Assembly: GCA_965140785.1 (NCBI GenBank)
Contig: OZ223497.1
Coordinates: 64,001-128,000, forward strand
DNA: 64,000 bases
Reading direction: 5' to 3'
Source of the DNA: an uncultured Ruficoccus sp.
GTDB lineage: Bacteria; Verrucomicrobiota; Verrucomicrobiia; Opitutales; Cerasicoccaceae
Shown here: positions 1 through 64,000 of the stretch, in pieces
Layout: each line of letters starts with the position of its first letter
Position numbering within the stretch: the stretch's first letter is position 1
Translations under genes and position numbers: made by a program
Notes under the pieces: generated by a model
Seen by the model: the letters and a program-made list of their open reading frames with translations, nothing else
Told to the model about the DNA's origin: nothing
The model's database searches: none

Positions 1-943
1 CGTAAACCACGCTCCCGGCGATCATGGCGGTGACGAGGTTGATCAGTAGCCAGGGGGTGCGGCGCTGGATACTCTGAAAGACCGGGTCGTTGATGGCCTC
101 GTCGCCCCCGGCACCCATCAGCATCTGGATGTCTTCGGTGGCCTCGGACTGGACGATGTCGAGCACGTCGTCGTGGGTGACCATCCCGACCAGGCGGTTG
201 TCCGCATCGACGACGGGGACGGAGTTGAGGTTGAGTTCGGCCATGGCGCGGGCAACCTGCTCCTGGTCCATATCGACCGGGCACACGCCCTGGAGGTCGC
301 GGTTCATGAAGTCCCGCAGGTAGTCCAGCGGGCCGTGCATGACCAGGTCGCGCATGGAGACCACGCCGAGCAGGCGGTTCTCCTCATCGACCACGTAAAC
401 GTAGAAAATATGCTCCAGCTCGTCGTTGAGGCGCTGGATGTGGCGGACGGTCTGGATGACCGTCATGGTGGGACGGGCGGTGGCGACCTCGGTCGTCATG
501 ATGCCCCCGGCGGTATCGGGGTCGTACGCGATCAGCTCGCGCATGGTGGCGGCGGTCTCGTCGTCCACCTTGCCCAGGAGGCGCTCGCGGTCGGCGTCCT
601 CCATCTCGTTGAAAATGTCCGCGCTGTCGTCCGGGTCGAGTTCCTCCAGGATCTTGATGGCTCGGGCCTCTCGCATCGCCTCAACCACATCGGCGGCGTC
701 CTCGGCGTCCATTTCCGAGAGAATGTCGGTCGTGTGTTCCAGCGGGATCAGCCGCAGGACATCGCGGCGACCGTCCACATCGAGCCGGGACAGGAAGCTC
801 CCCACCGTATAGGGAGAAGTCAGCTCCAGGCGGCGTCGGTCAAGCGCCTCCACCCCCTTGTCGGTGTAGATTTCGCGCAACTCGTCGAGGGAGTAGGCCT
901 CGGGTTCGGCGGGGGCGATGGGAGTATCTTTAACGTCAGCCAT
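1..943 (-). CDS. mgtE: Magnesium transporter MgtE (3' part runs off the window)
   Basis: Manual translation from ATG at 943 (not in ORF track): acidic N-domain, YDPDTAGGIMTTE, CBS-type IFYVYVVDEENRLLGVVSMRDL, then RRTPWLLINL at the start of the membrane domain. Start overlaps the upstream stop. Confidence 0.93.
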   Translation of the reverse strand, partial: MADVKDTPIAPAEPEAYSLDELREIYTDKGVEALDRRRLELTSPYTVGSFLSRLDVDGRRDVLRLIPLEHTTDILSEMDAEDAADVVEAMREARAIKILEELDPDDSADIFNEMEDADRERLLGKVDDETAATMRELIAYDPDTAGGIMTTEVATARPTMTVIQTVRHIQRLNDELEHIFYVYVVDEENRLLGVVSMRDLVMHGPLDYLRDFMNRDLQGVCPVDMDQEQVARAMAELNLNSVPVVDADNRLVGMVTHDDVLDIVQSEATEDIQMLMGAGGDEAINDPVFQSIQRRTPWLLINLVTAMIAGSVVY

Positions 944-1499
944 ACTTCTTTACCAGTTGGGTAAACGAACGGAAGGCGGGGTGACGGGCATCGCTGAGCA
1001 GGCTGTAGAAAATTGTCTCGGTCGGCAAGACATGACAATCGGAACGCCGGAGGGCCTCAAGGGCGGTCATGCCATCCCCGGCGCGGCGGCAGGCGAGGGC
1101 ATCAGAGAGCAGGGTGACGCCGAAGTCCTGATCGCGCGCGGCCAGCGCGGTCTGATAGACGCAGATGGGGGTCTCCAGGCCGGCGATGAGGATATGCTCG
1201 GTCTCGCCTTCGGTCAGGTAGGTGTCAATCCCGTCCGCCTCCATGCCGGAAAAGGCCTGCTTGGCGAAGACCGGGGCCTCCGGGGCCAGGCTGAGCAGCT
1301 CGGGCAGGGTGGGGCCGAGCTTGTCGGGCATTTGTTCGGTGAAGACGACGTCGATCCCCATCAGGCGGGCGGCGCTCACGGCCAGCGAGCAACGCCCCAC
1401 CACCTGCTCTCGCTCGGACATGACTTTCAGGAAGCTCTCCTGCATGTCGAGGACAAGCAGGATGATTTTGCGGGCGAGTTGGCCGGATTCGTCGTTCAT
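936..1499 (-). CDS. Isochorismatase-family hydrolase
   Basis: LLVLDMQE, FTEQMPDKLGPT, KQAFS and GLETPICVYQT motifs. Confidence 0.9.
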   Translation of the reverse strand: MNDESGQLARKIILLVLDMQESFLKVMSEREQVVGRCSLAVSAARLMGIDVVFTEQMPDKLGPTLPELLSLAPEAPVFAKQAFSGMEADGIDTYLTEGETEHILIAGLETPICVYQTALAARDQDFGVTLLSDALACRRAGDGMTALEALRRSDCHVLPTETIFYSLLSDARHPAFRSFTQLVKKYG

Positions 1500-1515
1500 G
1501 GGCGGGTACAGTAAA

Positions 1516-2190
1516 CTAGATATAGGCTTTACGCGCGGAAACTTGTAAGAATTTCTCCGCTTCCACGTCGTAGGCGGTCAGCTTGCCGCCATACACGCAG
1601 CCGGTGTCGATGCACAGCGACCAGGGACGGCGGAAGATCTCCGGGCGGGGCGTGTGGCCGCAGATGACGAAGGGCGGGCCCTTCCAGCGCTCGGCCCAGC
1701 TAATGCCGTTGGTCATTTTCGAACGCTTGCCGTAAACGGCGGGGTTGTCGGGATCGATGACCTGGATGGAGGTCACCACTTCGGCGTCTTGCTCAGTCCA
1801 GGCCCGGTCTGACAGGAACCCGCCATGCACGAAGACCGCCTCCGCCTCGGGATAGGAAATCGTCAGCTCCAGGCTCTCCAGAAAGGCCCAGTCCTCGGGC
1901 CCAATCTGCTTCAGGGTGGGCCAGTCGTAGTCCTTGAGGAGGGAGGGGTCGCCCTCGTGGCGGTAGCGCAGCAGCCGAAGCTCGTGGTTGCCCAGGAGGC
2001 AGCGGGCGTTGCCGAGGGATTCGACGCGCTTGAGGACCCGGGCGGAGTCGGGGCCGCGGTTGATCAGGTCGCCCAGAAAAATCAGTGTGTCGTCCACGCT
2101 CGGGGCAATTTTGTCGAGCATCTCCTCCAATTCGTCGGCACAGCCGTGCACGTCTCCGATTGCGATGAGTCTTCCTTTCGCGTCCCCCAT
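1516..2190 (-). CDS. Metallophosphoesterase (ApaH/PrpA-like)
   Basis: GDVHG, GDLINRGP, GNHE, VHGG, GHTP, IDTGCVYGG. Start placed at MGDAKG (2190), avoiding overlap with the divergent gene. Confidence 0.92.
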   Translation of the reverse strand: MGDAKGRLIAIGDVHGCADELEEMLDKIAPSVDDTLIFLGDLINRGPDSARVLKRVESLGNARCLLGNHELRLLRYRHEGDPSLLKDYDWPTLKQIGPEDWAFLESLELTISYPEAEAVFVHGGFLSDRAWTEQDAEVVTSIQVIDPDNPAVYGKRSKMTNGISWAERWKGPPFVICGHTPRPEIFRRPWSLCIDTGCVYGGKLTAYDVEAEKFLQVSARKAYI

Positions 2191-2263
2191 GATTAATTCA
2201 GGCTTTTTCCTTGTAGCAGGCCCTACCATGCAAACAATTCCTTCCGACTGGAACAAAAAAACT

Positions 2264-2758
2264 ATGGATTGGCAGTTTAAACCCCCGGCCCGCGAGTCTT
2301 CCGTCTCGGGCGAAGCTTTCTCCGAAGGCGAAATCGTCGTGTGCATCCTCCACCTGGACGAGGAGAATCAGCTCCAGCGCGCCGATCTGCGCGAGGAGGA
2401 GGCGGACAATTTCACCGCGCCGGGCGGTATCTTGGGTCGCTGGCGCCGCGAGGTCAAAGCCCCCAACGAGGAAGCCAAGGAAGCCCGCCGCCAGCTCATG
2501 GCAACGACCGAGGAGCTGTTTTTATCCCTCTTTGAAGAGTCCGATCCCGAGGGCGAGCAGGACCGCGCCGTCCTCAAGCAACTGCTTGCCCTCATGCTCG
2601 AGCGCAAGCGCGTGCTCCGGCGCACCGGCCCGATGGTGGACGGCGTCCAGCGCTATCGCCATCCCAAGCAGGAGCGCGAGTATGACGTGCCGATGGACGA
2701 CCTCGACCCCGAAAAACTCACCCGCGTGCAAGAGCAACTCCAACTCCTCGTCGTCTAA
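2264..2758 (+). CDS. Hypothetical protein
   Basis: MDWQFKPPARES...LLALMLERKRVLR; host-like codon usage; fills the gap divergent from the phosphoesterase. Start uncertain. Confidence 0.7.
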   Translation: MDWQFKPPARESSVSGEAFSEGEIVVCILHLDEENQLQRADLREEEADNFTAPGGILGRWRREVKAPNEEAKEARRQLMATTEELFLSLFEESDPEGEQDRAVLKQLLALMLERKRVLRRTGPMVDGVQRYRHPKQEREYDVPMDDLDPEKLTRVQEQLQLLVV

Positions 2759-3017
2759 GCAGGGCAGGCCCTGGACCCTGAATATTCCGCCTCTGGATAG
2801 CATTTCCTGGAGAAATGCCATGGGGCGCACGGACGTTTTGTTCTGAATGCCTAACCAGAAAGGCCCGCAAAACCCGCTCGATTTTTACTCCGATACGAGC
2901 GAGTAAATGCAAACCTTCTCCTGAGGCAGGCGCCTTTTGGCGCCGATGGGGCGATTTGCTGGTCCAGCCGGACCCCCATTGCGGTGCAAAGCACCGAGGG
3001 TGCAGGGCATGCCCTGC

Positions 3018-4109
3018 CTAGAAGAGGACGCTCATGTTGAGCGAACCGAACCACTGGCCGCCGCTTTCGCCGTCGAATTCGTTCGAGCGCCAGTTCATGG
3101 TAAAGTTGCACATGACCGGACCGGTCGTGACGCCGACGCCCGCGCTGAAGTCGCCCACCCAGTTTTTCATCCCGATGCTGGCACTGTTGGCGAAGGTGTT
3201 GCCCTGAAGGAAGATGTTGCGGCCCATGATGTACTGTTGCGTCCCGGCGAAGCCGTAGATGCTGAAGTCGAGGCCATCGGCCAGGCGGGGATCGCCGTCG
3301 TCTACCGGGTTGCCGTAGGTGCCCGATGAGCTGATAAGGGAGGTGCCGTAGTCGTGGGGGATGTTATAGCCGGCGCGGAACATGAACCCGGCGTTGCCAT
3401 AGACATACACGTTACCGGCGGTGAACCCGGCGTTGCCCACGAAGTCCGCCCCGAAGGTCTGCTTGGTCTCTTCGGTCAGCACGTAGCGCCAGTAGCGCTG
3501 CCAAGACAGGTTAAAGGCGAATTCGTTGGCCAGTTGGTTGTTCCACCCCTGTGGCTCCGTGCCATTGAGAATGTCGTCGTGGATGAATTTCTGCGTCGCC
3601 TCGGCGCCGGACCATGAACCGACCACACCGAAGGAAAGCTCGAACACGTCCATGCGGTTTTCGCCTTGGACAATGAAGGACGGGGCTAGGTACAGCCAGC
3701 CGGCCCACGGACGGTCATTGGGCTGAGGGGTCGAGATGGAGATGTCGGCCGGGGTGTACATGTTCTGTCCGAAGCTGAAACCGACCCGGTACAGATTGTG
3801 GTCGTAGTCTTCAGAGAAGGGCAGGGTGGAGACTATAAACTGTGCCCAGTCCGGCAGTTTCGAGGAAAAATCGCTCTGCGCCCACTCCGGGCTGTCGGTA
3901 GGCGTGTCCCACGTCCGCACGTCGGCCAGCGTCCAGTTGAATTGCAGCCCGTTGGTGTACCATTTATCGGTCCCGGCGTAGGTGTCGTTCTCCCACTTGA
4001 AGGAGAAATTATCGGCGGCAGCGGCCTTGCCGTTTTCGATCACGGCTTCCTGAGCGAATGTGGACAGGCCCAGGCACAAAGTAAATACGGTAGCATACAA
4101 CTTTTTCAT
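3018..4109 (-). CDS. Outer-membrane beta-barrel, LpxR/DUF2219 lipid A deacylase family
   Basis: Signal peptide; ENDTYAGTDKWYTNG, GQNMYTP, DRPWAGWLY, QGWNNQL, NIFLQGNTF; C-terminal Phe. Confidence 0.85.
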   Translation of the reverse strand: MKKLYATVFTLCLGLSTFAQEAVIENGKAAAADNFSFKWENDTYAGTDKWYTNGLQFNWTLADVRTWDTPTDSPEWAQSDFSSKLPDWAQFIVSTLPFSEDYDHNLYRVGFSFGQNMYTPADISISTPQPNDRPWAGWLYLAPSFIVQGENRMDVFELSFGVVGSWSGAEATQKFIHDDILNGTEPQGWNNQLANEFAFNLSWQRYWRYVLTEETKQTFGADFVGNAGFTAGNVYVYGNAGFMFRAGYNIPHDYGTSLISSSGTYGNPVDDGDPRLADGLDFSIYGFAGTQQYIMGRNIFLQGNTFANSASIGMKNWVGDFSAGVGVTTGPVMCNFTMNWRSNEFDGESGGQWFGSLNMSVLF

Positions 4110-4273
4110 AGTAGTCAGACAGTCAAAAAGCAGGTTGCACTTCAGGTAAACTCTTTGATGTCAATTGGCTAACCTGCTTGCAATCGTTTTTTTACCGCGT
4201 TGTCACAGTTAAAACTCTTGTCATTTCGGGGTTGAATCTCTGCGCAATGCCCCTATTAGGTTACTGTTTTGCT

Positions 4274-4361
4274 GGAGAGGTGGCAGAGTGGCCGATTGTG
4301 CCTGACTCGAAATCAGGTGTACCGCAAGGTACCGGGGGTTCGAATCCCTCCCTCTCCGCCA
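4274..4361 (+). tRNA. tRNA-Ser(CGA)
   Basis: GGAGAGG/CCTCTCC acceptor stem plus GCCA end; anticodon arm cctga-ctCGAaa-tcagg; long variable arm; GGTTCGAATCC T-arm. Confidence 0.97.
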
Positions 4362-4787
4362 CAAACGCTCGGCGTTTGATCCGATTGAGGGGCTCCGCCC
4401 CTACGGTGTTGCGCACCTACCCCTCGTGGTTTCGATGGCATAGGAAAAGTTCGCATTCTCTTTCCCCGCGCCCGCCATGTTAATGGCGAACTAGGGTTAC
4501 CCTTAGATTTCAAAATTTCGCGGTTGTGACCAACCAAACGTGCTCGGCTAACGCCTTGTTTTTCAAGGGCTTTGTAACCTTTTTTGAATTCAAGACGCAG
4601 TTTTGGTTTTCCAAAAACAGGTTCGAACCGACTTTTTCGAGTGTTTTGCGCTTTTCCTCGGAATCGCTCTGCGGTTCCAGTTTCAGCGCTTCAACACTGG
4701 CCGTAAGGACTTCCGTTTCACTCGCTTGGTGCAGTGGTAGAAAGTGTAGGTGTGGACATTGCCATTCTTCTGACCTGCCTACGCAAA

Positions 4788-4873
4788 CGGTATCGCTTGC
4801 CTTTCATCGTCTGAGTCCTTTCTAAGCACTCAGACCAACTTTGCAAGTGGCCCAGTTTACGTGGACACGGTCA
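4788..4873 (-). mobile_element. IS3-family left-end remnant
   Basis: Minus strand reads TGACCGTGTCCACGTAAACTGGGCCA...AGAAAGGA...ATGAAAGGCAAGCGATAC (MKGKRY). Similar to 52886-52954 and to the ends of the IS at 35531-36851. Confidence 0.75.
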
Positions 4874-5195
4874 AATCGTCATCGGTACTTGAACTAAACT
4901 CCCGCTTACTGGGCTGCTGGCTGGGTAAATCAATCGGTAGTACGCTTGGGCTGCCTGCCGAAGGCCGCATGGACCGGCTGCACTACACGTTCTACGAGCC
5001 GGTGCCAACTGTCGCTCCGCTGACCCGGCCCGTCAAACGGTTAAACTGCCCGCAGGCAAGCACGAGATCCGTCTGGAGCTGTATGAAAAATCACCCGAGC
5101 AGGATGCGACGGTATATCTGGCCTATCCGAATTTGCACATCGCCCCGTGGACATCTGAAGAACTGCCGAAGTTGGCGCAACTCCCAGAAGCCTGA
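4874..5195 (+). pseudogene. ADP-ribosylglycohydrolase-family remnant (N-terminus joined out of frame to a probable C-terminus)
   Basis: LNSRLLGCWLGKSIGSTLGLPAEG matches the 31209-31532 ORF. After about 5020 another frame reads TVKLPAGKHEIRLELYEK...LPEA-stop. Confidence 0.7.
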
Positions 5196-5235
5196 ACGGT
5201 TTCCATTAACCGCTTGTATTCAAAAAATCATTACT

Positions 5236-6324
5236 ATGTCTGATAAACTAAAAATCGGTATCCTCGGCTGTGGAAACATGGCGCAAATGGCGCACATTCC
5301 GGCCTTCAAATCGCTGGCCAACGCCGATGTCGTTGCCCTGTGTGATTTTCGTTTAGACGTCGCTCAAGCCTTGTGTACTCGTTGGGATGTCCCCAACGCC
5401 TGTGCCAGCCTTGAGGACATGCTGGCATTGGATATCGACGCTGTCGCGGTTCTGACGCCTGCGCATAGTCATTTGCGTGACATTCGGCTTTCACTGGAGG
5501 CGGGTAAGCATGTTTTTACCGAGAAGCCTGCCGCCATGTGTGTCGAGTCGGTACGCGAGCTTCAGCAGGTGGCCCAGAAGGCAGGAAAAACCGTCAGGGT
5601 CGGCTACATGAAGCGGCACGAGCAAAACATCTGCGAATTGCTGAAGCTTCAATCCGCAGGTGACTGGGGAAAGCTGCTCTTTGTGCGCACGCATTCGTTC
5701 ATCGGTAGTCACTGGGATGCCGCAGTGGGGAGTCTGGTTCGCCCGATTACTTCAAGCGAAATCCCGCCTTTCGATGCCTCGGTGCTCGATCCCGGACCGG
5801 GTTGGCTGGACGCTCCGCGTGACAAGTGTTTTTACAGCTTCGACAACCCATACTTTGGCCTGCTCGATACCGGCTCACACTCGGTCAATCTGCTGCGCTA
5901 CCTGACGGGAACAACGCCAAGTGTCAAAGGCGTGCGCAACAGCGGGCCAGTGCGCCTGGTGGATTTCGACTTTGGCGGGGTGCCAGGTGTGTTGGAGTTT
6001 TGCGTGAACTTCGCCATGGAGCGTTGGGACGAAGTGACCGAGCTTTACTTTGAAAAGGCCAGTGTAACGATCAAAACGCCGCCACCGCTGGACCGGCAGA
6101 CCTCCGCGCAGGTCGAGATCTACACCGAGGCCGACGGTCGCCACGAAAACCTTGTGTTGGAGAACAATCGCCGCTGGGCCTTCCAGCGACAGGCAGAGTC
6201 CTTTGTTCAGCAGGCGCTTGCCGGCGAAACTGGAACCGATCTGGAAGAGGCCGAGCAGGATGTTGCTTTGATCGAGCAAATCTACCGCCTGGAAACCGGG
6301 GCAGTCGTTCTCGCTGAATCCTGA
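5236..6324 (+). CDS. Gfo/Idh/MocA-family oxidoreductase
   Basis: KIGILGCGNMA, GKHVFTEKP, VGYMKR, DTGSH. Start at MSDKLK rather than 4861. Confidence 0.92.
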   Translation: MSDKLKIGILGCGNMAQMAHIPAFKSLANADVVALCDFRLDVAQALCTRWDVPNACASLEDMLALDIDAVAVLTPAHSHLRDIRLSLEAGKHVFTEKPAAMCVESVRELQQVAQKAGKTVRVGYMKRHEQNICELLKLQSAGDWGKLLFVRTHSFIGSHWDAAVGSLVRPITSSEIPPFDASVLDPGPGWLDAPRDKCFYSFDNPYFGLLDTGSHSVNLLRYLTGTTPSVKGVRNSGPVRLVDFDFGGVPGVLEFCVNFAMERWDEVTELYFEKASVTIKTPPPLDRQTSAQVEIYTEADGRHENLVLENNRRWAFQRQAESFVQQALAGETGTDLEEAEQDVALIEQIYRLETGAVVLAES

Positions 6325-6370
6325 GTCTGTATCCATCGTTCAATACAATTATTTATTCAACGAACACTCC

Positions 6371-7372
6371 ATGAAAATCGCCCATCATCTCGGACAGTCC
6401 AAAGTTGTCATTGAAGAAGTCTCCAAACCCGTGCCCAAAGCCGGTGAGGTCTTAGTCAAGAACGTCGTCTCCGCTCTTTGCGGGAGCGAGATGAACGACT
6501 ACCGCAAGGACGGGATACCCGGTGGCAACAATGGCCACGAGGCTGCCGGTGTCGTGGCTGAACTTGGCGAGGGTGTCACCTCATTGGAGGTCGGCCAGCG
6601 CGTCGGCGTCAGTGCGATCTCCGGTTGCGGAAAGTGCGACTACTGCAAAAAGGGTCAGTACACCTGGTGCGACAATTTTAGCTTCTATGGCAACATGCAT
6701 GCAGAGTATTTCGTCATCGCCGCGCATGCCTGCCACATCATCCCGGACGGCATTCCCTGGGAAGTCGGTGTGCTTATTACCGGTGACGGGTTAGGCGTGC
6801 CTTATCATACCTCCCGCAAGATCGCCTCGCCCGAAGTCGAGACGGTGGCGGTCTTCGGGCTCGGACCGATCGGCTTGGGAAATGTCCTTGTGCAAAGCCA
6901 TCTGGGCCGCCGCGTCATCGGGATCGACCTCTCGCCCGACCGCCGCGCACTCGCCGTGGACATGGGGGCGAGCGATGTCATCGCCGCCGATCAGGTCAAG
7001 GATATGCGTGAAGCCGTGGCGGAACTGACCGGCGGCATGGGGGCGGATGTGTGCATTGAGGCGGCGGGTATTCCCGTGACCGCGCGCCAGTGTTTTGCTT
7101 GTACGCGTAAGGGCGGTATCGTTGTCTTTAACGGCGAACAGCCGAAGCTCGAACTCTCCCCGAGCGAAGATTTTATCCGCCGCGATATTACCGCCATCGG
7201 CTCGTGGTTCTATCATTTCTGCGAGTATCCGGCCATGCGCAAGGCCTACGAAAACGGCCTGCGCGTGGACAAACTCGTCACTCACCAATATCCCTTTGAT
7301 CAAGTTTCCGACGCCTACCTGGCCATGGCCAACGGCAAATCCGGGAAGGTTCTCCTAAAATATGGGCAGTGA
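6371..7372 (+). CDS. Zinc-dependent alcohol/polyol dehydrogenase
   Basis: LCGSE, GHE, CGKCDYC...C structural zinc site, GLGPIG. Confidence 0.93.
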   Translation: MKIAHHLGQSKVVIEEVSKPVPKAGEVLVKNVVSALCGSEMNDYRKDGIPGGNNGHEAAGVVAELGEGVTSLEVGQRVGVSAISGCGKCDYCKKGQYTWCDNFSFYGNMHAEYFVIAAHACHIIPDGIPWEVGVLITGDGLGVPYHTSRKIASPEVETVAVFGLGPIGLGNVLVQSHLGRRVIGIDLSPDRRALAVDMGASDVIAADQVKDMREAVAELTGGMGADVCIEAAGIPVTARQCFACTRKGGIVVFNGEQPKLELSPSEDFIRRDITAIGSWFYHFCEYPAMRKAYENGLRVDKLVTHQYPFDQVSDAYLAMANGKSGKVLLKYGQ

Positions 7373-7426
7373 GCGGATCGACGGACGAGCCGTCGTCGGC
7401 CATCATTTTATGGATGTTTGACGATA

Positions 7427-8142
7427 GGCATGCATAGCGTGGGTTTTGTGATGAACCGATGAGTCTTATGGCTTGTCTGTACTGTATATTGTTCTATGTC
7501 CGTTTTTCATCATCGCCGATTTTCTCGGCCTGAGGTTTTGGCTTCGATCCGACCTGAATTGCTGCGGCGTTTTCTTACGCCCTATCAATCGTATTTTCAC
7601 GGAGGTGGATTCGATATGAAGTGTCTGAATCATCGGGCCGGGCCAGTTGAGTTGACGCATCTGTCGGACGTACTGATGACGACAGAGTCGGGCATTCCTC
7701 CAGAGGTAGCGAATGCCCTCTACGCTGTCCACGAAGTGGCAGTAGAAGAGAACACGGAGCTTCTGGAAATGCTCGCGTCCTCGGAGGAGGTGCCTCTTGA
7801 GCCGGATTCGACGTTGCTGGAGCTTGCGCTCAGCCTGTGGATGAGCGCTCCGAAGGCGCTCAAATGGGTTCACCAGCATCAGTCCTGTGAGCGCAAGCGC
7901 TCTTTCGAGTATTTCAGTACGGCGGGAGATGCTTCGTCTGATTTTTCTCTGAGTGCGGAAGGGATTCGTCAGTTGGAGCAAAGTCTGTCCTATTACTTCA
8001 AAAAGAAGGATTGGGGCCATGGCTGTCGTATCAGTCATCGTTCGCAGCCAAACGAGCACTGGTTCTTAGTCAGCCATGGTGAGCGCTATAAGCGACAGGC
8101 GACATGGGAAGAGGGTCGGATGGGTACAATTGGCTTCCGGCC
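7427..8142 (+). repeat. About 700-bp direct repeat, copy 1 (copy 2 at 31509-32204)
   Basis: Near-identical from ggca[t/a]gcatagcgtgg to ggcttccggcc, covering the upstream region and 5' half of module gene A. Confidence 0.95.
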
Positions 8143-8605
8143 TGAGCGGTATGACCTCATCATCTACGATGCCCTGACGGAGGAATTGTGCGTCAATGCG
8201 CAGACGCCTACGCAGCGCGAGCACTACCGAAAGCTGTTTGGTTTCTATCTCTTCGGGCAGGAGAACTACTTCCCGGGTCGCAGCAAATATACGCTTGAGC
8301 CTCTGCTACGGGACGGTGCGACGGCCTTGTTTACAGGCGACATCCCCGAGATCGAGTCGGTCCGTCTGAGCGAATTGAGCTATGTGATTGATGGAAATTA
8401 TGAGGAGGTCGTCACCCATAAGGCGTATGATGTCTTTGCCTCAATGGAACAGCACCGAGAGCACATTCCACCAGGTGCCCGTTTGTTGAAAGCGACCTTC
8501 AAGTTGCGTTATACTGGTCACTCGAAAGAGCGTACACTGACGCTGAAACCATCCAACGTGGCGCTATACACCCGAGACGGTGACGGCCCTATATTGGATG
8601 GCTGA
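7496..8605 (+). CDS. Hypothetical protein (unknown module gene A)
   Basis: 369-aa ORF with a conserved second (decayed) copy. No recognised catalytic motif; possible frameshift near the stop. Confidence 0.75.
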   Translation: MSVFHHRRFSRPEVLASIRPELLRRFLTPYQSYFHGGGFDMKCLNHRAGPVELTHLSDVLMTTESGIPPEVANALYAVHEVAVEENTELLEMLASSEEVPLEPDSTLLELALSLWMSAPKALKWVHQHQSCERKRSFEYFSTAGDASSDFSLSAEGIRQLEQSLSYYFKKKDWGHGCRISHRSQPNEHWFLVSHGERYKRQATWEEGRMGTIGFRPERYDLIIYDALTEELCVNAQTPTQREHYRKLFGFYLFGQENYFPGRSKYTLEPLLRDGATALFTGDIPEIESVRLSELSYVIDGNYEEVVTHKAYDVFASMEQHREHIPPGARLLKATFKLRYTGHSKERTLTLKPSNVALYTRDGDGPILDG

Positions 8606-8644
8606 AGCGGCGGGAATTTGTAGTTCGAGACCGGGTGAAGGGGC

Positions 8645-9688
8645 ATGAGCAGAGTGAGTATGTTCTGGCGGTCGGTTGAGGACATTGGTTCCGGGGCACG
8701 GGACGCCGCGCTGCAACGCTATCTGAGCAAAAGCTACGAGCAGATTCGCCCGTACCTGATGCCGTGTGCTGACTTGACGAGGCACATCGCTTGTGAGCGA
8801 ACGAGGGAGGGGCATTACTGCAAATACCGGATTGCGGATGTGCCAGAGGAGGACGGGACCTACGCCGCGATGTGCGATGAGCATTTCTGTCCGACTAAAT
8901 TCTACAGCCGCGAGGAGTTGGTCCGTTACACTATCAATCCGCAGATACTGCTTCCGGCCATCGCTCGATGTCTGGGGTTGCATCCGCAGATCAGTTCCAT
9001 CGTGGATGACGTATGGAGCCTGGGGCAAGTTCCGGGAACACCGACCGTGGCTCCGGTCTTGTTTACGCGAGTCAAGGATGCGTGTGCCATGCGGCGGGTC
9101 CTCCAGTCACTGATCGTTGAGGAAATCTCTCGCTTCGTTCTGGTGACGCCGACGGCCCGTTATTGTGTGGGAGGGCATCGTGCGTCTTTGCTATCGCGAT
9201 TTGAAGGGCAGATTCTCCCTTTGGAGGAGGTCACGGAGATGAAAGGCCACGAACCTGTTCTGACCGAAGCCGGAGGGGTACGCTGGCAAAAGGTAAAGGA
9301 ACTCGTCGGAGGGGCGACCGTGCTTGGAGCCACATTCCCGACGCCGCCGGGTGCGGATTGGCACGATCTCACCCTCGTGTTTCGAGACGGCCACACGGTG
9401 ACGGCCTCCATCGGCTCAGTCCGGGAGATTTACACGTTTCAGGACATGGGGATGGTGAACCGAAACACTCTCACCCCTGACGAGCAGTGGCAATTGCTCT
9501 ACCACTTTGCCGAAGAGATGGGCGTATTTACGTGGAGAAGCCAGCACGCCGATCATCGTAACAAGAAGCGCAAAGGGCGCTTGGCTTCGCGTCTGAGAGC
9601 GTTCTTTGGGATTCTTGGTAATCCCTTCGCTTACCGCAGGGAAGATGGCGGCTGGGAAGCTGTTTTTAACATTCGTATCGAATCATAA
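8645..9688 (+). CDS. Hypothetical protein (module gene B), Cys-rich N-terminus, possible C-terminal nucleic-acid-binding domain
   Basis: 347-aa ORF in operon; Cys cluster (IACE, HYCK, AMCDEHFC); basic C-terminus NKKRKGRLASRLRAFFG. Confidence 0.7.
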   Translation: MSRVSMFWRSVEDIGSGARDAALQRYLSKSYEQIRPYLMPCADLTRHIACERTREGHYCKYRIADVPEEDGTYAAMCDEHFCPTKFYSREELVRYTINPQILLPAIARCLGLHPQISSIVDDVWSLGQVPGTPTVAPVLFTRVKDACAMRRVLQSLIVEEISRFVLVTPTARYCVGGHRASLLSRFEGQILPLEEVTEMKGHEPVLTEAGGVRWQKVKELVGGATVLGATFPTPPGADWHDLTLVFRDGHTVTASIGSVREIYTFQDMGMVNRNTLTPDEQWQLLYHFAEEMGVFTWRSQHADHRNKKRKGRLASRLRAFFGILGNPFAYRREDGGWEAVFNIRIES

Positions 9689-9703
9689 TCAAAGAACAGA
9701 AAC

Positions 9704-10081
9704 ATGGACATAGACAAGGAACTGAAACGCATCGCACAAGAGAAGAAGAATCTGCAAAAGCAGAGACAACAACTGCTTGAGCAGAAGAGAACGCGGAAGG
9801 CTGCTCTCTCCAAGCTTAGCACGCTCGTTAAACAGAGCGGTTTTGAAACGCCGAAGGCACTTATGGAGGCCTTGATTGAAATGTACGGCATTGAACTGAA
9901 CCGAGGGCGTAGTGCGGCCCCTGCCAAACAACGCAAACATACCAAAATGACGGCTGAGTTGCGCGACCAGATTCGGGCGATGCTGAATGACCGGTCCATG
10001 AACCAGGTTTCGAAGGAATTACAGATCAGCTATGCTGTCATCGCGAAGGTGTCCAACGGCGCTTACGACAAGCTCCAGTGA
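9704..10081 (+). CDS. Small basic coiled-coil + HTH protein (module gene C)
   Basis: N-terminal heptad-like helix, basic linker AKQRKHTK, HTH-like SMNQVSKELQISYAVIAKV. Confidence 0.75.
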   Translation: MDIDKELKRIAQEKKNLQKQRQQLLEQKRTRKAALSKLSTLVKQSGFETPKALMEALIEMYGIELNRGRSAAPAKQRKHTKMTAELRDQIRAMLNDRSMNQVSKELQISYAVIAKVSNGAYDKLQ

Positions 10082-10140
10082 TGGACACTTGATTGGTGAA
10101 ACTTGGGGGGCGGGGTAGGGGTGTGCCATTATTGCACGGT

Positions 10141-10232
10141 CCGGGTGTTGGAGTCCTCCAGTGTCGATCCCTCGTGTCCGGAACAGTTCCGTGTTAGAGT
10201 TCTCCTGTGTCGCACCCGCGTGTCCGAAATCG
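10141..10232 (+). repeat. Two tandem degenerate 46-bp repeats
   Basis: 10145-10183 versus 10191-10229 match at 32 of 39 positions by hand alignment; three GTGT cores per unit. Confidence 0.75.
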
Positions 10233-10505
10233 GGCTGTTTGCGCTATTTTAGCCTAAACCATCTCTTATGAAACATGACATGTGTCATCTGTGAGTTATA
10301 GCGTCGGGTTCTATAACTCATGGCAGAGAGCTTCCAGTCGGTTAACTACCTGAAATTTACCTATCGGTCAGAGGATATTGTCCCTTCCGAGAAGCTTTTC
10401 TCCTGCTGGTTGGTGCTTGTTTGGAGCAGGCCGCGCTCAGAACTCATATCTGCGCCGCTTAGTCGTAGCCATTGCTTATGAAGCAATTCGAGGAAGCGGC
10501 ATTGT

Positions 10506-11267
10506 TCAGGCCCGATAGCGCTGAGTCATTTCCTGATAGGGGAAATGCTTGCCGGGGCAGAGGGTGTGGCGAGGCCCATCGACCCATTTGTGGACGGTAA
10601 AGGTGTAGTCGGAAGCAACGCAGTTTTTCTGTAAGTAATCCACTAACTGGATAAAGGACGCATGCTGGCGTTCGGTGGGCGGATGGTTTTCGAAGTTGCC
10701 CACCAGGCAGATGCCAATTCCGACATCGTTGACGTGGGAGTCGCGGACGTGACCACCCCGCAATTGCTTGTACCAGCGCGGGCCGATTTCGATCTCGCCG
10801 TCGCCGGAGTCGATGCCGTTGCCGATGACGAAATGATAAGCCAGTCCGTTTTCCATCCCCCGTCGCTCATGCGCGGCACCGTAGATAGCGGCGTTACCCT
10901 GTTCGATCGCGCTGTGGTGCCCCACAATGTATTGCCAGCGGGAGCGGTTCACCGAGAGCTTTTGTGTTGCCGCGATGACCGGGGCCATCGCATCGGTCTG
11001 TTTGTTGGCATCACCCGGGATGACGAGCGACTGTCCGGCCAGAATCCGGTCCCCGCTCAGGCTATTGGCTCGCTGGATGTCGCGTACACGGACCCCAAAA
11101 CGCTGGGCGATCCCACTCAAGGTGTCGCCGCGCTGGACGCGGTACGTTCGCTGGGACGAGCTTGCCCCCAGCAGGCTGGCGGGAATGATCAGCGCCGCTC
11201 CGACTCCGAGTGCCCACTTCAGAAAATGGCGACGCGAGGAAATAGGCGTTGGAGAAGGTAATCTCAT
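10506..11267 (-). CDS. Tat-exported LysM + N-acetylmuramoyl-L-alanine amidase
   Basis: SRRHFLK twin-arginine signal; YRVQRGDTLSGIAQRFG LysM; HHSA, AYHFVIGNG, IGICLVGNF, TLCPG. Confidence 0.9.
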   Translation of the reverse strand: MRLPSPTPISSRRHFLKWALGVGAALIIPASLLGASSSQRTYRVQRGDTLSGIAQRFGVRVRDIQRANSLSGDRILAGQSLVIPGDANKQTDAMAPVIAATQKLSVNRSRWQYIVGHHSAIEQGNAAIYGAAHERRGMENGLAYHFVIGNGIDSGDGEIEIGPRWYKQLRGGHVRDSHVNDVGIGICLVGNFENHPPTERQHASFIQLVDYLQKNCVASDYTFTVHKWVDGPRHTLCPGKHFPYQEMTQRYRA

Positions 11268-11364
11268 GCGGAGGCCGAATTAGGTGCAATACGGATGCCT
11301 ATTATCTTTTTAATGTCAAGCAGGCGGCCACCAATCCTGCTGGGAGGAGAGGTGTCCCTACGAA

Positions 11365-11394
11365 ACAGGCCGGGGAAATCGGGCCCCGGCCTGT
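11365..11394 (-). terminator. GC-rich hairpin downstream of metE
   Basis: acaggccgggg-N8-ccccggcctgt perfect 11-bp stem; short T run on the minus strand. Confidence 0.55.
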
Positions 11395-11422
11395 ACGAAT
11401 ATATCTGTTGGCTGGCGGTTTT

Positions 11423-13735
11423 TTACCGGGCAGCTTCTGCCGGGGCGAACTGTTCGCGCAGGGCGTGGGCGGCCTCAACCATATGGGTGAGGGAGGGGAT
11501 AACCTCGGTCCATTGGCGGGTTTTCAGGCCGCAGTCGGGGTTGACCCAGAGACGCTCGACGGGGATGCGCTCGGCCGCCTTTTGCATCAGCTTTACCATG
11601 TGCTCGACGGTGGGAATGTTGGGCGAGTGGATGTCGTACACGCCGGGCCCGATCTCGTTCGGGTACTTGAAGTGGTCGAAGGCATCGAGCAGCTCCATGT
11701 CGGAGCGCGAAGTCTCGATCGTGATGACGTCGGCGTCCATCGCGGCGATAGAAGCGATGATGTCGTTGAACTCCGAGTAGCACATGTGGGTGTGAAGCTG
11801 CGTCTCGTCGGCTACGCCATTGCCGGTGATGCGGAACGCCTCGACCGCCCAGTCCAGGTACTTCTGCCACTGGGATCGGCGCAACGGCAGGCCCTCGCGC
11901 AGGGCGGCTTCGTCGATCTGGATGACGCGTATGCCCGCCTTCTCCAGATCGAGGACCTCCTCACGAATGGCCAGGGCGAGCTGGCGGCACGAGACCGAGC
12001 GCGGCTGGTCGTCGCGGACGAAGGACCAGTTCAGGATCGTGACCGGGCCGGTCAGCATACCCTTCATCGGTTTGTCGGTCAGCGATTGCGCGTAAGTAAT
12101 CCACTCGACGGTCATGGGCTTGGGGCGGCTGATGTCACCGAAGAGAATGGGAGGCTTTACGCAACGCGAGCCGTAGGACTGGACCCAGCCAAACTCACTA
12201 AAAGCGTAGCCCTCCAGTTGCTCTCCGAAGTACTCCACCATGTCGTTGCGTTCCGGTTCGCCGTGAACCAGCACGTCCAGCCCTAGCCGTTCCTGCTGCC
12301 AGACGCACTGGGCAATCTCCTTGCGCATGGTCTCCCGATAGGAGGCGGCGTCGAGCTTACCGTTTTTAAAAGCGCTGCGCGTCTGGCGGATTTCTTTGGT
12401 CTGCGGAAAGGAGCCGATGGTCGTGGTCGGGAAGAGCGGCAGCTTCAGCCGCGGGCGCTGCTTTTCAGCACGCTGCGGGTAGGGGCTCTGGCGCTCGCCC
12501 AGGCGGGCGTCGATTTTTCTGAGAGCAGCCTGCACGGCGGGATTGTGGACGCGGGGAGATTGACGACGGGAGGCGATGGCGGCGGCGTTGGCGTTGAGTT
12601 CCGCATGGACGGCGGCGCGGCCTTCGTTGAGCGCAACGGACAGGACAAGCAACTCGTCCAGCTTCTGCCTGGCGAAGGCGAGCCAGGATTTGATCTCAGG
12701 ATCGAGCTTTACCTCGCTTTCCAGATCGACGGGCACGTGCAGCAGCGAGCACGAGGGCGCGAGCCAGAGGCGGTTGCCCAAGCGGCGTGACAGCGGCTCC
12801 AGCCAGTCGAGGGCGGCGTTGAGATCAGTTTTCCAGATGTTGCGCCCGTTGATCACGCCGAGCGAAACAACGCGGTTGGCGGGAAGCTTTTCGATCAGCA
12901 CTTCGACTTCGTCGCGGGCGTTGATGGCGTCCAGGTGAACGCCCTGAACGGGCAGCTTTGCCACCAACGGCAGGTTCTCTTTCAGTTGCCCGAAGTAGGT
13001 TGCCAGGAGCAGCTTGACGGACCCTGTATTCAATGTCTGATACGCGGTTTGGAGCGCATTCTGCCAGTTTGCGTCCAGTTCGGTCACGAGCGCGGACTCG
13101 TCGATCTGCACCCACTCGACGCCCTGGGCGGCCAGTTCTTTTAGCAACTGACGGTAAACGAGCAGCAGCGAGGGCAGCAGGGAGAGCTTGTTTGTCTCGT
13201 CCTTGGATTTGCCGAGAATGAGGTAGGTGACTGGGCCGATGATGACAGGCTTGGCCGGGACGCCCTGGGCGCGGGCCTCGGCGAGTTGCTCCAGCAGGCG
13301 GGAGGCGTCGAGTTTGAAGGCCGTCTGTGCGTCGAATTCAGGCACGATGAAGTGGTAGTTCGTGTCAAACCACTTGGTCATCTCCCCGGCGGCCACACCA
13401 CCGCAGCCGCAGGACTCGGACTCCGCGCTTTGTGACGAGCGGCCACGGGCCACCCGGAAGTAGTTGTCCAGCGGATCGCCCTTGAAATCCCGCACGCGAT
13501 CGGGCAGGTTGCCGAGCGTGACGCTCATGTCGAGCATCTGGTCGTAAAAAGAGAAGTCGCCCACCGGGACGAAGTCGAGCCCGGTCTGGTCCTGCCAGTG
13601 CAGTTGGCGCAGGTGTGAGCCCGCCGCCTTGAGCTCGTCCCGGGGGGCTTGCCCCTTCCAGTAGGATTCGAGGGCGAATTTCAGTTCGCGCTTCGCGCCG
13701 ATACGCGGGAAGCCGAGATTGTGTGTGATGGCCAT
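11423..13735 (-). CDS. metE: Cobalamin-independent methionine synthase
   Basis: [59 protein letters not shown]. Confidence 0.98.
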
Positions 13736-13819
13736 TGGTTCGTTATACTTTCGGGTTATGGTGTGCCCCGATAATACCAGCTTGAGTCCATGAAGTAAAA
13801 TGGTATGTTTTCACGTATC

Positions 13820-13836
13820 CATGAGATTTGCTCATG
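13820..13836. promoter_or_regulatory. Probable MetR box
   Basis: catgag-atttg-ctcatg palindrome resembling TGAA-N5-TTCA, between divergent metE and metR. Confidence 0.7.
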
Positions 13837-13849
13837 GGTAAATCCCGCC

Positions 13850-14761
13850 ATGATCGAACGCATCCATCTGGAAATCCTGCGCGCCGTCGAGGAACACGGC
13901 TCCCTCACCGCCGCTTCAAAAAAACTCCACCTGACGCAGTCCGCGCTCAGCCACAGCATGCGGAAACTGGAGGAGCAGCTGGGCGTCCAGGTCTGGCTGC
14001 GCGAGGGCCGCACACTGCGCCCAACGCAGGCGGGCGAGTACCTGCTGGCTATGGCGAACCGCCTCGTGCCACAGTTGGAGCACGCCGAGCAGCGCCTGCG
14101 GCAGTTCGCACAAGGAGAGCGCGGTACACTGCGCATCGGGATGGAGTGCCACCCCTGCTACCAGTGGCTGCTCAAGGTCGCCTCGCCCTTTCTCGCAGCC
14201 TGGCCCGGCGTCGATATGGACGTGATCCAGAAGTTCAAGTTTGGGGGTATCGGCGCGCTCTTCGGCTATGAGATCGACATACTCGTCACCCCCGACCCGC
14301 TCTATAAAACCGGGCTCACCTTTGAGCCGGTTTTTGATTATGAGCAGGTGCTCGTCGTCGGCGACGATCATCCGCTGTGTCGTGCTCGCTACGCCAAGCC
14401 CGAGCAACTCTCCGGCGAGGTTCTTATCACTTATCCAGTGCCCGCCGACCGGCTGGACGTTTTCACGCGCTTCCTTACGCCCGCCGGGATCAGCCCGCGC
14501 CAGCACAAGCTGATTGAAACGACCGACATCATGCTCCAGATGGTGGCCAGTGGACGGGGTGTTGCCGCCCTCCCTCGCTGGCTGGTCGAGGAGTACCGCT
14601 CGCGCTTCCCGGTTCACCCGGTGCGCTTGGGTAAAGGCGGCGTGCAAAAGCAAATCTTTCTCGGTATTCGCGAGGCCGACGCCGATATCGACTATATCCG
14701 GGCATTTCTGGAGATGGCTCGCAGCCATGCCAAAGACGCCTTCAAGCGTACTCGCAAGTAA
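13850..14761 (+). CDS. metR: LysR-family regulator MetR
   Basis: LHLTQSALSH HTH, LRIGMECHPCYQWL, LITYPV..RLD; divergent from metE. Confidence 0.93.
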   Translation: MIERIHLEILRAVEEHGSLTAASKKLHLTQSALSHSMRKLEEQLGVQVWLREGRTLRPTQAGEYLLAMANRLVPQLEHAEQRLRQFAQGERGTLRIGMECHPCYQWLLKVASPFLAAWPGVDMDVIQKFKFGGIGALFGYEIDILVTPDPLYKTGLTFEPVFDYEQVLVVGDDHPLCRARYAKPEQLSGEVLITYPVPADRLDVFTRFLTPAGISPRQHKLIETTDIMLQMVASGRGVAALPRWLVEEYRSRFPVHPVRLGKGGVQKQIFLGIREADADIDYIRAFLEMARSHAKDAFKRTRK

Positions 14762-14789
14762 CCACCTCGCACTGTTCCCGTTATTGCGG

Positions 14790-15080
14790 TTACAATGTGT
14801 CTTCGTTGTTATCGTGATTTCCCGGATCGCGTTCTGCCGCGTCACTGGCTTCCTTGGCCAATACTCGCAGGCACTGCTGGCACAGGCAGTCCGGGTACAG
14901 CTCTTTGACCCAGGGGGGGAGCCCGTGAGGCATGAGCACCTGCGAGCACTGGCATTGGGTGATGTTACCCGACTTGCACTCGAAGGTGCGACCGCAGCGT
15001 GGACAGCGCTTGATCTCGTACTTATGAAGCGCAGCCCGTACGTGATCCCAGTCGGGCTGATGTCGGGCCTCGGTGTCCAT
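14790..15080 (-). CDS. Cysteine-rich CWC-family small protein
   Basis: KRCPRCGRTFEC..CQC...DCLCQQCL pattern. Confidence 0.75.
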   Translation of the reverse strand: MDTEARHQPDWDHVRAALHKYEIKRCPRCGRTFECKSGNITQCQCSQVLMPHGLPPWVKELYPDCLCQQCLRVLAKEASDAAERDPGNHDNNEDTL

Positions 15081-15411
15081 GGTTACCTGCGCATGTGATG
15101 CATTAATCGCATAAGCTGGAGTTGTTTGGTATAAAAAAATACTAATATTGGATTTTATATATCTATTGCGGGTTGACCTGGCGGCACTAGCGGAGATTAA
15201 TAATTCTTTATTGGCATAATTGTGCCATTAGGTCAACTAAGCAAAGTGCATCGCACCAGTCATTAGTAGATGCGGGCAAGTTGATGACGCGTACTGCTCA
15301 TATTGGAACGATCAGCACGCGTTGACGGCTACTGCCGGTTTCGAACAGCGGGTGCTCGCTAGAGGACCGGTGCGGTGCGTCCACCGAACATTATTATCTT
15401 TTAAAACTCCC

Positions 15412-16359
15412 ATGAAAACAAAACCTAGAAAAACACTGGCAAGCCTTGCCCTGGCTGCCATCGCCATATTCACGACATTGTCCCTGCGCGCAGGGTTTGA
15501 AAGCCTGCCTGCGACCAGTGGCTACGCGCAGCTACAGAACGCGGGCGTCGGCATGAACTTCTCCACGGTCGGCTCGCCTGGTAACAGCGCGAACCCGAAC
15601 TCGTTTCAAAGCAAGTTTGGCGATGTCAGCTACAGCTACAGCATGGGCCAGACCGAGGTAACCTGGGGGCAGTTTGCCGTTTTCCTGAATGCGACTGGCT
15701 ACGATGCCTACATGTTTCAGAGTAGCCAGCTGGATAACCTCGGGTTGGTGAAAAACACAGACGGGACCATCACGGTCAAGGATGGATGCACCAATAAGGC
15801 GATGAGCGTTGTCCGCTATGCCGAGGCTCTGGCGTTCGCCAACTGGCTCAGTACAGGTAAGGTCGATACTGAGGGGGCCTTTCGCCTGCCGACTGCGGAC
15901 GAGTGGTACAAGGCTGCCTACTATGATGCGAACCGTTATGGTGAGGGCCAGGGCGGCTACTGGCTTTATGGAACCGGCAAGGATGTTCTTTCGCCCGACG
16001 ATGCGACTTACGGTTTTACCAGTGGCATCCTGTCTCCAGATAGCTCACAGTGGCCGGAAGCCACCGATGGCGCGCAAAATACCTACGGGCTCTATGGGAT
16101 GACCGGAACGGTAGAAGAGTGGACTTCGACGGAGCACAGCTCCAATCGCTACTATGCGCTGGGCGGCTCCTGGGGGCAGTCAGGTGATTATCTGGATAAT
16201 TCACGCGTGAACAACCTGCGGAACACCACTGCCAACACCAAACTGGGCTTCCGTGTGAGCACTGACATCCTCGTTCCTGAGCCGGGAACTTACGCGTTGA
16301 TTCTCGGGGCGCTGATGCTGCCCTTCGTGATTCGTCGTTTTCGCCATAAGCGTAACTAA
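15412..16359 (+). CDS. FGE-sulfatase (SUMF1-like) domain protein with PEP-CTERM anchor
   Basis: Signal peptide; MGQTEVT, FRLPTADEWYKAAY, YGLYGMTGTVEEW, GGSW, LGFRV; VPEP-TM-basic tail. Confidence 0.88.
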   Translation: MKTKPRKTLASLALAAIAIFTTLSLRAGFESLPATSGYAQLQNAGVGMNFSTVGSPGNSANPNSFQSKFGDVSYSYSMGQTEVTWGQFAVFLNATGYDAYMFQSSQLDNLGLVKNTDGTITVKDGCTNKAMSVVRYAEALAFANWLSTGKVDTEGAFRLPTADEWYKAAYYDANRYGEGQGGYWLYGTGKDVLSPDDATYGFTSGILSPDSSQWPEATDGAQNTYGLYGMTGTVEEWTSTEHSSNRYYALGGSWGQSGDYLDNSRVNNLRNTTANTKLGFRVSTDILVPEPGTYALILGALMLPFVIRRFRHKRN

Positions 16360-16376
16360 GTGCGATAAACCCTGGT

Positions 16377-16409
16377 TGCTTCCGGCAGGCTTGTTCTGCC
16401 GGGAGCGAT
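16377..16409 (+). terminator. Hairpin after the PEP-CTERM gene
   Basis: ttgcttccggcag / ctgccgggagcga stem; weak U-tail. Confidence 0.45.
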
Positions 16410-16457
16410 TACGGGGCCGCAGGTACGAATTTTCTGGGCTTTATGCGACTTTGGAAT

Positions 16458-16628
16458 CGTGGTGCTACGCCGACCAAACAGCGTAGACGCACCAAGATGA
16501 CGGCTGAGTTGTGCGACCAGACTCGGGCGATGCTGAATGACTAGTCCATTAACCAGGTTTCGAAGGAGTTACAGATCAGCTACGCCGTCATCGCCAAGGT
16601 GTCCAACGGGGCCTACGACAAGCTTTAG
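16458..16628 (+). pseudogene. 3' remnant of module gene C
   Basis: RGATPTKQRRRTKMTAELCDQTRAMLND-stop-SINQVSKELQISYAVIAKVSNGAYDKL matches about 9908-10075, with an internal TAG. Confidence 0.9.
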
Positions 16629-16669
16629 TCGGCTGCGGTGTATGTACCATTAATTTTTAGGGAGAAGAT

Positions 16670-17788
16670 TTGAAACAACAAGCTTACCTATTACTGAGCA
16701 TGATGGCTGGCTGGATGAACCGTCATCAGCAGCAAGTCATTGAGTATTTGGTCGAGGAGAACCGTATTCTCCGTGAGCAACTCGACATTCACGCCAAGGG
16801 CAAACGCATTCGCTTCAACGCGAACCAACGCAGGCGCTTGGCTGAGAAAGGCCGTTGTCTGGGGCGCAAGATGTTGATGAAGATAGCGACGCTCGTGACA
16901 CCAGAGACGATCTACCGCTGGCATCGCCAGTTCGTCGCAATGGCTTATGGTCCGAAGGGCCGGGATCATTCCGTTGTCCATGCTCGGCGGGCCGAGCGCA
17001 ATGCGCTCATCATCAAGCTGGCGGTTGAGAATTCAGGTTGGGGATACACGCGCATCCAAGGGGTGATGCAGAATCTCGGTTATCCGAAACTGAGTACCTC
17101 GACCATCGGGGAGGTGCTGCGCGAGGCAGGTATTCGCCCGTCGCCGGAGCGTAGCAGCCGTCTGGACTGGAAGACGTTTATACGTGTTCACGCCGATCAA
17201 CTGGCTGCCACTGACTTCTTCATGGTGCCGGTATGGACGTCGCGCGGCCTGGCCATGTATCGGGTGCATTTCGTGATCGACCTGCTGACACGTAAGGTGG
17301 AGATCACGCACATTGGTTGCCAATACTCCGGAGAGTTGATGCTCCAAATTGCCCGGAACCTGACGGATGCGTTCGAGGGATTCCTGACCGGCAAGAAATA
17401 CATGCTGCACGACCGCGACCCTCTCTTTACAAATGCGTTCCGTGAGTTGTTGCGTAGTAGTGGCACTATTCCTTTCAGGCTGCCTGTGTGCATGCCGATG
17501 ATGAACGGTTACGCCGAGTGCTTCGTTAAGTCGATCAAGCGTGAGTGCCTGGACAAGATAATTTTCTTCAGCGAGGCAGCCTTACGGAAAGCCATCAGCG
17601 AATACGTGCTGCATTATCACCACGAAAGACCGCATCAGGGCCGCGATAACCAAATCATCGAGCCGGACGTAGAAACCTTTCGCAATCAAGGCCCGATCCG
17701 AAAAATCGCACACCTCGGAGGGCTTCTGAATCACTACTATCGCGATCCATTACCGAAAATTGACGAAGGGGAGGGTAGGGCCGCATGA
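16670..17788 (+). mobile_element. Integrase-core (rve, DDE) transposase
   Basis: TPETIYRWHR, WGYTRIQG, AATDFF, LHDRD, NGYAECFVKSIKRECLD, YHHERPHQG, LGGLLNHYYR. Confidence 0.9.
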
Positions 17789-18080
17789 GCTTCCCCGACA
17801 GTTACTTTTCTTCAAAAAATGCCCGAGTCCGATGCCCGGGTGACTCCTTTCCCATCGACTCATATGCCCTGAATTGGCAAAATCATGGGCATATGATTTC
17901 GCCCTCCAACCTGCAAACGAAAGGACTTCTGGCACGCGCAAGTGACTGAGTGATGCGCGTCAATGCGACTGCGTGCAACGCTACTGATTTAATTGCGCCT
18001 TAACTCGAAAATGAATGAAGTTGCTGTATGTTGGCAATCAGCGACTTAGGTGATGGTGTCCGCGTCCCGCCACCTCCAGT

Positions 18081-18626
18081 GCAGAGGTTATTGCCTTGTC
18101 AACGGATGTGTCTGATGAAAAAGCAGTTGAAAGCTCTATCTCAGCTATCATATCTCAATGGGGTGCGATTGACCTTCTTGTCAATAATGCTGGAGTTGGC
18201 TTCGCGACCGATCTGTCTACTTGCTCGCTGGATGACTATCGCGCGATTTTTGAGACGAATGTGACCGGGGCTTTTCTCTGCACAAGGGCTGTTTTGCCTG
18301 GGATGAAAGAGCGTAAGTCGGGTCACATTATCAATGTTTCCTCGGTGGTTGGGAAAGTGACAAACCCCAATGCCCCTTTGTACTGCGCTAGCAAGCACGC
18401 CTTGAATGGCTTCAGTAATGGACTGGCCCAACAGGTAGCTACAGATGGGATTCGCGTTTCTATCGTTTCTCCCTCTGGGGTGGATACAGCCTACTGGGAT
18501 GGTCGTCAGGTTGACCGCAGTAAACTGCTGAAGGCGGAAGACGTGGCCCGGGCTATTCTGTTTGTCGCAGCACAGCCCGAAGGGGTGCTGATCAAGGACA
18601 TTGATTTAACGGCTTTCAGAAGTTGA
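18081..18626 (+). pseudogene. 5'-truncated SDR oxidoreductase
   Basis: LVNNAG and YCASK present, but the Rossmann GxxxGxG is missing; in-frame TGA at 18051 upstream. Confidence 0.85.
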
Positions 18627-18656
18627 GGTTTTATCTACTGACAACTTCAGCAACCG

Positions 18657-18694
18657 AAAAAAGCCCCGAGATGTTAAGTCTCGGGGCTTTCTTT
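18657..18694. terminator. Bidirectional intrinsic terminator
   Basis: aaagccccgaga-tgttaag-tctcggggcttt flanked by A and T runs, between convergent genes. Confidence 0.88.
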
Positions 18695-18720
18695 GTGTAA
18701 CGTTGGAGATGTGCAGGAAG

Positions 18721-19650
18721 CTAGTTTGCTTTGGCGGCCTTGATTAGGAAGTGAACCATATATTTTTCCTGGCCGGGTTCGTCTGTATGGCCTGGGTATT
18801 GCAAGTAGCAGGTGGCGTTTTTGTTCTCTGCTACTTCTTTGAACCCAACCCCAAACGCCGCTGAGTGCGTGGCATCGAAATCTCCTGTTTTCGGCGCTTT
18901 TGTGGGGACTCTGTAGTTTAGGTAAACAGGAGGATCCTCTGGGTCGATCAACTCAGCTGGCGAAATATTGGGGTAATACTGTTCATACTTGCTCCGGTTC
19001 TCCAGAAACGAAGCAAAATTTGGTTCCCCGAAGGCATGCCCGCCGTAGTGTAGTTGGTCACCAACCCAGTCGTGCATCTGTTTGGGATCTAGTGATGTTT
19101 GGGCGCTGTAGCAGCCGATGGCGTGTACGCGCGTACTCATCTGCTCGACGGGATCGGCGGCCTCGGGATTTGCCATGTCGGGGGAGAGTCCTAACCAAAG
19201 TGCGCTAAAAGCTCCGGCCGAACCTCCTAAAAGTACCGCATTGTCCGGTAATAGATTCCAATCTGCCGCATGGTAACGAATGTATTGTAGAGCATAGCGG
19301 GCGTCATTGAGGGGCATTAGGACGGGAGGGAATACGCCTGCTTTTTCGGCTTGGGGAATAAAGCGGTAGTTGATGGATATGAAAGCTACCTGATTCTTGA
19401 GAAAATTCTGGAGCAGGTTTGCGTTTATCTTACCGGCTTTGTCGCCATTCATCCACGAGCCACCGTGAATGTACATGACAAAGGGAAATGGGCCATTCCC
19501 ATCGGGGAGGTAGATGTCCATTTTCTGGTTTGTGTCGGTGCCATAGGGGACATCGGCAAAGGTGGGGGAGCGCGTGCCGCTCTCGGTTGCAAAAAGCGTA
19601 GCCGTAAACAGGCAGTACGCCAGGATTTGGGTAGGGATATGCATTCTCAT
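18721..19650 (-). CDS. Secreted alpha/beta-hydrolase (carbohydrate esterase-like)
   Basis: Signal peptide; IHGGSW, SINYR, GGSAG nucleophile elbow. Confidence 0.85.
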   Translation of the reverse strand: MRMHIPTQILAYCLFTATLFATESGTRSPTFADVPYGTDTNQKMDIYLPDGNGPFPFVMYIHGGSWMNGDKAGKINANLLQNFLKNQVAFISINYRFIPQAEKAGVFPPVLMPLNDARYALQYIRYHAADWNLLPDNAVLLGGSAGAFSALWLGLSPDMANPEAADPVEQMSTRVHAIGCYSAQTSLDPKQMHDWVGDQLHYGGHAFGEPNFASFLENRSKYEQYYPNISPAELIDPEDPPVYLNYRVPTKAPKTGDFDATHSAAFGVGFKEVAENKNATCYLQYPGHTDEPGQEKYMVHFLIKAAKAN

Positions 19651-19831
19651 TGTCTTGGTCTTTTTGTTGTGAAATTGGGTGTTTCTGGATGGGGAATTTA
19701 GTTTTTTTTCAGTAGAAGAATAGACAAAAACTAAAAAACAGGATTCGACTTTTAGATTATATGTGAAACGTGAATCTATAAGACGATGTATACTAATGAA
19801 TTAAATAATTAAATCCATTTTGGTGTGTGCA

Positions 19832-19895
19832 GAATGTACAAAATTGATTTATGGCCTGAAATTTAAGAAAATACTTGAATTTGTACAACAAATAA
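19832..19895. promoter_or_regulatory. Two TGTACA boxes, probable GntR/AraR-type operators
   Basis: aatgtacaaaat and atttgtacaacaaat just upstream of the GntR-LacI gene. Confidence 0.5.
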
Positions 19896-19909
19896 GAGAG
19901 GGTTTGTGC

Positions 19910-21019
19910 ATGCCGACAACAAGCGCCAAATCAGTCAGGAAGCTCGATTATGTTTTTGACGAACTTACTGGCCGGCTTGCTGCCCGGGAATGGAACGTAG
20001 GTGAACGAATTCCGACGGAAATTGAGCTGGCAAAAGAATACGGATGTGCCCGCGGCACCGTGAACCGAGCGATTGAGCGAATGGTTCACGAGGGGTTGCT
20101 GGAGCGTAAGACGCGATCAGGGACTCGTGTTCTCCGAAACCATATCAGGCAAAATCAGGCTCCGCTCGAATTGGATGCATGCGCACTGATTTATCCGAAT
20201 GAGCTCCATGAGGGGATTCGGCGTATATCCCAGGGCTTTCAGGATGCTGCGGCCAGAGATGGAAGTCGTATCCTCATGATGACGACTGGCCTTGATACCA
20301 AGAAGGAGTCCGAAATGGTTAGTCGCTTGTCGGAGTTTGATGTCAAGGGTGCGGCTATTTTTCCTGTTACGCTCGGCCCGCAAGAACGTCTAGATTTCAC
20401 GCGAATGGTATTGGCGTGTAAGTTCCCGGTTGTCCTTCTTCAGACTTTGATGCCGGATACGGGTTGCTATAGCGTGTCCGTTGACGGCCTCCATGCCGGG
20501 TTTACGATGACTAAGTATCTGCTCGGGCAGGGCCTTCGACGCGTAGGTTTTTTTGGTAATTACGGGTGGTCTCTGCTCATACGTGAAAAGCACACGGGGT
20601 ATCGACAGGCTATGTATGAGGCGGGGCTGGATGATGTTTGCCAGGAGCTCAGCTACTTGCAGTTGGAGATGAATCCCGATTTTGATAAGCCTTCGGATGA
20701 ACCCGAGGAGATTGCTCGTGATTATCTTGAAGCACATCCTGACCTTGAGGCGGTTGTCTGCGCTTCGGATTACATGGCGTTAGGGGTCATGGACGCTGCG
20801 ATAAAGATGGGAAAGCGTGTCCCGGAAGACCTTCGAATTGTTGGTATTGATGGATTTGAGTCAATTAAGCCGCAAGTAGCCCTGACGAGCTACCGTGTTC
20901 CCTATGAGAAGATCGGAGAGCTGTCCTTGGACCTTTTGCATAAGATTATCCGTGGAGAGCAAAGCGGTCTACGTGAAGTACAACTTCGTGGTGAGCTTGT
21001 TGTTCGAGACAGTGGATGA
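19910..21019 (+). CDS. GntR-HTH / LacI-type sugar-binding regulator (AraR-like)
   Basis: RIPTEIELAKEYGCARGTVNRA...GTRV, plus C-terminal SDYMALG, RVPEDLRIVGIDG. Confidence 0.92.
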   Translation: MPTTSAKSVRKLDYVFDELTGRLAAREWNVGERIPTEIELAKEYGCARGTVNRAIERMVHEGLLERKTRSGTRVLRNHIRQNQAPLELDACALIYPNELHEGIRRISQGFQDAAARDGSRILMMTTGLDTKKESEMVSRLSEFDVKGAAIFPVTLGPQERLDFTRMVLACKFPVVLLQTLMPDTGCYSVSVDGLHAGFTMTKYLLGQGLRRVGFFGNYGWSLLIREKHTGYRQAMYEAGLDDVCQELSYLQLEMNPDFDKPSDEPEEIARDYLEAHPDLEAVVCASDYMALGVMDAAIKMGKRVPEDLRIVGIDGFESIKPQVALTSYRVPYEKIGELSLDLLHKIIRGEQSGLREVQLRGELVVRDSG

Positions 21020-21070
21020 GCCAACTTTGTTTTAATTTTAACGAAAACGATACCTAAACCCCAATAAATA

Positions 21071-21952
21071 ATGAATATCTCAGTAATTAGTAAATGTGCA
21101 CTAGCATTTTCGCTCACAGTGGCTGCGGCGAGCGCTGCCTCCGCGCAAATTCTTTTTTATGATTTTAATCAGACTGGAAGCTCTGTATCAAGCAGTGGGT
21201 CCGCCGATTACTCGCTGACGATGAGAGACTCCAATGGCGATATTGCAGATCTTCACTCGGCTGAGGGTGGGGGTGTGTCAGGAGCGTCAGATGATCGAGC
21301 ATTCGATAATACAGCGGCATCTGGGATGGGGAGTGCCGGGCAGAAAACAGGCGGATACGCTTATACTTCGTCAGCTATTAGCTCTACGATTGGCGGACTG
21401 GAATCTTTTACGGTAACAGGTTGGTTTAAGTCTGATTCAGTAATTGATAATGCGGCAGGACTAGTCAAATTTACAGCATCGGGAAGTCCAAACGCAGGTG
21501 TCTATGTCTATGCGTCTAATACCGGTAGATTAACCCTTCAAGTAAATGACATAAATGGATCGTATGTGCCCAATTCAGATTATAGTATAACTGACGAATG
21601 GGTGTTCTTTGCCATCACCTATGATGGTACAAAAACCAGTGACAACGTTGATTACTATATTGGTACTTCGACGGAAAGTGTGAGCTTGGCATATACTGCC
21701 ACTCTGGATGCAGGAACCGTAGTCGCTGCAAACACCGGACTAAGCGTTACGGTTAGCTCTCGGCCATACGATGGATATATGGACGACATTGGACTTTATG
21801 GGTCGTATGAGGACGATAGCGGTGTGCTCTCAATGGAGGCATTAGAGGATGCGCGAGCTGCCAGTGTTCCCGAGCCTTCATCCTCTTCGCTTTGTCTTGG
21901 TGCCCTTATCCTTTTAGCGATTGGCTATCGCCGCTTGTGTCGTCGCGATTGA
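21071..21952 (+). CDS. LamG/ConA-like PEP-CTERM surface protein (paralog 1)
   Basis: Signal peptide; FTVTGWFK, EWVFFAITYDG, YDGYMDDI; VPEP-TM-RR tail. Confidence 0.88.
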   Translation: MNISVISKCALAFSLTVAAASAASAQILFYDFNQTGSSVSSSGSADYSLTMRDSNGDIADLHSAEGGGVSGASDDRAFDNTAASGMGSAGQKTGGYAYTSSAISSTIGGLESFTVTGWFKSDSVIDNAAGLVKFTASGSPNAGVYVYASNTGRLTLQVNDINGSYVPNSDYSITDEWVFFAITYDGTKTSDNVDYYIGTSTESVSLAYTATLDAGTVVAANTGLSVTVSSRPYDGYMDDIGLYGSYEDDSGVLSMEALEDARAASVPEPSSSSLCLGALILLAIGYRRLCRRD

Positions 21953-22057
21953 TACCCCAGTCGTCGTCCCGTCTCTTGATTTTGGTTAATAAGCAATGAT
22001 GGAGGACACCTTCATCAATAGCTTAGTAATCTACATCCGTAGCCGTTAGGAGATATT

Positions 22058-22717
22058 ATGAATCCACGCGTGGAATATTCGTGCCGACGTTCACAGCCAG
22101 CCTTTTCACTGGTAGAACTGTTGGCGGCAATTGGTGTAATTACTATTCTTGCCGCACTTGTTATTGTGGGCATTAGATCTGCTCGTGTTGCTGCTCAACG
22201 TTCGGAGTGCACGAGTCAGCTACGACAAATTGCCAGCCTCATTCTGTTGAACGCCGCAGATAGTAAGCAGGAGGTGCTTCCGGCGTATTCAGGTATAGCC
22301 GGAGAAACCGCTGGAAGCTATTGGTATGCGCGGACGTCTCCATTGACCAACTACATTGATGAAGATGAGCTTCAGCAACTTGCAGTGTGTCCGGTAAATC
22401 GAACGGATGGTTCGTTGGATGTCGTTGACGGCCTGTATATTCGAAACGACTACGGATATCCCTATGTTCCAAACTACTACGTCATGAAGAGTAACGGTCG
22501 GGATTTGGTGCATTTGAGTGATATAATTGATCCCCCAGGGACCATTCTTATGGCGGATGCAGTGTCAGGTCCGGGGTGGGGCGTTGGTTTTGCGTGGAGC
22601 CAACTTTCAAGAGTCGGAACCCAACACGGTGGTAACACAAATATCCTATGGTGCGATGGGCATGTGTCTTCCATCGATAAAAATGAACTGACGCTGGATA
22701 AGCTTTTATTGGATTAA
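22058..22717 (+). CDS. Prepilin-type N-terminal cleavage protein with H-X9-DG C-terminus
   Basis: AFSLVELLAAIGVITILAAL, CTSQLRQI, HGGNTNILWCDGHV. Confidence 0.92.
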   Translation: MNPRVEYSCRRSQPAFSLVELLAAIGVITILAALVIVGIRSARVAAQRSECTSQLRQIASLILLNAADSKQEVLPAYSGIAGETAGSYWYARTSPLTNYIDEDELQQLAVCPVNRTDGSLDVVDGLYIRNDYGYPYVPNYYVMKSNGRDLVHLSDIIDPPGTILMADAVSGPGWGVGFAWSQLSRVGTQHGGNTNILWCDGHVSSIDKNELTLDKLLLD

Positions 22718-22840
22718 ACTCAGATGAGAGAATGGGTGAAGTCGAACTATGGTCATGGAACTGTATAAGATAAATATACTTATGCTGGGCGAAGTCATGG
22801 CCATAGGTCTGAAAGAAACTAGCGGAGAGCTGGATGTCCG

Positions 22841-24028
22841 ATGATCCCATTGCATAAGCCATCTCTGTTTTCTGTCTGGGATGATCCTGTGAGCGGTGTT
22901 GACAGTTACGTCCTCACCCGACGGATATCGCCCATTCAGCAGTCATTTTATTTTACGTCGCCGAGTGTAAGTGCTGAGGGACGCTACTATATGTTCTACG
23001 TGGCGGACCCGCCCACGGTTGGGCATACGCTAGGGTGTGTGGATTTCCTCACAGGAGAGGTGTATCATATTCCAGGTACACAATTTCGGAGCTGTGTCCC
23101 ATACATGGATTTGGTGAACAATACTCTCTACTGGAGTTCAGGGGTAAACGTCTGGAAGCGTGGCTTAGAGCAGGGTGATGTCGCAGAGAGAGTCAGTGTG
23201 ATTCCCGCGTCGATTACAAGGGGGTATCCAATCTCCTCTGTGGCCACGCACTTCACACAGTCCGCCGATCACCACTATCTGAATATGGACTTTCGTGTCG
23301 GTAACGAATGGCAGGTCGGTCGAATTTCTCTGGATGAAGGTGACGTAGAGCTGTGGCAAAGCTTTCCAAGAGCATACAAGCACAGCCAGTTCTCTCCCAC
23401 AGATCCGGACTTGATGCTCATCGCTCAGGATTTTTATCAGGATTACGAAACAGGTATTTCCTATGGGTATTCAAACCGCCTGTGGACAATTCGTAAAGGG
23501 GAGCCAGCTCAGCCCGTATTCTCCCGCGCCGATGCGTTGGCACCGACGGAGATTGTCATGGTAAACGCTCATACCGGATTTCATTCATATGAGAGCGATC
23601 CTCGCTCCACTTTGGGACATGAGTGGTGGAGTGCCGATGGTCAGTACATCTGGTATGTCCATTATGGGAGGGGAGTTGGGCGAGTTAAGCTCGATACACT
23701 GACGCCTGAACTCCTATGGGCATTGCCTCGCGTGACTCACGCTCATGCTGACAGTAGCGGGCAATACCTTGTGGCTGACAATATCCCGGAGGACGATCCT
23801 GATGATCAGCGTATTATTTTCTTTAACTGTAAAACCGGCAAGACTGTGAACATTGTTTCGGCTTTGCCCGATATGGCCCCATGGCCCGATGAATATCGAA
23901 AATACCATGTGCATCCTCATCCGCACTTCTGCGCTCACGATGCGCTAATTTGCTACACCACAACGGTGATGGGGAGGCCGGATGTCGCTTTCGTAAAAGT
24001 CGATACCTTGATCGAAGCGACCAGCTAA
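22841..24028 (+). CDS. Oligogalacturonate-lyase-like beta-propeller
   Basis: QSFYFT, HSQFSP, GHEWWS, HAH, HPHPHF motifs. Confidence 0.7.
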   Translation: MIPLHKPSLFSVWDDPVSGVDSYVLTRRISPIQQSFYFTSPSVSAEGRYYMFYVADPPTVGHTLGCVDFLTGEVYHIPGTQFRSCVPYMDLVNNTLYWSSGVNVWKRGLEQGDVAERVSVIPASITRGYPISSVATHFTQSADHHYLNMDFRVGNEWQVGRISLDEGDVELWQSFPRAYKHSQFSPTDPDLMLIAQDFYQDYETGISYGYSNRLWTIRKGEPAQPVFSRADALAPTEIVMVNAHTGFHSYESDPRSTLGHEWWSADGQYIWYVHYGRGVGRVKLDTLTPELLWALPRVTHAHADSSGQYLVADNIPEDDPDDQRIIFFNCKTGKTVNIVSALPDMAPWPDEYRKYHVHPHPHFCAHDALICYTTTVMGRPDVAFVKVDTLIEATS

Positions 24029-24117
24029 CAGGCTAATAACACATTTTCAGGTAACACGTTGAGCAACGGCATGCGCCGTTGCGAGGCTGTGCGCTAACTT
24101 TTGAGATAGACCAACAG

Positions 24118-26424
24118 ATGCATTTAATTGACTGGATCATAGTAATTGTACCGACACTGGGCATTTTAGGACTGGCTGTCTATTCACGTAAATATGTACG
24201 CGGTGTTGTGGACTTCCTTGCGGCCGGGCGTGTAGCTGGTCGATATGTCATTTCCGTCGGAGACATGACATCTTCGCTCAGCATCATTACCTTGATTGGG
24301 CTGGTAGAAATGAAATACCAGACTGGCTACGGTTTGATGTTTTGGTATAATCTCATCATGCCGGTCAGCATCGTGATGGGCTTGACGGGGTATTGCATTT
24401 ACCGTTTTCGGGAGACGAAATCTCTGTCGATCGGGCAGTTTCTTGAAATGCGCTATAGTAGGCGATTCCGGGTGATTGCAGCTGCACTGCGGACGTGCTC
24501 TGAGATGCTCACTAATGCCATTGGTCCCGCCATTGCCGCCAACTTTTTTATCTACTATCTGGGGCTGCCACATGAGGTTATGATATGGGGGGTACCTCTG
24601 CCGTGCTATGGGATTGTAGTAACGCTGGTCTTGTGCATGGCTATGGTCGTCATCTGGCCAGGCGGAAGAATCTCGCTGTTATTGACCGACTGCTTTCAGG
24701 GGCTGCTCAGCTACCCGGTCTTTGTCATCATAGGCGGATACTTGATTCTGAATATATCATGGAGTGGCGAGATCGCGCCGACCATGCTTGACCGGGCGCC
24801 AGGGCAAAGCTTTCTCAATCCCTTCGATATCTCCGAACTGCGTGACTTTAATGTGTTCGCCTTGTTCGTTCAGGTCGTAGGGCTGGTTTTGAATCGTGCC
24901 AGTTGGATTGGTAATGACACATCGGGCTCAGCGCGAACACCCCATGAGCAGAAGATGGCCGGTTTGCTGGGGGCATGGCGTACCGGGCTATCGACGTTTA
25001 TGTGCATGACCATTGCTGTGCTGGTGATTACGGTTCTGACGCATCGCAACTATGCAGATGAGGCCCGTGAGATTCGCCAGACTCTTTCGGATAAGGTCTC
25101 GGAGAAAGTTGTAGTGGACGATGATGTCCGTAATCAGTTGAAGGATCAAGTAGCCGCGATTCCCGAGCAGCGCCATATCATCGGAGAGGAGGCTCCACTG
25201 TCCCAGCAGAAGAATCTCGATACGGTCTATATTGATACCGCCAGGGATGTGCTAGGTGATGGCCCCGAGGGTAACCGCCAAGTGCAGAACTACCGGACAC
25301 TCTTCTATCAGATGATGATGCCGGTAACATTGAGTCATATCTTTCCCGCCGGGTTGATGGGCCTGTTCTGCTTGCTGATGCTTATGCTGATGTTGTCCAC
25401 GGACGATTCCCGCATCTTCAACTCTGCCTCAACTATTGTGCAGGATGTTATTCTTCCCTATTTGAAAAAGCCGCTTAGCCCTCGCCGACACCTCATGCTG
25501 TTGCGTCTTATTTGTCTGGTTACGGCTATCTTCTTTTGGTGCTTTTCCATGCTCTTCGTGAACTTGGACTACATCAATATGTTCATCACGATCATGACCG
25601 CGATCTGGCTGGGTGGGGCCGGACCGATCATGGTCTTTGGCTTATATAGCCGCTTTGGGACGACCGCCGGGGCATATGCGTCGCTTCTGCTCGGAAGCGG
25701 ATTTTCCATTGCTGGCCTCCTGCTTCAGCGCAATTGGGCAGCTCATGTTTATCCCTTCTTGGACCAGCATGGGTGGGTTGACTCAGTGGGGCACTTTTTC
25801 ATCACCCTCTCCAGTCCGTTTGCTCCCTATGTTGAGTGGAAGATGAGTGCTGTGAAATTCCCGATCAACTCCTACGAACTGTACTTTATGGCGATCATGC
25901 TCGGGATATGTGCCTATATCATTGTCTCGCTTGTAACCTGCAGGAAACCTTACAACCTCGACCGACTCCTGCACCGTGGGCAATACAGCATCGACGGGGC
26001 CAAGCACATCGATACGCCATGGTCCTGGGGAAATGTCTTGAGGAAGATTGTAGGCATCAACCCCGACTATACCCGTGGTGACAGGATTATTGCTTGGGCC
26101 ATTTTCTATTACTCGATTGTCTACAAGTTCGGCCTTTGCTTCGTGCTGGTGCTCGTCTGGAACTTAATCAGCCCATGGCCGAAAGAGTGGTGGAGCGTGT
26201 ATTTCTTTATCGTGTATATCGCTGTGGCGATCTCCATCGGTGCCATCACAACCGTTTGGTTCATGATTGGTGGTATTGTTGATGCGCGGCGGCTTTTTAG
26301 GGATTTGCGTGAACGCGTGGATAATCCACTGGATGACGGTCGCGTTGAGGGTGAAGTCTCCCTCATGGACAAGACAGCTTTTGATGAGTACGAAAATGAC
26401 TCTGCTACTAACAAAAAATCTTAA
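24118..26424 (+). CDS. Sodium:solute symporter family protein (paralog 1)
   Basis: DFLAAGR, SIGQFLEMRYSR, many TM helices, large hydrophilic loop. Confidence 0.9.
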   Translation: MHLIDWIIVIVPTLGILGLAVYSRKYVRGVVDFLAAGRVAGRYVISVGDMTSSLSIITLIGLVEMKYQTGYGLMFWYNLIMPVSIVMGLTGYCIYRFRETKSLSIGQFLEMRYSRRFRVIAAALRTCSEMLTNAIGPAIAANFFIYYLGLPHEVMIWGVPLPCYGIVVTLVLCMAMVVIWPGGRISLLLTDCFQGLLSYPVFVIIGGYLILNISWSGEIAPTMLDRAPGQSFLNPFDISELRDFNVFALFVQVVGLVLNRASWIGNDTSGSARTPHEQKMAGLLGAWRTGLSTFMCMTIAVLVITVLTHRNYADEAREIRQTLSDKVSEKVVVDDDVRNQLKDQVAAIPEQRHIIGEEAPLSQQKNLDTVYIDTARDVLGDGPEGNRQVQNYRTLFYQMMMPVTLSHIFPAGLMGLFCLLMLMLMLSTDDSRIFNSASTIVQDVILPYLKKPLSPRRHLMLLRLICLVTAIFFWCFSMLFVNLDYINMFITIMTAIWLGGAGPIMVFGLYSRFGTTAGAYASLLLGSGFSIAGLLLQRNWAAHVYPFLDQHGWVDSVGHFFITLSSPFAPYVEWKMSAVKFPINSYELYFMAIMLGICAYIIVSLVTCRKPYNLDRLLHRGQYSIDGAKHIDTPWSWGNVLRKIVGINPDYTRGDRIIAWAIFYYSIVYKFGLCFVLVLVWNLISPWPKEWWSVYFFIVYIAVAISIGAITTVWFMIGGIVDARRLFRDLRERVDNPLDDGRVEGEVSLMDKTAFDEYENDSATNKKS

Positions 26425-26430
26425 CTGAAC

Positions 26431-28164
26431 ATGACAATATCCCCCCTCTATATCATGCTTGCAGCGCTTACGTTAAGCGCTTGCAAAGAGAATAAATCAA
26501 TGGCCCTTGAGCCGGCTGTGACAGATTCTAACGTTAGCCTGCGACAGGCCATGGCAGTTGACGGCAACACGCTCTGGCAAGAGTATGTGCAAGCTCCGGA
26601 TACGCATCCCAATATTCCGAACTGCTCCTATGCGGGCTATCATTATGGCGAGGATCCGATTCCTGTCATCGAAGGCCCGGTGTATGATGTCAGGGATTTC
26701 GGGGCACAGGGAGATGGTGCCGCGGATGACACTCAGGCGATCCGTGATGCCCTGGCGGCCGTGGGGGATGATGGCGGTGTTGTCTATCTTCCGGATGGGG
26801 AATACCTGGTAAGCGGTGTTTTGTTTATACACAAGGACAAGACCGTCTTGAGAGGTGAGAGTGAGGACGGTACCATTATACGCTTTACGAAACCTCTCAA
26901 CGAAGCCTACCGACTGGCCAACTATCCGTCTAGTATTCCAACGGGCTACGCCACGAAGTGGAACTACTCTGGTGGCTTAGTTTGGGTCACGCCCGAGTCT
27001 CGGGGTAACACCTACCTGCCTGAGGGGACAGACCCGACAGGTGAGGCATCCGCGCTGCCCGATATCAAGACTGGCTGGCACTCACAGGCGCCCGCAGCGA
27101 TAATCGCCGAAAAAGCCGAGCGTGGCGATCGCGTCCTGCACCTTCGGTCTTCTGTTCCGTCGTGGAAGCCCGGCGATATCGTAATCTTGATTCAGAAGGA
27201 CCCTGGCGACTATTCATTTCTAAACGACCTGTGTGGGGGCGGGGAGTGGGCTGCCCAATACGACTGGACGCAGAAGAATGGGGCTGGCTGGGCCAACCCC
27301 GGCGCACTGATGTGGCCAGTAGAGCTAAAGGCTGTTGATTGGACGAACAACACGGTTACGTTGAGGCAGCCTTTGCGTTTCGATGTGGATACGGCCTGGA
27401 AGGCGAAACTGGTTTCCCTGGCCAAGCCAATCTCTGAGTGCGGGATTGAGAGCCTTACGTTGATTTGCGAACGAGATTATCAGTGGACGGTAGAGAAAAA
27501 TCACCACATCGATGTGGGCTGGAACCCCGTCTACTTTAACAACGCCGTTAATTGCTGGCTCACAGACGTGACCATGGTCGATGTCGAGAATGGCCTGAAC
27601 GTCGAATCTTCCAAGTGCCTGACTCTGCAGGATTTTACAATTATAGCTAGCAGTCCTGAGTTGATGACGCACCATCATGGGACGACGGCGCGGGGACGAA
27701 GCGCGGATATCCTCTTCAGCGATTTTGACATCGAGAGCCAGCCGATGCACGGGATTAACGTAGAGGGCTTTACCTGCGGCGTGGTATGGATGCGTGGCGT
27801 ACTGGAGCATGGTATTTTCGATACCCATCGGCAGATGCCCTTCGAGAATATGAAGACAGATGTCACACTCGTTAACAACGATGGCGCACGCGGTGGCATG
27901 GGTGGGCCCCTGATGGGAGCTAGATGTGTAAACTGGAATGTTACTATCGAATCCGGCAATCCGTACATCGCCGGGTGGGCAAATATACGTCCGCATGGGG
28001 CTTTGGTCGGCCTCCAGGGGGTACAGCCGGTGTGGGACGCATACGCGAGTATTACGCCGACCGGTGAGGTTTCGGAGTGCCGGGTAGAGGACCTTGGTGT
28101 CGTGCCTGAACCCGAGAATCTCTACGAGGCACAGCTCGCTCTGAGGCTTGCGACTGAACAGTAG
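26431..28164 (+). CDS. Lipoprotein with pectate-lyase-3/GH55-like beta-helix
   Basis: LSAC lipobox; SYAGYH, VRDFGAQGDGAADDTQAI, GGVVYLPDGEY, VLRGE. Confidence 0.8.
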   Translation: MTISPLYIMLAALTLSACKENKSMALEPAVTDSNVSLRQAMAVDGNTLWQEYVQAPDTHPNIPNCSYAGYHYGEDPIPVIEGPVYDVRDFGAQGDGAADDTQAIRDALAAVGDDGGVVYLPDGEYLVSGVLFIHKDKTVLRGESEDGTIIRFTKPLNEAYRLANYPSSIPTGYATKWNYSGGLVWVTPESRGNTYLPEGTDPTGEASALPDIKTGWHSQAPAAIIAEKAERGDRVLHLRSSVPSWKPGDIVILIQKDPGDYSFLNDLCGGGEWAAQYDWTQKNGAGWANPGALMWPVELKAVDWTNNTVTLRQPLRFDVDTAWKAKLVSLAKPISECGIESLTLICERDYQWTVEKNHHIDVGWNPVYFNNAVNCWLTDVTMVDVENGLNVESSKCLTLQDFTIIASSPELMTHHHGTTARGRSADILFSDFDIESQPMHGINVEGFTCGVVWMRGVLEHGIFDTHRQMPFENMKTDVTLVNNDGARGGMGGPLMGARCVNWNVTIESGNPYIAGWANIRPHGALVGLQGVQPVWDAYASITPTGEVSECRVEDLGVVPEPENLYEAQLALRLATEQ

Positions 28165-28209
28165 CCGTAACGAAACTTTAACTACATTTGTAAAAACTGA
28201 ATTAAGAGC

Positions 28210-29259
28210 ATGAAATCAGGAGATACCATTGACTTAGCCTATCGGAGTATCCGTAAGCATTATGAACTAAAGGGAAGTTTTGACCTGTACCAGGGGATTG
28301 TGAGTCTCTACGGCTTGGCCAGGCTGGTCGTGGATGCCGGAGCAGACCAGTATCTTGATGAGTTGAAGCGCGAACTCATGCCTTATGTGCGTGATGAGCG
28401 TCGTTTCAAATCAAACTTCCCCAACTACTTTTGCGGAGGTGTGGCGACTCCTTACTTGCTGTGGAAGGGCTTGCTCCCCGAAGCAGAGGGTATTGTGCGT
28501 CATTATGCCGAGGAGGTTATGAATGATGCGCCACGTGACCCGGCTGGAATTCTGTGCCATCCTCGCCACCCCGGTGAGTCCCGTATCTGGGTGGATGTCG
28601 CCTTCGCTGTTGGTCCGTTCATGCTGTTTGCCGGCTTGGCTCTCAACGATGAGCGATACCTGTCCGAGTCTTATGCCCAGACCGCTAAGATGTACAAGGT
28701 CTTAAGAGATCCTGAAAATGGCCTCATGCACCAGTCCCGAGGGTTCCGGGGGGCAGATTTTATTTCGGAGGATCACTGGAGCCGTGGTAACGGTTGGATG
28801 GCATTCGCTCTGACCGAACTGCTCCATTACCTGCCCGAGGATCATCCCGACCGAGAAGCCGCTGTTGCGCTTTATCTGGAGCACACGCTGGCCTGTGCTC
28901 AGTACCAAGGAGACGATGGTATGTGGAGACAGGAAATGACCGAAGTTCATCTATCCTACGTCGAGACCTCTGGGACGGCGCTGCTGCTATATGCTCAGGG
29001 GGTTGGCGTCGAGATGGGTGTCTTGGACAGTTCGTATCGCGAGCGTTTTGAAAGGGGAGTACGTAGCTTTCTGCGGTACGTATCTGACGATCTGGATGTT
29101 TATCACACCTGCTACGGTTGTCTGTGCCCAGGAGAAGGCACCAAGCTGGACTACATGGCCCACCGCACTGTTGTGAATGATGATCACGCCTTTGGACCAT
29201 TGGCGATGCTGATGGGGCAGGCGAGTGTACTGGGGATGTCCCACGTCACTGTTCAATGA
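28210..29259 (+). CDS. GH105/GH88-type unsaturated glycuronyl hydrolase
   Basis: IWVDVAF, WSRGNGW, GMWRQ, ETSGT. Confidence 0.85.
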   Translation: MKSGDTIDLAYRSIRKHYELKGSFDLYQGIVSLYGLARLVVDAGADQYLDELKRELMPYVRDERRFKSNFPNYFCGGVATPYLLWKGLLPEAEGIVRHYAEEVMNDAPRDPAGILCHPRHPGESRIWVDVAFAVGPFMLFAGLALNDERYLSESYAQTAKMYKVLRDPENGLMHQSRGFRGADFISEDHWSRGNGWMAFALTELLHYLPEDHPDREAAVALYLEHTLACAQYQGDDGMWRQEMTEVHLSYVETSGTALLLYAQGVGVEMGVLDSSYRERFERGVRSFLRYVSDDLDVYHTCYGCLCPGEGTKLDYMAHRTVVNDDHAFGPLAMLMGQASVLGMSHVTVQ

Positions 29260-29307
29260 ACCAGTTGGCTCAGAGCTTACGAAAACACATTACATTTCTC
29301 ACATATC

Positions 29308-31170
29308 ATGAAGACACTCAATTCAGAGCAATCGCATCCATCATCTCTCGGCTCTACACATATCGGCGGAGGCGTTGCCGAGCGGCTGGAGCGTTTTGCC
29401 TACGAGCGAATTACCTCGGAAGTTGCCCACACGGTGGTCTTCCACGAAGCAGAGGACGCATTCCGAAACCAGTTAGATGACAGTTCCGGTATTTACGGGA
29501 TCTGGCAGGGTGAGTTCTGGGGCAAGTGGGTGATCGGTGCCGTACGCTACTGCGAGTATAGTGCAGACGAGGAGCTGAAGGACTTTATCCGCCGTAGTGT
29601 CGATACCTTGATCGGCATGCAAGAGCCCTCGGGCTACATCGGAACCTACCGCGATCCGATGAACGTCTTTGCGGCAGACACGAAACGGAGCGAACCCATC
29701 ATGGGGTGGGCCTGCGACTGGAACTGGAACATCTGGTGCCGCAAGTACACGCTGTGGGGGCTTATCGAGGCGCATCGTTTGCTCGGGGATGAACATATCC
29801 TGCAGGCGGCTGAGAAGTTGGCCCTGCACCTGATCCACTCGCTCCATGAGCGGGACATCCGGCTTGGCTCGACGGGGACGTTTGAGGGTATTCCGAGCGG
29901 CTCCATTCTTAAGCCGATGGTGCTGCTTTACCGGGTGACCCAAAAAGAAACGTATCTGAACTTTGCCCGTGAGATTGCCGAGGACTGGAAGAGAGAGGAT
30001 GGTCAGAGCCCGAATCTGATCACCAATGCGCTCTCGATGAAGCCCGTGCACAAGTGGTATCCGGAACCCGAAAAGTGGGCCAAAGCTTACGAGCTTATGT
30101 CCTGCTTTGATGGTATTATCGAGCTGTACCGCGTCACTGGTGAGAGCGAGTTGCTTGAGAGTGCGATCTGTTTTCACGCGCTGCTGAAGCGCTACGAATA
30201 TAACGCGGTGCTATCCGTTGGCTTCAACGACATGTTCAACAATGCCTCCTCTCAGGTCAGCGCGATCAGTGAGCCGTGCGACGTAATCCACTGGATGCGC
30301 CTGTGCGGCGAGCTGTATCTGGAGACCGGTAACTACGCCTATCTCGATGATTTTGAGTTGGCCTTTTATAATCCGTTTCTGGCTGGGGTCTGCCAGGATG
30401 GGAAATGGGGGGCTCGTGGTGTCCGCAGTCACAGCCGTCACTTTTATGTGTTCGAGCAGGCGGGCATGAAGCACAACCATTGTTGCGTTAATAATGTTCC
30501 GCGCGGGTTCCTGAACTTTGTGCAGTTGGCAGCAACTGCCAACGAACACGGAGTCTCGGTGAACTTCTACTCGCCTTTCGAAACCACACTCGTGCACAGT
30601 GGTGGACAGGTCAAACTCTCGGTCAGCGGCGACTACCTCGGTAACGGTGAGGTAAAAGTCGTGTGGGAGTCCAACATCGATGAAGATGTTAACCTGCGCC
30701 TGCGCATCCCTGGTTGGGCGACGGGAGCAAGCATCGATCGTTCGGATGCTTCGAAGCATGTCGGCTGGTTTGAGCTGCCGCTCAGATCCGGCAAATCTCA
30801 GGCCACGTTGTCGTTTGACCGAGGCTTGAAGATTACCCGGTACGATGCCCCGTACGAGATCCCTGAGTGGTATCAGGTGCGCTGGCATGAAGAGTTCTTT
30901 CGCACAGAAGCCGGTTGTACCCTTCAGTACGGGCCACTCCTGCTCGCCCGCAGTAAACTGCTTGGAAATTCGGAGGAGGAAATCTTCGGCCCACCGTTGC
31001 CTACTGACTTTACCTGTTCACTGACACAGGTCCCATCCGATGCCGTCGCCTTCGCCTATAAAGCGGAGATTAAAAACGGCGAACGCCGCCTGCAGACCAA
31101 ACTCTGTGACTACGCCTCTGCCGGAAACTTCATCAGCGAGGATCAGAAACTCTTCAGCATCTTTATCTGA
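29308..31170 (+). CDS. GH127/GH146-type beta-L-arabinofuranosidase-like protein
   Basis: GEFWGKW, EPCDVIHW, HCCVNN, LRIPGW, YGPLLLA. Confidence 0.85.
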   Translation: MKTLNSEQSHPSSLGSTHIGGGVAERLERFAYERITSEVAHTVVFHEAEDAFRNQLDDSSGIYGIWQGEFWGKWVIGAVRYCEYSADEELKDFIRRSVDTLIGMQEPSGYIGTYRDPMNVFAADTKRSEPIMGWACDWNWNIWCRKYTLWGLIEAHRLLGDEHILQAAEKLALHLIHSLHERDIRLGSTGTFEGIPSGSILKPMVLLYRVTQKETYLNFAREIAEDWKREDGQSPNLITNALSMKPVHKWYPEPEKWAKAYELMSCFDGIIELYRVTGESELLESAICFHALLKRYEYNAVLSVGFNDMFNNASSQVSAISEPCDVIHWMRLCGELYLETGNYAYLDDFELAFYNPFLAGVCQDGKWGARGVRSHSRHFYVFEQAGMKHNHCCVNNVPRGFLNFVQLAATANEHGVSVNFYSPFETTLVHSGGQVKLSVSGDYLGNGEVKVVWESNIDEDVNLRLRIPGWATGASIDRSDASKHVGWFELPLRSGKSQATLSFDRGLKITRYDAPYEIPEWYQVRWHEEFFRTEAGCTLQYGPLLLARSKLLGNSEEEIFGPPLPTDFTCSLTQVPSDAVAFAYKAEIKNGERRLQTKLCDYASAGNFISEDQKLFSIFI

Positions 31171-31208
31171 ACCACTACACTGGGTAATACAATTACCCGC
31201 ACGTTGGC

Positions 31209-31532
31209 ATGAAAGCACACGATACTACGTCCGCCATTACCAATCATCTTAGTCTTAACTCCCGCTTACTGGGCTGTTGGCTGGGGAAATCGATCGGGGG
31301 GACGTTTGGGCTGCCTGCCGAAGGAAAAATGGAACGGCTTAACTACACATTTTACGATCCAGTGCCAACGATTGCTCCTCCCAATGACGACCTCGAACTG
31401 CAACTGGTCTGGCTGCACCTGGTCGAGCAGAACAAAAGCGGCGAGTTGACGGCTCAGGACTTTGCCAAGGCCTGGATCGAAAACATTCACTACATGTGGG
31501 ACGAGTATGGCAAGCATAGCGTGGTTTCGTGA
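31209..31532 (+). pseudogene. 3'-truncated ADP-ribosylglycohydrolase-family gene
   Basis: GCWLGKSIGGTFG, PNDDLELQL, WDEYG, then abrupt fusion to the repeat at 31509. Confidence 0.85.
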
Positions 31533-31576
31533 TGAACCGCTGAGTCTTATGGTTTATCTGTACGGTATATTGTTCT

Positions 31577-32204
31577 ATGTCCGTTTTTCATCATCGCCGA
31601 TTTTCTCGGCCTGAGGTTTTGGCTTCGATCCGACCTGAATTGCTGCGGCGTTATCAGTCCTATTTTCATGGCGGTGGATTCGATGTGGATTGTCTGAATC
31701 ATCGGGTAGGACCAGTTGAGTTGGCGCATCTGTCGGACGTACTGATGACGACAGAGTCGGGCATTCCTCCAGAGGTAGCGAATGCCCTCTACGCTGTCCA
31801 CGAAGTGGCAGTAGAAGAGAACACGGAGCTCTTGGAAATGCTCGCGTCCTCGGAGGAGGTGCCGCTTGAGCCGGACTCGACGTTGCTGGAGCTTGCGCTC
31901 AGCCTGTGGATGACTGCGCCGAAGGCGCTCAAGTGGATTCACCAGCATTAGTCCTGCAAGCGTAAGCGCTCTTTCGAGTATTTCAGTACGGCGGGAGATA
32001 CTTCGTCTGATTTTTCTCTGAGTGCGGAAGGGATTCGTCAGTTGGAGCAAAGTCTGTCCTATTACTTCAAAAAGAAGGACTGGGGCCACGGCTGCCGGAT
32101 CAATCATCGTCCACAGATGAATGAGCATTGGTTCTTAGTCAGTCACGGCGAGCGCTACAAGCGACATGGGAGGAGGGTCGGATGGGTACAATTGGCTTCC
32201 GGCC
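31577..32204 (+). pseudogene. Decayed copy of module gene A (within repeat copy 2)
   Basis: Relative to 7496-8142: 12-bp deletion, CAG to TAG at 31949, 7-bp deletion near 32161, truncation at 32204. Confidence 0.92.
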
Positions 32205-32367
32205 AGGACTACGCATACATGAGGCTCGAAAGCGTCTTCTTAGCGGGAAAGCCAGCGTCAAATCCGTGGCCCTGGATTTGGGCTATAGAAATCCGGGAGA
32301 TTTTACCCGCGCCTATCACCGTTTTCATGGCCGGGCACCCAGTGAGGACATGCAGAGCAGCGGATGA
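32205..32367 (+). pseudogene. C-terminal fragment of an AraC-family regulator
   Basis: LRIHEARKRLLSGKASVKSVALDLGYRNPGDFTRAYHRFHGRAPS is a second AraC HTH. Confidence 0.8.
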
Positions 32368-32508
32368 CTTTCGATTCATGAAAATCATGCCCGTACATCA
32401 ACATCTACAGTCAGACGGGAACTAACACGGACTCCGCCCAAAAAAGCTTAAGGGAAAAATGAGCGGGGGAAAGAAAAGGTGGAGCTCATGGGGAAACCCC
32501 GGCCGCTA

Positions 32509-33834
32509 TCAAAAATCGATCCAGTTTGAATGAGCCTCCAGTAATTGCTCAGCCATGGAAATAACACCAGGTGTGGTTAAATGCGCGCACACTGGATCTT
32601 CTCGTAATGCCTGGATGGCTTTTTTTCGGTCCTGCTCGAAGCAGGCATCGACGGTGAGCTTGTAGACATAGGAATAGGGGATGACAAAAGGTACAACCTG
32701 ATCGGGCAGGCTCCCAAAATGAACGGGGCTGAAACCATCCTGGCTTACACGAACAGCCGTTTCCACGATACTACCCAGTGGCAAGTTACTGACCTGCCCG
32801 CGATTGGGAACGTTTCCGACGTCGATAAAGGTCTTACCGAGATAATGGGCTTCGATGATGTCCGCAGCGGTTTCCTGCGAACGTTGCGAATAGCTCTCCG
32901 GTATTTCTCCCTTGACCATCTCCTCGGTTTCCCGGCGGAACTGAGCGTGCTTGTCACGGCGTTCGGCAGTTGATGTACGCTGGATCTTGTAAGATTCCAT
33001 GCGCTCGCGATCCGTGATGTACCAAGGGAAGAATTCACAGGTGTGGCGATCCCCCAAGTAAGGAATCAGACCAGTGAGTCGAAAAAGCTCAGTGGCAACT
33101 TCACGGAAGCCTTCATTCTCCTCTTTTGGGGGGATCGCCGCTTGGTAAAGCTCAGTCAGGCTTTTGTCGGAGTTGCGCAATTCGTCGAGCACATCGTGCC
33201 CATTCACCCTTATCTGATCGCACCAGAAAAAGTGATTGATGCCTCCATAGTTAATACTGATGCCGGTTTCGTCTTCCAGACCATAACGCTTTTTAAGAAA
33301 CTCAATGTTCTCAAATAACCCATGGCATAATCCGACTACAGGGTTGTCCAGCATCCGACACAGCACATCGGTCAGCGTGCACATCGGATTGGTGTAGTTG
33401 AGGACTACCGCCTTCGGTGCGAGGCGACGAATGGTTTCGCCAATGTGCACAAAGGGCTTGTAGTTGCGTATCGCGCGCGCCCAGCCGCCGGGGCCTGACG
33501 TATCGCCCACCGTGTGAAAGATGCCAAACTTTTCCGGTATGCTGATGTCGAAATCCATGGCATCGAAACCACCGGTGGAAATCGTGATCAGAATGTAGTC
33601 CGAGCCCTCAAGGGATTCGATCTGACCGGAGACCTCGAATTCGCACCCCACTTTGAAGGATTGCCCGAGCTTTCTGAGAAAAGCGGCATTCAATTCAGCC
33701 GCCTCGCGATCAAGATCGAGCAACGTGAAACTTGCTTCGCTCAGGGCGGGCACAAGCATCATGTCCTTAACGAGTTTATTTGTCCAAGTGGGGCTTCCGC
33801 CGCCAATGACCGTGATTTTAGCTTTTTGGGGCAT
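32509..33834 (-). CDS. Family 4 glycoside hydrolase (MelA-like)
   Basis: KITVIGGGS, GDTSGPGG, LNYTNP, GLCHG, GINHF. Confidence 0.92.
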   Translation of the reverse strand: MPQKAKITVIGGGSPTWTNKLVKDMMLVPALSEASFTLLDLDREAAELNAAFLRKLGQSFKVGCEFEVSGQIESLEGSDYILITISTGGFDAMDFDISIPEKFGIFHTVGDTSGPGGWARAIRNYKPFVHIGETIRRLAPKAVVLNYTNPMCTLTDVLCRMLDNPVVGLCHGLFENIEFLKKRYGLEDETGISINYGGINHFFWCDQIRVNGHDVLDELRNSDKSLTELYQAAIPPKEENEGFREVATELFRLTGLIPYLGDRHTCEFFPWYITDRERMESYKIQRTSTAERRDKHAQFRRETEEMVKGEIPESYSQRSQETAADIIEAHYLGKTFIDVGNVPNRGQVSNLPLGSIVETAVRVSQDGFSPVHFGSLPDQVVPFVIPYSYVYKLTVDACFEQDRKKAIQALREDPVCAHLTTPGVISMAEQLLEAHSNWIDF

Positions 33835-33966
33835 GGGTACAGTCGTCAATTTACTCAGGTTGAGCCAGCATGCTGGTGATGCGGTCTGTTGTTGCTCGCA
33901 ATAATAACATGATTATTTACTAATATCTTGCGCATTTATGCCAATATTGTCCAATATAGTAGGATT

Positions 33967-34839
33967 ATGTCCGGCCATTCACATGTACGTCAGTCTTCCT
34001 TGGGTTTCAGGGTCTGGCGCTGGCCCCTTGAACACAGACAGCAGAGGCATAAGCCGCACACTCACTCAGACATTGAAATTAATTGCCTCCTGCAAGGGCG
34101 TATCCGCTATGTGATGGGAGGGCATCTCTGTGATATCGAAGCGGGCGAGTTGGGGATATTCTGGGCGGGTATCCCGCATCAGATAGTTGAGTGGCACGAA
34201 CCTTTGGAGGGTATTTGGCTGACGCTGCCGTTGGATTGGCTGTTGCGCTGGCAAATCCCCGGCAACTTCGCGGAAAACCTGCTCGCGGGGCAGCTCGTTT
34301 GCCACCGTACGCACGGCAAGGAGGATGGTTTGCTCGAACAATTCCAAATCAAGCGCTGGCTGCGCGAGTTCAATGCGAAGCAGTCCGGAGCGCTTGAAAT
34401 ACTGCATCTGGAGGTTGAGGCTCTTATCCGGCGCCTAGCTCGCAGTTTTCAAGATGCTCCCCGCCAAAAGTCTGTGCCTGTAGATGACCGACGCTTACAG
34501 AAGTTTACTCACATCACCGACTTTTTGGCCGCCCATTATCTTGAAGATATTTCAATCGATGATGTCGCCCTTGCGGTACGGATGCATCCAAAATACATGA
34601 TGCAGTTTTTCAAAAAAACGGCAGGCATGACTGTTTTTAGCTATTTGCAGCGACTGAGACTAGCCCATGCCCAGCGTTTACTGCTCACGACGGACATCAA
34701 AGTCATTGACGCGGCCTATGAGGCGGGCTTTCAGTCCCTCAGTTCGTTTTACCATGCCTATAAACAATATTACCATGGAGCCAAGCCCACGCAATTACGT
34801 GGAAGAATGCCAGCCATTGCCGGAGGTAAGCTAACTTGA
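33967..34839 (+). CDS. AraC-family regulator, MelR-like
   Basis: HTHSDIEIN, FWAGIPHQ cupin domain; C-terminal double HTH; divergent from GH4. Confidence 0.88.
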   Translation: MSGHSHVRQSSLGFRVWRWPLEHRQQRHKPHTHSDIEINCLLQGRIRYVMGGHLCDIEAGELGIFWAGIPHQIVEWHEPLEGIWLTLPLDWLLRWQIPGNFAENLLAGQLVCHRTHGKEDGLLEQFQIKRWLREFNAKQSGALEILHLEVEALIRRLARSFQDAPRQKSVPVDDRRLQKFTHITDFLAAHYLEDISIDDVALAVRMHPKYMMQFFKKTAGMTVFSYLQRLRLAHAQRLLLTTDIKVIDAAYEAGFQSLSSFYHAYKQYYHGAKPTQLRGRMPAIAGGKLT

Positions 34840-34852
34840 GCGGGGTTTATAG

Positions 34853-35120
34853 CAAAACGGTTGAAAAAGTGAAACGTCCTAAGGTTGTTACCGACGAGCC
34901 CGGAATCTTGAGCGTAGACGACATGGTTCGCCTTTTCCGAATGAACCAAAAAATTGATCCGGAGATATGCGGCCTGCTGGCCCTCGGAGCCTTCGCGGGG
35001 ATGCGGACCTCAGCCATCGCCAAGATGGACTACGAGGAAATCGACTTCGCCCAGCGCGGTATTCTGATCCCGGCCAGCAAAACGAAAAAGCGCCGCCGCC
35101 AGTGGATTGAGGGGTTGCCG
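34853..35120 (+). pseudogene. Tyrosine integrase internal fragment
   Basis: PGILSVDDM..LALGAFAGMRTS (box I Arg)..IPASKTK; box II missing. Confidence 0.8.
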
Positions 35121-35186
35121 TGGAGTATGCGATTTCTGAGTTTCTTATTCCTTGGCAGCAACTTATGGTTTTTTGAAAAAGTTGTC

Positions 35187-35530
35187 TTGAAACCGCAAGT
35201 TTTACTTCTGCTAGCATGATGGCTGGCTGGGGGAAGCTGCGAAGCGCTGACCTATGAACCGTCATCAGCAGCAAGTCATTGAATACTTGGTCGAGGTACC
35301 GAACTGAGGCGCAGCCTCGGCGACAAAGCGAAGCGCCCATGCCTGAACAAGATGATTTTCTTCAGCGAGGCAGCCTTACGGAAAGTCATCAGCGAATACG
35401 TGCTGCATTACCATCATGAGCGACCGCATCAGGGCCGCGATAACCAAATCATCGAGCCGGACGTAGAAACCTTTCGCAATCAAGGCCCGATCCGAAAAAT
35501 CGCACACCTCGGTGGTCTCCTGAATCACTA
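35187..35530 (+). pseudogene. Internally deleted relative of the 16670 transposase, with two micro-insertions
   Basis: 5' part matches about 16670-16758 and 3' part matches about 17546-17737; roughly 790 bp missing. Confidence 0.9.
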
Positions 35531-36851
35531 TGGCTGAGTCCCACCTTTTGGCCCAGTAGCTATGATAGTTTTCCGGTCGGGTTATTGTGTTGGTTGGTTT
35601 GTTTTTTGAGGTTCTGGCGCAGAGAGGCCGTAGGCCGAACGGAGCCGGAACCTGTGTTTGGTTGTTTGGCAAACTGGGCGGGCGTGAGCAAGCCCAGAGA
35701 GCGGTGAGGTCTTTCGTGATTATGCAGATGCCTGTAGTCATCGAAGATGACGCGTGATTCACTGAGGGTGTAGATGAGTTCGCGATTGAGGCATGTCTTC
35801 GCTGCGCTCGAGTGTCGCCGTGCCTGAGGGCACAGGCTCGGTACGCGCCTAAACTTCTCGTTAAAACTCTCGACGAAACCGTTCTGCCAGGGGCATCCCG
35901 GGTCGATGTAGAGCGTTTTTATCTGGTTATCGGACAGCCAACGCTGGATACACTTAGCAATGAACTCAGGGCCGTTATCGGAGCGGATAAACTCCGGGGC
36001 CTCATGTTTGGCGATGGCCCCCTGGAGCAGCGTGAGTACGTCTTCGGCTTTGATCGCCCGGTCCGAATGGATGCAGTGGCACTCGCGTGTGTACTCGTCG
36101 ATGAGGTTGAACACGCGCAGCTTGCCGCCACGCTGGGTGTAATCGCTCACAAAGTCCCAGCTCCAGACATGGTTGCGACGGAGCGCCTCGGTCGGGAGCC
36201 CCGTGGACAAGCCCTGGCGACGCCTGCGAGGTTTGGGCGCGGGCACTTGCAGATGCTCCTCGCGACGCACCCGCTGCACGAGCTTCTTGCCCACGGCCCA
36301 GCCCTCATTACGCAGCTTTTGCGTGATCTTGCGGTATCCAAAAAACGGATACTTCCGGGACATCTTCACGATCTCGGATTCGAGCAAACGTTGTTTCTCG
36401 GGCAGGGGCTTGGGGCGATACCGGTAGGTCGAGCGAGCAATGCCCAGCCATCGGCAGACCTGTCTCCCGGAGCACCGGAGCGCAGACACCACCTTCGCGG
36501 CGGTGCTGCGCTGGCGATCCGGGCTCAGGCGTTTTTTTCCAACGCGATCTCCAGAGCTTTGATCTGGAGCAACTGGTCCGCGACTATCTTTTTGAGCTGA
36601 TCGGCTTCCTTTTCCAGCTCCTTGAGCCGTTGCGCCTCCTTCACGCTCAACCCGCCATACTGCTTCTTCCAGCGGTGGTACGTCGGCGCACTGATGCCAT
36701 ACTCGCGGCAAATATCATCCGCGCGCATGCCTTCGCTCGCGCGAAGGATGCGGATGATCTCTTCGGTCTCCCTTTTTTCATATGATTTTACGGTCATTCC
36801 TGACCGAAAAATCTATCAACAGCAATGGGCCAGTTTCAGGGGGCCCTGCCA
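35531..36851 (-). mobile_element. IS3-family insertion sequence
   Basis: Imperfect IRs tggctgagtcccaccttttggccca / tggcagggccccctgaaactggccca. orfA 36797-36525 (HTH); A7 slippery run at 36532-36538; orfB to 35560 with WSWDF, SDNGPEF, QNGFVESFN. No target duplication visible. Confidence 0.93.
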
Positions 36852-37204
36852 GCTTCGTCTTCGGCGTGAAAGCCGTCTCTACCGGAGCGAGACTATTCTA
36901 GCTCGAAGTCGATTGCCGGTTTTGAACAGTACCTTGACGTTCATTTGAGTTCTGATCAGAGGATAATAATATTTGTGGAAAATCAGCTGTTTTATTGAAA
37001 AATATTTTCGATTTACATCTGCGTTTTCAGCGCGGTGTGTGTTAAAATCGATTCAATCGAATACTTTCTGCCAATAGCTTTCGTTCGTTGTTACTCCATA
37101 GATTATGCTGTTTCGCCAATGATCCGTTCGTGCATTTATAACACGGATTTCAATCAACACTAACCCTATGGTTCATAGATATTTAACTTACGATACCGCT
37201 TGTT

Positions 37205-37987
37205 ATGAAAAAAACGTTTTTAAATCAGCCCCAGCCAGTCCTTACCGCTATGTTCGCTGGTCAAACTTCGCATGAGCTCATTACTACTGCCAGACATGCT
37301 GAATATGAGGGGGCAAACGGACTGGGTATCAGCTTGGAGGATTTAAGGCCTGAGTTTAGAAATGTGGACTCGCTACGTGAGATTATTGAGGCCGTGAATC
37401 TACCGTGCATGTTTTTCTTCTATCGCCAGGATCGTCATCAAAACCTTGACGATGAGGCACGTCAGAAGGTTCTACTGGCATCGGCTTTGGCAGGGGCGTC
37501 AGTCATAGATGTGATGGGGGATCTCTATGACCCATCTCCGATGGAGATAACTTACAAACCCGAGGCAATCGACAAGCAGAAGCATCTTATTGATGAAATC
37601 CATGCCCGTGGGGCTCATGCCATTATCTCATCACATATGTCTTGCTCGCGGACAACAGATCAAGTGGTCGAGCATATGCTGTCGCTCGAAGCACGCGGGG
37701 CTGATATTGTGAAGATCGTGACCACGGTTGATTCTGATGAGGAGCTCGCTGAGGCTTTCCGCACGACGATGGTGCTTCGGCGCGAGCTAAAGACACCTTA
37801 CGTCCACCTATGCAATGGGAGCTATAGCCGCCCGCATCGCTGTATGTGCCCACTTCTTGGAGTCTCGATCTGCTTCGCGGTGCCGCAGTATGATTCGCGT
37901 TATATTAGTATGGGGCAGCCTACTGTGCGTGCCATGCGGACCATTCTTGATAACGTGCATTGGAATATTAACGAGATGTGCGACTGA
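37205..37987 (+). CDS. Type I 3-dehydroquinate dehydratase-like protein
   Basis: FFFYR, VIDV, IISSH, GADIVKIV (Schiff-base Lys), MGQP pattern; divergent from canonical AroD. Confidence 0.65.
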   Translation: MKKTFLNQPQPVLTAMFAGQTSHELITTARHAEYEGANGLGISLEDLRPEFRNVDSLREIIEAVNLPCMFFFYRQDRHQNLDDEARQKVLLASALAGASVIDVMGDLYDPSPMEITYKPEAIDKQKHLIDEIHARGAHAIISSHMSCSRTTDQVVEHMLSLEARGADIVKIVTTVDSDEELAEAFRTTMVLRRELKTPYVHLCNGSYSRPHRCMCPLLGVSICFAVPQYDSRYISMGQPTVRAMRTILDNVHWNINEMCD

Positions 37988-38017
37988 TCTTGCATCGGAC
38001 AGATAATCTGACTTTGA

Positions 38018-38728
38018 CTAAAGAATAGTCTTTTTCTGCCTGAGTTCATGCCATTGCTCGGGGTCGTGGCCGAAGACAATATAAACACCTTGTTTGCTAA
38101 GAGCGTCGATTCTTTCCAGTGATTGTATGGCGGCTGAGGGTAACACGGTGGCGGGAGAGAGGCTGTGGCTTTCGAGTGTGAAACGGGTATAAGCTGCGTC
38201 TGCCGCCAGGAATATCCGCTTACCCCTGTCGCTTCGGAGTAACAGAGATTGGTGGCCGGGCGTGTGTCCTGGTGTGGAGAGCAACTGGATGCCATCTATG
38301 AGATCGTAGTCGCCATTCAGGTATGTCCACTGGAGCGGGTACTTGTTCTCTAAAGCGACACGCTCTTTTTCCGACACTTCACTACGCTGAAGATAACAGG
38401 GCACGTTTTCAAATGCCTCAAGACCTCCGGCGTGGTCGGTATGTAGGTGAGACAATATGATATGCGTGATGTCGCCGGTTCGTAGTCCCAGTTTTGCTAA
38501 CTGGCTGACCACATAATCGTCCATAGCCATCTGAGTGATATACTCACCCGTGCGGGGGGCGTTGATTGCCCGATTCGTGCTGCCAACATCAAAAAGTATT
38601 CGATGGTCTTCCTGTTCAATCAGAAAGAAGGGGACAGGAACTTCGTAAGGTTCATCGCCAGCGGCAATACCTTCTATGAGGCTGCGTCGTGTGCGTATAG
38701 TTCCGCACTGAAGTAAATGCAGTTTCAC
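38018..38728 (-). CDS. Metallo-beta-lactamase-fold lactonase (AiiA/AttM-like)
   Basis: SHLHTDHAGG, TPGHTPGHQS, AADA, FGHD. Confidence 0.88.
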   Translation of the reverse strand: MKLHLLQCGTIRTRRSLIEGIAAGDEPYEVPVPFFLIEQEDHRILFDVGSTNRAINAPRTGEYITQMAMDDYVVSQLAKLGLRTGDITHIILSHLHTDHAGGLEAFENVPCYLQRSEVSEKERVALENKYPLQWTYLNGDYDLIDGIQLLSTPGHTPGHQSLLLRSDRGKRIFLAADAAYTRFTLESHSLSPATVLPSAAIQSLERIDALSKQGVYIVFGHDPEQWHELRQKKTIL

Positions 38729-39684
38729 GGCTCAAGGGTCAGTACTACTTTGCCAAGGTTCTCCTGGCGTTCAAGTATGGCGTGGGCCGCCTCTGCTTCA
38801 GGCATAGGCAAGGCTTGGTGAACAAGAACCTTAATTTTTCCTGAGGAGAAGGATGGCCACAAGCTCGCTTCGAGCCCCTTGAGTATCTGGGCTTTGGTTT
38901 CACTGGATCGGCTGCGCAGGGTGCTGCCGATCAGTTTTACCCCGCGCTTGAAAAAATCGAGCATGTTCAATTCGCTGGTGGCCGCCCCCAAGGTTGCAAT
39001 GACAATCCAGCGCCCCCCGCGAGCCATTGTCTCCAGGCATGGGCCAAGGTTTGGACCTGCCACGCAGTCCATGGCCACATCGACCGGATGCTCGGCCAAC
39101 TCTGTGGCGATATTCTGTTTTTTGCGGTTAATGACAACATCAGCACCGATCTGCCTCACAAAGCGTTCTTTGCTTTCTGAACCGACAGTGGTCACGACTT
39201 TCGCTCCCAAAGTCTTGGCCAACTGGATCGCCGCCATGCCCAATCCGCTTGCGCCTGCCTGGATGAAGACTGTATCTCCGTTTGTCATGCCGCCCTCGAT
39301 ACACAGGTTGAGATAAGAGGTGGCGAAAGCCTCAGGTATGGCTGCGGCTTCTATCATGCTAAGCCCCGCCGGGACTGGAAGCGCCATATCCTCGGGGACG
39401 GCCACTTTTTCCGCGTAACCTCCTCCGCCGAGTAGTGCACAGACTTTGTCTCCTCGTTTCCAGCGGGAGCTTTCCGGTGCTTCGATCACGGTTCCAGCTA
39501 CCTCCAGCCCTGGCCATTCGGGCCAACCGGGTGGGGGAGGGTAATTCCCCTCGCGCTGCATGAGGTCGGCTCGGTTCAGAGCGGCGGCGTGCACCTTGAC
39601 TAAAATCTCGTTATCGCGTGCGATGGGATCGGGTACCTGGGTCCATATCAGGCGCTTGTTTTCGTCGATGATGACAGCATTCAT
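38725..39684 (-). CDS. NAD(P)H-quinone oxidoreductase (PIG3-like)
   Basis: ALNRADLMQREG, GGGYAE, AGASGLG, IGSTLRSR. Confidence 0.9.
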   Translation of the reverse strand: MNAVIIDENKRLIWTQVPDPIARDNEILVKVHAAALNRADLMQREGNYPPPPGWPEWPGLEVAGTVIEAPESSRWKRGDKVCALLGGGGYAEKVAVPEDMALPVPAGLSMIEAAAIPEAFATSYLNLCIEGGMTNGDTVFIQAGASGLGMAAIQLAKTLGAKVVTTVGSESKERFVRQIGADVVINRKKQNIATELAEHPVDVAMDCVAGPNLGPCLETMARGGRWIVIATLGAATSELNMLDFFKRGVKLIGSTLRSRSSETKAQILKGLEASLWPSFSSGKIKVLVHQALPMPEAEAAHAILERQENLGKVVLTLEP

Positions 39685-39725
39685 GTTTTTGCTTTCAGTA
39701 AGTGTTGAGTGGGTAAATGATCGAT

Positions 39726-40469
39726 TCAACCGAGTCCGCCGCAACTGCGACCACCATCAATGAGATAATTCGTCCCGGTAATGAAAGCGGCGTCTTCAGA
39801 GCTGAGGTAGAGGATGAGCCGGGTGACTTCTTCTGGCTCTGCGGCACGACCTAATGGCGTTTTCATCTTTGCCATAGCTGCGCGGGTCAGTACTGGGCCG
39901 GGTGAGACACAGCAGGCGCGTATGCCATGTGGGGCTCCGTAAAGGGCAAGAGATTTTGTCAGAGCGATCATGCCACTCTTGGAAGCACTATAAACGATAT
40001 CGCTAGATGTTCCAGTGACGCCGTCTACCGAACCCATATTAATGATGATGCCGTTTTTTTGCTTCATCATTTCGGGCAGAACTGCCCGACAGAAATAGAT
40101 TGGTCCCTTGAAATTGACATCCGCACCCCAGTCTATGGCTGAAATGTCCATTTGATCAAAACCTCCACTGCAACCGAATACCCGCAAGGGGCTGCCTCCG
40201 GCGCTGTTGAGAAGGATATCGATGTGTCCGAACTGGTCTCGTGCGCACTCAACGGCGTTTTGCACCTGTTCGTAGTCGCGTACATCGACAGCGATTCCTA
40301 ACGCTTCAGCGCCCTTTGCGCGAATTGCGTCTGCGGCCTTCTCGACAGAATCGCCGTTTACGTCTGTTAGGATGACTTTCGCCCCCTCGTTCGCGTATTG
40401 TTGGGCACTGAGTAGCCCCATGCCCGAGGCCGCTCCTGTGATTATCGCTACCTTATTACTGAATCTCAT
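39726..40469 (-). CDS. SDR oxidoreductase
   Basis: TGAASGMG, YSASKSG, ITGTNYLIDGG. Confidence 0.93.
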   Translation of the reverse strand: MRFSNKVAIITGAASGMGLLSAQQYANEGAKVILTDVNGDSVEKAADAIRAKGAEALGIAVDVRDYEQVQNAVECARDQFGHIDILLNSAGGSPLRVFGCSGGFDQMDISAIDWGADVNFKGPIYFCRAVLPEMMKQKNGIIINMGSVDGVTGTSSDIVYSASKSGMIALTKSLALYGAPHGIRACCVSPGPVLTRAAMAKMKTPLGRAAEPEEVTRLILYLSSEDAAFITGTNYLIDGGRSCGGLG

Positions 40470-40730
40470 CTGTAAAAATGTGTTGGGGGTTTGGTTTGGT
40501 GAGGACGACTGTAAGTCTCAAGTATAGAGACTTTTGTGTTCTTTTTGCGTGTTGCTATGTCTGTGAGTAATGTAAATCAATAGGCAATTGATGGTCAATA
40601 TGATTGATTTCATTCAGCGAATGTAATTTTCTTGGACTATGCAGGCTTTTGAAAAGGAGGGAGAAACTCTTGGCGGTGTACTGAAAACTTTCAGGCATAT
40701 TTGAAAAAACATCTTTTTACAACTGGGGCC

Positions 40731-41702
40731 ATGGCTAAGATAAACGAAATTGCAGAAATCGCGGGAGTGTCAGCAGCGACAGTCTCGCGTGTATTCAATC
40801 ACCATCCGAACATCCGCCTTGAGGTTCGCAAGCGTGTGTTCTCTGTGGCACGAGAGTACGGGTATCATCCACGCTTAACAGTGAAGCAGAAAAACGTGGT
40901 GGTGATTACGCCATACGATTCGGTGCTCCCGGTTCAGAGTTGTGTGGATATGATTCTGATGGCTCTAGTGCAGGAAATGTCGGAGCGGGGCTTTCGGTTG
41001 GAGATTCTTCCCGGGAATAATCGTGAGCGCCTTGATACGATTCAATTTTGCGCCGCCGTAGCGATTGGAACTGATCCCGATGAGTTTCGTGGCTGGTCGG
41101 AGCGTTTTGCCATGCCGCTGATTATTATGGATAGGGAGGGGGATGAAAGAAATTCCGACGTGTATTATGTTCGCTCGGACGAGAGTCAAGGGATGCGCCT
41201 TGCTCTTGAGCATTTATATCAATGCGGCTGCCGTAAGGTCGGGAGCATTATACATGGTTCACCTAATACAGGGAACGCAACACGGCGAAGGGACGGCATT
41301 GTTAGAGCGTTGGCTGAACTGGGGTTGCCGGGGGATGCGTCTCTGGTCTGTTTTTCCGGGCCCGGAAGTGACAAGTACATGGAATTGATTGGTAAGCTAC
41401 TCAAGCAGGGGATTGACGCACTTTTTTGCCCGGGTGGTAATGCCGGAATTGTTTCGCTTTACGCCTTTTCACTCTTCAACCGCCGAGTGCCTGAGGATAT
41501 TTCATTGATTGCTTCAGAGCAGTCGAAAATTTCTCAATATACGGTTCCTCCCTTAACAACGATTGTCCCCGATTATAAGCGGATGGCCGCAGCAACTGCG
41601 GATTTAATTGAAGCTCGAGTCGAGGGGGGGAATTTTCCGGCTGACACCATATTTCCTTATCACCTGATCTCAAGAGATAGTGTTGTAAGCCATGGGCTTT
41701 AA
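40731..41702 (+). CDS. LacI-family regulator
   Basis: INEIAEIAGVSAATVSRVFN; RVPEDISLI. Confidence 0.92.
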   Translation: MAKINEIAEIAGVSAATVSRVFNHHPNIRLEVRKRVFSVAREYGYHPRLTVKQKNVVVITPYDSVLPVQSCVDMILMALVQEMSERGFRLEILPGNNRERLDTIQFCAAVAIGTDPDEFRGWSERFAMPLIIMDREGDERNSDVYYVRSDESQGMRLALEHLYQCGCRKVGSIIHGSPNTGNATRRRDGIVRALAELGLPGDASLVCFSGPGSDKYMELIGKLLKQGIDALFCPGGNAGIVSLYAFSLFNRRVPEDISLIASEQSKISQYTVPPLTTIVPDYKRMAAATADLIEARVEGGNFPADTIFPYHLISRDSVVSHGL

Positions 41703-41875
41703 ACGACTTTCATCATTCAGAAATTAGGAGGTAGTACCCTTTTCTTATGAGGTTATTTTAATGGGTGCATGGGTAAGCACAGGGATGTATTTGTGCCTTC
41801 GGAAGTTCTTCTTAATCATTGGTGCACAATACAGCCCGTATTGATCCCGTAACATACCTCAATCCACACAATCCC

Positions 41876-42805
41876 ATGAAAAAATCAGTTGCGTCAAAAA
41901 TATGCAGAAAGACTAACGCCAGAATGATGTGCGCTTCTGGTTTGCTGGAAAGTGTTATTCGAAAGGCCGTTCTGCTGGGCTCGGTGCCTGTTTTATTGAT
42001 GGCATCGCTAAGCGCTCACGCCCAGACAGCAGTGCTTGAGTACTTGTTTGATGAAACGGCAACGATCTACAATCGAACTGCTGAGAACACCGGCAGCACC
42101 TCGGGCAATGACCTGATCATGCGCAACTCCAGCGGCAGTTATACGGACCTGCATGGAGCTGCTGGAAGCGGAGTGTCCGGGGCCCTCGGGGACCTTTCAT
42201 TTAACAACACTGGAGCGACCGGTATGGGCTCGGGTTACGCGGGAGGCTACGCTTCTGGCAGCGTAACGGTCGGGGAATTAACTGCGTTCACCCTGACTGG
42301 GTGGTTTAAGACGGACGGATCTATTATCGGCAACGGTGCCACTCTCATTGAGGGGGGAGGGATTAAACTCTCCGGTATCTCAAGTGATGGTCGGCTTTCT
42401 TTGAACGTGAATGGCGCGAGTGTAGTCAGCAACGCGCGTTACAATGCCCAGTCCGAGTGGGTTTTCTTTGCTATCAGCTATGATAGCAGTGTGTCCACAG
42501 ACAACGTGTATCTGTATGTTGGTGACGACAGTACATCCTCGTCTCTGGCGCGTTTTCAAACGGCGACCGTAGACGGAGGTTCCGTGACGATTAGTAATTC
42601 AACGTTCATAATAGGAGGCCACTATCAGGCCAATCCGTTTGATGGTGAGATGGACGATTTTCGTGTGTTTAATTCTGTCTTATCTCAGTCGGAGTTAGAA
42701 ACAGTGCGTCAGGGCGATATTTTTATTCCAGAGTCAGGGGCTACGTCAGTGGCGTTGGGAGCGCTTGCTATTTCTCTTGTCTGGGCGTATAAACGGAGGC
42801 GGTAA
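41876..42805 (+). CDS. LamG/ConA-like PEP-CTERM surface protein (paralog 2)
   Basis: Long signal ending AHAQ; FTLTGWFK, EWVFFAISYD, FDGEMDDFR; IPES-TM-KRRR tail. Confidence 0.88.
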   Translation: MKKSVASKICRKTNARMMCASGLLESVIRKAVLLGSVPVLLMASLSAHAQTAVLEYLFDETATIYNRTAENTGSTSGNDLIMRNSSGSYTDLHGAAGSGVSGALGDLSFNNTGATGMGSGYAGGYASGSVTVGELTAFTLTGWFKTDGSIIGNGATLIEGGGIKLSGISSDGRLSLNVNGASVVSNARYNAQSEWVFFAISYDSSVSTDNVYLYVGDDSTSSSLARFQTATVDGGSVTISNSTFIIGGHYQANPFDGEMDDFRVFNSVLSQSELETVRQGDIFIPESGATSVALGALAISLVWAYKRRR

Positions 42806-42920
42806 TCGTCTTTCCATTGTGGGATATTTTTCATTCATTTGCACATAGTTTCATCAACTGCGATTGCTCGTTTATCTCGATCGGGCACGAGGTATTAATT
42901 GCCAAATAAGATTACGATAC

Positions 42921-44048
42921 ATGAATAACAGACCTATCATCTGCACATACTATTTTCCGAATTGGCATGTGGATGCCCGAAATGAAGAAATTCACGGGAA
43001 GGGCTGGACGGAATGGCGAGTTGTGCAGCATGCCACGCCACGGTTTCCCGGCCATGAACAGCCAAGAGTCCCCCTGTGGGGATACACCGATGAGGCCGAT
43101 CCGACAGTCATGGAACAGAAGATTCAGGCTGCAACGGATAACGGAATCGATGCATTTGTATTTGACTGGTATTATTACGTAGATGGGGCTTTCCGTGAAC
43201 GCTGTCTTCAGGAAGGTTTTCTGCCGGCTGCCAATTGTCACGATATTAAGTTTGCCCTGATGTGGGCTAACCACGACCACGGGTACGCTCATCCAGGCAA
43301 TTATTATCGGCCAGTCGAGTCGATGTGGTCAGGAGATATCAGTCCGGAAACATTCTATAAGTGTACGGAGTATCTTATTCAGTCTTACTTCAGTCAGCCC
43401 AACTATCTCAGGGTAAATGATGCCCTTTATTTTTCGATACACAACCTGAAGAACCTGGTGAAATCGTTGGGAGGTATTTACGCCACAGGGCTGTTTTTCA
43501 AGGATCTTCGCCACCGTGTTGAAAAGGCCAATTTGGGCAAAATACACCTTGATGGCATGCTGTACTCGGCGGGTGATCGGGATAATATTCCTGAAATCAA
43601 TGATTTCGTAGAAAAGGTCGGATTAGACAGTCTTTCTAATTACTCCAACCTTCGCGGTGAGGGCTTTCCTTCCTTTGAATACGATGAGATGACTCGTCTG
43701 GTAGGGCCTGAAATGGAGCGGATCAGCCAGGATCTCTGTATTCCCTATAATCCCGTCATTACAACCGGTTTTGATAACAGCCCAAGGACCGTTCAGTCGG
43801 ATATGTTTGAAAGAAGAGGATACCCTTTCAATGAGGTGGCGATTAACAATGGTCCCCAAAATTGGGAAGCATGTCTGAATGTTGCGAAGAAGTTTATCGA
43901 TTCCGGCAAATTCACAGGAGATATCCTGCATTTGTCATGTTGGAACGAATGGACAGAAGGGGCATACCTTGAGCCTGACACCCAATACGGCTATGCGAAG
44001 CTTGAAGCCGTGAAAAAAGTTTTTGGGAAAAGCCTAGTATCCGACTAG
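42921..44048 (+). CDS. GH99-like / WbsX-like glycoside hydrolase domain protein
   Basis: YYFPNWH, FALMWANH, GFDNSPR, WNEWTEGAYLEPD. Confidence 0.85.
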   Translation: MNNRPIICTYYFPNWHVDARNEEIHGKGWTEWRVVQHATPRFPGHEQPRVPLWGYTDEADPTVMEQKIQAATDNGIDAFVFDWYYYVDGAFRERCLQEGFLPAANCHDIKFALMWANHDHGYAHPGNYYRPVESMWSGDISPETFYKCTEYLIQSYFSQPNYLRVNDALYFSIHNLKNLVKSLGGIYATGLFFKDLRHRVEKANLGKIHLDGMLYSAGDRDNIPEINDFVEKVGLDSLSNYSNLRGEGFPSFEYDEMTRLVGPEMERISQDLCIPYNPVITTGFDNSPRTVQSDMFERRGYPFNEVAINNGPQNWEACLNVAKKFIDSGKFTGDILHLSCWNEWTEGAYLEPDTQYGYAKLEAVKKVFGKSLVSD

Positions 44049-44220
44049 ATACCTTTTTTATGTGTCCTTTATTTTACTTTATTGAAACGGACCATACATG
44101 AGAACTTAGCCCCATATCGAGTATATGCGTGCATAGGTATGATCGCTCCTTTGTGAGTTTGCCCGTTCTGGCATGATCCTGATCCTTGTTTGTCCTATCA
44201 TCTATCCAACCCGTTGCCCC

Positions 44221-44421
44221 ATGAAAAATACAGTTGCCCCGTATATGTGCACTTGGTTGAAAGCTGCCACGGTATGGTTAGTTTTTTACCGTTGGCTTTG
44301 TCTGTTCGCTGTGTGTGTTGAGCACAGGTTGTCATTCAAGGGGCGCACGCGCAGACAGCTGAGCTTAAGTTTCCCAACCGATGGCCGACTCGCTTGGAGT
44401 GTGAACGGCACTCAAATGTGA
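44221..44421 (+). pseudogene. Possible decayed remnant of a fourth LamG PEP-CTERM gene
   Basis: cccatgaaaaatacagttgc resembles the 41876 start; TDGRLAWSVNG resembles SDGRLSLNVNG. Confidence 0.5.
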
Positions 44422-44543
44422 TTAGACTTATGTGTGCTAAAAAGCCGTTAAATGTCAATGGTGATGGTAGTATTCATATATGTCTGTGATCTGTTGATTT
44501 CATGAAATTATTTTTGTTTTAAATCATAAGATTGATTATAGAA

Positions 44544-47399
44544 ATGACTAATTCTAATATTAAATATTTAAAATATGGCAGTACGCCTATCTCGACTTAC
44601 CCGGGTGATGCTGATTTTAATGCCATTGAAAGGGGATATTTCGAACACGACGGGAATGTGGGGATTGCCACCCCGTCTTCCATCGTCTCATTCGACCAGA
44701 AAACCGGCTCCATTTGCCATCTTATAGACAGAAAAACCGGAGCGGATTTTATTTCTTCGCGCGCAGAACTTCCCATCTTTGAGTTCATGCTGGGTTTTGT
44801 GGAAAGCGATAAGGCTTGTGCCCATACAGTTTCTGCGCAACCCGTTTTTCTCGAAGATAACCAGATTAATATCGCCCAGTTTGTCGACACCTTCAACCCG
44901 AAGAGCTATGCAGTCATCTTCAACGAGTTTCACTCCTCCGAGAGTGGAATGGTTCGTCTTGGAGTTGCAGCAGACTGGTGGCTTGAGCTGTATATAAATG
45001 GCGAATGCGTGTACGCCAGCAAAGAAAGAGCCGGAAACGAGACCAACAATTTCTCGCCGGATAATCACGTCATAGAATTCCCGGTAAAGGAAGGGACCAA
45101 CATACTTGCCGCTAAAGTAATCAGCGGTTCGGGAGGATGGCGTTTTGTCTGCGGGAACCCCCTAAAAACCCAACCTGGAGAAACGGTACGCGAATGCGCC
45201 GATCTGCTTAACAAGCAGTGGTTGCTTTTTGTCGACACCTTAAAAGACGTGGACATGTCAGTGATTCCTCAGCAACTGCCGGGGATAAGTCCTCCCGAAC
45301 GCATCAAAGCGGATCAGTTCACGGATGTACGGACAGAACGCAAGGCTCTCGGGAATGTTATTCTCTCCTTTTCCAAGCATCCGGTATACCCATTGAGTGT
45401 GTCGGTCGAAATATCGAGCGACCCGCATGGGCTTATCCACATGCGAATAGCGATAGCAAATCGCTCAGAAGGTGTTGTCAGCAATATCCAGTTTCTCAAG
45501 CTTCAAGTGCCCAGAGAACTGGGAGGAGACAACGGCGCCGGGGGGTACCTGGTTGCTCCGTCTGCATCCGGAGGATTCCTTGTGTCTTCTCCGTGGGACA
45601 AGACTATTGTGGTGACCGGCCTGTACCCAATCACGATGAACACACAGTTTGTCGCGTTGTATAACGATCAGGCGGGTTTGTTCGTCGCAACTTTCGATAG
45701 CGAAGGTAATTACAAGAAGATGTCCGTCTCTATGGAGAAAGGAAACGATCTGAGAGTGGGGGTCGAACATCTGCAGCCCGAAGTCCCGGGAGTAGATGTA
45801 TCACTAACCTATGATACGGTTATCGGGACCTATAACGGGGATTGGCGTGACGCTGCGGATTTGTATAAACAATGGGCGGTGCAGCAGCCCTGGTGCGCAA
45901 GAACTATATCTGAGCGTGAAGACCTGCCATCATACTTTACCGAAGGGGCTGCTCTGCTGGCTGTGCCATTTCTCCACGAAATGCCACAGTACAAGCTTTT
46001 TCCATTTGAGATGATTGAACGGCTTCCGGAAATTGCCGATCGCTATCGCCAGCAGACAGGACTTCCGCACATAGGATTTGCTCCGTTTGGCTGGGAAAAC
46101 AGGGGATGCTGGGCGGGGATCAACTATTTTCCGGCCAGGCCGTCAAATGAAGTGTGGAGGAAAATAAATCGTGAGTTGAAGTCTGGCGGAAACTTTACGT
46201 TCATGATGCCCTCTGGCTATAAGTGGGTTGTAAAACGTCAGGAAATCGAGCGCATGGGGCCGGCCTTTGATGACACGTCTGATTTTGAGGCCCGTCAGGA
46301 AATGCTAGTTCGCAACGCGGACGGGACTCCCTGGCTACTGGATGTCTACGACGATACCACTCACCACAGCGGCGTAACCGCCATGCTGTGCCAGAGCAGC
46401 AAAGAGGCCCAAAAGACCATGTACCGGATATTTATGGACATTGTCGAGCTGGGCTCCGACCTGATCCAGTTCGACCAAATGCACGGAGGATGCCAGCAGA
46501 TACCCTGCTACAGCAAAACCCATGGCCATCTGCCCGGCTATAACAAACAGTATTTCCACGATTTCAGTAAGCTCTGTGAAAAGATCCGCCAGGATGCCAA
46601 AGAGATTTGCCCTGAGTTCGGGATGAGTACCGAATCCTGCGGCGAGCTAGCCATTCCCTACATGGGAACAATGTGGGGTCGCCAATGCTCGGAGGTTGGA
46701 GAAACACAGATCGGTGCTGAGAGTCTTGCTGTATTCTCATACATCTACCACGAGTATATGCCCGTCCTCGGTGACGGATTTTCGCTGGGGCAGGGGATGC
46801 GCGCCACCCTGGGCTCGGCCGAGCTGCGCTGCTTCAGGCTTGCCAAGGTATTGACCCGAGGGTTGATCCCCACCGTTTACATGGAGCAGGTGCCTCTCGA
46901 TCCCAAAAATGAGTGGCAGGAAAAGGTTTCCCGGGCTTTCTTTTCCTTTTGCAAGCCTTTTGCCCGGTTCCAGGAATATCTCATTCGGGGCATTACCCGC
47001 CGTCCGCCTGCCATTGAATGCGCGGAGCAGGAAGTCTGGCACTATATGGCAGATCCGTATGGCCAAGAGCAATTGTCCGATGGACGAAGGGCAACCAAAG
47101 TGACAATCCAGCGTCCCACCGTCATTGCCGGAACCTTTGAGGCGGAGGACGGATCGTTTGGAACGGTCATCGTCAATGCCACTCCACACTTACAACAGGC
47201 CAAGCTCATGCATGCAGGGAAAGCGTTCCAGTCTTCCCTTTACCGGGTTGACCGTGCGCTTGAGTGTGAGATTGATCGTGACGAGGCAGAAATATCACTC
47301 CAGTTAGAGCCGTTTGGGGTGAGGATGCTCATTAGTCGGACCTGTGCTAACGGTGACCCCGGGAGTGCATTTCGCACGAGCGATCATCTTTCTAGTTAA
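44544..47399 (+). CDS. Large putative glycoside hydrolase (DUF6259-like) with inserted beta-sandwich
   Basis: GDWRDAADLYKQWA, YFPARP, IQFDQ, CYSKTHGH, FSYIYHEY; ADWWLELYING insert. Confidence 0.6.
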   Translation: MTNSNIKYLKYGSTPISTYPGDADFNAIERGYFEHDGNVGIATPSSIVSFDQKTGSICHLIDRKTGADFISSRAELPIFEFMLGFVESDKACAHTVSAQPVFLEDNQINIAQFVDTFNPKSYAVIFNEFHSSESGMVRLGVAADWWLELYINGECVYASKERAGNETNNFSPDNHVIEFPVKEGTNILAAKVISGSGGWRFVCGNPLKTQPGETVRECADLLNKQWLLFVDTLKDVDMSVIPQQLPGISPPERIKADQFTDVRTERKALGNVILSFSKHPVYPLSVSVEISSDPHGLIHMRIAIANRSEGVVSNIQFLKLQVPRELGGDNGAGGYLVAPSASGGFLVSSPWDKTIVVTGLYPITMNTQFVALYNDQAGLFVATFDSEGNYKKMSVSMEKGNDLRVGVEHLQPEVPGVDVSLTYDTVIGTYNGDWRDAADLYKQWAVQQPWCARTISEREDLPSYFTEGAALLAVPFLHEMPQYKLFPFEMIERLPEIADRYRQQTGLPHIGFAPFGWENRGCWAGINYFPARPSNEVWRKINRELKSGGNFTFMMPSGYKWVVKRQEIERMGPAFDDTSDFEARQEMLVRNADGTPWLLDVYDDTTHHSGVTAMLCQSSKEAQKTMYRIFMDIVELGSDLIQFDQMHGGCQQIPCYSKTHGHLPGYNKQYFHDFSKLCEKIRQDAKEICPEFGMSTESCGELAIPYMGTMWGRQCSEVGETQIGAESLAVFSYIYHEYMPVLGDGFSLGQGMRATLGSAELRCFRLAKVLTRGLIPTVYMEQVPLDPKNEWQEKVSRAFFSFCKPFARFQEYLIRGITRRPPAIECAEQEVWHYMADPYGQEQLSDGRRATKVTIQRPTVIAGTFEAEDGSFGTVIVNATPHLQQAKLMHAGKAFQSSLYRVDRALECEIDRDEAEISLQLEPFGVRMLISRTCANGDPGSAFRTSDHLSS

Positions 47400-47556
47400 A
47401 GTAGTCATCCATCTCATGATTTTTTCGCGATTCACCCCATGTGCTGACGGAGGCTAACAAGCTCGCTCGGTAGCACGACAATCTCCATTGGAAGCCATGC
47501 CTTGCATATGCGTTTGCTGGGAGTTCACCTAAGATGCTTGAACGACATAAAGTAAA

Positions 47557-50004
47557 ATGAATAATTATATTAATACTAAACTCGAAGTTAAATTCACGTC
47601 ATGCCTACAGTTTCTGCCCTTTCTATTCATCTTTTTACTGTCGTTTTCGCTGGGGCATGCTGAGGAGACTATGCCAATGCCATATGAGGGCACCTTGCTG
47701 CCTCAGGCAGACTCTCCAGAGTATGTAAGACAGGGGCTTGAAGCTATTGCCAGGAATGGTCAATTTCCCATGCCGACCCGGACTTGGGAAAAAGTCGGAC
47801 TTCCTGAAGGGGTCGAGAAACAGGTTTGGGACGCTTGGGCACCCGGAGCACCCCGGAAATGGAAGAATGTTTCACCAGGATATACTAACGTTGTTTACGA
47901 TGCCAAGGTATGTGACGGGGTGGTCAGCCTGCTGCTCGATGGTGGCGGATTAGTCCAGTCCGCGGACGGAGGAAAGTTCTGGGAGCCGGTTTCGCATCAT
48001 TTGACCTACTCGCCGACAGGTTTTTATTCCTTTGATATTAATCCAGCCGATCCGGATATTATTGCAGTCAGCGGATCGGTCATCAACCGATCCCTTAATG
48101 GCGGGCGCAGTTGGGAAACGGTTTGGGATAATACGGTTCCAGCCATGATTCCCACGCCGACGACTGTCAATTTCGAGAGCAAAAAAGAAAAGCGCGCATT
48201 ATACCGCAACAGCATGGCGTTTGGTCGTATCCGATTTAATGCGGACGGTTCGCGTGTTTTTACAGCACCGGGCGGTTTGGGGCACAACTTGAGGCCTCGT
48301 AAGTACATCGAGAATGAGATGCGTCTTAATCTGGACAATAGAAAGTATATTTATGTCGGCGATGGAAGCGTATCCGATTTCAAGGCGATTGATCTTGGCA
48401 CCTTTGCCGGAGTGAGGAGCATCAGCCCTCATTTATCCAACCCAGACCTGGTTTACGTCTCGTTTTCAGATGGAAGTATTTTCGTATGCCGCAACGCGTG
48501 CAGCGAAAATCCGGAATTTACGAACCTTGAGTTGCCTCAGTCGATGCAGGGGCTGCAAGCGGTGTCCGTGGATATTTCCCCAGATGATGAAAACACCCTG
48601 TTATTGGTCATGGTCGATCAGGGGGAAGATCCGTTCGCCCGAGACAAGCTTTATGTCGCTACGGTATCGGGGGACGCGCTCAGCTGCCGGGAGTTGAATG
48701 CCGGGAACGAACGCTTTACCTCGGCGAAATACAATCCCCTTAATGGACTGGAAGCGTTCTTCGGTAAGTTCGGCAGTGGCAAGTCCTACGTCATTTCAAC
48801 GGATGGTCTTCAGTCCTTTGAAGTGCGGCGGTTTCCCGAAGAGCTTTTTCCCTCTGAGCACGTCACCGGCTACAAATACATCAGTTGGTTTGCTTTCGAC
48901 ACAAAGAGCACATTGGCGATCGCCTATTCCTTTACAGGGGCATGGTTGACCCGGGATGGTTTCAACACAGTTGAAGAGCTGGTGATGAAGCATGATCAGG
49001 AAAATCGATTTTTTGGAAACAAGGGAGTCGGTTTTGCCGAGTGCGCTAAGTCTGCATGTATCCGTGGCATGTACACCTATATCGCGACGAATGACCATGG
49101 TGCCTGGAGAAGCAAAGGTGATGACACGAGCATGTGGGAAAAAATATCGGACAATCCGGGGATGCCCAAGTCAGACCATAATAATAACCGTCTGGCCTTT
49201 CCTATGGCCGTCTCTGACGACGAGGAATTTGTTTACCTCGTCTATCGCACCCGCAATTATTCCAATGAAGACCACAAGCTGATGCAATCCACAGACTGGG
49301 GCGACAGCTGGCAGGATATTACCCCTCGCCTGGGGGTGGGAGATGTTGTTGAAAATGGTATCGAGGATATATTTTTCGATCCGGAAAACTCCGCCAACCA
49401 ATGGATACTCTCGGGTGACGAACTCTTCTACTCTGGAGACGGAGGGCAGACATTCTCCATGTTCAAGTCCCCGGCCCGGAAGGCTAATTTTGCCTATGAC
49501 AGTCCCCACGGGATACTCTATGCAAGCAACCGAGATATCCTTATGGAAAGTCGGGATATGGGTGAAAACTGGACGCCGCTCCCTTATCGCTTCAGTAACC
49601 GGATTTACGCTCTCTCGCTCGTGAATGAGAGCGATCTGGTAATCGCCGATGATGGCCGGTTGATTGTGATCCCATTCGATGCAATCGGTAAAGGCGAAAT
49701 AGATCAGGAAATGATACGCCTGACTATTGGTGAAAACCCTTCCGAAGCTGCCTACGGCCTGCGCACGTTCAAGCCGATCGTATGTCATGAGGGGAAAATC
49801 CTTACTTTCACCTCTGACGGGGTGAACCGGAGCAACGCAATGAAATCCCTTGGTGCGCTTCTGTCCGATGATCAGGGAAAAACTTTTAAGTGGATCACTT
49901 ATGACATGCCCAATTCATCTGATGTTTACGGCTGCGACATGAGCGATGAAAAAATCATCTTCGGCAATCGGGGAATCTTTGAGCTGGATATTTCCGGCCA
50001 ATGA
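47557..50004 (+). CDS. Secreted BNR/Asp-box beta-propeller protein
   Basis: Signal peptide; Asp-boxes SADGGKFW, SLNGGRSW, STDWGDSW, SGDGGQTF, SRDMGENW, SDDQGKTF. Confidence 0.8.
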   Translation: MNNYINTKLEVKFTSCLQFLPFLFIFLLSFSLGHAEETMPMPYEGTLLPQADSPEYVRQGLEAIARNGQFPMPTRTWEKVGLPEGVEKQVWDAWAPGAPRKWKNVSPGYTNVVYDAKVCDGVVSLLLDGGGLVQSADGGKFWEPVSHHLTYSPTGFYSFDINPADPDIIAVSGSVINRSLNGGRSWETVWDNTVPAMIPTPTTVNFESKKEKRALYRNSMAFGRIRFNADGSRVFTAPGGLGHNLRPRKYIENEMRLNLDNRKYIYVGDGSVSDFKAIDLGTFAGVRSISPHLSNPDLVYVSFSDGSIFVCRNACSENPEFTNLELPQSMQGLQAVSVDISPDDENTLLLVMVDQGEDPFARDKLYVATVSGDALSCRELNAGNERFTSAKYNPLNGLEAFFGKFGSGKSYVISTDGLQSFEVRRFPEELFPSEHVTGYKYISWFAFDTKSTLAIAYSFTGAWLTRDGFNTVEELVMKHDQENRFFGNKGVGFAECAKSACIRGMYTYIATNDHGAWRSKGDDTSMWEKISDNPGMPKSDHNNNRLAFPMAVSDDEEFVYLVYRTRNYSNEDHKLMQSTDWGDSWQDITPRLGVGDVVENGIEDIFFDPENSANQWILSGDELFYSGDGGQTFSMFKSPARKANFAYDSPHGILYASNRDILMESRDMGENWTPLPYRFSNRIYALSLVNESDLVIADDGRLIVIPFDAIGKGEIDQEMIRLTIGENPSEAAYGLRTFKPIVCHEGKILTFTSDGVNRSNAMKSLGALLSDDQGKTFKWITYDMPNSSDVYGCDMSDEKIIFGNRGIFELDISGQ

Positions 50005-50032
50005 TTTGCCGAATTATAGAGTTAGTGATGCT

Positions 50033-50974
50033 GTGAGAAACGCTGTTATACATAGAGTCATAATCCTTCTGGCGGCAGTCTGCTTCGGGGGACCCTTAAT
50101 GCGCGCAAAAGAGGAGATTTTAAATACAGAATCGTTGGTCTCTTTTTTTCCGGGTTTGTACAAGCGGACACCGCTGGATTGCCCGGAGCGAATGGCTGTC
50201 AATCGTATCAGAGATAAATACTGGCATCGGGAGGATTTTAAAATCTTGAGAGGCGAAATCAAGGCCTCCGATCAGGAGTTCCAAAACGCGATGCAAGAAC
50301 TAACCAAGTTAAGGGAATTAATTCGGCAAGGCCAGACTTGGCCAATCAGGCAGCGTGAGAAATGCTGCATTCCCTATGCTGCCTCACCACCTCTGGTCAA
50401 TGGTGACGATGACGGGCAGGCGTGGGATAATGCTCTTGTTTTTTCCGGTGAATATCCTTTGGGAAGCTTGGATAAGGTCCACTCCGAGATTGTTTTTCGC
50501 CTGCTTTGGGATGAGCAATTTCTATATGTCAGCGTAACTGTTCACGACCTGGATATTAACAGTATATCAGCCGATGAAAATTCTAAGCTAGGACCATGGG
50601 ATGCCGATTGCGTGGAGATATTTATCATGCCGAGCATGCGTATGAAGAGTTACTGGGAGATCGTGGTGAACCCAAACAACGAGGTCTATGACGGATTACA
50701 CTCCAGTAATAAACTAGGTGGATTTTCGAGCCACCCGGAAGAAGACCTTGAGGGTCTGAGGCATACCGTAAAAAGAACGGGATCAGGATATGTCGTACAA
50801 GTAGCCATTCCTTTTAATGAGCTTCCTAATTATATGTTGGGGAATAAGCCGGAAAAGGGACAAATCTTGTATTTTACGGTACTAAGAGTCGATAATGGTA
50901 ATCGTAGTGCGCTACGCCCTCTGCTTTATGACGGGCACAATATTTTCGGATATCAAGAAGCAACGTTAAATTAA
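50033..50974 (+). CDS. CBM9-like (DOMON) sugar-binding domain protein
   Basis: PLVNGDDD..W, LLWDEQFLYV, WDADCVEIFI, YWEIVVNP, VAIPF. Start uncertain. Confidence 0.72.
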   Translation: MRNAVIHRVIILLAAVCFGGPLMRAKEEILNTESLVSFFPGLYKRTPLDCPERMAVNRIRDKYWHREDFKILRGEIKASDQEFQNAMQELTKLRELIRQGQTWPIRQREKCCIPYAASPPLVNGDDDGQAWDNALVFSGEYPLGSLDKVHSEIVFRLLWDEQFLYVSVTVHDLDINSISADENSKLGPWDADCVEIFIMPSMRMKSYWEIVVNPNNEVYDGLHSSNKLGGFSSHPEEDLEGLRHTVKRTGSGYVVQVAIPFNELPNYMLGNKPEKGQILYFTVLRVDNGNRSALRPLLYDGHNIFGYQEATLN

Positions 50975-50983
50975 AAAGTATAA

Positions 50984-52522
50984 ATGCATTTTTATAAAAA
51001 TAAGAAACCAAATATTATCTATATCCTGGGTGATGATCACAGGGCAGATTTTCTTGGCATTGCCGGCCACCCGGTCTTGAGAACTCCGAATCTGGATAAG
51101 CTGGCAGGGGATGGAGTCTATTTTACGAACGCTTTCTGTACCAGTCCAATATGTACGCCTAGCCGATGCTCTCATTACCTGGGACAATGGGAGAGAAAAC
51201 ATGGTGTTAATTTTAATAGTGACTCAAGCGTCTCGCCTAGGGCTTGGCAAAAAAGCTTTCCATCTCTGCTCAGAGAATCTGGATATTTTACCGGATGGGT
51301 GGGGAAAAACCACGTTCCGGTCGGGGACGGGGGATACAAGAGCGGTTTTCTAGAACAAGAATTTGATTATTGGTATGGTAATCACGGGCATAGCGGGTTC
51401 TATCCGAAGGAGTGTCCTGGAGTTACAATATACAGCAATTCCAGGTATCATACCCAGGTTGAAGTGTTTGAGGAGGGAGTTATGAATTTTCTCGATCCCA
51501 AACCCGATTTTATCGGAAGTTGCGATTTTCCGCTTCCGACTAGACCCCGGGACCGGCCTTTTTGCCTTTGCTTGACTTTTAATTTGCCACATGATTTCGG
51601 CGTTGAATCGATGCAGTTACGCCCAGAGGACGATGAGATATACAAATCTCTCTACCGTGACCAGTTCAACGGCATGCCATTACCTATAACCTATGAAGAC
51701 TATACAAGCAGAAAGCCTCGGGTGCCCAAAAAAATCTATAGTGGTGAATACCTAGGTATATATGATTATGTCAAACGACCGGTTCTTCTAAGAGAGCGGT
51801 TGGTGCGCTATTGCCAAGCAATTACTGGCATGGATCGAATGATTGGCCATATGCGTGAAAAACTTGATGAGATGGGTTTGTCGGAAAATACCATTATCGT
51901 GTTCTCCACAGATCACGGAATTCACCACGGCGAGCATGGACTCGGAGGAAAATGCTTTCTTTATGAGGAAGATATTCGTATCCCTTTGATCATATTCGAT
52001 CCCCGTGTCAGGACTAAAAGAATTCGAGATGAATTTGCGTTAGTCCCAGACTTAGCTCCAACTATATTGGAGTTGGCGGGGCTGGAGATTCCGGACACTA
52101 TGCAGGGCACAAGCCTTGTTCCACTTCTTGAGGGAAGGGGTGTCGGATGGCGGGAAGAGTTTTTTACTGAACAGTTGATGGACATCCAAAATTACCCGCG
52201 AAGCGAGAGCATCCGCACAAAAGACTGGAAATATATCCGCTATTTTAAACGAGCTGAAGATCCAGAACAAAAAGACAAACCATACCGTGGCACTATTGAT
52301 AATTATATTGAATGCCTAAGTTCTTCTTTAAGGAGTGAAAAACCTGTTTATGAGGAATTATTCGATCTTTCAAATGATTCCCAGGAAATATGTAATCTTG
52401 CAGAAGATCCCCGATATAATGATATCCTTGCTTCGCTACGAAGAAAAATAATAAGGAGAGGATTGCAATTATTGCCCAAAGGCGACCTTCCAAGCACTTG
52501 CCCTAATATACGACTGCGATAA
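50984..52522 (+). CDS. Cys-type sulfatase
   Basis: KPNIIYILGDD, CTPSR, GKNH, STDHG, LYEEDIRIP. Confidence 0.95.
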   Translation: MHFYKNKKPNIIYILGDDHRADFLGIAGHPVLRTPNLDKLAGDGVYFTNAFCTSPICTPSRCSHYLGQWERKHGVNFNSDSSVSPRAWQKSFPSLLRESGYFTGWVGKNHVPVGDGGYKSGFLEQEFDYWYGNHGHSGFYPKECPGVTIYSNSRYHTQVEVFEEGVMNFLDPKPDFIGSCDFPLPTRPRDRPFCLCLTFNLPHDFGVESMQLRPEDDEIYKSLYRDQFNGMPLPITYEDYTSRKPRVPKKIYSGEYLGIYDYVKRPVLLRERLVRYCQAITGMDRMIGHMREKLDEMGLSENTIIVFSTDHGIHHGEHGLGGKCFLYEEDIRIPLIIFDPRVRTKRIRDEFALVPDLAPTILELAGLEIPDTMQGTSLVPLLEGRGVGWREEFFTEQLMDIQNYPRSESIRTKDWKYIRYFKRAEDPEQKDKPYRGTIDNYIECLSSSLRSEKPVYEELFDLSNDSQEICNLAEDPRYNDILASLRRKIIRRGLQLLPKGDLPSTCPNIRLR

Positions 52523-52885
52523 AGCGCCTCGGTCGGGAGCCCCGTGGACAAGCCCTGACGGCGTCGGCGCGGTTTAGCTGCGGGTACTCACAGGTGATCC
52601 TCGAGGCGTACGCGCTGCACGCGAGCTTCTTGATCACGGCCAGCCCTCATCACGCCGCTTTTACGTGATCTTGCGGTAGCCGTAAACGGATACTTCCTGG
52701 ACATCTTCACGGTCTCCGACTCCAGCAAACGTTACTTCTCAGGCAAGGGCTTAGGGCGATACCGGTAGGTCGAGCGATGCATACGCAGCCACCGGCATAC
52801 CTGTCTCCCGGAGCACCTAAGCGCAGCGATGATCTTCGTGGTGGCGCTCCGCTGGCGATCTGGGCTCAGGCGTTTTTTTTAACGC
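52523..52885 (-). mobile_element. IS3 orfB fragment
   Basis: Aligns with about 36182-36545, including the slippery run; contains indels. Confidence 0.88.
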
Positions 52886-52954
52886 AAACTGGGCCACTTG
52901 CAAAGCTAGTCTGGGTCTTTAGAAAGGACTCAGAGTATGAAAGGCAAGCGATAC
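52886..52954 (+). mobile_element. IS3 left-end remnant
   Basis: aaactgggccacttgcaaag...agaaaggactcaga..atgaaaggcaagcgatac; inverted homolog of about 4789-4858. Confidence 0.8.
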
Positions 52955-53043
52955 AGTGCCGAAAATAAACCGCATATTACGGGCAGTCAATGTGGGCAAA
53001 TCTATTGTTGATGTCTGCCAAGACCAATCAGTCCGGTCGGTTT

Positions 53044-54084
53044 TCAATGGTGCTTGTGCTTAAGTGGGATGGCCATGTTCCAGGTGTTGATCGCTTGCCT
53101 GAACCCTCCGGGGCCATCGGCGGTTGCCGCGAACAGACACAGAGGGAGGCCATCGGTGTCGAAGAGTATTTGCGGCCGCTCGACACTGCCAAGTTCAATT
53201 GTTTCACCATCGGTATAGGTAATGGTCCTGGAGTAGGCCTTGGGAGGACTCGCCAATGTCCAGTTCAGCCCGTCCGAAGACAGAAAGTGTGCCCCGGCGT
53301 TTACTTCACTGGTCAGTCCCCCCTTAATGTCCTTGGCGAGCATCTCATAGTGGTCATTGTTCCACCAGACGAAGGGGTCCTCCACGTGATTATCGCCCGA
53401 CACACGTAAGACGGGATCGTCCGAGAACCGTCGATAGGGACCCAGAGGGTGGTCCGCTCCGGCCAGGCCCAGGCGCAAGCCATTTGGCGTGTTCGAGCGA
53501 TAAAACATCAGCACCCGTCCGTCCGGATGGATGCACGGGGCCGGATTGGTGACAACCGTGCCGTCCCATTTGCCAGGCCGGGGTTCTAGTATTGGATGGT
53601 TTAGGACCGTCCAAGGGCCTTCCAGCGATTGCGCGGTGGCCAGGCCAATTCTGATGTTCGAATAGCTCTCCTGGCACTGGGCCGTCTGCGAGGGGTCGAT
53701 CTGACCGCCGGGAATTTCCCCGCTATAGGTTGAGCCTATGTAATAAAGAAAATAGGTGTCCCCATATTTATGGATGGTCGGGTTGTGAGCCATGCGCCCA
53801 TCCCACGCATCGGAAGAGCTACAGGGCAGGACGGTTTCTGCATATTGATAGGGACCTTCCGGGGTATCGGCGACGGCACGGACGATTTCCGAGGTTACTA
53901 TGTACCCGGCGAACATCGGGAGCGCCTTGGGCCAGCGGGAGGCAAACATGTGATATTTTCCGGACTGATCGGCGATGACTGAGCCACACCAAACCCAGTA
54001 GTTTTCCATGCGAAACCCGCCATGGCGGGGCACGGGCTGTATGCGCTCAAAGAAGGAAGGTGGTTGCTGTAGCTGCTTTGTCAT
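53044..54084 (-). CDS. Five-bladed beta-propeller glycoside hydrolase (GH43-like)
   Basis: WCGSVI, HMFASRW, HNPTI, TNPAP, EDPFVW, ERPQI. Start uncertain. Confidence 0.8.
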   Translation of the reverse strand: MTKQLQQPPSFFERIQPVPRHGGFRMENYWVWCGSVIADQSGKYHMFASRWPKALPMFAGYIVTSEIVRAVADTPEGPYQYAETVLPCSSSDAWDGRMAHNPTIHKYGDTYFLYYIGSTYSGEIPGGQIDPSQTAQCQESYSNIRIGLATAQSLEGPWTVLNHPILEPRPGKWDGTVVTNPAPCIHPDGRVLMFYRSNTPNGLRLGLAGADHPLGPYRRFSDDPVLRVSGDNHVEDPFVWWNNDHYEMLAKDIKGGLTSEVNAGAHFLSSDGLNWTLASPPKAYSRTITYTDGETIELGSVERPQILFDTDGLPLCLFAATADGPGGFRQAINTWNMAIPLKHKHH

Positions 54085-54308
54085 GATGGTAGGTCCAGAG
54101 TCGATATCTTTGGAGTGCCTCATCTTTAAGCGAGTCGGGATGAGTGCTTGCTGATGCATAGACTTGGCGTGTTTTCACGGATCGCCTCCCTGTCAGCGCA
54201 GGCCGTCATTGATGGGTGAAGCTTACTCGCCTTCCTGCCGGCTCGCCTCATGGCCACTTCGATTAAGCGGTCATGAGCGTATCGGGTCGTAGCCGGAAGA
54301 GGAGGCCT

Positions 54309-55001
54309 TTAATTCACCGGCACTGACTCGACATGCCAGTCAAAGAAAAGTGTGTTGCGGAAGTCTCCGTGAACCACACCCGCGACCCCGGCATCCATAT
54401 CCCGCACGGCCCACAGCGTGCTGGCATCGACCAGGCTGTTGAGCGTGCTCAATCGCAGGGGGCTGTCGGTCACGGACATGTCACCGACTTTCCCCCACGG
54501 AGATAGTCTCAATGTTCCCGATCTCAGATTTGAAATTGCCCATTGACAGACATAGGAGGACGAGGTCGCGGTCCAGTCCGATTCGGGGACGATACGCTCG
54601 AAAGCCGGGCAGACGCAGATCCGGCAAATCTCGCGGTCAGAATAGGCGGGGGCCTCATCCCTCATCCCCAGATATTGGCCGACATAGTACAACATGAACT
54701 TATCCTGCCCGGTCCTGAAGTAGTAGATGCCGAATGTTGAGTATGCCGGCCCCGGAAGCATGCCCGAGTGGTCATTGGTGTACAGGGATATGGCTGTTCC
54801 GATTTGCCTCAGGTTCGACGCGCACGTCACTTTTTCCGAGCTGCTTCTTATCCGGCCAATAACCGACACAACAATCGCCGCCAGAATCGCAATCACTGCG
54901 ATGCTCGCCAACAGTTCGATTAAACTGAACGCGCAAGGGGATGCCCCGGACCTACGCCGATGGATGCCCGTTGAAGACTGGACTGATATCACCTCATGCA
55001 T
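54309..55001 (-). CDS. Prepilin-type N-terminal cleavage protein (H-X9-DW variant)
   Basis: AFSLIELLASIAVIAILAAI, CASNLRQIG, HGDFRNTLFFDWHV. Confidence 0.92.
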   Translation of the reverse strand: MHEVISVQSSTGIHRRRSGASPCAFSLIELLASIAVIAILAAIVVSVIGRIRSSSEKVTCASNLRQIGTAISLYTNDHSGMLPGPAYSTFGIYYFRTGQDKFMLYYVGQYLGMRDEAPAYSDREICRICVCPAFERIVPESDWTATSSSYVCQWAISNLRSGTLRLSPWGKVGDMSVTDSPLRLSTLNSLVDASTLWAVRDMDAGVAGVVHGDFRNTLFFDWHVESVPVN

Positions 55002-55109
55002 AGCGGATTCGTCAAGCTCTTCTCATTGATATTGCCGTTTTCTCGTGTAACCCAAACCTTGGCATTAAACGAAAAAATATTTCTTTCAACGCCCTAAATG
55101 CGATGCCGC

Positions 55110-56045
55110 TTACCGCCTTCTCCTGCGTGCCCATGCCATGACCATGATGGCCACCCCCAAGGTCACCGACGTGGCGCCGGACTCTGGGATGGCGATGTCC
55201 GCCTCCCGAACGGCTTCCAACTGTGGGGCAGACAGGGCCGAGTCGTAGAGACGGATGTTATCCAGATCGCCGTCAAAGGGAGATAGATAATAGTGCCCAC
55301 CGATTAAGAAGGTCGAAGCACTGATCGTGACGGTGCCTGCATTGAGGGTGGTCGTTTGGACAAGCGTCAGGGAGGAGGAGTCGCTGGCATCGCCGACGTA
55401 CAAGGAGACATTGTTCGTGGACAAGGTGCTGTCGTATGTAACGGCGAAGTACACCCATTCGGATATGGCCGTGTAGCTGGCCAGGCTGATAATGCTGGTG
55501 CCGTTGACCGCCAACGACAGGCGCCCGCCAGCGGTGGTGAAGCCCTTGAGTTTTATCCCGCCGCCCTCGACGAGAATGGAATCGTTGCCAATGATGACCC
55601 CATCGGTCTTAAACCACCCGCTAATAGTAAAGGCTGTCAATGTCCCGAGGGTCACTGTTCCGGAGGCATAGCCGCCGGTGTTGCTCGAGCTCCCCATCCC
55701 GGAGGATGCGCTGTTGTCAAAAGAAAGATCCTCGGTCGTTCCAGATACTCCGCTGCCGGCACTGCCGTGCAGATCGGCACGGTTACCGTCCGAGTTGTAC
55801 ATGGTCAAGTCGTTGCCGGAGGAGCTGCCGGTGTTCTCCGCGGTCCAGTTATTGGTCGATGCGGTTTCGTCGAACAGATATTCGAGCACTGCGGTCTGGG
55901 CGTGCAGGCCCGGAGCGCTTACCAGTGCAACGCAGGCCAACGCGGCCAGAACTGCGCTGCGTGGAACGTTCCCGGAGTGGCTTAAAAACCTTATGATAAG
56001 GGCGATAGCTTTTTTGCGTATATTCGAGATAACTGAGTCCTTCAT
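55110..56045 (-). CDS. LamG/ConA-like PEP-CTERM surface protein (paralog 3)
   Basis: HAQTAVLEYLFDETA shared with paralog 2; FTISGWFK; IPES-TM-RRRRR tail. Confidence 0.88.
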   Translation of the reverse strand: MKDSVISNIRKKAIALIIRFLSHSGNVPRSAVLAALACVALVSAPGLHAQTAVLEYLFDETASTNNWTAENTGSSSGNDLTMYNSDGNRADLHGSAGSGVSGTTEDLSFDNSASSGMGSSSNTGGYASGTVTLGTLTAFTISGWFKTDGVIIGNDSILVEGGGIKLKGFTTAGGRLSLAVNGTSIISLASYTAISEWVYFAVTYDSTLSTNNVSLYVGDASDSSSLTLVQTTTLNAGTVTISASTFLIGGHYYLSPFDGDLDNIRLYDSALSAPQLEAVREADIAIPESGATSVTLGVAIMVMAWARRRRR

Positions 56046-56685
56046 TGTATGCTGGGGTTTGAGGTAAGTGACGTGGCTCAATGCACGGGGAGTCTCATGT
56101 GTACTTATCATTATGGACAGCCCGAATATGTACAAACACATCGATGTGCTTGCCCATGCACAGCGCCGGTTAATGTCTAATGGGAGACTATTCCGATTAA
56201 CCTGCACAAATGAGATCGTGCATCAATGAGGAGACAGGCAAGCCACCTGGGAAATGGATGGTCTGGAAGCCCGACCTTGCTGCGAGTAACGCCACTAGCC
56301 TAGATGCATGTCACAACTATTTATTAAATAAATGCTTATAGCTTTAATTCACGAAATTTCGGGCGCGAAGAACTTCCGCGCATCCTGCTAACGAGATCGC
56401 TTTGCTCAAAAGCAAAAAATGTTATCGTCTCGCTCACGCCAGGTTTATCAACGTGGGCTGGAGCGAAAAAGTTGATGCTATCGCTGTGGTTCTGAAAATC
56501 TCAAAAAAAAGCATAATGAGCATGCAATATTAGGATGCTATGCCTATTCATTTTTCGTAATGTAATCACATAGTATCAATCAGAAGCAGTGCCCTGCGGA
56601 GGATAACTCCTTCGCAGACCCGTCCCATCTTTTGTTCCTGCGGTCCGGCCCGGATGGCAGGTCAGGTCAGTACCGAATTTACCAT

Positions 56686-57577
56686 TCAGTGCGGGCTCAC
56701 TGTAGCGATTTCTAGTTCACACAGCCGGAGGATTCCATCCTCGCAGCGGTTAAAGAGGATGTATTTTCCGCCGCGTGAAAATACCGGATGGGTATGGGAT
56801 TTTATTTCAACATCCGGGACTTCGGTTCTATCGATGACGGGATATTTCGTGAACGGGATGAGCGGGGGCATCGCCTGGATGAGCATGCTGAACAGATAGA
56901 TGGTCTGGTTCCTTTTATCGCAGGTATCCAGAACGATGAACTTGCCGTCTGGAGAGGGGGACTGGTGGCTTCCTCCGCTTATGGGCTGGTCGGAGAGGAC
57001 CTTGAGGCTATGGGAGGTGGTGTCATATCCGGCTGACAGCCCGCCTTCGTCCAGCGCGTAGTTGCTGAGCGCTCCGAAATCCGTGCCCAGGGGCTGACGC
57101 ATGAAACGATGCTTTTGCTGTCGGGGCACCACATAATGTGGCAACCTAACCTCCCGACAAAATCAATGTTGCTGCCGTCAATAACTGAAATGAAATAATC
57201 GTGCACGAGTGTCCCGTGACGGGAAACCAGAAACAGAATGACCTTTTTCTGGTTGGGACTAATCTCCGCGCTAAAGCGCAGCAGGATACCCGAGTCCTTG
57301 ATGTCGTTACCTCTGGGGTGCGCGGCCAGGAGCGTTTGTATGTTTGTGATTTCAGAGCGCTCGCTCCCGTCGATGCGGTTGAGGTAGACTCCCATCTTAT
57401 GCTGCTCCTGCAAGGGGAAATCTTCATTTCTCTCGATGAAGGAACGATCTCGCCGCCCACTGTAATTGCACAGGATGCCCTGAGGCTGGATCGTCTGGGT
57501 TGTTTTTTTCCAATGACATAGACGGCTACGACATTCTCTTTTTCTGAGCGAGCGGATGTAAATGCTTGCTCATGCAT
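56686..57577 (-). pseudogene. Fragmented beta-propeller gene (oligogalacturonate-lyase/TolB-like)
   Basis: Overlapping partial ORFs in different frames; C-terminal HQSPSPDGK and HTHPVFSRGG. Confidence 0.6.
57563..57576. promoter_or_regulatory. Candidate operator TGCAT-nRG-YAAGCA (one of five copies)
   Basis: tgcttgctcatgca just upstream of the LacI start; other copies at 41766, 54145, 56147 and 63893. Confidence 0.65.
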
Positions 57578-57604
57578 TGGAGATGATTATCCTATCATCC
57601 ATTG

Positions 57605-58636
57605 ATGTCCTCTCCCACGAACAGGCCCCCCTCGATGGACGATGTCGCGCGTGTTGCCGGTGTGCACCAGACGACGGTTTCGCGGTGTTTACGCAATGAC
57701 CCGAGAATCCGAGAATCCGTACGCAACCGGGTCAAGCAGGTGGCGAAGGAATTGGGATACCGCCCCAACGCTATGCTGTCCGCTCTGGGGGCCATGAGGC
57801 GTAGCCGGGCGAGCGTTTCTTACCAAACTCCTTTGGCCTACATTAACTACGAGCGTGATAAGTCGCCGATGCAGACTGAGCACCTGGATGGAGCCCGCCA
57901 AGCTGCGGAAAAGCTCGGCTATAAGCTGGAGGTATTTACGCTCAACGACGACCTGCATGACGACCGACTGAGTAACATTCTTGTGGCCAGAAACATACTC
58001 GGGGTTATTATTGGGCCGTTGCCCTACGCTCATGGAAAGTTTACCCTACAATGGGAGAAGTTTGCTTCCGTGAGTATCAGCTATGCTTTCGCGGAGCCGT
58101 TGCTGGACCGCGTGGTAACGGACAGTTTTAAGGCTATGACCTTTGCTGTCCACGAATGCTTGAACCGTGGGTATAAGCGCTTGGGCGTTCTTCTCAACAC
58201 GGTCAACGATGAGAGAAACGAGAACTTGCTGTCCGCTGCTTATGCCTTGGCGCGGGAGAAACGTTCCACGTTGGCCAACCTGCGGGCGATGATTATCCCA
58301 GCATGGGATGAAGCACGCATTGGACGCTGGATCACGAGAAGTCGTCCCGACGTCATCATCTCGTCGAACTCCCTGCTTCCGGATATATCGCAATGGCTAA
58401 AATCTCGAAAGATTCGCGTGCCCGATGATATTGGGTTGGTGAATCTAAATGCCAAAGAGTGGACTGATTACAGCGGTATCAGCGAATGCACCCCGGAGCT
58501 TGGAGCCTCTGCCGTCAAGTTGCTGGTGCAAAAGCTCTATCACAATGAATTCGGGATTCCCAAGTCGCGCGTGACCCTGGTGAACGACTGCTACTGGTAT
58601 GAAGGCAAGACTCTGCGTCCTCCCGCGTCTGCTTGA
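57605..58636 (+). CDS. LacI-family regulator
   Basis: MDDVARVAGVHQTTVSRCLRN, LGYRPN, RVPDDIG. Confidence 0.92.
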   Translation: MSSPTNRPPSMDDVARVAGVHQTTVSRCLRNDPRIRESVRNRVKQVAKELGYRPNAMLSALGAMRRSRASVSYQTPLAYINYERDKSPMQTEHLDGARQAAEKLGYKLEVFTLNDDLHDDRLSNILVARNILGVIIGPLPYAHGKFTLQWEKFASVSISYAFAEPLLDRVVTDSFKAMTFAVHECLNRGYKRLGVLLNTVNDERNENLLSAAYALAREKRSTLANLRAMIIPAWDEARIGRWITRSRPDVIISSNSLLPDISQWLKSRKIRVPDDIGLVNLNAKEWTDYSGISECTPELGASAVKLLVQKLYHNEFGIPKSRVTLVNDCYWYEGKTLRPPASA

Positions 58637-58662
58637 GCGAACCGAGTGGAGAAGTGACACGC

Positions 58663-61461
58663 TTAGTCCAAGCGGTCGAATGCCTGGCGAACAACGGCCC
58701 TTTCGTCCTTTTCATAGATCGCAATATTGATGGGGGACTTCAACCCCATCGCTCGAAAGGTACGTTCGACGACCAATGCCAGTTGCCAGTAATGGTCCTC
58801 GCGGGTGTCCACACTCGGTGGCTCCTGCGGGAGCGGGAGCTGCGGTTGCCTGAGGAGAGAGCGGTAGATGGAGCGAGAAGGGCTCAGATAAGCTTCCTCG
58901 GGAGCAATCTCCAGCAGATGCGTCAGGGCTTCGGCAATTTTATCGTGGGGTGCATCTTCGACTTTAGCCACCAGACGTTCCAGCGTGAGAGCGAGTGCAC
59001 AGCGAAGGTCGAAAGGAGCTGTCGAGTCGAACGCGACTTCAAACAGTGAAGGAAGGCATTGTTCCGTCCCGCATATTCTGAGCAGGTTGATGGCGAGAAA
59101 CCAGTTGGGCACATCGATCCACTGGTTAAACGCACCCCGGGCGACATGGGGCGTTTCTTGTCCACGCTCTCGTGTTTGCAAGGCATGGATAAGTCGTGGC
59201 TCGGCACGTTCGTCTCCCCACATGGCCACGACGGTGGCCGCCAGCCAGGAGACGGGAGCCAGATCTGACGCCAGGCGCTTCAGCACTTCGGTTTCGTATC
59301 GAGTACGATCCTGATAAAGTGTCCAAAGGAAGCCGGATGCCAGGCCCTTGTCCAATTGTTCGAGCGGGGATTCCTGCCATTTGTCAGTTGATTTCGCAGC
59401 ACTCAGCGCGTTCGTCTCGGCCAGTTTATCTCGCCATATCTCTGGCGTGAGATCCTTGAGCGGGCGTTTGTCGCGGGTGCTGGCAATTGAGGCATAAGCG
59501 GCGGCCTCCGCCATGCGCTGGACATCCCGCTGCACTCTTACCGCATAGGCGGCATCGGTGCTGGCTCCGAGTGCTCGACAAGCCAGGCAGAGGTTGTCCA
59601 GATCGGGTAAAAGCAACGCTCCAAACGGAAGTCCGGCGTGCCCGATTCCGCGGAAGTGCTTACAAGCCCAAAGCCAGAACAGTACCTCATCGCTCTCAAA
59701 GGCAAAATCGATACTATGGGTGTCGAGTGGCGAGCGGACTTGCCCGATACTGTCGGGACAGTCCGTATGCCGGATCAAGTCATCCAGTCCCAACCTTTTG
59801 AGCGTGATAAAGTTTCTCGACTGACGAATTCCCAATGTCGGCGCCATTTGCAGGATGTGTTCATCATCAGTGGAGATTTCATTGCGGTAGAGGGTGATCG
59901 CGGTGAGGCGCGCACGGGTCAGATCTTCTGGATCAGTCGGGTCTGCCCAACCCACATCGAAGTTATTACCTCCCACCTCGCGTTTGTTTTCCTTTAGGGC
60001 GAGCTTCCAGCACGCCTGCGAATAGCTCAGGCATAGCCCATCGCCCGGTCGCCCTTGTTCAAAGCGCGCACCAGCCAGCGCGGCGAGGTCTCCATCCCCG
60101 GTCGAGTCTATGACCGCGGCTGGCTTGATCCTAAGCAGTCTGGTCGCAGTTGCGGCCATGACTTCAGTTACGCGTCCATGCTCGGTGGTCACATCATAGG
60201 CCAACGTTTCGTTCAAAAAGTTGCTGGTCTCGTTTTTATACAATAAGGCAAAGGCGAGCTTCTTTGCCTGGACTGATCCATTGTAGCTATCGATTCGCTG
60301 ACATGGGTCGAGTCGTTTGACGTACTGTTGCTTCTCGGCGTCCAGTTCTTCAAAAAATCCTCCCGGCTGGCCATGGAAGTAGGTAGAAATGAAGCCGTCG
60401 GTTGATATGCCTCCGCTCGTAGGTGACGTGTCGATTGCGACAACCTGGGCTCCCTCGCGTTGGGCGGTCAGCGCGGCCATTGCCCCACCGGTTCCCGTTC
60501 CGGCCACCAGAATTTCGCAACTGATTTCGGTGATGGGTAACGATATTGTCTGCTCAACGCCGTCATCTTGAGCGGCTTGTGTGGCGGACAGGGAGCCAAC
60601 GGCCTCTAGGCCCAAGCTGAAGCGATCTGCCAGAGCCCTAATCATACGCCCGGTAAGCGCTGGGCTAGCTGATACGAGATTACCCATAATCGCAGGTCCA
60701 TGAGGGAAGTCCTCAGTGGCATCAAACTCAGCGATGGGGCTTGAAAGTAATATGATAGAGGCCTCTTTATTCTCCCCTTCAAGCGAGTCGCGAAAAGCCA
60801 GAGAACTGTTAGCTAACTCCGAAATCGCCATTGGCGAGTCGGATCGAAAGCAAACCGTGTATTCGTTTTCCCAAGGTCTCTTTTCGATGTCAACCGACTG
60901 AGGTAAGGATGTCAGATCGGATTTCTCGATGTCCTTGAGTCCCATGACGAGCGTACGATTCGCATAGCATGACGGTGTGCGCATCGGAAGCCTCGGCTCT
61001 GGTGAGAGGCGAAATAAGGCCGCTTCGTCCGACGCATCAATCCATCGCTTGGCACGAATCTGTCGTCGCCCGCTTTTTGTGCCAACGACAACGGAGCGGA
61101 GAGTATTCCCACGCCAGCTTCCTTCTATGGGGTACGCCTGCAAGAGTGTCCGTATGTTATCGCGCTTTTCACGTAGCGTTGCGCACGCGAGTATTTCCGC
61201 TCCGGCGCAGTCGATCAATCCAGGTTTGCTCCAGCCATTCCGGGAGAGATGATCGAACCATTCTGTCCATTCGGTGGATTCGAGATGGCCGGCTTCGGTG
61301 GCCAACCCACGGCCAGACTCCCACAGCACTTCAAAGCGTCGGTGGAAAAGTAGCACGCTCAGGCCTTGATCCGAGGCCTTAAGCGCGGCGGCAAAGGCGG
61401 CATAACCGCTACCATAGATGGCAAGGTCGAAGGTATGGTTAAAGATAGATGTATAGCTCAT
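58663..61461 (-). CDS. FAD-dependent oxidoreductase with two Rossmann motifs and a HEAT-like C-terminus
   Basis: IYGSGYAAFAAA and VAGTGTGGAMAA; IDASD and IDSTGDGD; GIRQSR; helical C-terminus. Confidence 0.8.
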   Translation of the reverse strand: MSYTSIFNHTFDLAIYGSGYAAFAAALKASDQGLSVLLFHRRFEVLWESGRGLATEAGHLESTEWTEWFDHLSRNGWSKPGLIDCAGAEILACATLREKRDNIRTLLQAYPIEGSWRGNTLRSVVVGTKSGRRQIRAKRWIDASDEAALFRLSPEPRLPMRTPSCYANRTLVMGLKDIEKSDLTSLPQSVDIEKRPWENEYTVCFRSDSPMAISELANSSLAFRDSLEGENKEASIILLSSPIAEFDATEDFPHGPAIMGNLVSASPALTGRMIRALADRFSLGLEAVGSLSATQAAQDDGVEQTISLPITEISCEILVAGTGTGGAMAALTAQREGAQVVAIDTSPTSGGISTDGFISTYFHGQPGGFFEELDAEKQQYVKRLDPCQRIDSYNGSVQAKKLAFALLYKNETSNFLNETLAYDVTTEHGRVTEVMAATATRLLRIKPAAVIDSTGDGDLAALAGARFEQGRPGDGLCLSYSQACWKLALKENKREVGGNNFDVGWADPTDPEDLTRARLTAITLYRNEISTDDEHILQMAPTLGIRQSRNFITLKRLGLDDLIRHTDCPDSIGQVRSPLDTHSIDFAFESDEVLFWLWACKHFRGIGHAGLPFGALLLPDLDNLCLACRALGASTDAAYAVRVQRDVQRMAEAAAYASIASTRDKRPLKDLTPEIWRDKLAETNALSAAKSTDKWQESPLEQLDKGLASGFLWTLYQDRTRYETEVLKRLASDLAPVSWLAATVVAMWGDERAEPRLIHALQTRERGQETPHVARGAFNQWIDVPNWFLAINLLRICGTEQCLPSLFEVAFDSTAPFDLRCALALTLERLVAKVEDAPHDKIAEALTHLLEIAPEEAYLSPSRSIYRSLLRQPQLPLPQEPPSVDTREDHYWQLALVVERTFRAMGLKSPINIAIYEKDERAVVRQAFDRLD

Positions 61462-61480
61462 GGGAAAATCAATTTTGGTA

Positions 61481-63784
61481 TCATTGTTCAGGTTGCTTAT
61501 CTTCGGACTGTTTCCGCGACTCAAAGGCTGCTTTGTCCATCAGGGAGACTTCGCCTTCGACACGCCCATCATCGAGCGGATTATCTACACGCGCCTTGAG
61601 ATCGAGGAAAAGTCTGCGGGCATCGATAACACCGCCGATCATGAACCAGACCGTTGTGACGACACCAACGATGAGTCCGGCAATGATGATGGTTATGAGA
61701 AAATACGTACTCCACCATTCTTTTGGCCAGGGGCTGATCAAATTCCAGATGAGAACTATCACGAAGCAGCCGATAAACTTGTAGACGATCATGTAGTAAA
61801 AAATGGACCATGCGATAATGCGGTCGCCCTTTGTGTGGTCCGGCGTGATGCCGATCAGCTTTTTGATCAGGTTGCGCCAGGTCCAGGGGACGGCAATGTG
61901 CTTCTCTCCATCGATGCTGTATTGACCGCGGTGCAGGAGGCGTTCGAGGTTATAAGGAGTTTTATTGGTCAGCATCGACACGCTCACGTAGGCCGAGATA
62001 CCCAGGAGTATTGCGATGAAGGACAGCTCATAGGAGTTGATCGGGAACTTTACCGCGCTCATTTCCCACTCAATGTAGGGATTGAAGGGGCTGGAGGCCC
62101 GGGTGAGGAAATTCGCCGCTGTATCGACCCATCCATGACGGTCCAGGAAGGGATAGACGGTGTTTGCCCAGTTGCGCTGCAAAAAGAGCCCAAGAATCGA
62201 AAATCCACTGCCAAATAGCAGCGAGGCATAGGCTCCGGCCGTTGTACCGAAGCGTGAATACAGCCCGCCGATCATGATCGGCCCTGCTCCTCCCAGCCAT
62301 ATCGCCGTCATGATCGTGGTGAACATGTTGATATAATCCAGGTTGACGAACAGGATGGACACGCACCAGAAGAAGACGGCGACACCAACTGTGACGAGGC
62401 GCAGGAGCAGCAGATGGCGCTTGGGACTGAGGGTGGTCTTCAGGTTGGGTAAGATAATATCCTGAACGATGATCGAGGAGGAGTTGAACAGCCGTGAATC
62501 ATCGGTCGAAAGCATCAGCATCAAGACGAGCAGGCAGAACAGACCAAGCAGACCGATGGGAAACACCTGTTTGAGTGTCACGGGCATCATCATCTGAAAA
62601 TAAAGGGTGCGGTAGCGCTGGAATTGGTAATTCGCCTCCGGCGTATCTCCAAGTGTGTCACGAACCGTATCGAAGTAGACCGTGTCGAGATTGCTTTGCT
62701 GGGACAGGGGCGGGTCCTGGCCAATAATGTGGTGCTGTTCGGGAATCGCCGCAATGCGCTCATTAAGCTCGTCGCGCTTAGCCGGGTTCGTGACGATTTT
62801 CTCCGTGATTCTTTCGGAGAGCTCGGTACGCACCTCGCGTGCCTGCCCGGCGTAATTTATATGCGTCATGGTTGTGATGACCATGATCGCGATAGCGAGG
62901 GCCATAAACGCGGAAAGCCCGGCGCGCCATGAGCCCAGCAACCCAGCCATTTTCTGTTCGTGGGGCGTGCGTGCCGACGTGGTGTCGTTGCCAATCCAGC
63001 TTGCGCGGTTAAGGATACTGCTGAAAACCTGTACGGATAATGCGAAAATGTTGAAGTCGCGCAGTTGTTCGATGTCGAAAGGGTTTATGAAGCTTTGCCC
63101 GTCCACGCGGTCCATCATCGTGGGGGAAATCTCGTTCCCCCAAGAGATGTTCAGGATGAGATAACCTGTAATAATAACAAAAACGGGATAGCTGATCAGC
63201 CCCTGAAAGCAGTCGGTCATCAGCAGGGAAACGCGCCCCCCCGGCCATATCACCATCAGCGCCATGCACAGCACAAGTGTCACCACGATCCCATAACAGG
63301 GCAAGGGAACGCCGAAAACCATGACTTCGTGCGGCAATCCCAGGTAGTAAATGAAGAAATTGGCCGCGATGGCCGGGCCAATCGCATTCGTCAGCATTTC
63401 TGAAACGGTCCGTAACGATGCTCCTACGATACGGAATCGGCGGCTATATCGCATCTCTAGAAATTGTCCGATCGATAGCGACTTGGTTTCACGGAAGCGA
63501 TACGTGCAGTAGCCGGTTAAGCCCATGAAGATACTTACCGGCATGATCAGGTAGTGCCAAAAGAAGATGCCATAGCCGGTTTGGTATTTCATCTCCGTCA
63601 GGGCGACCAGCGTGATGACGCCCATGGTCGTTGTCATGTCCCCGACGGAAAGCACATAACGTCCGGCTACACGGCCAGCAGCGAGGAAATCAACAACACC
63701 ATGAACGAATTTTCGAGAATAGAACGATAGGCCCAAAATCGAGACGGTTGGGACAATTACGATGAGCCAGTCTATGAAATGCAT
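61481..63784 (-). CDS. Sodium:solute symporter family protein (paralog 2)
   Basis: Colinear with 24118-26424, with long identical stretches. Confidence 0.9.
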   Translation of the reverse strand: MHFIDWLIVIVPTVSILGLSFYSRKFVHGVVDFLAAGRVAGRYVLSVGDMTTTMGVITLVALTEMKYQTGYGIFFWHYLIMPVSIFMGLTGYCTYRFRETKSLSIGQFLEMRYSRRFRIVGASLRTVSEMLTNAIGPAIAANFFIYYLGLPHEVMVFGVPLPCYGIVVTLVLCMALMVIWPGGRVSLLMTDCFQGLISYPVFVIITGYLILNISWGNEISPTMMDRVDGQSFINPFDIEQLRDFNIFALSVQVFSSILNRASWIGNDTTSARTPHEQKMAGLLGSWRAGLSAFMALAIAIMVITTMTHINYAGQAREVRTELSERITEKIVTNPAKRDELNERIAAIPEQHHIIGQDPPLSQQSNLDTVYFDTVRDTLGDTPEANYQFQRYRTLYFQMMMPVTLKQVFPIGLLGLFCLLVLMLMLSTDDSRLFNSSSIIVQDIILPNLKTTLSPKRHLLLLRLVTVGVAVFFWCVSILFVNLDYINMFTTIMTAIWLGGAGPIMIGGLYSRFGTTAGAYASLLFGSGFSILGLFLQRNWANTVYPFLDRHGWVDTAANFLTRASSPFNPYIEWEMSAVKFPINSYELSFIAILLGISAYVSVSMLTNKTPYNLERLLHRGQYSIDGEKHIAVPWTWRNLIKKLIGITPDHTKGDRIIAWSIFYYMIVYKFIGCFVIVLIWNLISPWPKEWWSTYFLITIIIAGLIVGVVTTVWFMIGGVIDARRLFLDLKARVDNPLDDGRVEGEVSLMDKAAFESRKQSEDKQPEQ

Positions 63785-63845
63785 GGAAATGGGGTTGGTA
63801 GGTATTGGGGGCCATTGGGCTTACCCCTGCTATTTATGCAAGAAC

Positions 63846-63880
63846 TGTTTTCCAGAATGGATGTATTGTTCTGGAAAACA
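63846..63880. other. Perfect 12-bp inverted repeat upstream of the symporter
   Basis: tgttttccagaa-N11-ttctggaaaaca. Confidence 0.6.
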
Positions 63881-64000
63881 ACTAGTGACGCATGCTTACC
63901 CATGCACTGGACTATTGGCGGCCTTTCGGGATGCGACTGCTGATCAGTCGATTGAGTATGTCTGGTGGGCTTTCCTGCGAGGGGTCGTCAGAGAAAGAGG

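What the first reader, a model, noticed from the sequence alone, without database searches (positions are those of the whole stretch)
19910..63784. Repeated SusC/D-free glycan-utilisation cassette: LamG PEP-CTERM protein + pseudopilin + large SSS symporter
Seen: three loci (19.9-31.5 kb +, 40.7-52.5 kb +, 63.8-53.0 kb mostly -) each have a sugar regulator and a paralogous LamG-like PEP-CTERM gene. The paralogs share the motif DLHxxxGxGVSGxxxDxxFxNxxxxGMGS. In loci 1 and 3 the next gene is a prepilin/H-X9-DG protein, and both also carry an OGL-like propeller and a paralogous ~770-aa symporter. The CAZymes differ between loci and no TonB-dependent receptor is present. Established: PEP-CTERM is an exosortase sorting signal, and N-methyl-pilin/H-X9-DG proteins are expanded in PVC bacteria with unresolved function. 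Inference: a conserved chassis with swappable enzymes, where a surface lectin-like protein and a locus-specific pilin-like subunit take the place of SusC/D in glycan capture.
Basis: partly seen in the sequence, partly recalled or inferred. Interest (0 to 1): 0.85.

Follow-up and report, generated by a model that had tools for sequence, protein, structure and literature searches.

The report
Private pilins in sugar-utilisation loci
Two of three sugar-degradation gene clusters here carry their own small pilus-type protein beside a surface-anchored lectin-like protein, one case of a genome-wide design in bacteria that have almost no classical outer-membrane sugar importers, which gives concrete candidates for how they catch complex sugars.

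Summary
The genes are real, but the cassette as described is too narrow. Loci 1 and 3 hold regulator, LamG-PEP-CTERM, pilin and long SSS. Locus 2 has no pilin or SSS, and locus 3's propeller is a broken remnant. The recurring unit is a locus-specific H-X9-DG-type pilin. Of 49 in this genome, 32 lie within five genes of a LacI-type regulator (6.8 expected) and 20 sit next to a PEP-CTERM gene (2.5 expected), only 4 of these LamG. Pilin number tracks LacI number about 1:1 in 13 kin genomes. Twelve of 60 phylum genomes carry 51 or more pilins and no TonB receptor; 8 of them also lack exosortase, so PEP-CTERM is optional. A published single-replicate Verruconatronum proteome shows one such pilin only on alginate and another only on sucrose; its authors read this as type II export. 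Best reading (0.4): substrate-specific subunits of a retractile pilus that capture glycans. Rivals: export adaptors (0.25), adhesion only (0.2). Binding, filament assembly and import are unshown. The scan noted this design before, in this genome and others.

The parts
19910..21019 (+). Locus 1 regulator, GntR HTH + LacI-type sugar-binding domain
   Evidence: PF00392 + PF13377
21071..21952 (+). LamG-like PEP-CTERM protein 1 (293 aa)
   Evidence: PF13385 E 2.6e-9; PEP tail; low-confidence model (pLDDT 55) matches AbnA domain 4, pentraxins and legume lectins; profile hits 4qvs and 5hon
22058..22717 (+). Locus-specific H-X9-DG-type pilin 1 (219 aa), class III signal
   Evidence: PF07963, PF07596 weak; TIGR02532; model pLDDT 80.6 whose best structural matches are type IV pilins, top Z 5.9, rmsd 3.7, 122 aligned
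22841..24028 (+). Oligogalacturonate-lyase-like beta-propeller, no signal peptide seen
   Evidence: PF14583 below cut-off; heuristic
24118..26424 (+). Long sodium:solute symporter 1
   Evidence: PF00474; nearest named kin 56-62% in Akkermansia and Lentisphaeria records
26431..28164 (+). Beta-helix lyase/hydrolase-like protein with a lipobox-like N-terminus
   Evidence: PF12708; weak BT3328-family hit; sequence
28210..29259 (+). GH88/GH105-type unsaturated uronyl hydrolase
   Evidence: PF07470 E 9e-45
29308..31170 (+). GH127-like glycosidase
   Evidence: PF07944
40701..41702 (+). Locus 2 LacI regulator
   Evidence: PF00356 + PF13377
41819..42805 (+). LamG-like PEP-CTERM protein 2; no pilin or SSS in this locus
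   Evidence: PF13385; six-frame HMM scan
42864..52522 (+). Locus 2 enzymes: WbsX-like (PF14307), DUF6259, BNR propeller with signal peptide, CBM9-like protein, sulfatase
53044..54159 (-). GH43-like glycosidase, no signal peptide seen
   Evidence: PF04616 just below cut-off; heuristic
54309..55001 (-). Locus-specific pilin 3 (230 aa, H-X9-DW), a different subclade from pilin 1
55110..56207 (-). LamG-like PEP-CTERM protein 3
   Evidence: PF13385; 58% to protein 2
56686..57569 (-). Broken beta-propeller gene (5'-truncated, two frames)
57602..58636 (+). Locus 3 LacI regulator
   Evidence: PF00356 + PF13377
58663..61524 (-). Double FAD-dependent oxidoreductase (PF12831)
61481..63784 (-). Long sodium:solute symporter 3
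   Evidence: 73% to symporter 1; PF00474

Best explanation
These are regulator-led glycan utilisation loci of a TonB-poor Verrucomicrobiota bacterium, each of which encodes its own type IV pilin-fold subunit with a variable head. Shown: the gene clustering, the pilin fold, the class III signal, and that the genome holds prepilin peptidase, four assembly ATPases, three PilT retraction ATPases and secretins. Shown in a relative (one replicate): different pilins switch on with different substrates. Inferred: when the sugar relieves the LacI/GntR repressor, the pilin is built into a shared, retractile type IV filament. Its head, or a partner it carries, binds the locus's glycan, and retraction draws the polymer to or through the secretin. 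An optional PEP-CTERM lectin-like protein (LamG in this window; other folds elsewhere) acts as a surface glycan-binding helper, like the SGBPs of Bacteroidota. Periplasmic lyases or hydrolases cut the polymer, an SSS, MFS or ABC transporter imports the products, and cytoplasmic enzymes finish them. The three LamG and two long-SSS paralogues in this window are a local expansion inside a low-GC island, not the general design.
For: Genome: 32 of 49 pilins within 5 genes of a LacI-type regulator (6.8 expected). A PEP gene lies directly upstream on the same strand for 14 of 49 pilins against 56 of 3561 other genes (p 1e-13), and for 9 of 32 against 26 of 456 inside LacI neighbourhoods (p 1.5e-4). 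An SSF lies within 5 genes for 11 of 49 (background 0.054) and a sulfatase for 10 of 49 (0.057); 38 of 49 have a CAZyme, CBM or sulfatase within 4 genes. Machinery. Pilin count against LacI count: rho 0.96, slope 1.09 in 13 same-family genomes. Pilin pairs with similar heads share enzymes in 22 of 36 cases against 72 of 3044 dissimilar pairs. PMC13274419 Table S3: pilin 000050 is 0.513% of the proteome on alginate and 0 on sucrose, with neighbour 000049 (298 aa, signal peptide, one TM) 0.168/0 and SSF 0.073/0. Pilin 003013 is 0/0.033, next to a LamG lipoprotein, an MFS and a GH32. Only 3 of 51 pilins of 200-280 aa exceed 0.02% in any condition. The induced pilin is 8 times GspG 001301 (0.064). 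The co-induced operon that the authors call type II secretion contains PilT and PilN. Locus 3 here has no enzyme with a visible signal peptide to export.
Against: No glycan binding, filament incorporation or import has been shown for any member. The fold match is weak (Z 5.9; Foldseek none at E 0.001). PilT is in 58 of 61 phylum genomes, so it does not discriminate. The pilin/TonB anticorrelation is not significant on family means (rho -0.30, p 0.086), G077 has 20 pilins and 11 receptors, and TonB-rich genomes also have few LacI regulators. Locus-level exclusion was not significant (0 of 114 pilins within 6 kb of a receptor, 1.6 expected). Only 16 of 49 pilins have an annotated importer within 4 genes. 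In relatives, strict PEP adjacency was not significant (10 of 39 against 29 of 199, p 0.10). In the pilin-richest lineages the pilin usually precedes a large secreted enzyme, which suits the export rival. In the Verruconatronum table two small TonB receptor entries appear only on alginate (0.014, 0.015); the data are one replicate; 003013 is under the authors' 0.05% threshold; and I did not align those proteins to the window's pilins. Eleven of 49 pilins have no annotated glycan gene within 4 genes.
Confidence: 0.4

Rival explanations
1. Export adaptors: each pilin is a cargo-specific pseudopilin that lets a shared type II-like machine export or display the locus's secreted partner (a large hydrolase or the PEP-CTERM protein). 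Sugars then enter by porins and SSS/MFS.
For: This is the reading of PMC13274419. In G026, G069, G075, G078 and G008 the gene behind the pilin is usually a 770-1550-aa protein with a signal peptide; 9 of 14 scanned are GH42, GH123, PL8, heparinase, beta-helix or GH67N-type. In this genome 17 of 33 co-directional downstream genes have a heuristic signal peptide against 27% background. A full T2SS is on C40.
Against: Locus 3 has no secreted enzyme by heuristic. The induced pilin outnumbers GspG eightfold and the core T2SS is not induced. The induced operon has PilT. Known T2SS use one major pseudopilin and select cargo through GspC/GspD (recalled). Pilins also sit beside ABC, MFS, RhaT and haem-uptake genes.
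Confidence: 0.25
2. Substrate-specific adhesion or sensing: the pilin builds an adhesive filament that tethers the cell to the right particle; hydrolysis is external and nothing passes through the secretin.
For: It fits the same clustering and induction. Type IV-like pili are described as mediating attachment to glycans in Akkermansiaceae (PMC13174399) and Fimbriiglobus (PMC11131199 passage).
Against: It does not by itself explain how genomes with 51 or more pilins and no TonB receptor move oligosaccharides across the outer membrane, nor a pilin induced by soluble sucrose.
Confidence: 0.2
3. Unassembled role: the pilin stays in the inner membrane as a periplasmic binding or accessory subunit for the SSS/MFS transporter or a sensor.
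For: A pilin directly precedes the SSS in 4 of 19 long-SSS loci, and lies two genes behind it in a fifth (L092-L094, L099, L106). A weak DUF1559 ('SBP_bac_10') match.
Against: F+1 and E+5 are kept in 42 of 49 pilins, as assembly needs (recalled). Only 16 of 49 have an importer within 4 genes. The induced pilin is 7 times more abundant than its SSF.
Confidence: 0.1

Closest known systems
Bacteroidota polysaccharide utilisation loci (SusC/SusD, SGBPs)
   Same: Regulator, CAZymes, sulfatases, inner-membrane transporter and a variable surface lectin-like protein in one locus.
   Different: No SusC or SusD in the loci; the genome's only pair is on C9. The surface protein is anchored by PEP-CTERM, not as a lipoprotein; the regulator is LacI/GntR; a pilin is added.
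H-X9-DG (TIGR04294) / N-methyl + DUF1559 (PF07596) prepilin-like paralogue family of PVC bacteria
   Same: Class III signal, C-terminal H-X9-DG-like motif, dozens of paralogues; Atlas neighbours are N_methyl/SBP_bac_10 clusters of Verrucomicrobiota.
   Different: The window's two score below the TIGR04294 cut-off. The family has no assigned function in what I searched; here it is tied to nutrient loci about one per LacI regulator.
Verruconatronum alginivorum alginate operon pgaptmp_000046-60 (PMC13274419)
   Same: PulG-like pilin with 67 paralogues beside an SSF, lyases, a LamG protein and a LacI; co-induced by alginate.
   Different: The authors mention it in passing as type II export of alginases and name a TonB receptor for import. 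They do not describe a general pilin-per-locus rule or a PEP-CTERM link in the passages I read.
Akkermansia MUL2 and the planctomycete 'fishing-rod' pilus model
   Same: Type IV-like pili implicated in glycan attachment or uptake in PVC bacteria (PMC13174399; PMC12078418 passage).
   Different: MUL2 is one four-gene locus with PilM and an archaeal-like pilin; the fishing-rod model names no genes in the passage read. Here there are about 50 substrate-specific pilins.
Type IVa pili (PilA/PilB/PilT/PilQ) and T2SS pseudopili (GspG)
   Same: Pilin fold and signal; machinery present.
   Different: No T2SSG Pfam match for these pilins was seen, unlike the C40 GspG; the genes are orphans far from the machinery and under sugar regulators.

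Membership tests
SusC/SusD PUL | Tandem SusC-like TonB receptor and SusD gene in the locus | tested here: not met
   None among 49 window ORFs; the single SusD is on C9
SusC/SusD PUL | Clustered CAZymes, regulator and inner-membrane transporter | tested here: met
   Loci 1 and 3; locus 2 lacks a transporter
SusC/SusD PUL | Co-induction by the substrate | not testable with these tools
   No RNA holder listed for this DNA; shown only for a relative in one replicate
Type IV pilin superfamily | Class III signal (G/A-1, F+1, E+5) | tested here: met
   Both window pilins; 42 of 49 genome-wide
Type IV pilin superfamily | Long alpha-1 helix plus alpha/beta head | tested here: inconclusive
   Model H5-55 with C-terminal strands; ranks 1-18 are all pilins but top Z is 5.9, rmsd 3.7, 122 aligned
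Type IV pilin superfamily | Assembly into a filament | not testable with these tools
   Needs shearing, EM or proteomics
TIGR04294 H-X9-DG domain | Score over the curated cut-off of 19 bits | tested here: not met
   14.9 bits for pilin 1; no match for pilin 3
TIGR04294 H-X9-DG domain | C-terminal H-X9-DG motif with an N-terminal prepilin signal | tested here: met
   Exact in pilin 1, H-X9-DW in pilin 3; exact in 18 of 49
T2SS major pseudopilin GspG | T2SSG domain (PF08334) and place in a gsp operon | tested here: not met
   No PF08334 hit for either pilin; TIGR01710 16.6 bits against 88.85; true GspG on C40
PEP-CTERM / exosortase substrates | Signal peptide, C-terminal PEP-like motif, TM helix, basic tail; exosortase in the genome | tested here: met
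   Tails VPEP/IPES by sequence and my own HMM; Pfam PF07589 did not report them at E 0.001; three exosortase genes
Laminin_G_3 (PF13385) | Score over cut-off; ConA-like jellyroll | tested here: met
   37.8, 52.2, 51.9 bits against 27.6
Laminin_G_3 (PF13385) | Carbohydrate binding | not testable with these tools
   Fold neighbours include glycan binders and non-binders
Oligogalacturonate lyase (PL22) | PF14583 over cut-off | tested here: not met
   24.2 against 30 bits for locus 1; no hit for the locus-3 pieces

The most novel reading that the evidence does not exclude
PVC bacteria without TonB receptors import polysaccharides, and perhaps other large nutrients, through a retractile type IV filament that is reprogrammed for each substrate by swapping in a locus-encoded H-X9-DG/DUF1559 pilin, about one per sugar regulon. 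This would be a pilus-and-secretin counterpart of SusC/D and would assign a function to one of the largest orphan paralogue families of the superphylum.
Probability: 0.3. Interest if true: 0.9.

Novelty: new variant of a known kind. Interest (0 to 1): 0.65.

Why it matters
Verrucomicrobiota, Lentisphaeria and Planctomycetota are major degraders of fucoidan, alginate, mucin and plant glycans, yet how they move polymers across the outer membrane is described as unresolved (PMC12078418, PMC11131199 passages). A one-pilin-per-locus rule names the genes to delete and predicts the substrate of each pilin from its neighbours. It can be tested in cultured strains: a reciprocal alginate/sucrose proteome already exists (PMC13274419), and pilQ deletion strains of Planctopirus limnophila are reported (PMC11958385 passage).

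Tried and rejected
(1) Fixed LamG + pilin + long-SSS chassis: rejected. The LamG subfamily was found in 9 of 301 phylum genomes, with only 8 candidates scored per genome. (2) The quoted motif as a special feature of these three genes: it is the subfamily's N-terminal signature. (3) Locus-3 propeller as a paralogue of the locus-1 protein: no significant match. (4) LamG-pilin binding by complex prediction: the job never ran, so there is no verdict. (5) Expression: no RNA holder listed, which is no evidence either way. (6) Promoter and terminator scan of locus 1: at shuffle level (11 against 12.5; 11 against 10.1). (7) Foldseek on the pilin model: nothing at E 0.001. The LamG model is low-confidence (pLDDT 54.7), so its fold hits are leads. 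(8) Locus-level exclusion of pilins and TonB receptors: not significant. (9) PilT presence as a discriminator: near universal. (10) No random control was run for CAZyme density; unbiased genome-wide markers (LacI, SSF, sulfatase) were used instead. (11) Ten paper searches listed no paper describing a pilin-per-locus rule or a PEP-CTERM + H-X9-DG pair. Most subscription papers are not in the library, including the Lentimonas fucoidan proteome, and supplements of preprints were not visible; these may bear on novelty.


Full report
Setting. The window is C26:64001-128000 of a 4.36-Mb, 59% GC genome, 90.85% complete. The stretch from about 15 to 64 kb is 49-54% GC, holds several mobile-element remnants, and is bracketed by a 3.3-kb, 97%-identical direct repeat (window 4874-8179 and just past the window's end). 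It looks like an acquired island, and the nearest named relatives of its long SSS are Akkermansia and Lentisphaeria records at 56-62%.

Observation. Locus 1 is GntR/LacI regulator, LamG-PEP, pilin, OGL-like propeller, SSS, beta-helix enzyme, GH88/105, GH127. Locus 2 is LacI, LamG-PEP, WbsX-like, DUF6259, BNR protein, CBM9-like, sulfatase. Locus 3 is SSS, FAD oxidoreductase, LacI, broken propeller, LamG-PEP, pilin, GH43-like. The LamG proteins are 38-58% identical, the SSS 73%, and the pilins match only over 76 N-terminal residues. The motif is there but marks the whole subfamily. Locus 2 has no pilin or SSS in six frames. The locus-3 propeller is truncated and frameshifted and not a detectable paralogue of the locus-1 protein.

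Genome-wide test. I called 3716 genes with my own script. My pilin HMM gave 62 hits; I dropped 10 under 70 bits and 3 machinery-type pilins by hand, leaving 49. There are 106 PEP-CTERM genes (one added by hand, one tail-less LamG removed, so one search's 21 becomes 20), 59 LacI-type genes, 2 TonB receptors and one SusD. Twenty of 49 pilins have a PEP gene next door (2.5 expected); 14 have it directly upstream on the same strand (p 1e-13), and the excess holds inside LacI neighbourhoods (p 1.5e-4). Thirty-two of 49 lie within five genes of a LacI (6.8 expected), but only 5 of 49 near a long SSS and 11 of 49 near any SSF. From the regulators' side, 52 of 59 have a pilin or PEP gene within five genes. 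I scanned 195 of 255 neighbour genes with Pfam; 38 of 49 pilins have a CAZyme, CBM or sulfatase within four genes and 16 an importer (SSF, MFS, ABC, RhaT or haem ABC). No random control was run for those two counts. Of 43 non-window PEP proteins near these loci, 4 are LamG, 3 PATR, 1 each CBM96, Lectin_like, 3-keto-disaccharide and pectate-lyase-like, and 32 have no family beyond the tail. Four of the 20 adjacent partners are LamG.

Relatives. Nine of 12 same-family genomes carry 15-65 such pilins with 0-6 TonB receptors. Pilin number follows LacI number with rho 0.96 and slope 1.09 over 13 genomes, which are kin and not independent. In 39 of 40 fetched pilin loci from six genomes (one had no pilin call), a PEP gene lay within three genes in 23, a LacI was adjacent in 15 (p 7e-4 against other genes of the same loci), and strict PEP adjacency was not significant (10 of 39, p 0.10). 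Across 88 loci, pilins with similar heads (110 bits or more, 36 pairs) shared homologous enzymes in 22, LacI in 10 of 13, SSS in 4 of 4 and PEP partner in 7 of 15; dissimilar pairs shared enzymes in 72 of 3044. This shows whole-locus inheritance with an exchangeable PEP slot, the reverse of 'swappable enzymes on a fixed chassis'. The LamG subfamily is rare (9 of 301 genomes); of 9 foreign loci, 1 had a pilin within 1.5 kb, 5 a LacI-like gene, and 2 lacked the PEP tail.

Phylum. Nineteen pilin loci from four of them had LacI in 14, SSS in 2 and PEP in none; the usual layout is LacI, pilin, large secreted enzyme. These lineages are unnamed; that they are Lentisphaeria is my inference. Pilin against TonB count gives rho -0.35 over 81 genomes and -0.73 over 19 same-order genomes of 3.5 Mb or more, but -0.30 (p 0.086) on family means. 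Counts were typed at different thresholds, are capped at 51, come from a model built on this genome, and three TonB counts were lowered to drop weak matches. G077 has both (20 and 11).

Structure and machinery. The pilin model (pLDDT 80.6) has the long N-terminal helix; the 18 best VIA-align matches are all type IV pilins or pseudopilins, though the top Z is only 5.9. F+1 and E+5 are kept in 42 of 49. The genome has a prepilin peptidase, four PilB/GspE ATPases, three PilT over cut-off, a T2SS on C40, further secretins on C34 and C10 (one beside PilM), and three exosortases. The LamG model is poor (54.7) but matches ConA-type jellyrolls including AbnA domain 4.

Literature. PMC13274419 (passages, section 17 part 1, and rows of supplementary Table S3 seen) reports a PulG-like pilin with 67 paralogues inside an alginate-induced operon and suggests type II export. 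Its table adds what the passages I read do not say. The alginate pilin is 0.513% against 0; a second pilin beside a LamG lipoprotein, MFS and GH32 is seen only on sucrose (0.033); a third is constitutive (1.78/0.95); the other 48 of 51 stay under 0.02%. The main TonB receptor does not change (0.05/0.061), though two minor entries appear only on alginate. The induced 'type II' operon carries PilT. The data are one replicate; I did not align these proteins to mine or confirm a PEP tail on 000049. PMC12078418, PMC11131199, PMC11685898 and PMC11958385 (passages only) and PMC13174399 (first part of the text) give the fishing-rod hypothesis, pilus adhesion, MUL2 and available pilQ mutants. Boedeker 2017 and the MUL paper were seen only as cited there. 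Ten searches listed no description of the pilin-per-locus rule.

Mechanism. Shown: clustering, fold and signal, machinery, and substrate-specific induction in a relative. Inferred: assembly into a shared retractile filament, glycan binding, passage through the secretin, and a helper role for the PEP-CTERM lectin. I put capture by a retractile pilus at 0.4, export adaptor at 0.25, adhesion only at 0.2 and an unassembled periplasmic role at 0.1. Whether the LamG domain binds the pilin is open, since the complex prediction did not run.

Verdict. A real, recurring design built from known parts: it works like a PUL without being a SusC/D PUL. The pairing has been touched on in one paper, and this scan noted it before in this genome (e1-7725412, e1-7725471) and in others. 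The window's LamG/long-SSS version is a local variant. Interest 0.65, because it makes an open question about PVC glycan uptake directly testable.

Noticed in passing
window 4874-8179 and G000:C26:129249-132542; also C4:213864-216227: A 3.3-kb block (oxidoreductase, zinc dehydrogenase, mobile-element start) is repeated at 97% just past the window's end, bracketing about 60 kb of low-GC glycan loci; part of it recurs at 98% on C4.
   Followed up: partly
window 44218-44400: Decayed 5' start of a further LamG-2-like gene between the WbsX-like and DUF6259 genes.
   Followed up: partly
G000:C26:242944-244591 (L020): A LamG paralogue directly upstream of a pilin has lost its PEP-CTERM tail; a PEP-motif remnant lies out of frame, in the pilin's frame. 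Two foreign homologues also lack the tail (L158, L160).
   Followed up: partly
window 35560-36900 and 52515-53019: IS3-type remnants, 81-87% alike, flank locus 2 and its upstream block, suggesting it arrived separately.
   Followed up: partly
window 31209-31532: ADP-ribosylglycohydrolase-family fragment cut off by a mobile element at about 31494; intact paralogues occur in other glycan loci.
   Followed up: no
G000:C9 (L056:5838-10567): The genome's single SusC/SusD pair, flanked by esterases.
   Followed up: no
G000:C13:32226-33107 (L008): A pilin of this family sits in a haem-uptake locus (HemS/ChuX, periplasmic binding protein) with a PEP-CTERM gene, so the design is not limited to sugars.
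   Followed up: partly
G000:C10 (L051): Type III secretion genes (FHIPEP, secretin, YscI-like) in this genome.
   Followed up: no
window 15322-16359: A fourth PEP-CTERM protein with an FGE-sulfatase-like domain, next to an integrase.
   Followed up: no
PMC13274419 Table S3, pgaptmp_002757: A 251-aa orphan pilin is constitutively 0.9-1.8% of the proteome, a candidate housekeeping major subunit for this family.
   Followed up: no

Follow-up and report, generated by a model that had tools for sequence, protein, structure and literature searches.

REP elements begin with a 5′ GT[AG]G word followed by an imperfect palindrome; they are extragenic, reach hundreds of copies and often flank a RAYT gene. 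Members of the IS200/IS605 group insert 3′ of a fixed word of 4-5 nt, and their excision restores the flanks exactly. The Rickettsia palindromic elements (RPE) are about 100-150 bp long and lie in ordinary host genes, and classical MITEs have inverted-repeat ends and target duplications.

We analysed a stretch of 64,000 nt (the window; positions 64001-128000 of contig C26) of a 4.36-Mb genome assembled in 50 contigs (59% G+C, 90.85% complete), in which an earlier note had pointed out two small hairpin-bearing inserts in neighbouring transposase genes. The family to which they belong resembles the REP/RAYT (HUH Y1) system in spanning tens of bases, in combining a short 5′ word with a hairpin and in being non-autonomous and presumably mobile as single-stranded DNA, and this genome has a RAYT-like gene in two copies. 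Unlike REPs, the elements start with TACCGA, TTCCGA or TTCACGA instead of GT[AG]G, carry a second mini-hairpin and, in this genome, lie inside transposase genes in about 30 copies and do not flank the RAYT-like gene. With IS200/IS605 and PATEs they share the lack of inverted-repeat ends and of target duplication, the subterminal hairpins and the strand-specific insertion. However, their targets have only N^AR in common (^ marks the insertion point), one target base was lost at 8/8 sites, and the elements are 3-10 times smaller. Like RPE and in-frame MITEs, they would be small palindromic selfish DNA in coding genes, sometimes translated as a loop (copy A below); unlike RPE, they measure 27-49 bp and sit in transposase genes, and they lack the inverted-repeat ends and duplications of classical (DDE-mobilised) MITEs.

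Two systems that act on RNA are also relevant. Translational bypass offers a parallel, in phage T4 gene 60 and in the mitochondrial 'byps' of Magnusiomyces, which are reported as mobile coding inserts of 27-55 nt that open the gap with a hairpin and sometimes carry a stop. A report on 'SOS splicing' in animals describes a related idea, a transposon hairpin that marks the sequence for removal from mRNA (PMC12779559); that pathway depends on RTCB, and here RtcB was found in only one of four element-bearing genomes.

Results

Two inserts in neighbouring transposase genes

Copy A reads, in gene sense, TACCGA-GCC-T-GTGCC-CTCA-GGCAC-GGC-GACA-CTCGA-GCGCAGC-GAAGAC. At the R-E-C-L motif of IS3 orfB it stands in place of the last two bases (AG) of a GAG (Glu) codon, is open and in frame, and encodes the peptide VPSLCPQARRHSSAAKT; orfB around it reads FRR-VPSLCPQARRHSSAAKT-CLNRE. 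The closest aligned homologues (62-86% identity) have FRRECLNRE without an insert in 15/15 cases. These 15 were taken from at least 120 homologues, and one of them is an IS3 transposase with the source label Cerasicoccus maritimus. The claim of the earlier note that a 49-nt in-frame segment interrupts RRECLNRE was thus confirmed by translation and by the homologue alignment, and the 17-aa loop, which the note had considered might be a normal feature of the closest IS3 homologues, was seen in none of the 15. An empty allele of copy A was recovered from contigs of 4/4 runs. Its joint runs from 35793 to 35844, skipping 50 positions with 'CT' between, and the gene strand reads CGC-GAG-TGC. Loose contig ends were found at 36852, at the edge of the IS3 that hosts copy A.

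Copy B lies in the remnant of an rve-type transposase gene, which is truncated at 35530 by the same IS3. Both copies have a G before the insert and ATGCCT after it, and the window holds two matches to the pattern TACCGA-N8-22-GGCGACA where 0.03 would be expected (0/100 shuffles reached two). The 5′ flank of copy B is that of site a (YLVE^E) and the 3′ flank that of site b (E^CLNKMIFF). The 42-nt type of the YLVE^ENRIL site accounts for its 5′ part, and the 37-nt type of the KRE^CL site for its GGCGACA and 3′ flank. About 850 bp between sites a and b are gone from the remnant, and in full-length filled copies of this transposase the elements at a and b are about 850 nt apart. Given this hybrid make-up, with flanks from two sites, copy B arose when two elements of one gene recombined and the interior was deleted. 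A second deletion product like copy B lies at C26:178767, and in IS3 copies related to the active IS3 of this genome orfA is likewise joined to orfB at a single element. The earlier note had located copy B correctly, and its caveat that the insert sits at a deletion junction with a non-native left flank was right, the insert being a hybrid of a-type and b-type elements. The intact paralogue, which the note had described as lacking the insert, has empty sites at the corresponding positions (Table 1). The transposase that carries sites a and b matches the IS3 and IS481 models, each below the cut-off. The 23-nt insert in front of the remnant, which represents a second type of mini-hairpin insert, is missing in the intact paralogue and in one of the filled copies.

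Table 1. Features of the window and occupied sites of the element family (all in this genome except those of the last row).
Feature	Position	Strand	Remarks
Copy A	35795-35843	minus	49-nt micro-element in IS3 orfB
IS3-family element hosting copy A	35531-36851	minus	1321 bp; ends TGGCAGGG...CCCAGCCA
orfA of this IS3	36525-36797	minus	
orfB of this IS3	ends at 35560	minus	
Copy B	35297-35338	plus	42-nt hybrid micro-element at deletion junction, in rve-type transposase remnant
rve transposase remnant	35254-35530	plus	IS481/IS3-like, internally deleted; host of copy B
23-nt insert	35231-35253	plus	GGGAAGCT-GCGAAGC-GCTGACCT; directly 5′ of remnant ATG
Intact rve transposase paralogue	16670-17788	plus	empty sites a, i and b
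Paralogue, empty site a	16750-16764		GTCGAG-GAG-AACCG
Paralogue, empty site i	17498-17515		
Paralogue, empty site b	17537-17551		AAGCGT-GAG-TGCCTG
Site a			YLVE^ENRIL; GAG to G[element]A; empty alleles in window paralogue and at C4:131355
Site b			KRE^CL; same transposase as site a; GAG; empty alleles in window paralogue and at C4:131355
Site c			R/D-E^CLN; at least 5 diverged IS3 lineages; GAG; empty allele from contigs of 4/4 runs
Site d			DEFTRE^C
Site e			DWRW^KYNN
Site f			PW^QNP
Site m			LEKE^N, in orfA; AAA
Antisense site			WD-F^VSD; one element, opposite to host gene
orfA site			KR-E^LG; inferred from deletion products
Sites k, h′, f and c			GAA, GAG, CAA and GAG; in IS3 of three Opitutales metagenome-assembled genomes

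Copies, sites and the insertion rule

With a wide pattern, 30 copies were found in this genome (17 loci plus the window), and all 30 had transposase-like flanks (rve-transposase motifs, judged by eye). A stricter pattern gave 23 matches against none with the reversed control; one of the 23, at C46:1829, looks like chance. Among 40 relatives, the strict pattern matched once in each of two, one of the same genus and one of another genus of the family. At least nine different sites are occupied in this genome. Across all records, three unrelated kinds of transposase serve as hosts: IS3, IS110-like and one of the rve type near IS481. An identical 42-nt variant occurs at two unrelated sites, YLVE^ENRIL and DEFTRE^C, which counts in favour of true transposition, as do the family members in an IS110-like gene, in partial tRNA copies and in hairpin loops. 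A long autonomous parent was rejected, as 22/22 matches to the 3′ half in the genome lay within 50 nt of TACCGA.

We compared filled and empty alleles, which were available for eight sites. At all eight, N-A-R had become N[element]A, with one purine lost. There was no target duplication and there were no terminal inverted repeats, and the net gain was the element length minus one; to our knowledge, the loss of one target base fits no known transposition chemistry. The element ends are TACCGA... and ...GCCC or GAAGAC. AG was replaced at sites a, b, c and h′ and at the c site of the metagenome-assembled IS3, and AA at sites k, f and m. The rule also holds for the tRNA-Gln T-loop, GGTTCG-AG-TCCC, set against a partial copy close by, GGTTCG[element]A-TCCC. 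Site e fits it if the active IS is read as W-K-Y (TGG-AAR), and the antisense site would obey it if the Phe codon was TTT, as in the window IS3. The 5′ flanks of the insertions have only the final base in common, and inspection by eye found no convincing guide-like pairing of elements with the flanks of their targets. At the level of sequence, the family and its insertion rule are established: an element enters an N-A-purine triplet between the first two bases, in a single orientation.

In these transposase ORFs, 58/93 GAR triplets (62%) and 18/23 GART triplets (78%) are in Glu phase. Glu codons make up most of the targets because GAR in these genes is mostly a Glu codon. Glu-codon phase was therefore rejected as a sign of a translational role.

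The earlier note had proposed a tiny non-autonomous mobile element that targets transposase genes at E-C-L, near the catalytic-Glu helix. The mobile element held up, with repeats, filled and empty alleles, unrelated sites and no enzyme inside. The proposed targeting did not: the filled and empty alleles yielded a consensus, as the note had expected, but it was only N^A-purine and not E-C-L, and nothing else is shared by the nine or more sites here and by further ones elsewhere. In other Opitutales records the family also occurs outside transposase genes, in partial tRNA copies and hairpin loops.

Structure of the elements

The elements are 27-49 bp long and are laid out as TACCGA, hairpin 1, GACA, a spacer, the GCGNAGC mini-hairpin and a tail of 1-6 nt. 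We examined 41 distinct sequences, three of which look like chance. The spacer was AA, CTCRA, CTA or TA and the tail GCCC, GAAGAC, GCTC or GCC; the base in front of the 5′ word (TACCGA, TTCCGA or TTCACGA) was G, C or A. Hairpin 1 of the commonest class lies between GGA and GAC. Among 28 distinct sequences, the hairpin pair 10-24 was GC in 16, AU in 8, CG in 3 and UA in 1, and was unpaired in none. The second inner pair was CG in 20, UA in 2 and GC in 1, with 5 unpaired. The proportion of paired cells was 96.4% vs. 84.5% in shuffles (0/500 as high), and when the partner column was slid by one, 3.6-4.4% were paired. The hairpin therefore varies in sequence with its pairing retained, although the covariation is support and not proof, as the sequences are related. 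This extends to 28 sequences what the earlier note had seen in two, namely different hairpin sequences with kept pairing next to a common GGCGACA and GCGNAGC.

Nearest-neighbour folding as RNA or DNA gave z-scores of -1.35 to +1.86, a stability that is not unusual. GCGNAGC and GCGNNAGC are 'mini-hairpin DNA' motifs and have a much lower stability as RNA than as DNA (PMC13037366). The z-scores are uninformative because, according to the same review, nearest-neighbour parameters miss the stability of mini-hairpins (PMC13037366). An Rfam 15 cmscan of six element-bearing loci (E<=1) returned only tRNAs and chance matches away from the elements.

Effect of the elements on their hosts

The active IS3 of this genome has 12 copies that are 98.3-100% alike and element-free. 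Its relatives at 88-91% are element-bearing and internally deleted at the elements. Extra stops or frameshifts were present in 6/10 k-bearing copies vs. 0/5 k-free copies. The sequences directly show that the elements break or lengthen the transposase frame and that two elements in one gene recombine and delete the interior. Clean removal of an element would be no repair, as it equals a 1-nt deletion and shifts the frame. The IS3 with the antisense element is present in three near-identical copies.

In another Opitutales genome (G042), a 1345-bp IS carries elements m and k. Both are in frame, and each contains a single TGA; the two contexts are TGA-C and TGA-A. Two positions varied among the nine close copies compared, one of them common to several copies. 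A tenth copy (L180) is diverged over its 5′ part. In G042, site k was filled in 43 vs. 5 empty and site m in 42 vs. 8 empty, a burst of about 40 near-identical copies; in G041, k was filled in 29 vs. 5 empty. None of the 19 loci examined held a copy that was both full-length and element-free. We scored 40 of about 130 candidate IS copies per genome (G041-G043), and an uninterrupted master copy may have been missed among the rest.

The exons between elements were open, with dN/dS of 0.08-0.45. Two filled copies of the window's rve transposase gave a dN/dS of 0.079 at a dS of 0.43. Five copies that share four elements ('++++') differ at a dS of about 0.3 and have a dN/dS of 0.17-0.42 past the first stop; the extra stop is absent in four of the five. 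Between IS copies that have diverged by 0.26-0.63 at synonymous sites, the elements themselves differ at 2/154 nt. At four sites, nine combinations of presence and absence were found among 20 copies. These observations fit a recent spread of the elements between IS copies, and they also fit a long coexistence under strong constraint.

Distribution and candidate enzymes

A scan of species genomes found at least 116 stretches. Among the matches listed, the whole architecture occurred only in records labelled Opitutales, Opitutaceae, Puniceicoccaceae or Pelagicoccus, and the matches listed from other phyla lacked the tail and hairpin and look like chance. On the matches listed, the family is so far restricted to Opitutales-type Verrucomicrobia. 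In the species scan the elements lay in IS3 genes, in incomplete tRNA copies next to intact genes for tRNA-Ser or tRNA-Gln, and in hairpin loops just 3′ of genes. Pelagicoccus mobilis KCTC 13126 carries two copies. A metagenome scan gave 14 stretches, two of which look like chance. Four matches were in an IS110-like transposase gene, one at DNGP-E^F of an IS3, four in tRNA fragments and three in other non-coding DNA. The elements were rejected as tRNA introns: their hosts are partial copies beside intact tRNA genes, and removal of the element gave no extra tRNA (ARAGORN). The literature searched, on transposase bypassing, RtcB and introns, and GCGAAGC mini-hairpins, contained no description of such elements. 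The earlier note had named a lack of further copies and an assembly artefact as possible failings and had suggested a search of related genomes. That search found relatives of the element in other Opitutales-type genomes, in addition to the 30 copies here, and since the family turns up again in further assemblies and collections, an assembly artefact is excluded.

We found no enzyme that would mobilise the elements, and the HUH genes of this genome amount to the two copies of the RAYT-like gene. It encodes 308 aa, scores 67.4 bits against a cut-off of 80 (REP_Tyr_transpos) and is flanked by 30-nt inverted repeats of its own that are unrelated to the elements, which are not beside it. Matches of the Y1 type were present in 24/41 relatives and did not track the presence of the element (41+3 genomes), and the RAYT-like gene did not track it across genomes either. 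An association with Y1/HUH genes, which the earlier note had proposed to look for, was rejected. A clear IS200-type TnpA was seen only in G042.

Discussion

Our best reading, to which we give about an even chance, is that of a new kind of non-autonomous DNA micro-element that parasitises insertion sequences and is probably moved as single-stranded DNA. The single-stranded route is suggested because the stability of GCGNAGC is a property of DNA and because the hairpins sit just inside the ends, HUH-like. The element would be recognised by an enzyme supplied in trans. The build-up in transposase genes may reflect three things: GAR there is mostly the Glu codons of conserved motifs, insertion sequences survive damage, and insertion sequences copy and export their riders. 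Recombination between two elements in one gene removes the interior, as for copy B. We counted the element-free 12-copy IS3 and its decayed, element-bearing relatives in favour of damage to the hosts, and the antisense element in a three-copy IS and the lack of an Rfam match against a route through RNA. Several observations counted against a DNA parasite. The interrupted ISs burst, with open exons and no element-free full-length copy; the elements hardly differ despite the synonymous divergence of their hosts; and nearest-neighbour folding is unremarkable. In addition, the variant at a given site stays with that site in diverged IS copies, which is more like recombination between ISs than free transposition. 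The failure to find a mobilising enzyme and the loss of a target base, for which we know of no fitting transposition chemistry, also counted against it.

The main rival is a recoding cassette, a reading that we regard as doubtful but a serious contender. Here the mobile elements would be read through or hopped over by the ribosome, and transposase would be made at a low level, much as in phage T4 gene 60 or the mitochondrial 'byp' elements. Copies in frame with a single TGA would be read through, as might m and k in the burst IS of G042, each of which has exactly one. Frame-shifting copies would be hopped, from the element's CCG (N-TA-CCG-A) to a CCA formed by the ...CC tail and the flanking A. 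Such a CCG...CCA pair of Pro codons is present in the ...CC-tail variants (sites a, d, b and h′), and by such a hop h′, the DNGP-E-F copies in L020 and L231, and the 42-nt type at either of its sites would return to frame. Hopping fails for the ends GAC^A, AAC^A and CTC^A, where the landing codon is ACA or TCA, including site c of the metagenome-assembled IS3; a matched pair of take-off and landing codons is absent in the GAC, AAC and CTC variants. The hairpin begins one base past CCG-A, and the commonest type has a Shine-Dalgarno-like GAGGAG there. However, invariant Glu residues (E119, E162 and E219 in the orfB alignment) would become Val-Pro or longer loops. The sense orientation at all transposase sites but one is also in favour of recoding; against it, the one exception is antisense, and the phase bias follows largely from the GAR target. 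The '++++' copies, constrained past their first stop and mostly without an extra one, and the result at the 19 loci fit recoding as well, whereas members in non-coding hairpin loops and tRNA fragments, where recoding is meaningless, do not. Taken more broadly, the elements could be the first bacterial chromosomal counterpart of the 'byps', mobile recoding cassettes or micro-introns that throttle the transposase; we consider this possible, though clearly a minority view. A throttling cassette or micro-intron, with its own take-off codon, hairpin and landing codon or with a leaky TGA, would explain the burst of interrupted ISs with flawless exons to about 40 copies and elements that are far more conserved than the coding sequence around them.

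Removal from the transcript is the form of this idea that we find improbable. A structure-specific endoribonuclease would cut out the element and an RNA ligase would rejoin the exons, by analogy with IRE1/XBP1 splicing, archaeal bulge-helix-bulge introns and the 'SOS splicing' of animal transposons. The report on the latter describes transposons excised from mRNA by a hairpin-triggered, RTCB-dependent pathway (PMC12779559). It would suit genes that hold as many as four or five interruptions and yet are otherwise intact and proliferate, and likewise a conserved structure that rests on pairing and not on sequence, and the mostly sense orientation. However, RtcB turned up in one of four element-bearing genomes and was found neither in G042, the genome of the burst, nor in this one, which is 90.85% complete. 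Excision at the boundaries leaves N-A, a -1 frameshift, and an in-frame product needs one element base to be kept and the residue changed. The mini-hairpin is stable as DNA and weak as RNA (PMC13037366), Rfam gave no match, one copy is antisense, and the tRNA genes that carry elements are partial and not functional. Still less probable is a host-encoded system that writes stoppers into conserved transposase motifs and so silences insertion sequences. The transposase-like flanks of 30/30 copies here, the three unrelated transposase types hit (IS3, rve near IS481 and IS110-like), and the decay of element-bearing relatives of an element-free active IS agree with a weapon of this kind. Against it, element-bearing ISs have burst to about 40 copies, other genomes have elements away from transposase genes, the analysis turned up no candidate system, and the target is only N^AR. 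Copy A and the 37-nt type, open and in frame, might be taken for an ordinary variable loop, a chance resemblance or an assembly error. This is hardly credible, as 15/15 close homologues lack the loop, 0/100 shuffles match the observed count, and one and the same nucleotide element recurs at sites that are unrelated, outside coding sequence and in separate assemblies. Mechanisms outside the readings named here are rather unlikely, though well short of negligible.

If the elements are only selfish DNA, as in the reading we prefer, they would be among the smallest structured mobile elements known, with an unexplained chemistry of insertion that costs one target purine and duplicates nothing. They would also present a nesting of three levels, a micro-element inside an insertion sequence inside a genome, and this nesting shapes the decay of insertion sequences, in which the stretch from one element to another is deleted. 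Should transposase still be produced, bacteria would have in these elements a new, mobile kind of recoding or splicing, and insertion sequences a new means of throttling themselves. Under either reading, the elements upset ORF calling and the annotation of insertion sequences in Opitutales genomes.

Copies of the transposons with and without inserts

The sequencing runs X1 and X2 each yielded contigs approximately 90% like the window IS3, and both lacked element A, the 49-nt micro-element in orfB of that IS3. In these contigs, 52 other letters replaced 5 letters at the codons for AP-E-FIRSD. This replacement may represent another element at another Glu codon. A paralogue carrying the 52-letter replacement at AP-E-FIRSD was searched for in the assembly and was not found. 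In addition, the assembly contained 12 copies of a 1.32-kb IS3 (98.3–100% identity) in which orfA and orfB were uninterrupted, and several of these copies adjoined decayed, element-bearing relatives.

A hairpin insert of 24–25 nt, of the GGCGGGC...GCCCGCC type, occurred within the motif of the catalytic Glu, at N-G|Y-(A/V)-E. Its hosts were the rve transposase and an IS3, and its presence or absence was independent of the TACCGA elements. The other short insert was 23 nt long (GGGAAGCT-GCGAAGC-GCTGACCT); it also occurred at L010, L004 and L005 and was absent from the intact rve transposase paralogue. Since the mini-hairpin is present but TACCGA is missing, the 23-nt insert is a second kind of micro-insert.

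Locations of the inserts, an empty site and other genes
Feature	Location	Remark
Site of 52-letter replacement	window 35975-35981	X1 and X2 contigs
Uninterrupted 1.32-kb IS3	contigs C4, C10, C13, C39, C48 and C50	12 copies
GGCGGGC...GCCCGCC-type hairpin insert	L009, L010 (contig C26:133.4k and 164.7k); C25/C49 IS3 copies	
Empty site for this hairpin insert	window 17498-17515	
23-nt insert	window 35231-35253	immediately 5' of rve transposase start codon
Open frame (putative recombinase part)	window 34836-35219 (+)	
1006-bp RAYT-like unit	L001 (C10:479.9-481.4k) and L002 (C43:224.7-225.7k)	two copies
Micro-element in IS110-like gene	L227, L229, L232, L235	metagenome contigs

Recombinase and RAYT-like genes

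An open frame in the window, broken off by IS remnants, looks like the C-terminal part of a putative tyrosine recombinase. Elsewhere in the genome, a 1006-bp unit was present in two copies that were 99% identical; each copy contained a 308-aa RAYT-like HUH gene, which scored 67.4 bits, below the cut-off of 80, and was bordered on both sides by inverted repeats of approximately 30 nt (GGGGTCAG...CTGACCCC). Comparison of this unit with the micro-elements revealed no similarity.

Micro-elements at other sites

In a Puniceicoccaceae metagenome-assembled genome (L049), two tandem 110-nt units adjoined an intact tRNA-Ser. Three parts made up each unit: a micro-element, the final 19 nt of the tRNA, and a spacer of 56 nt. 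Within the spacer were CTTCGCGAAG and a T-arm palindrome of 11 bp. A micro-element was also located within a transposase gene, between ...VVRPRNWD and YGQKVKTDNRDA; the gene was assigned as IS110-like (DEDD) by eye, from its motifs. On this assignment, the IS110-like gene is a third, unrelated type of transposase that hosts a micro-element.
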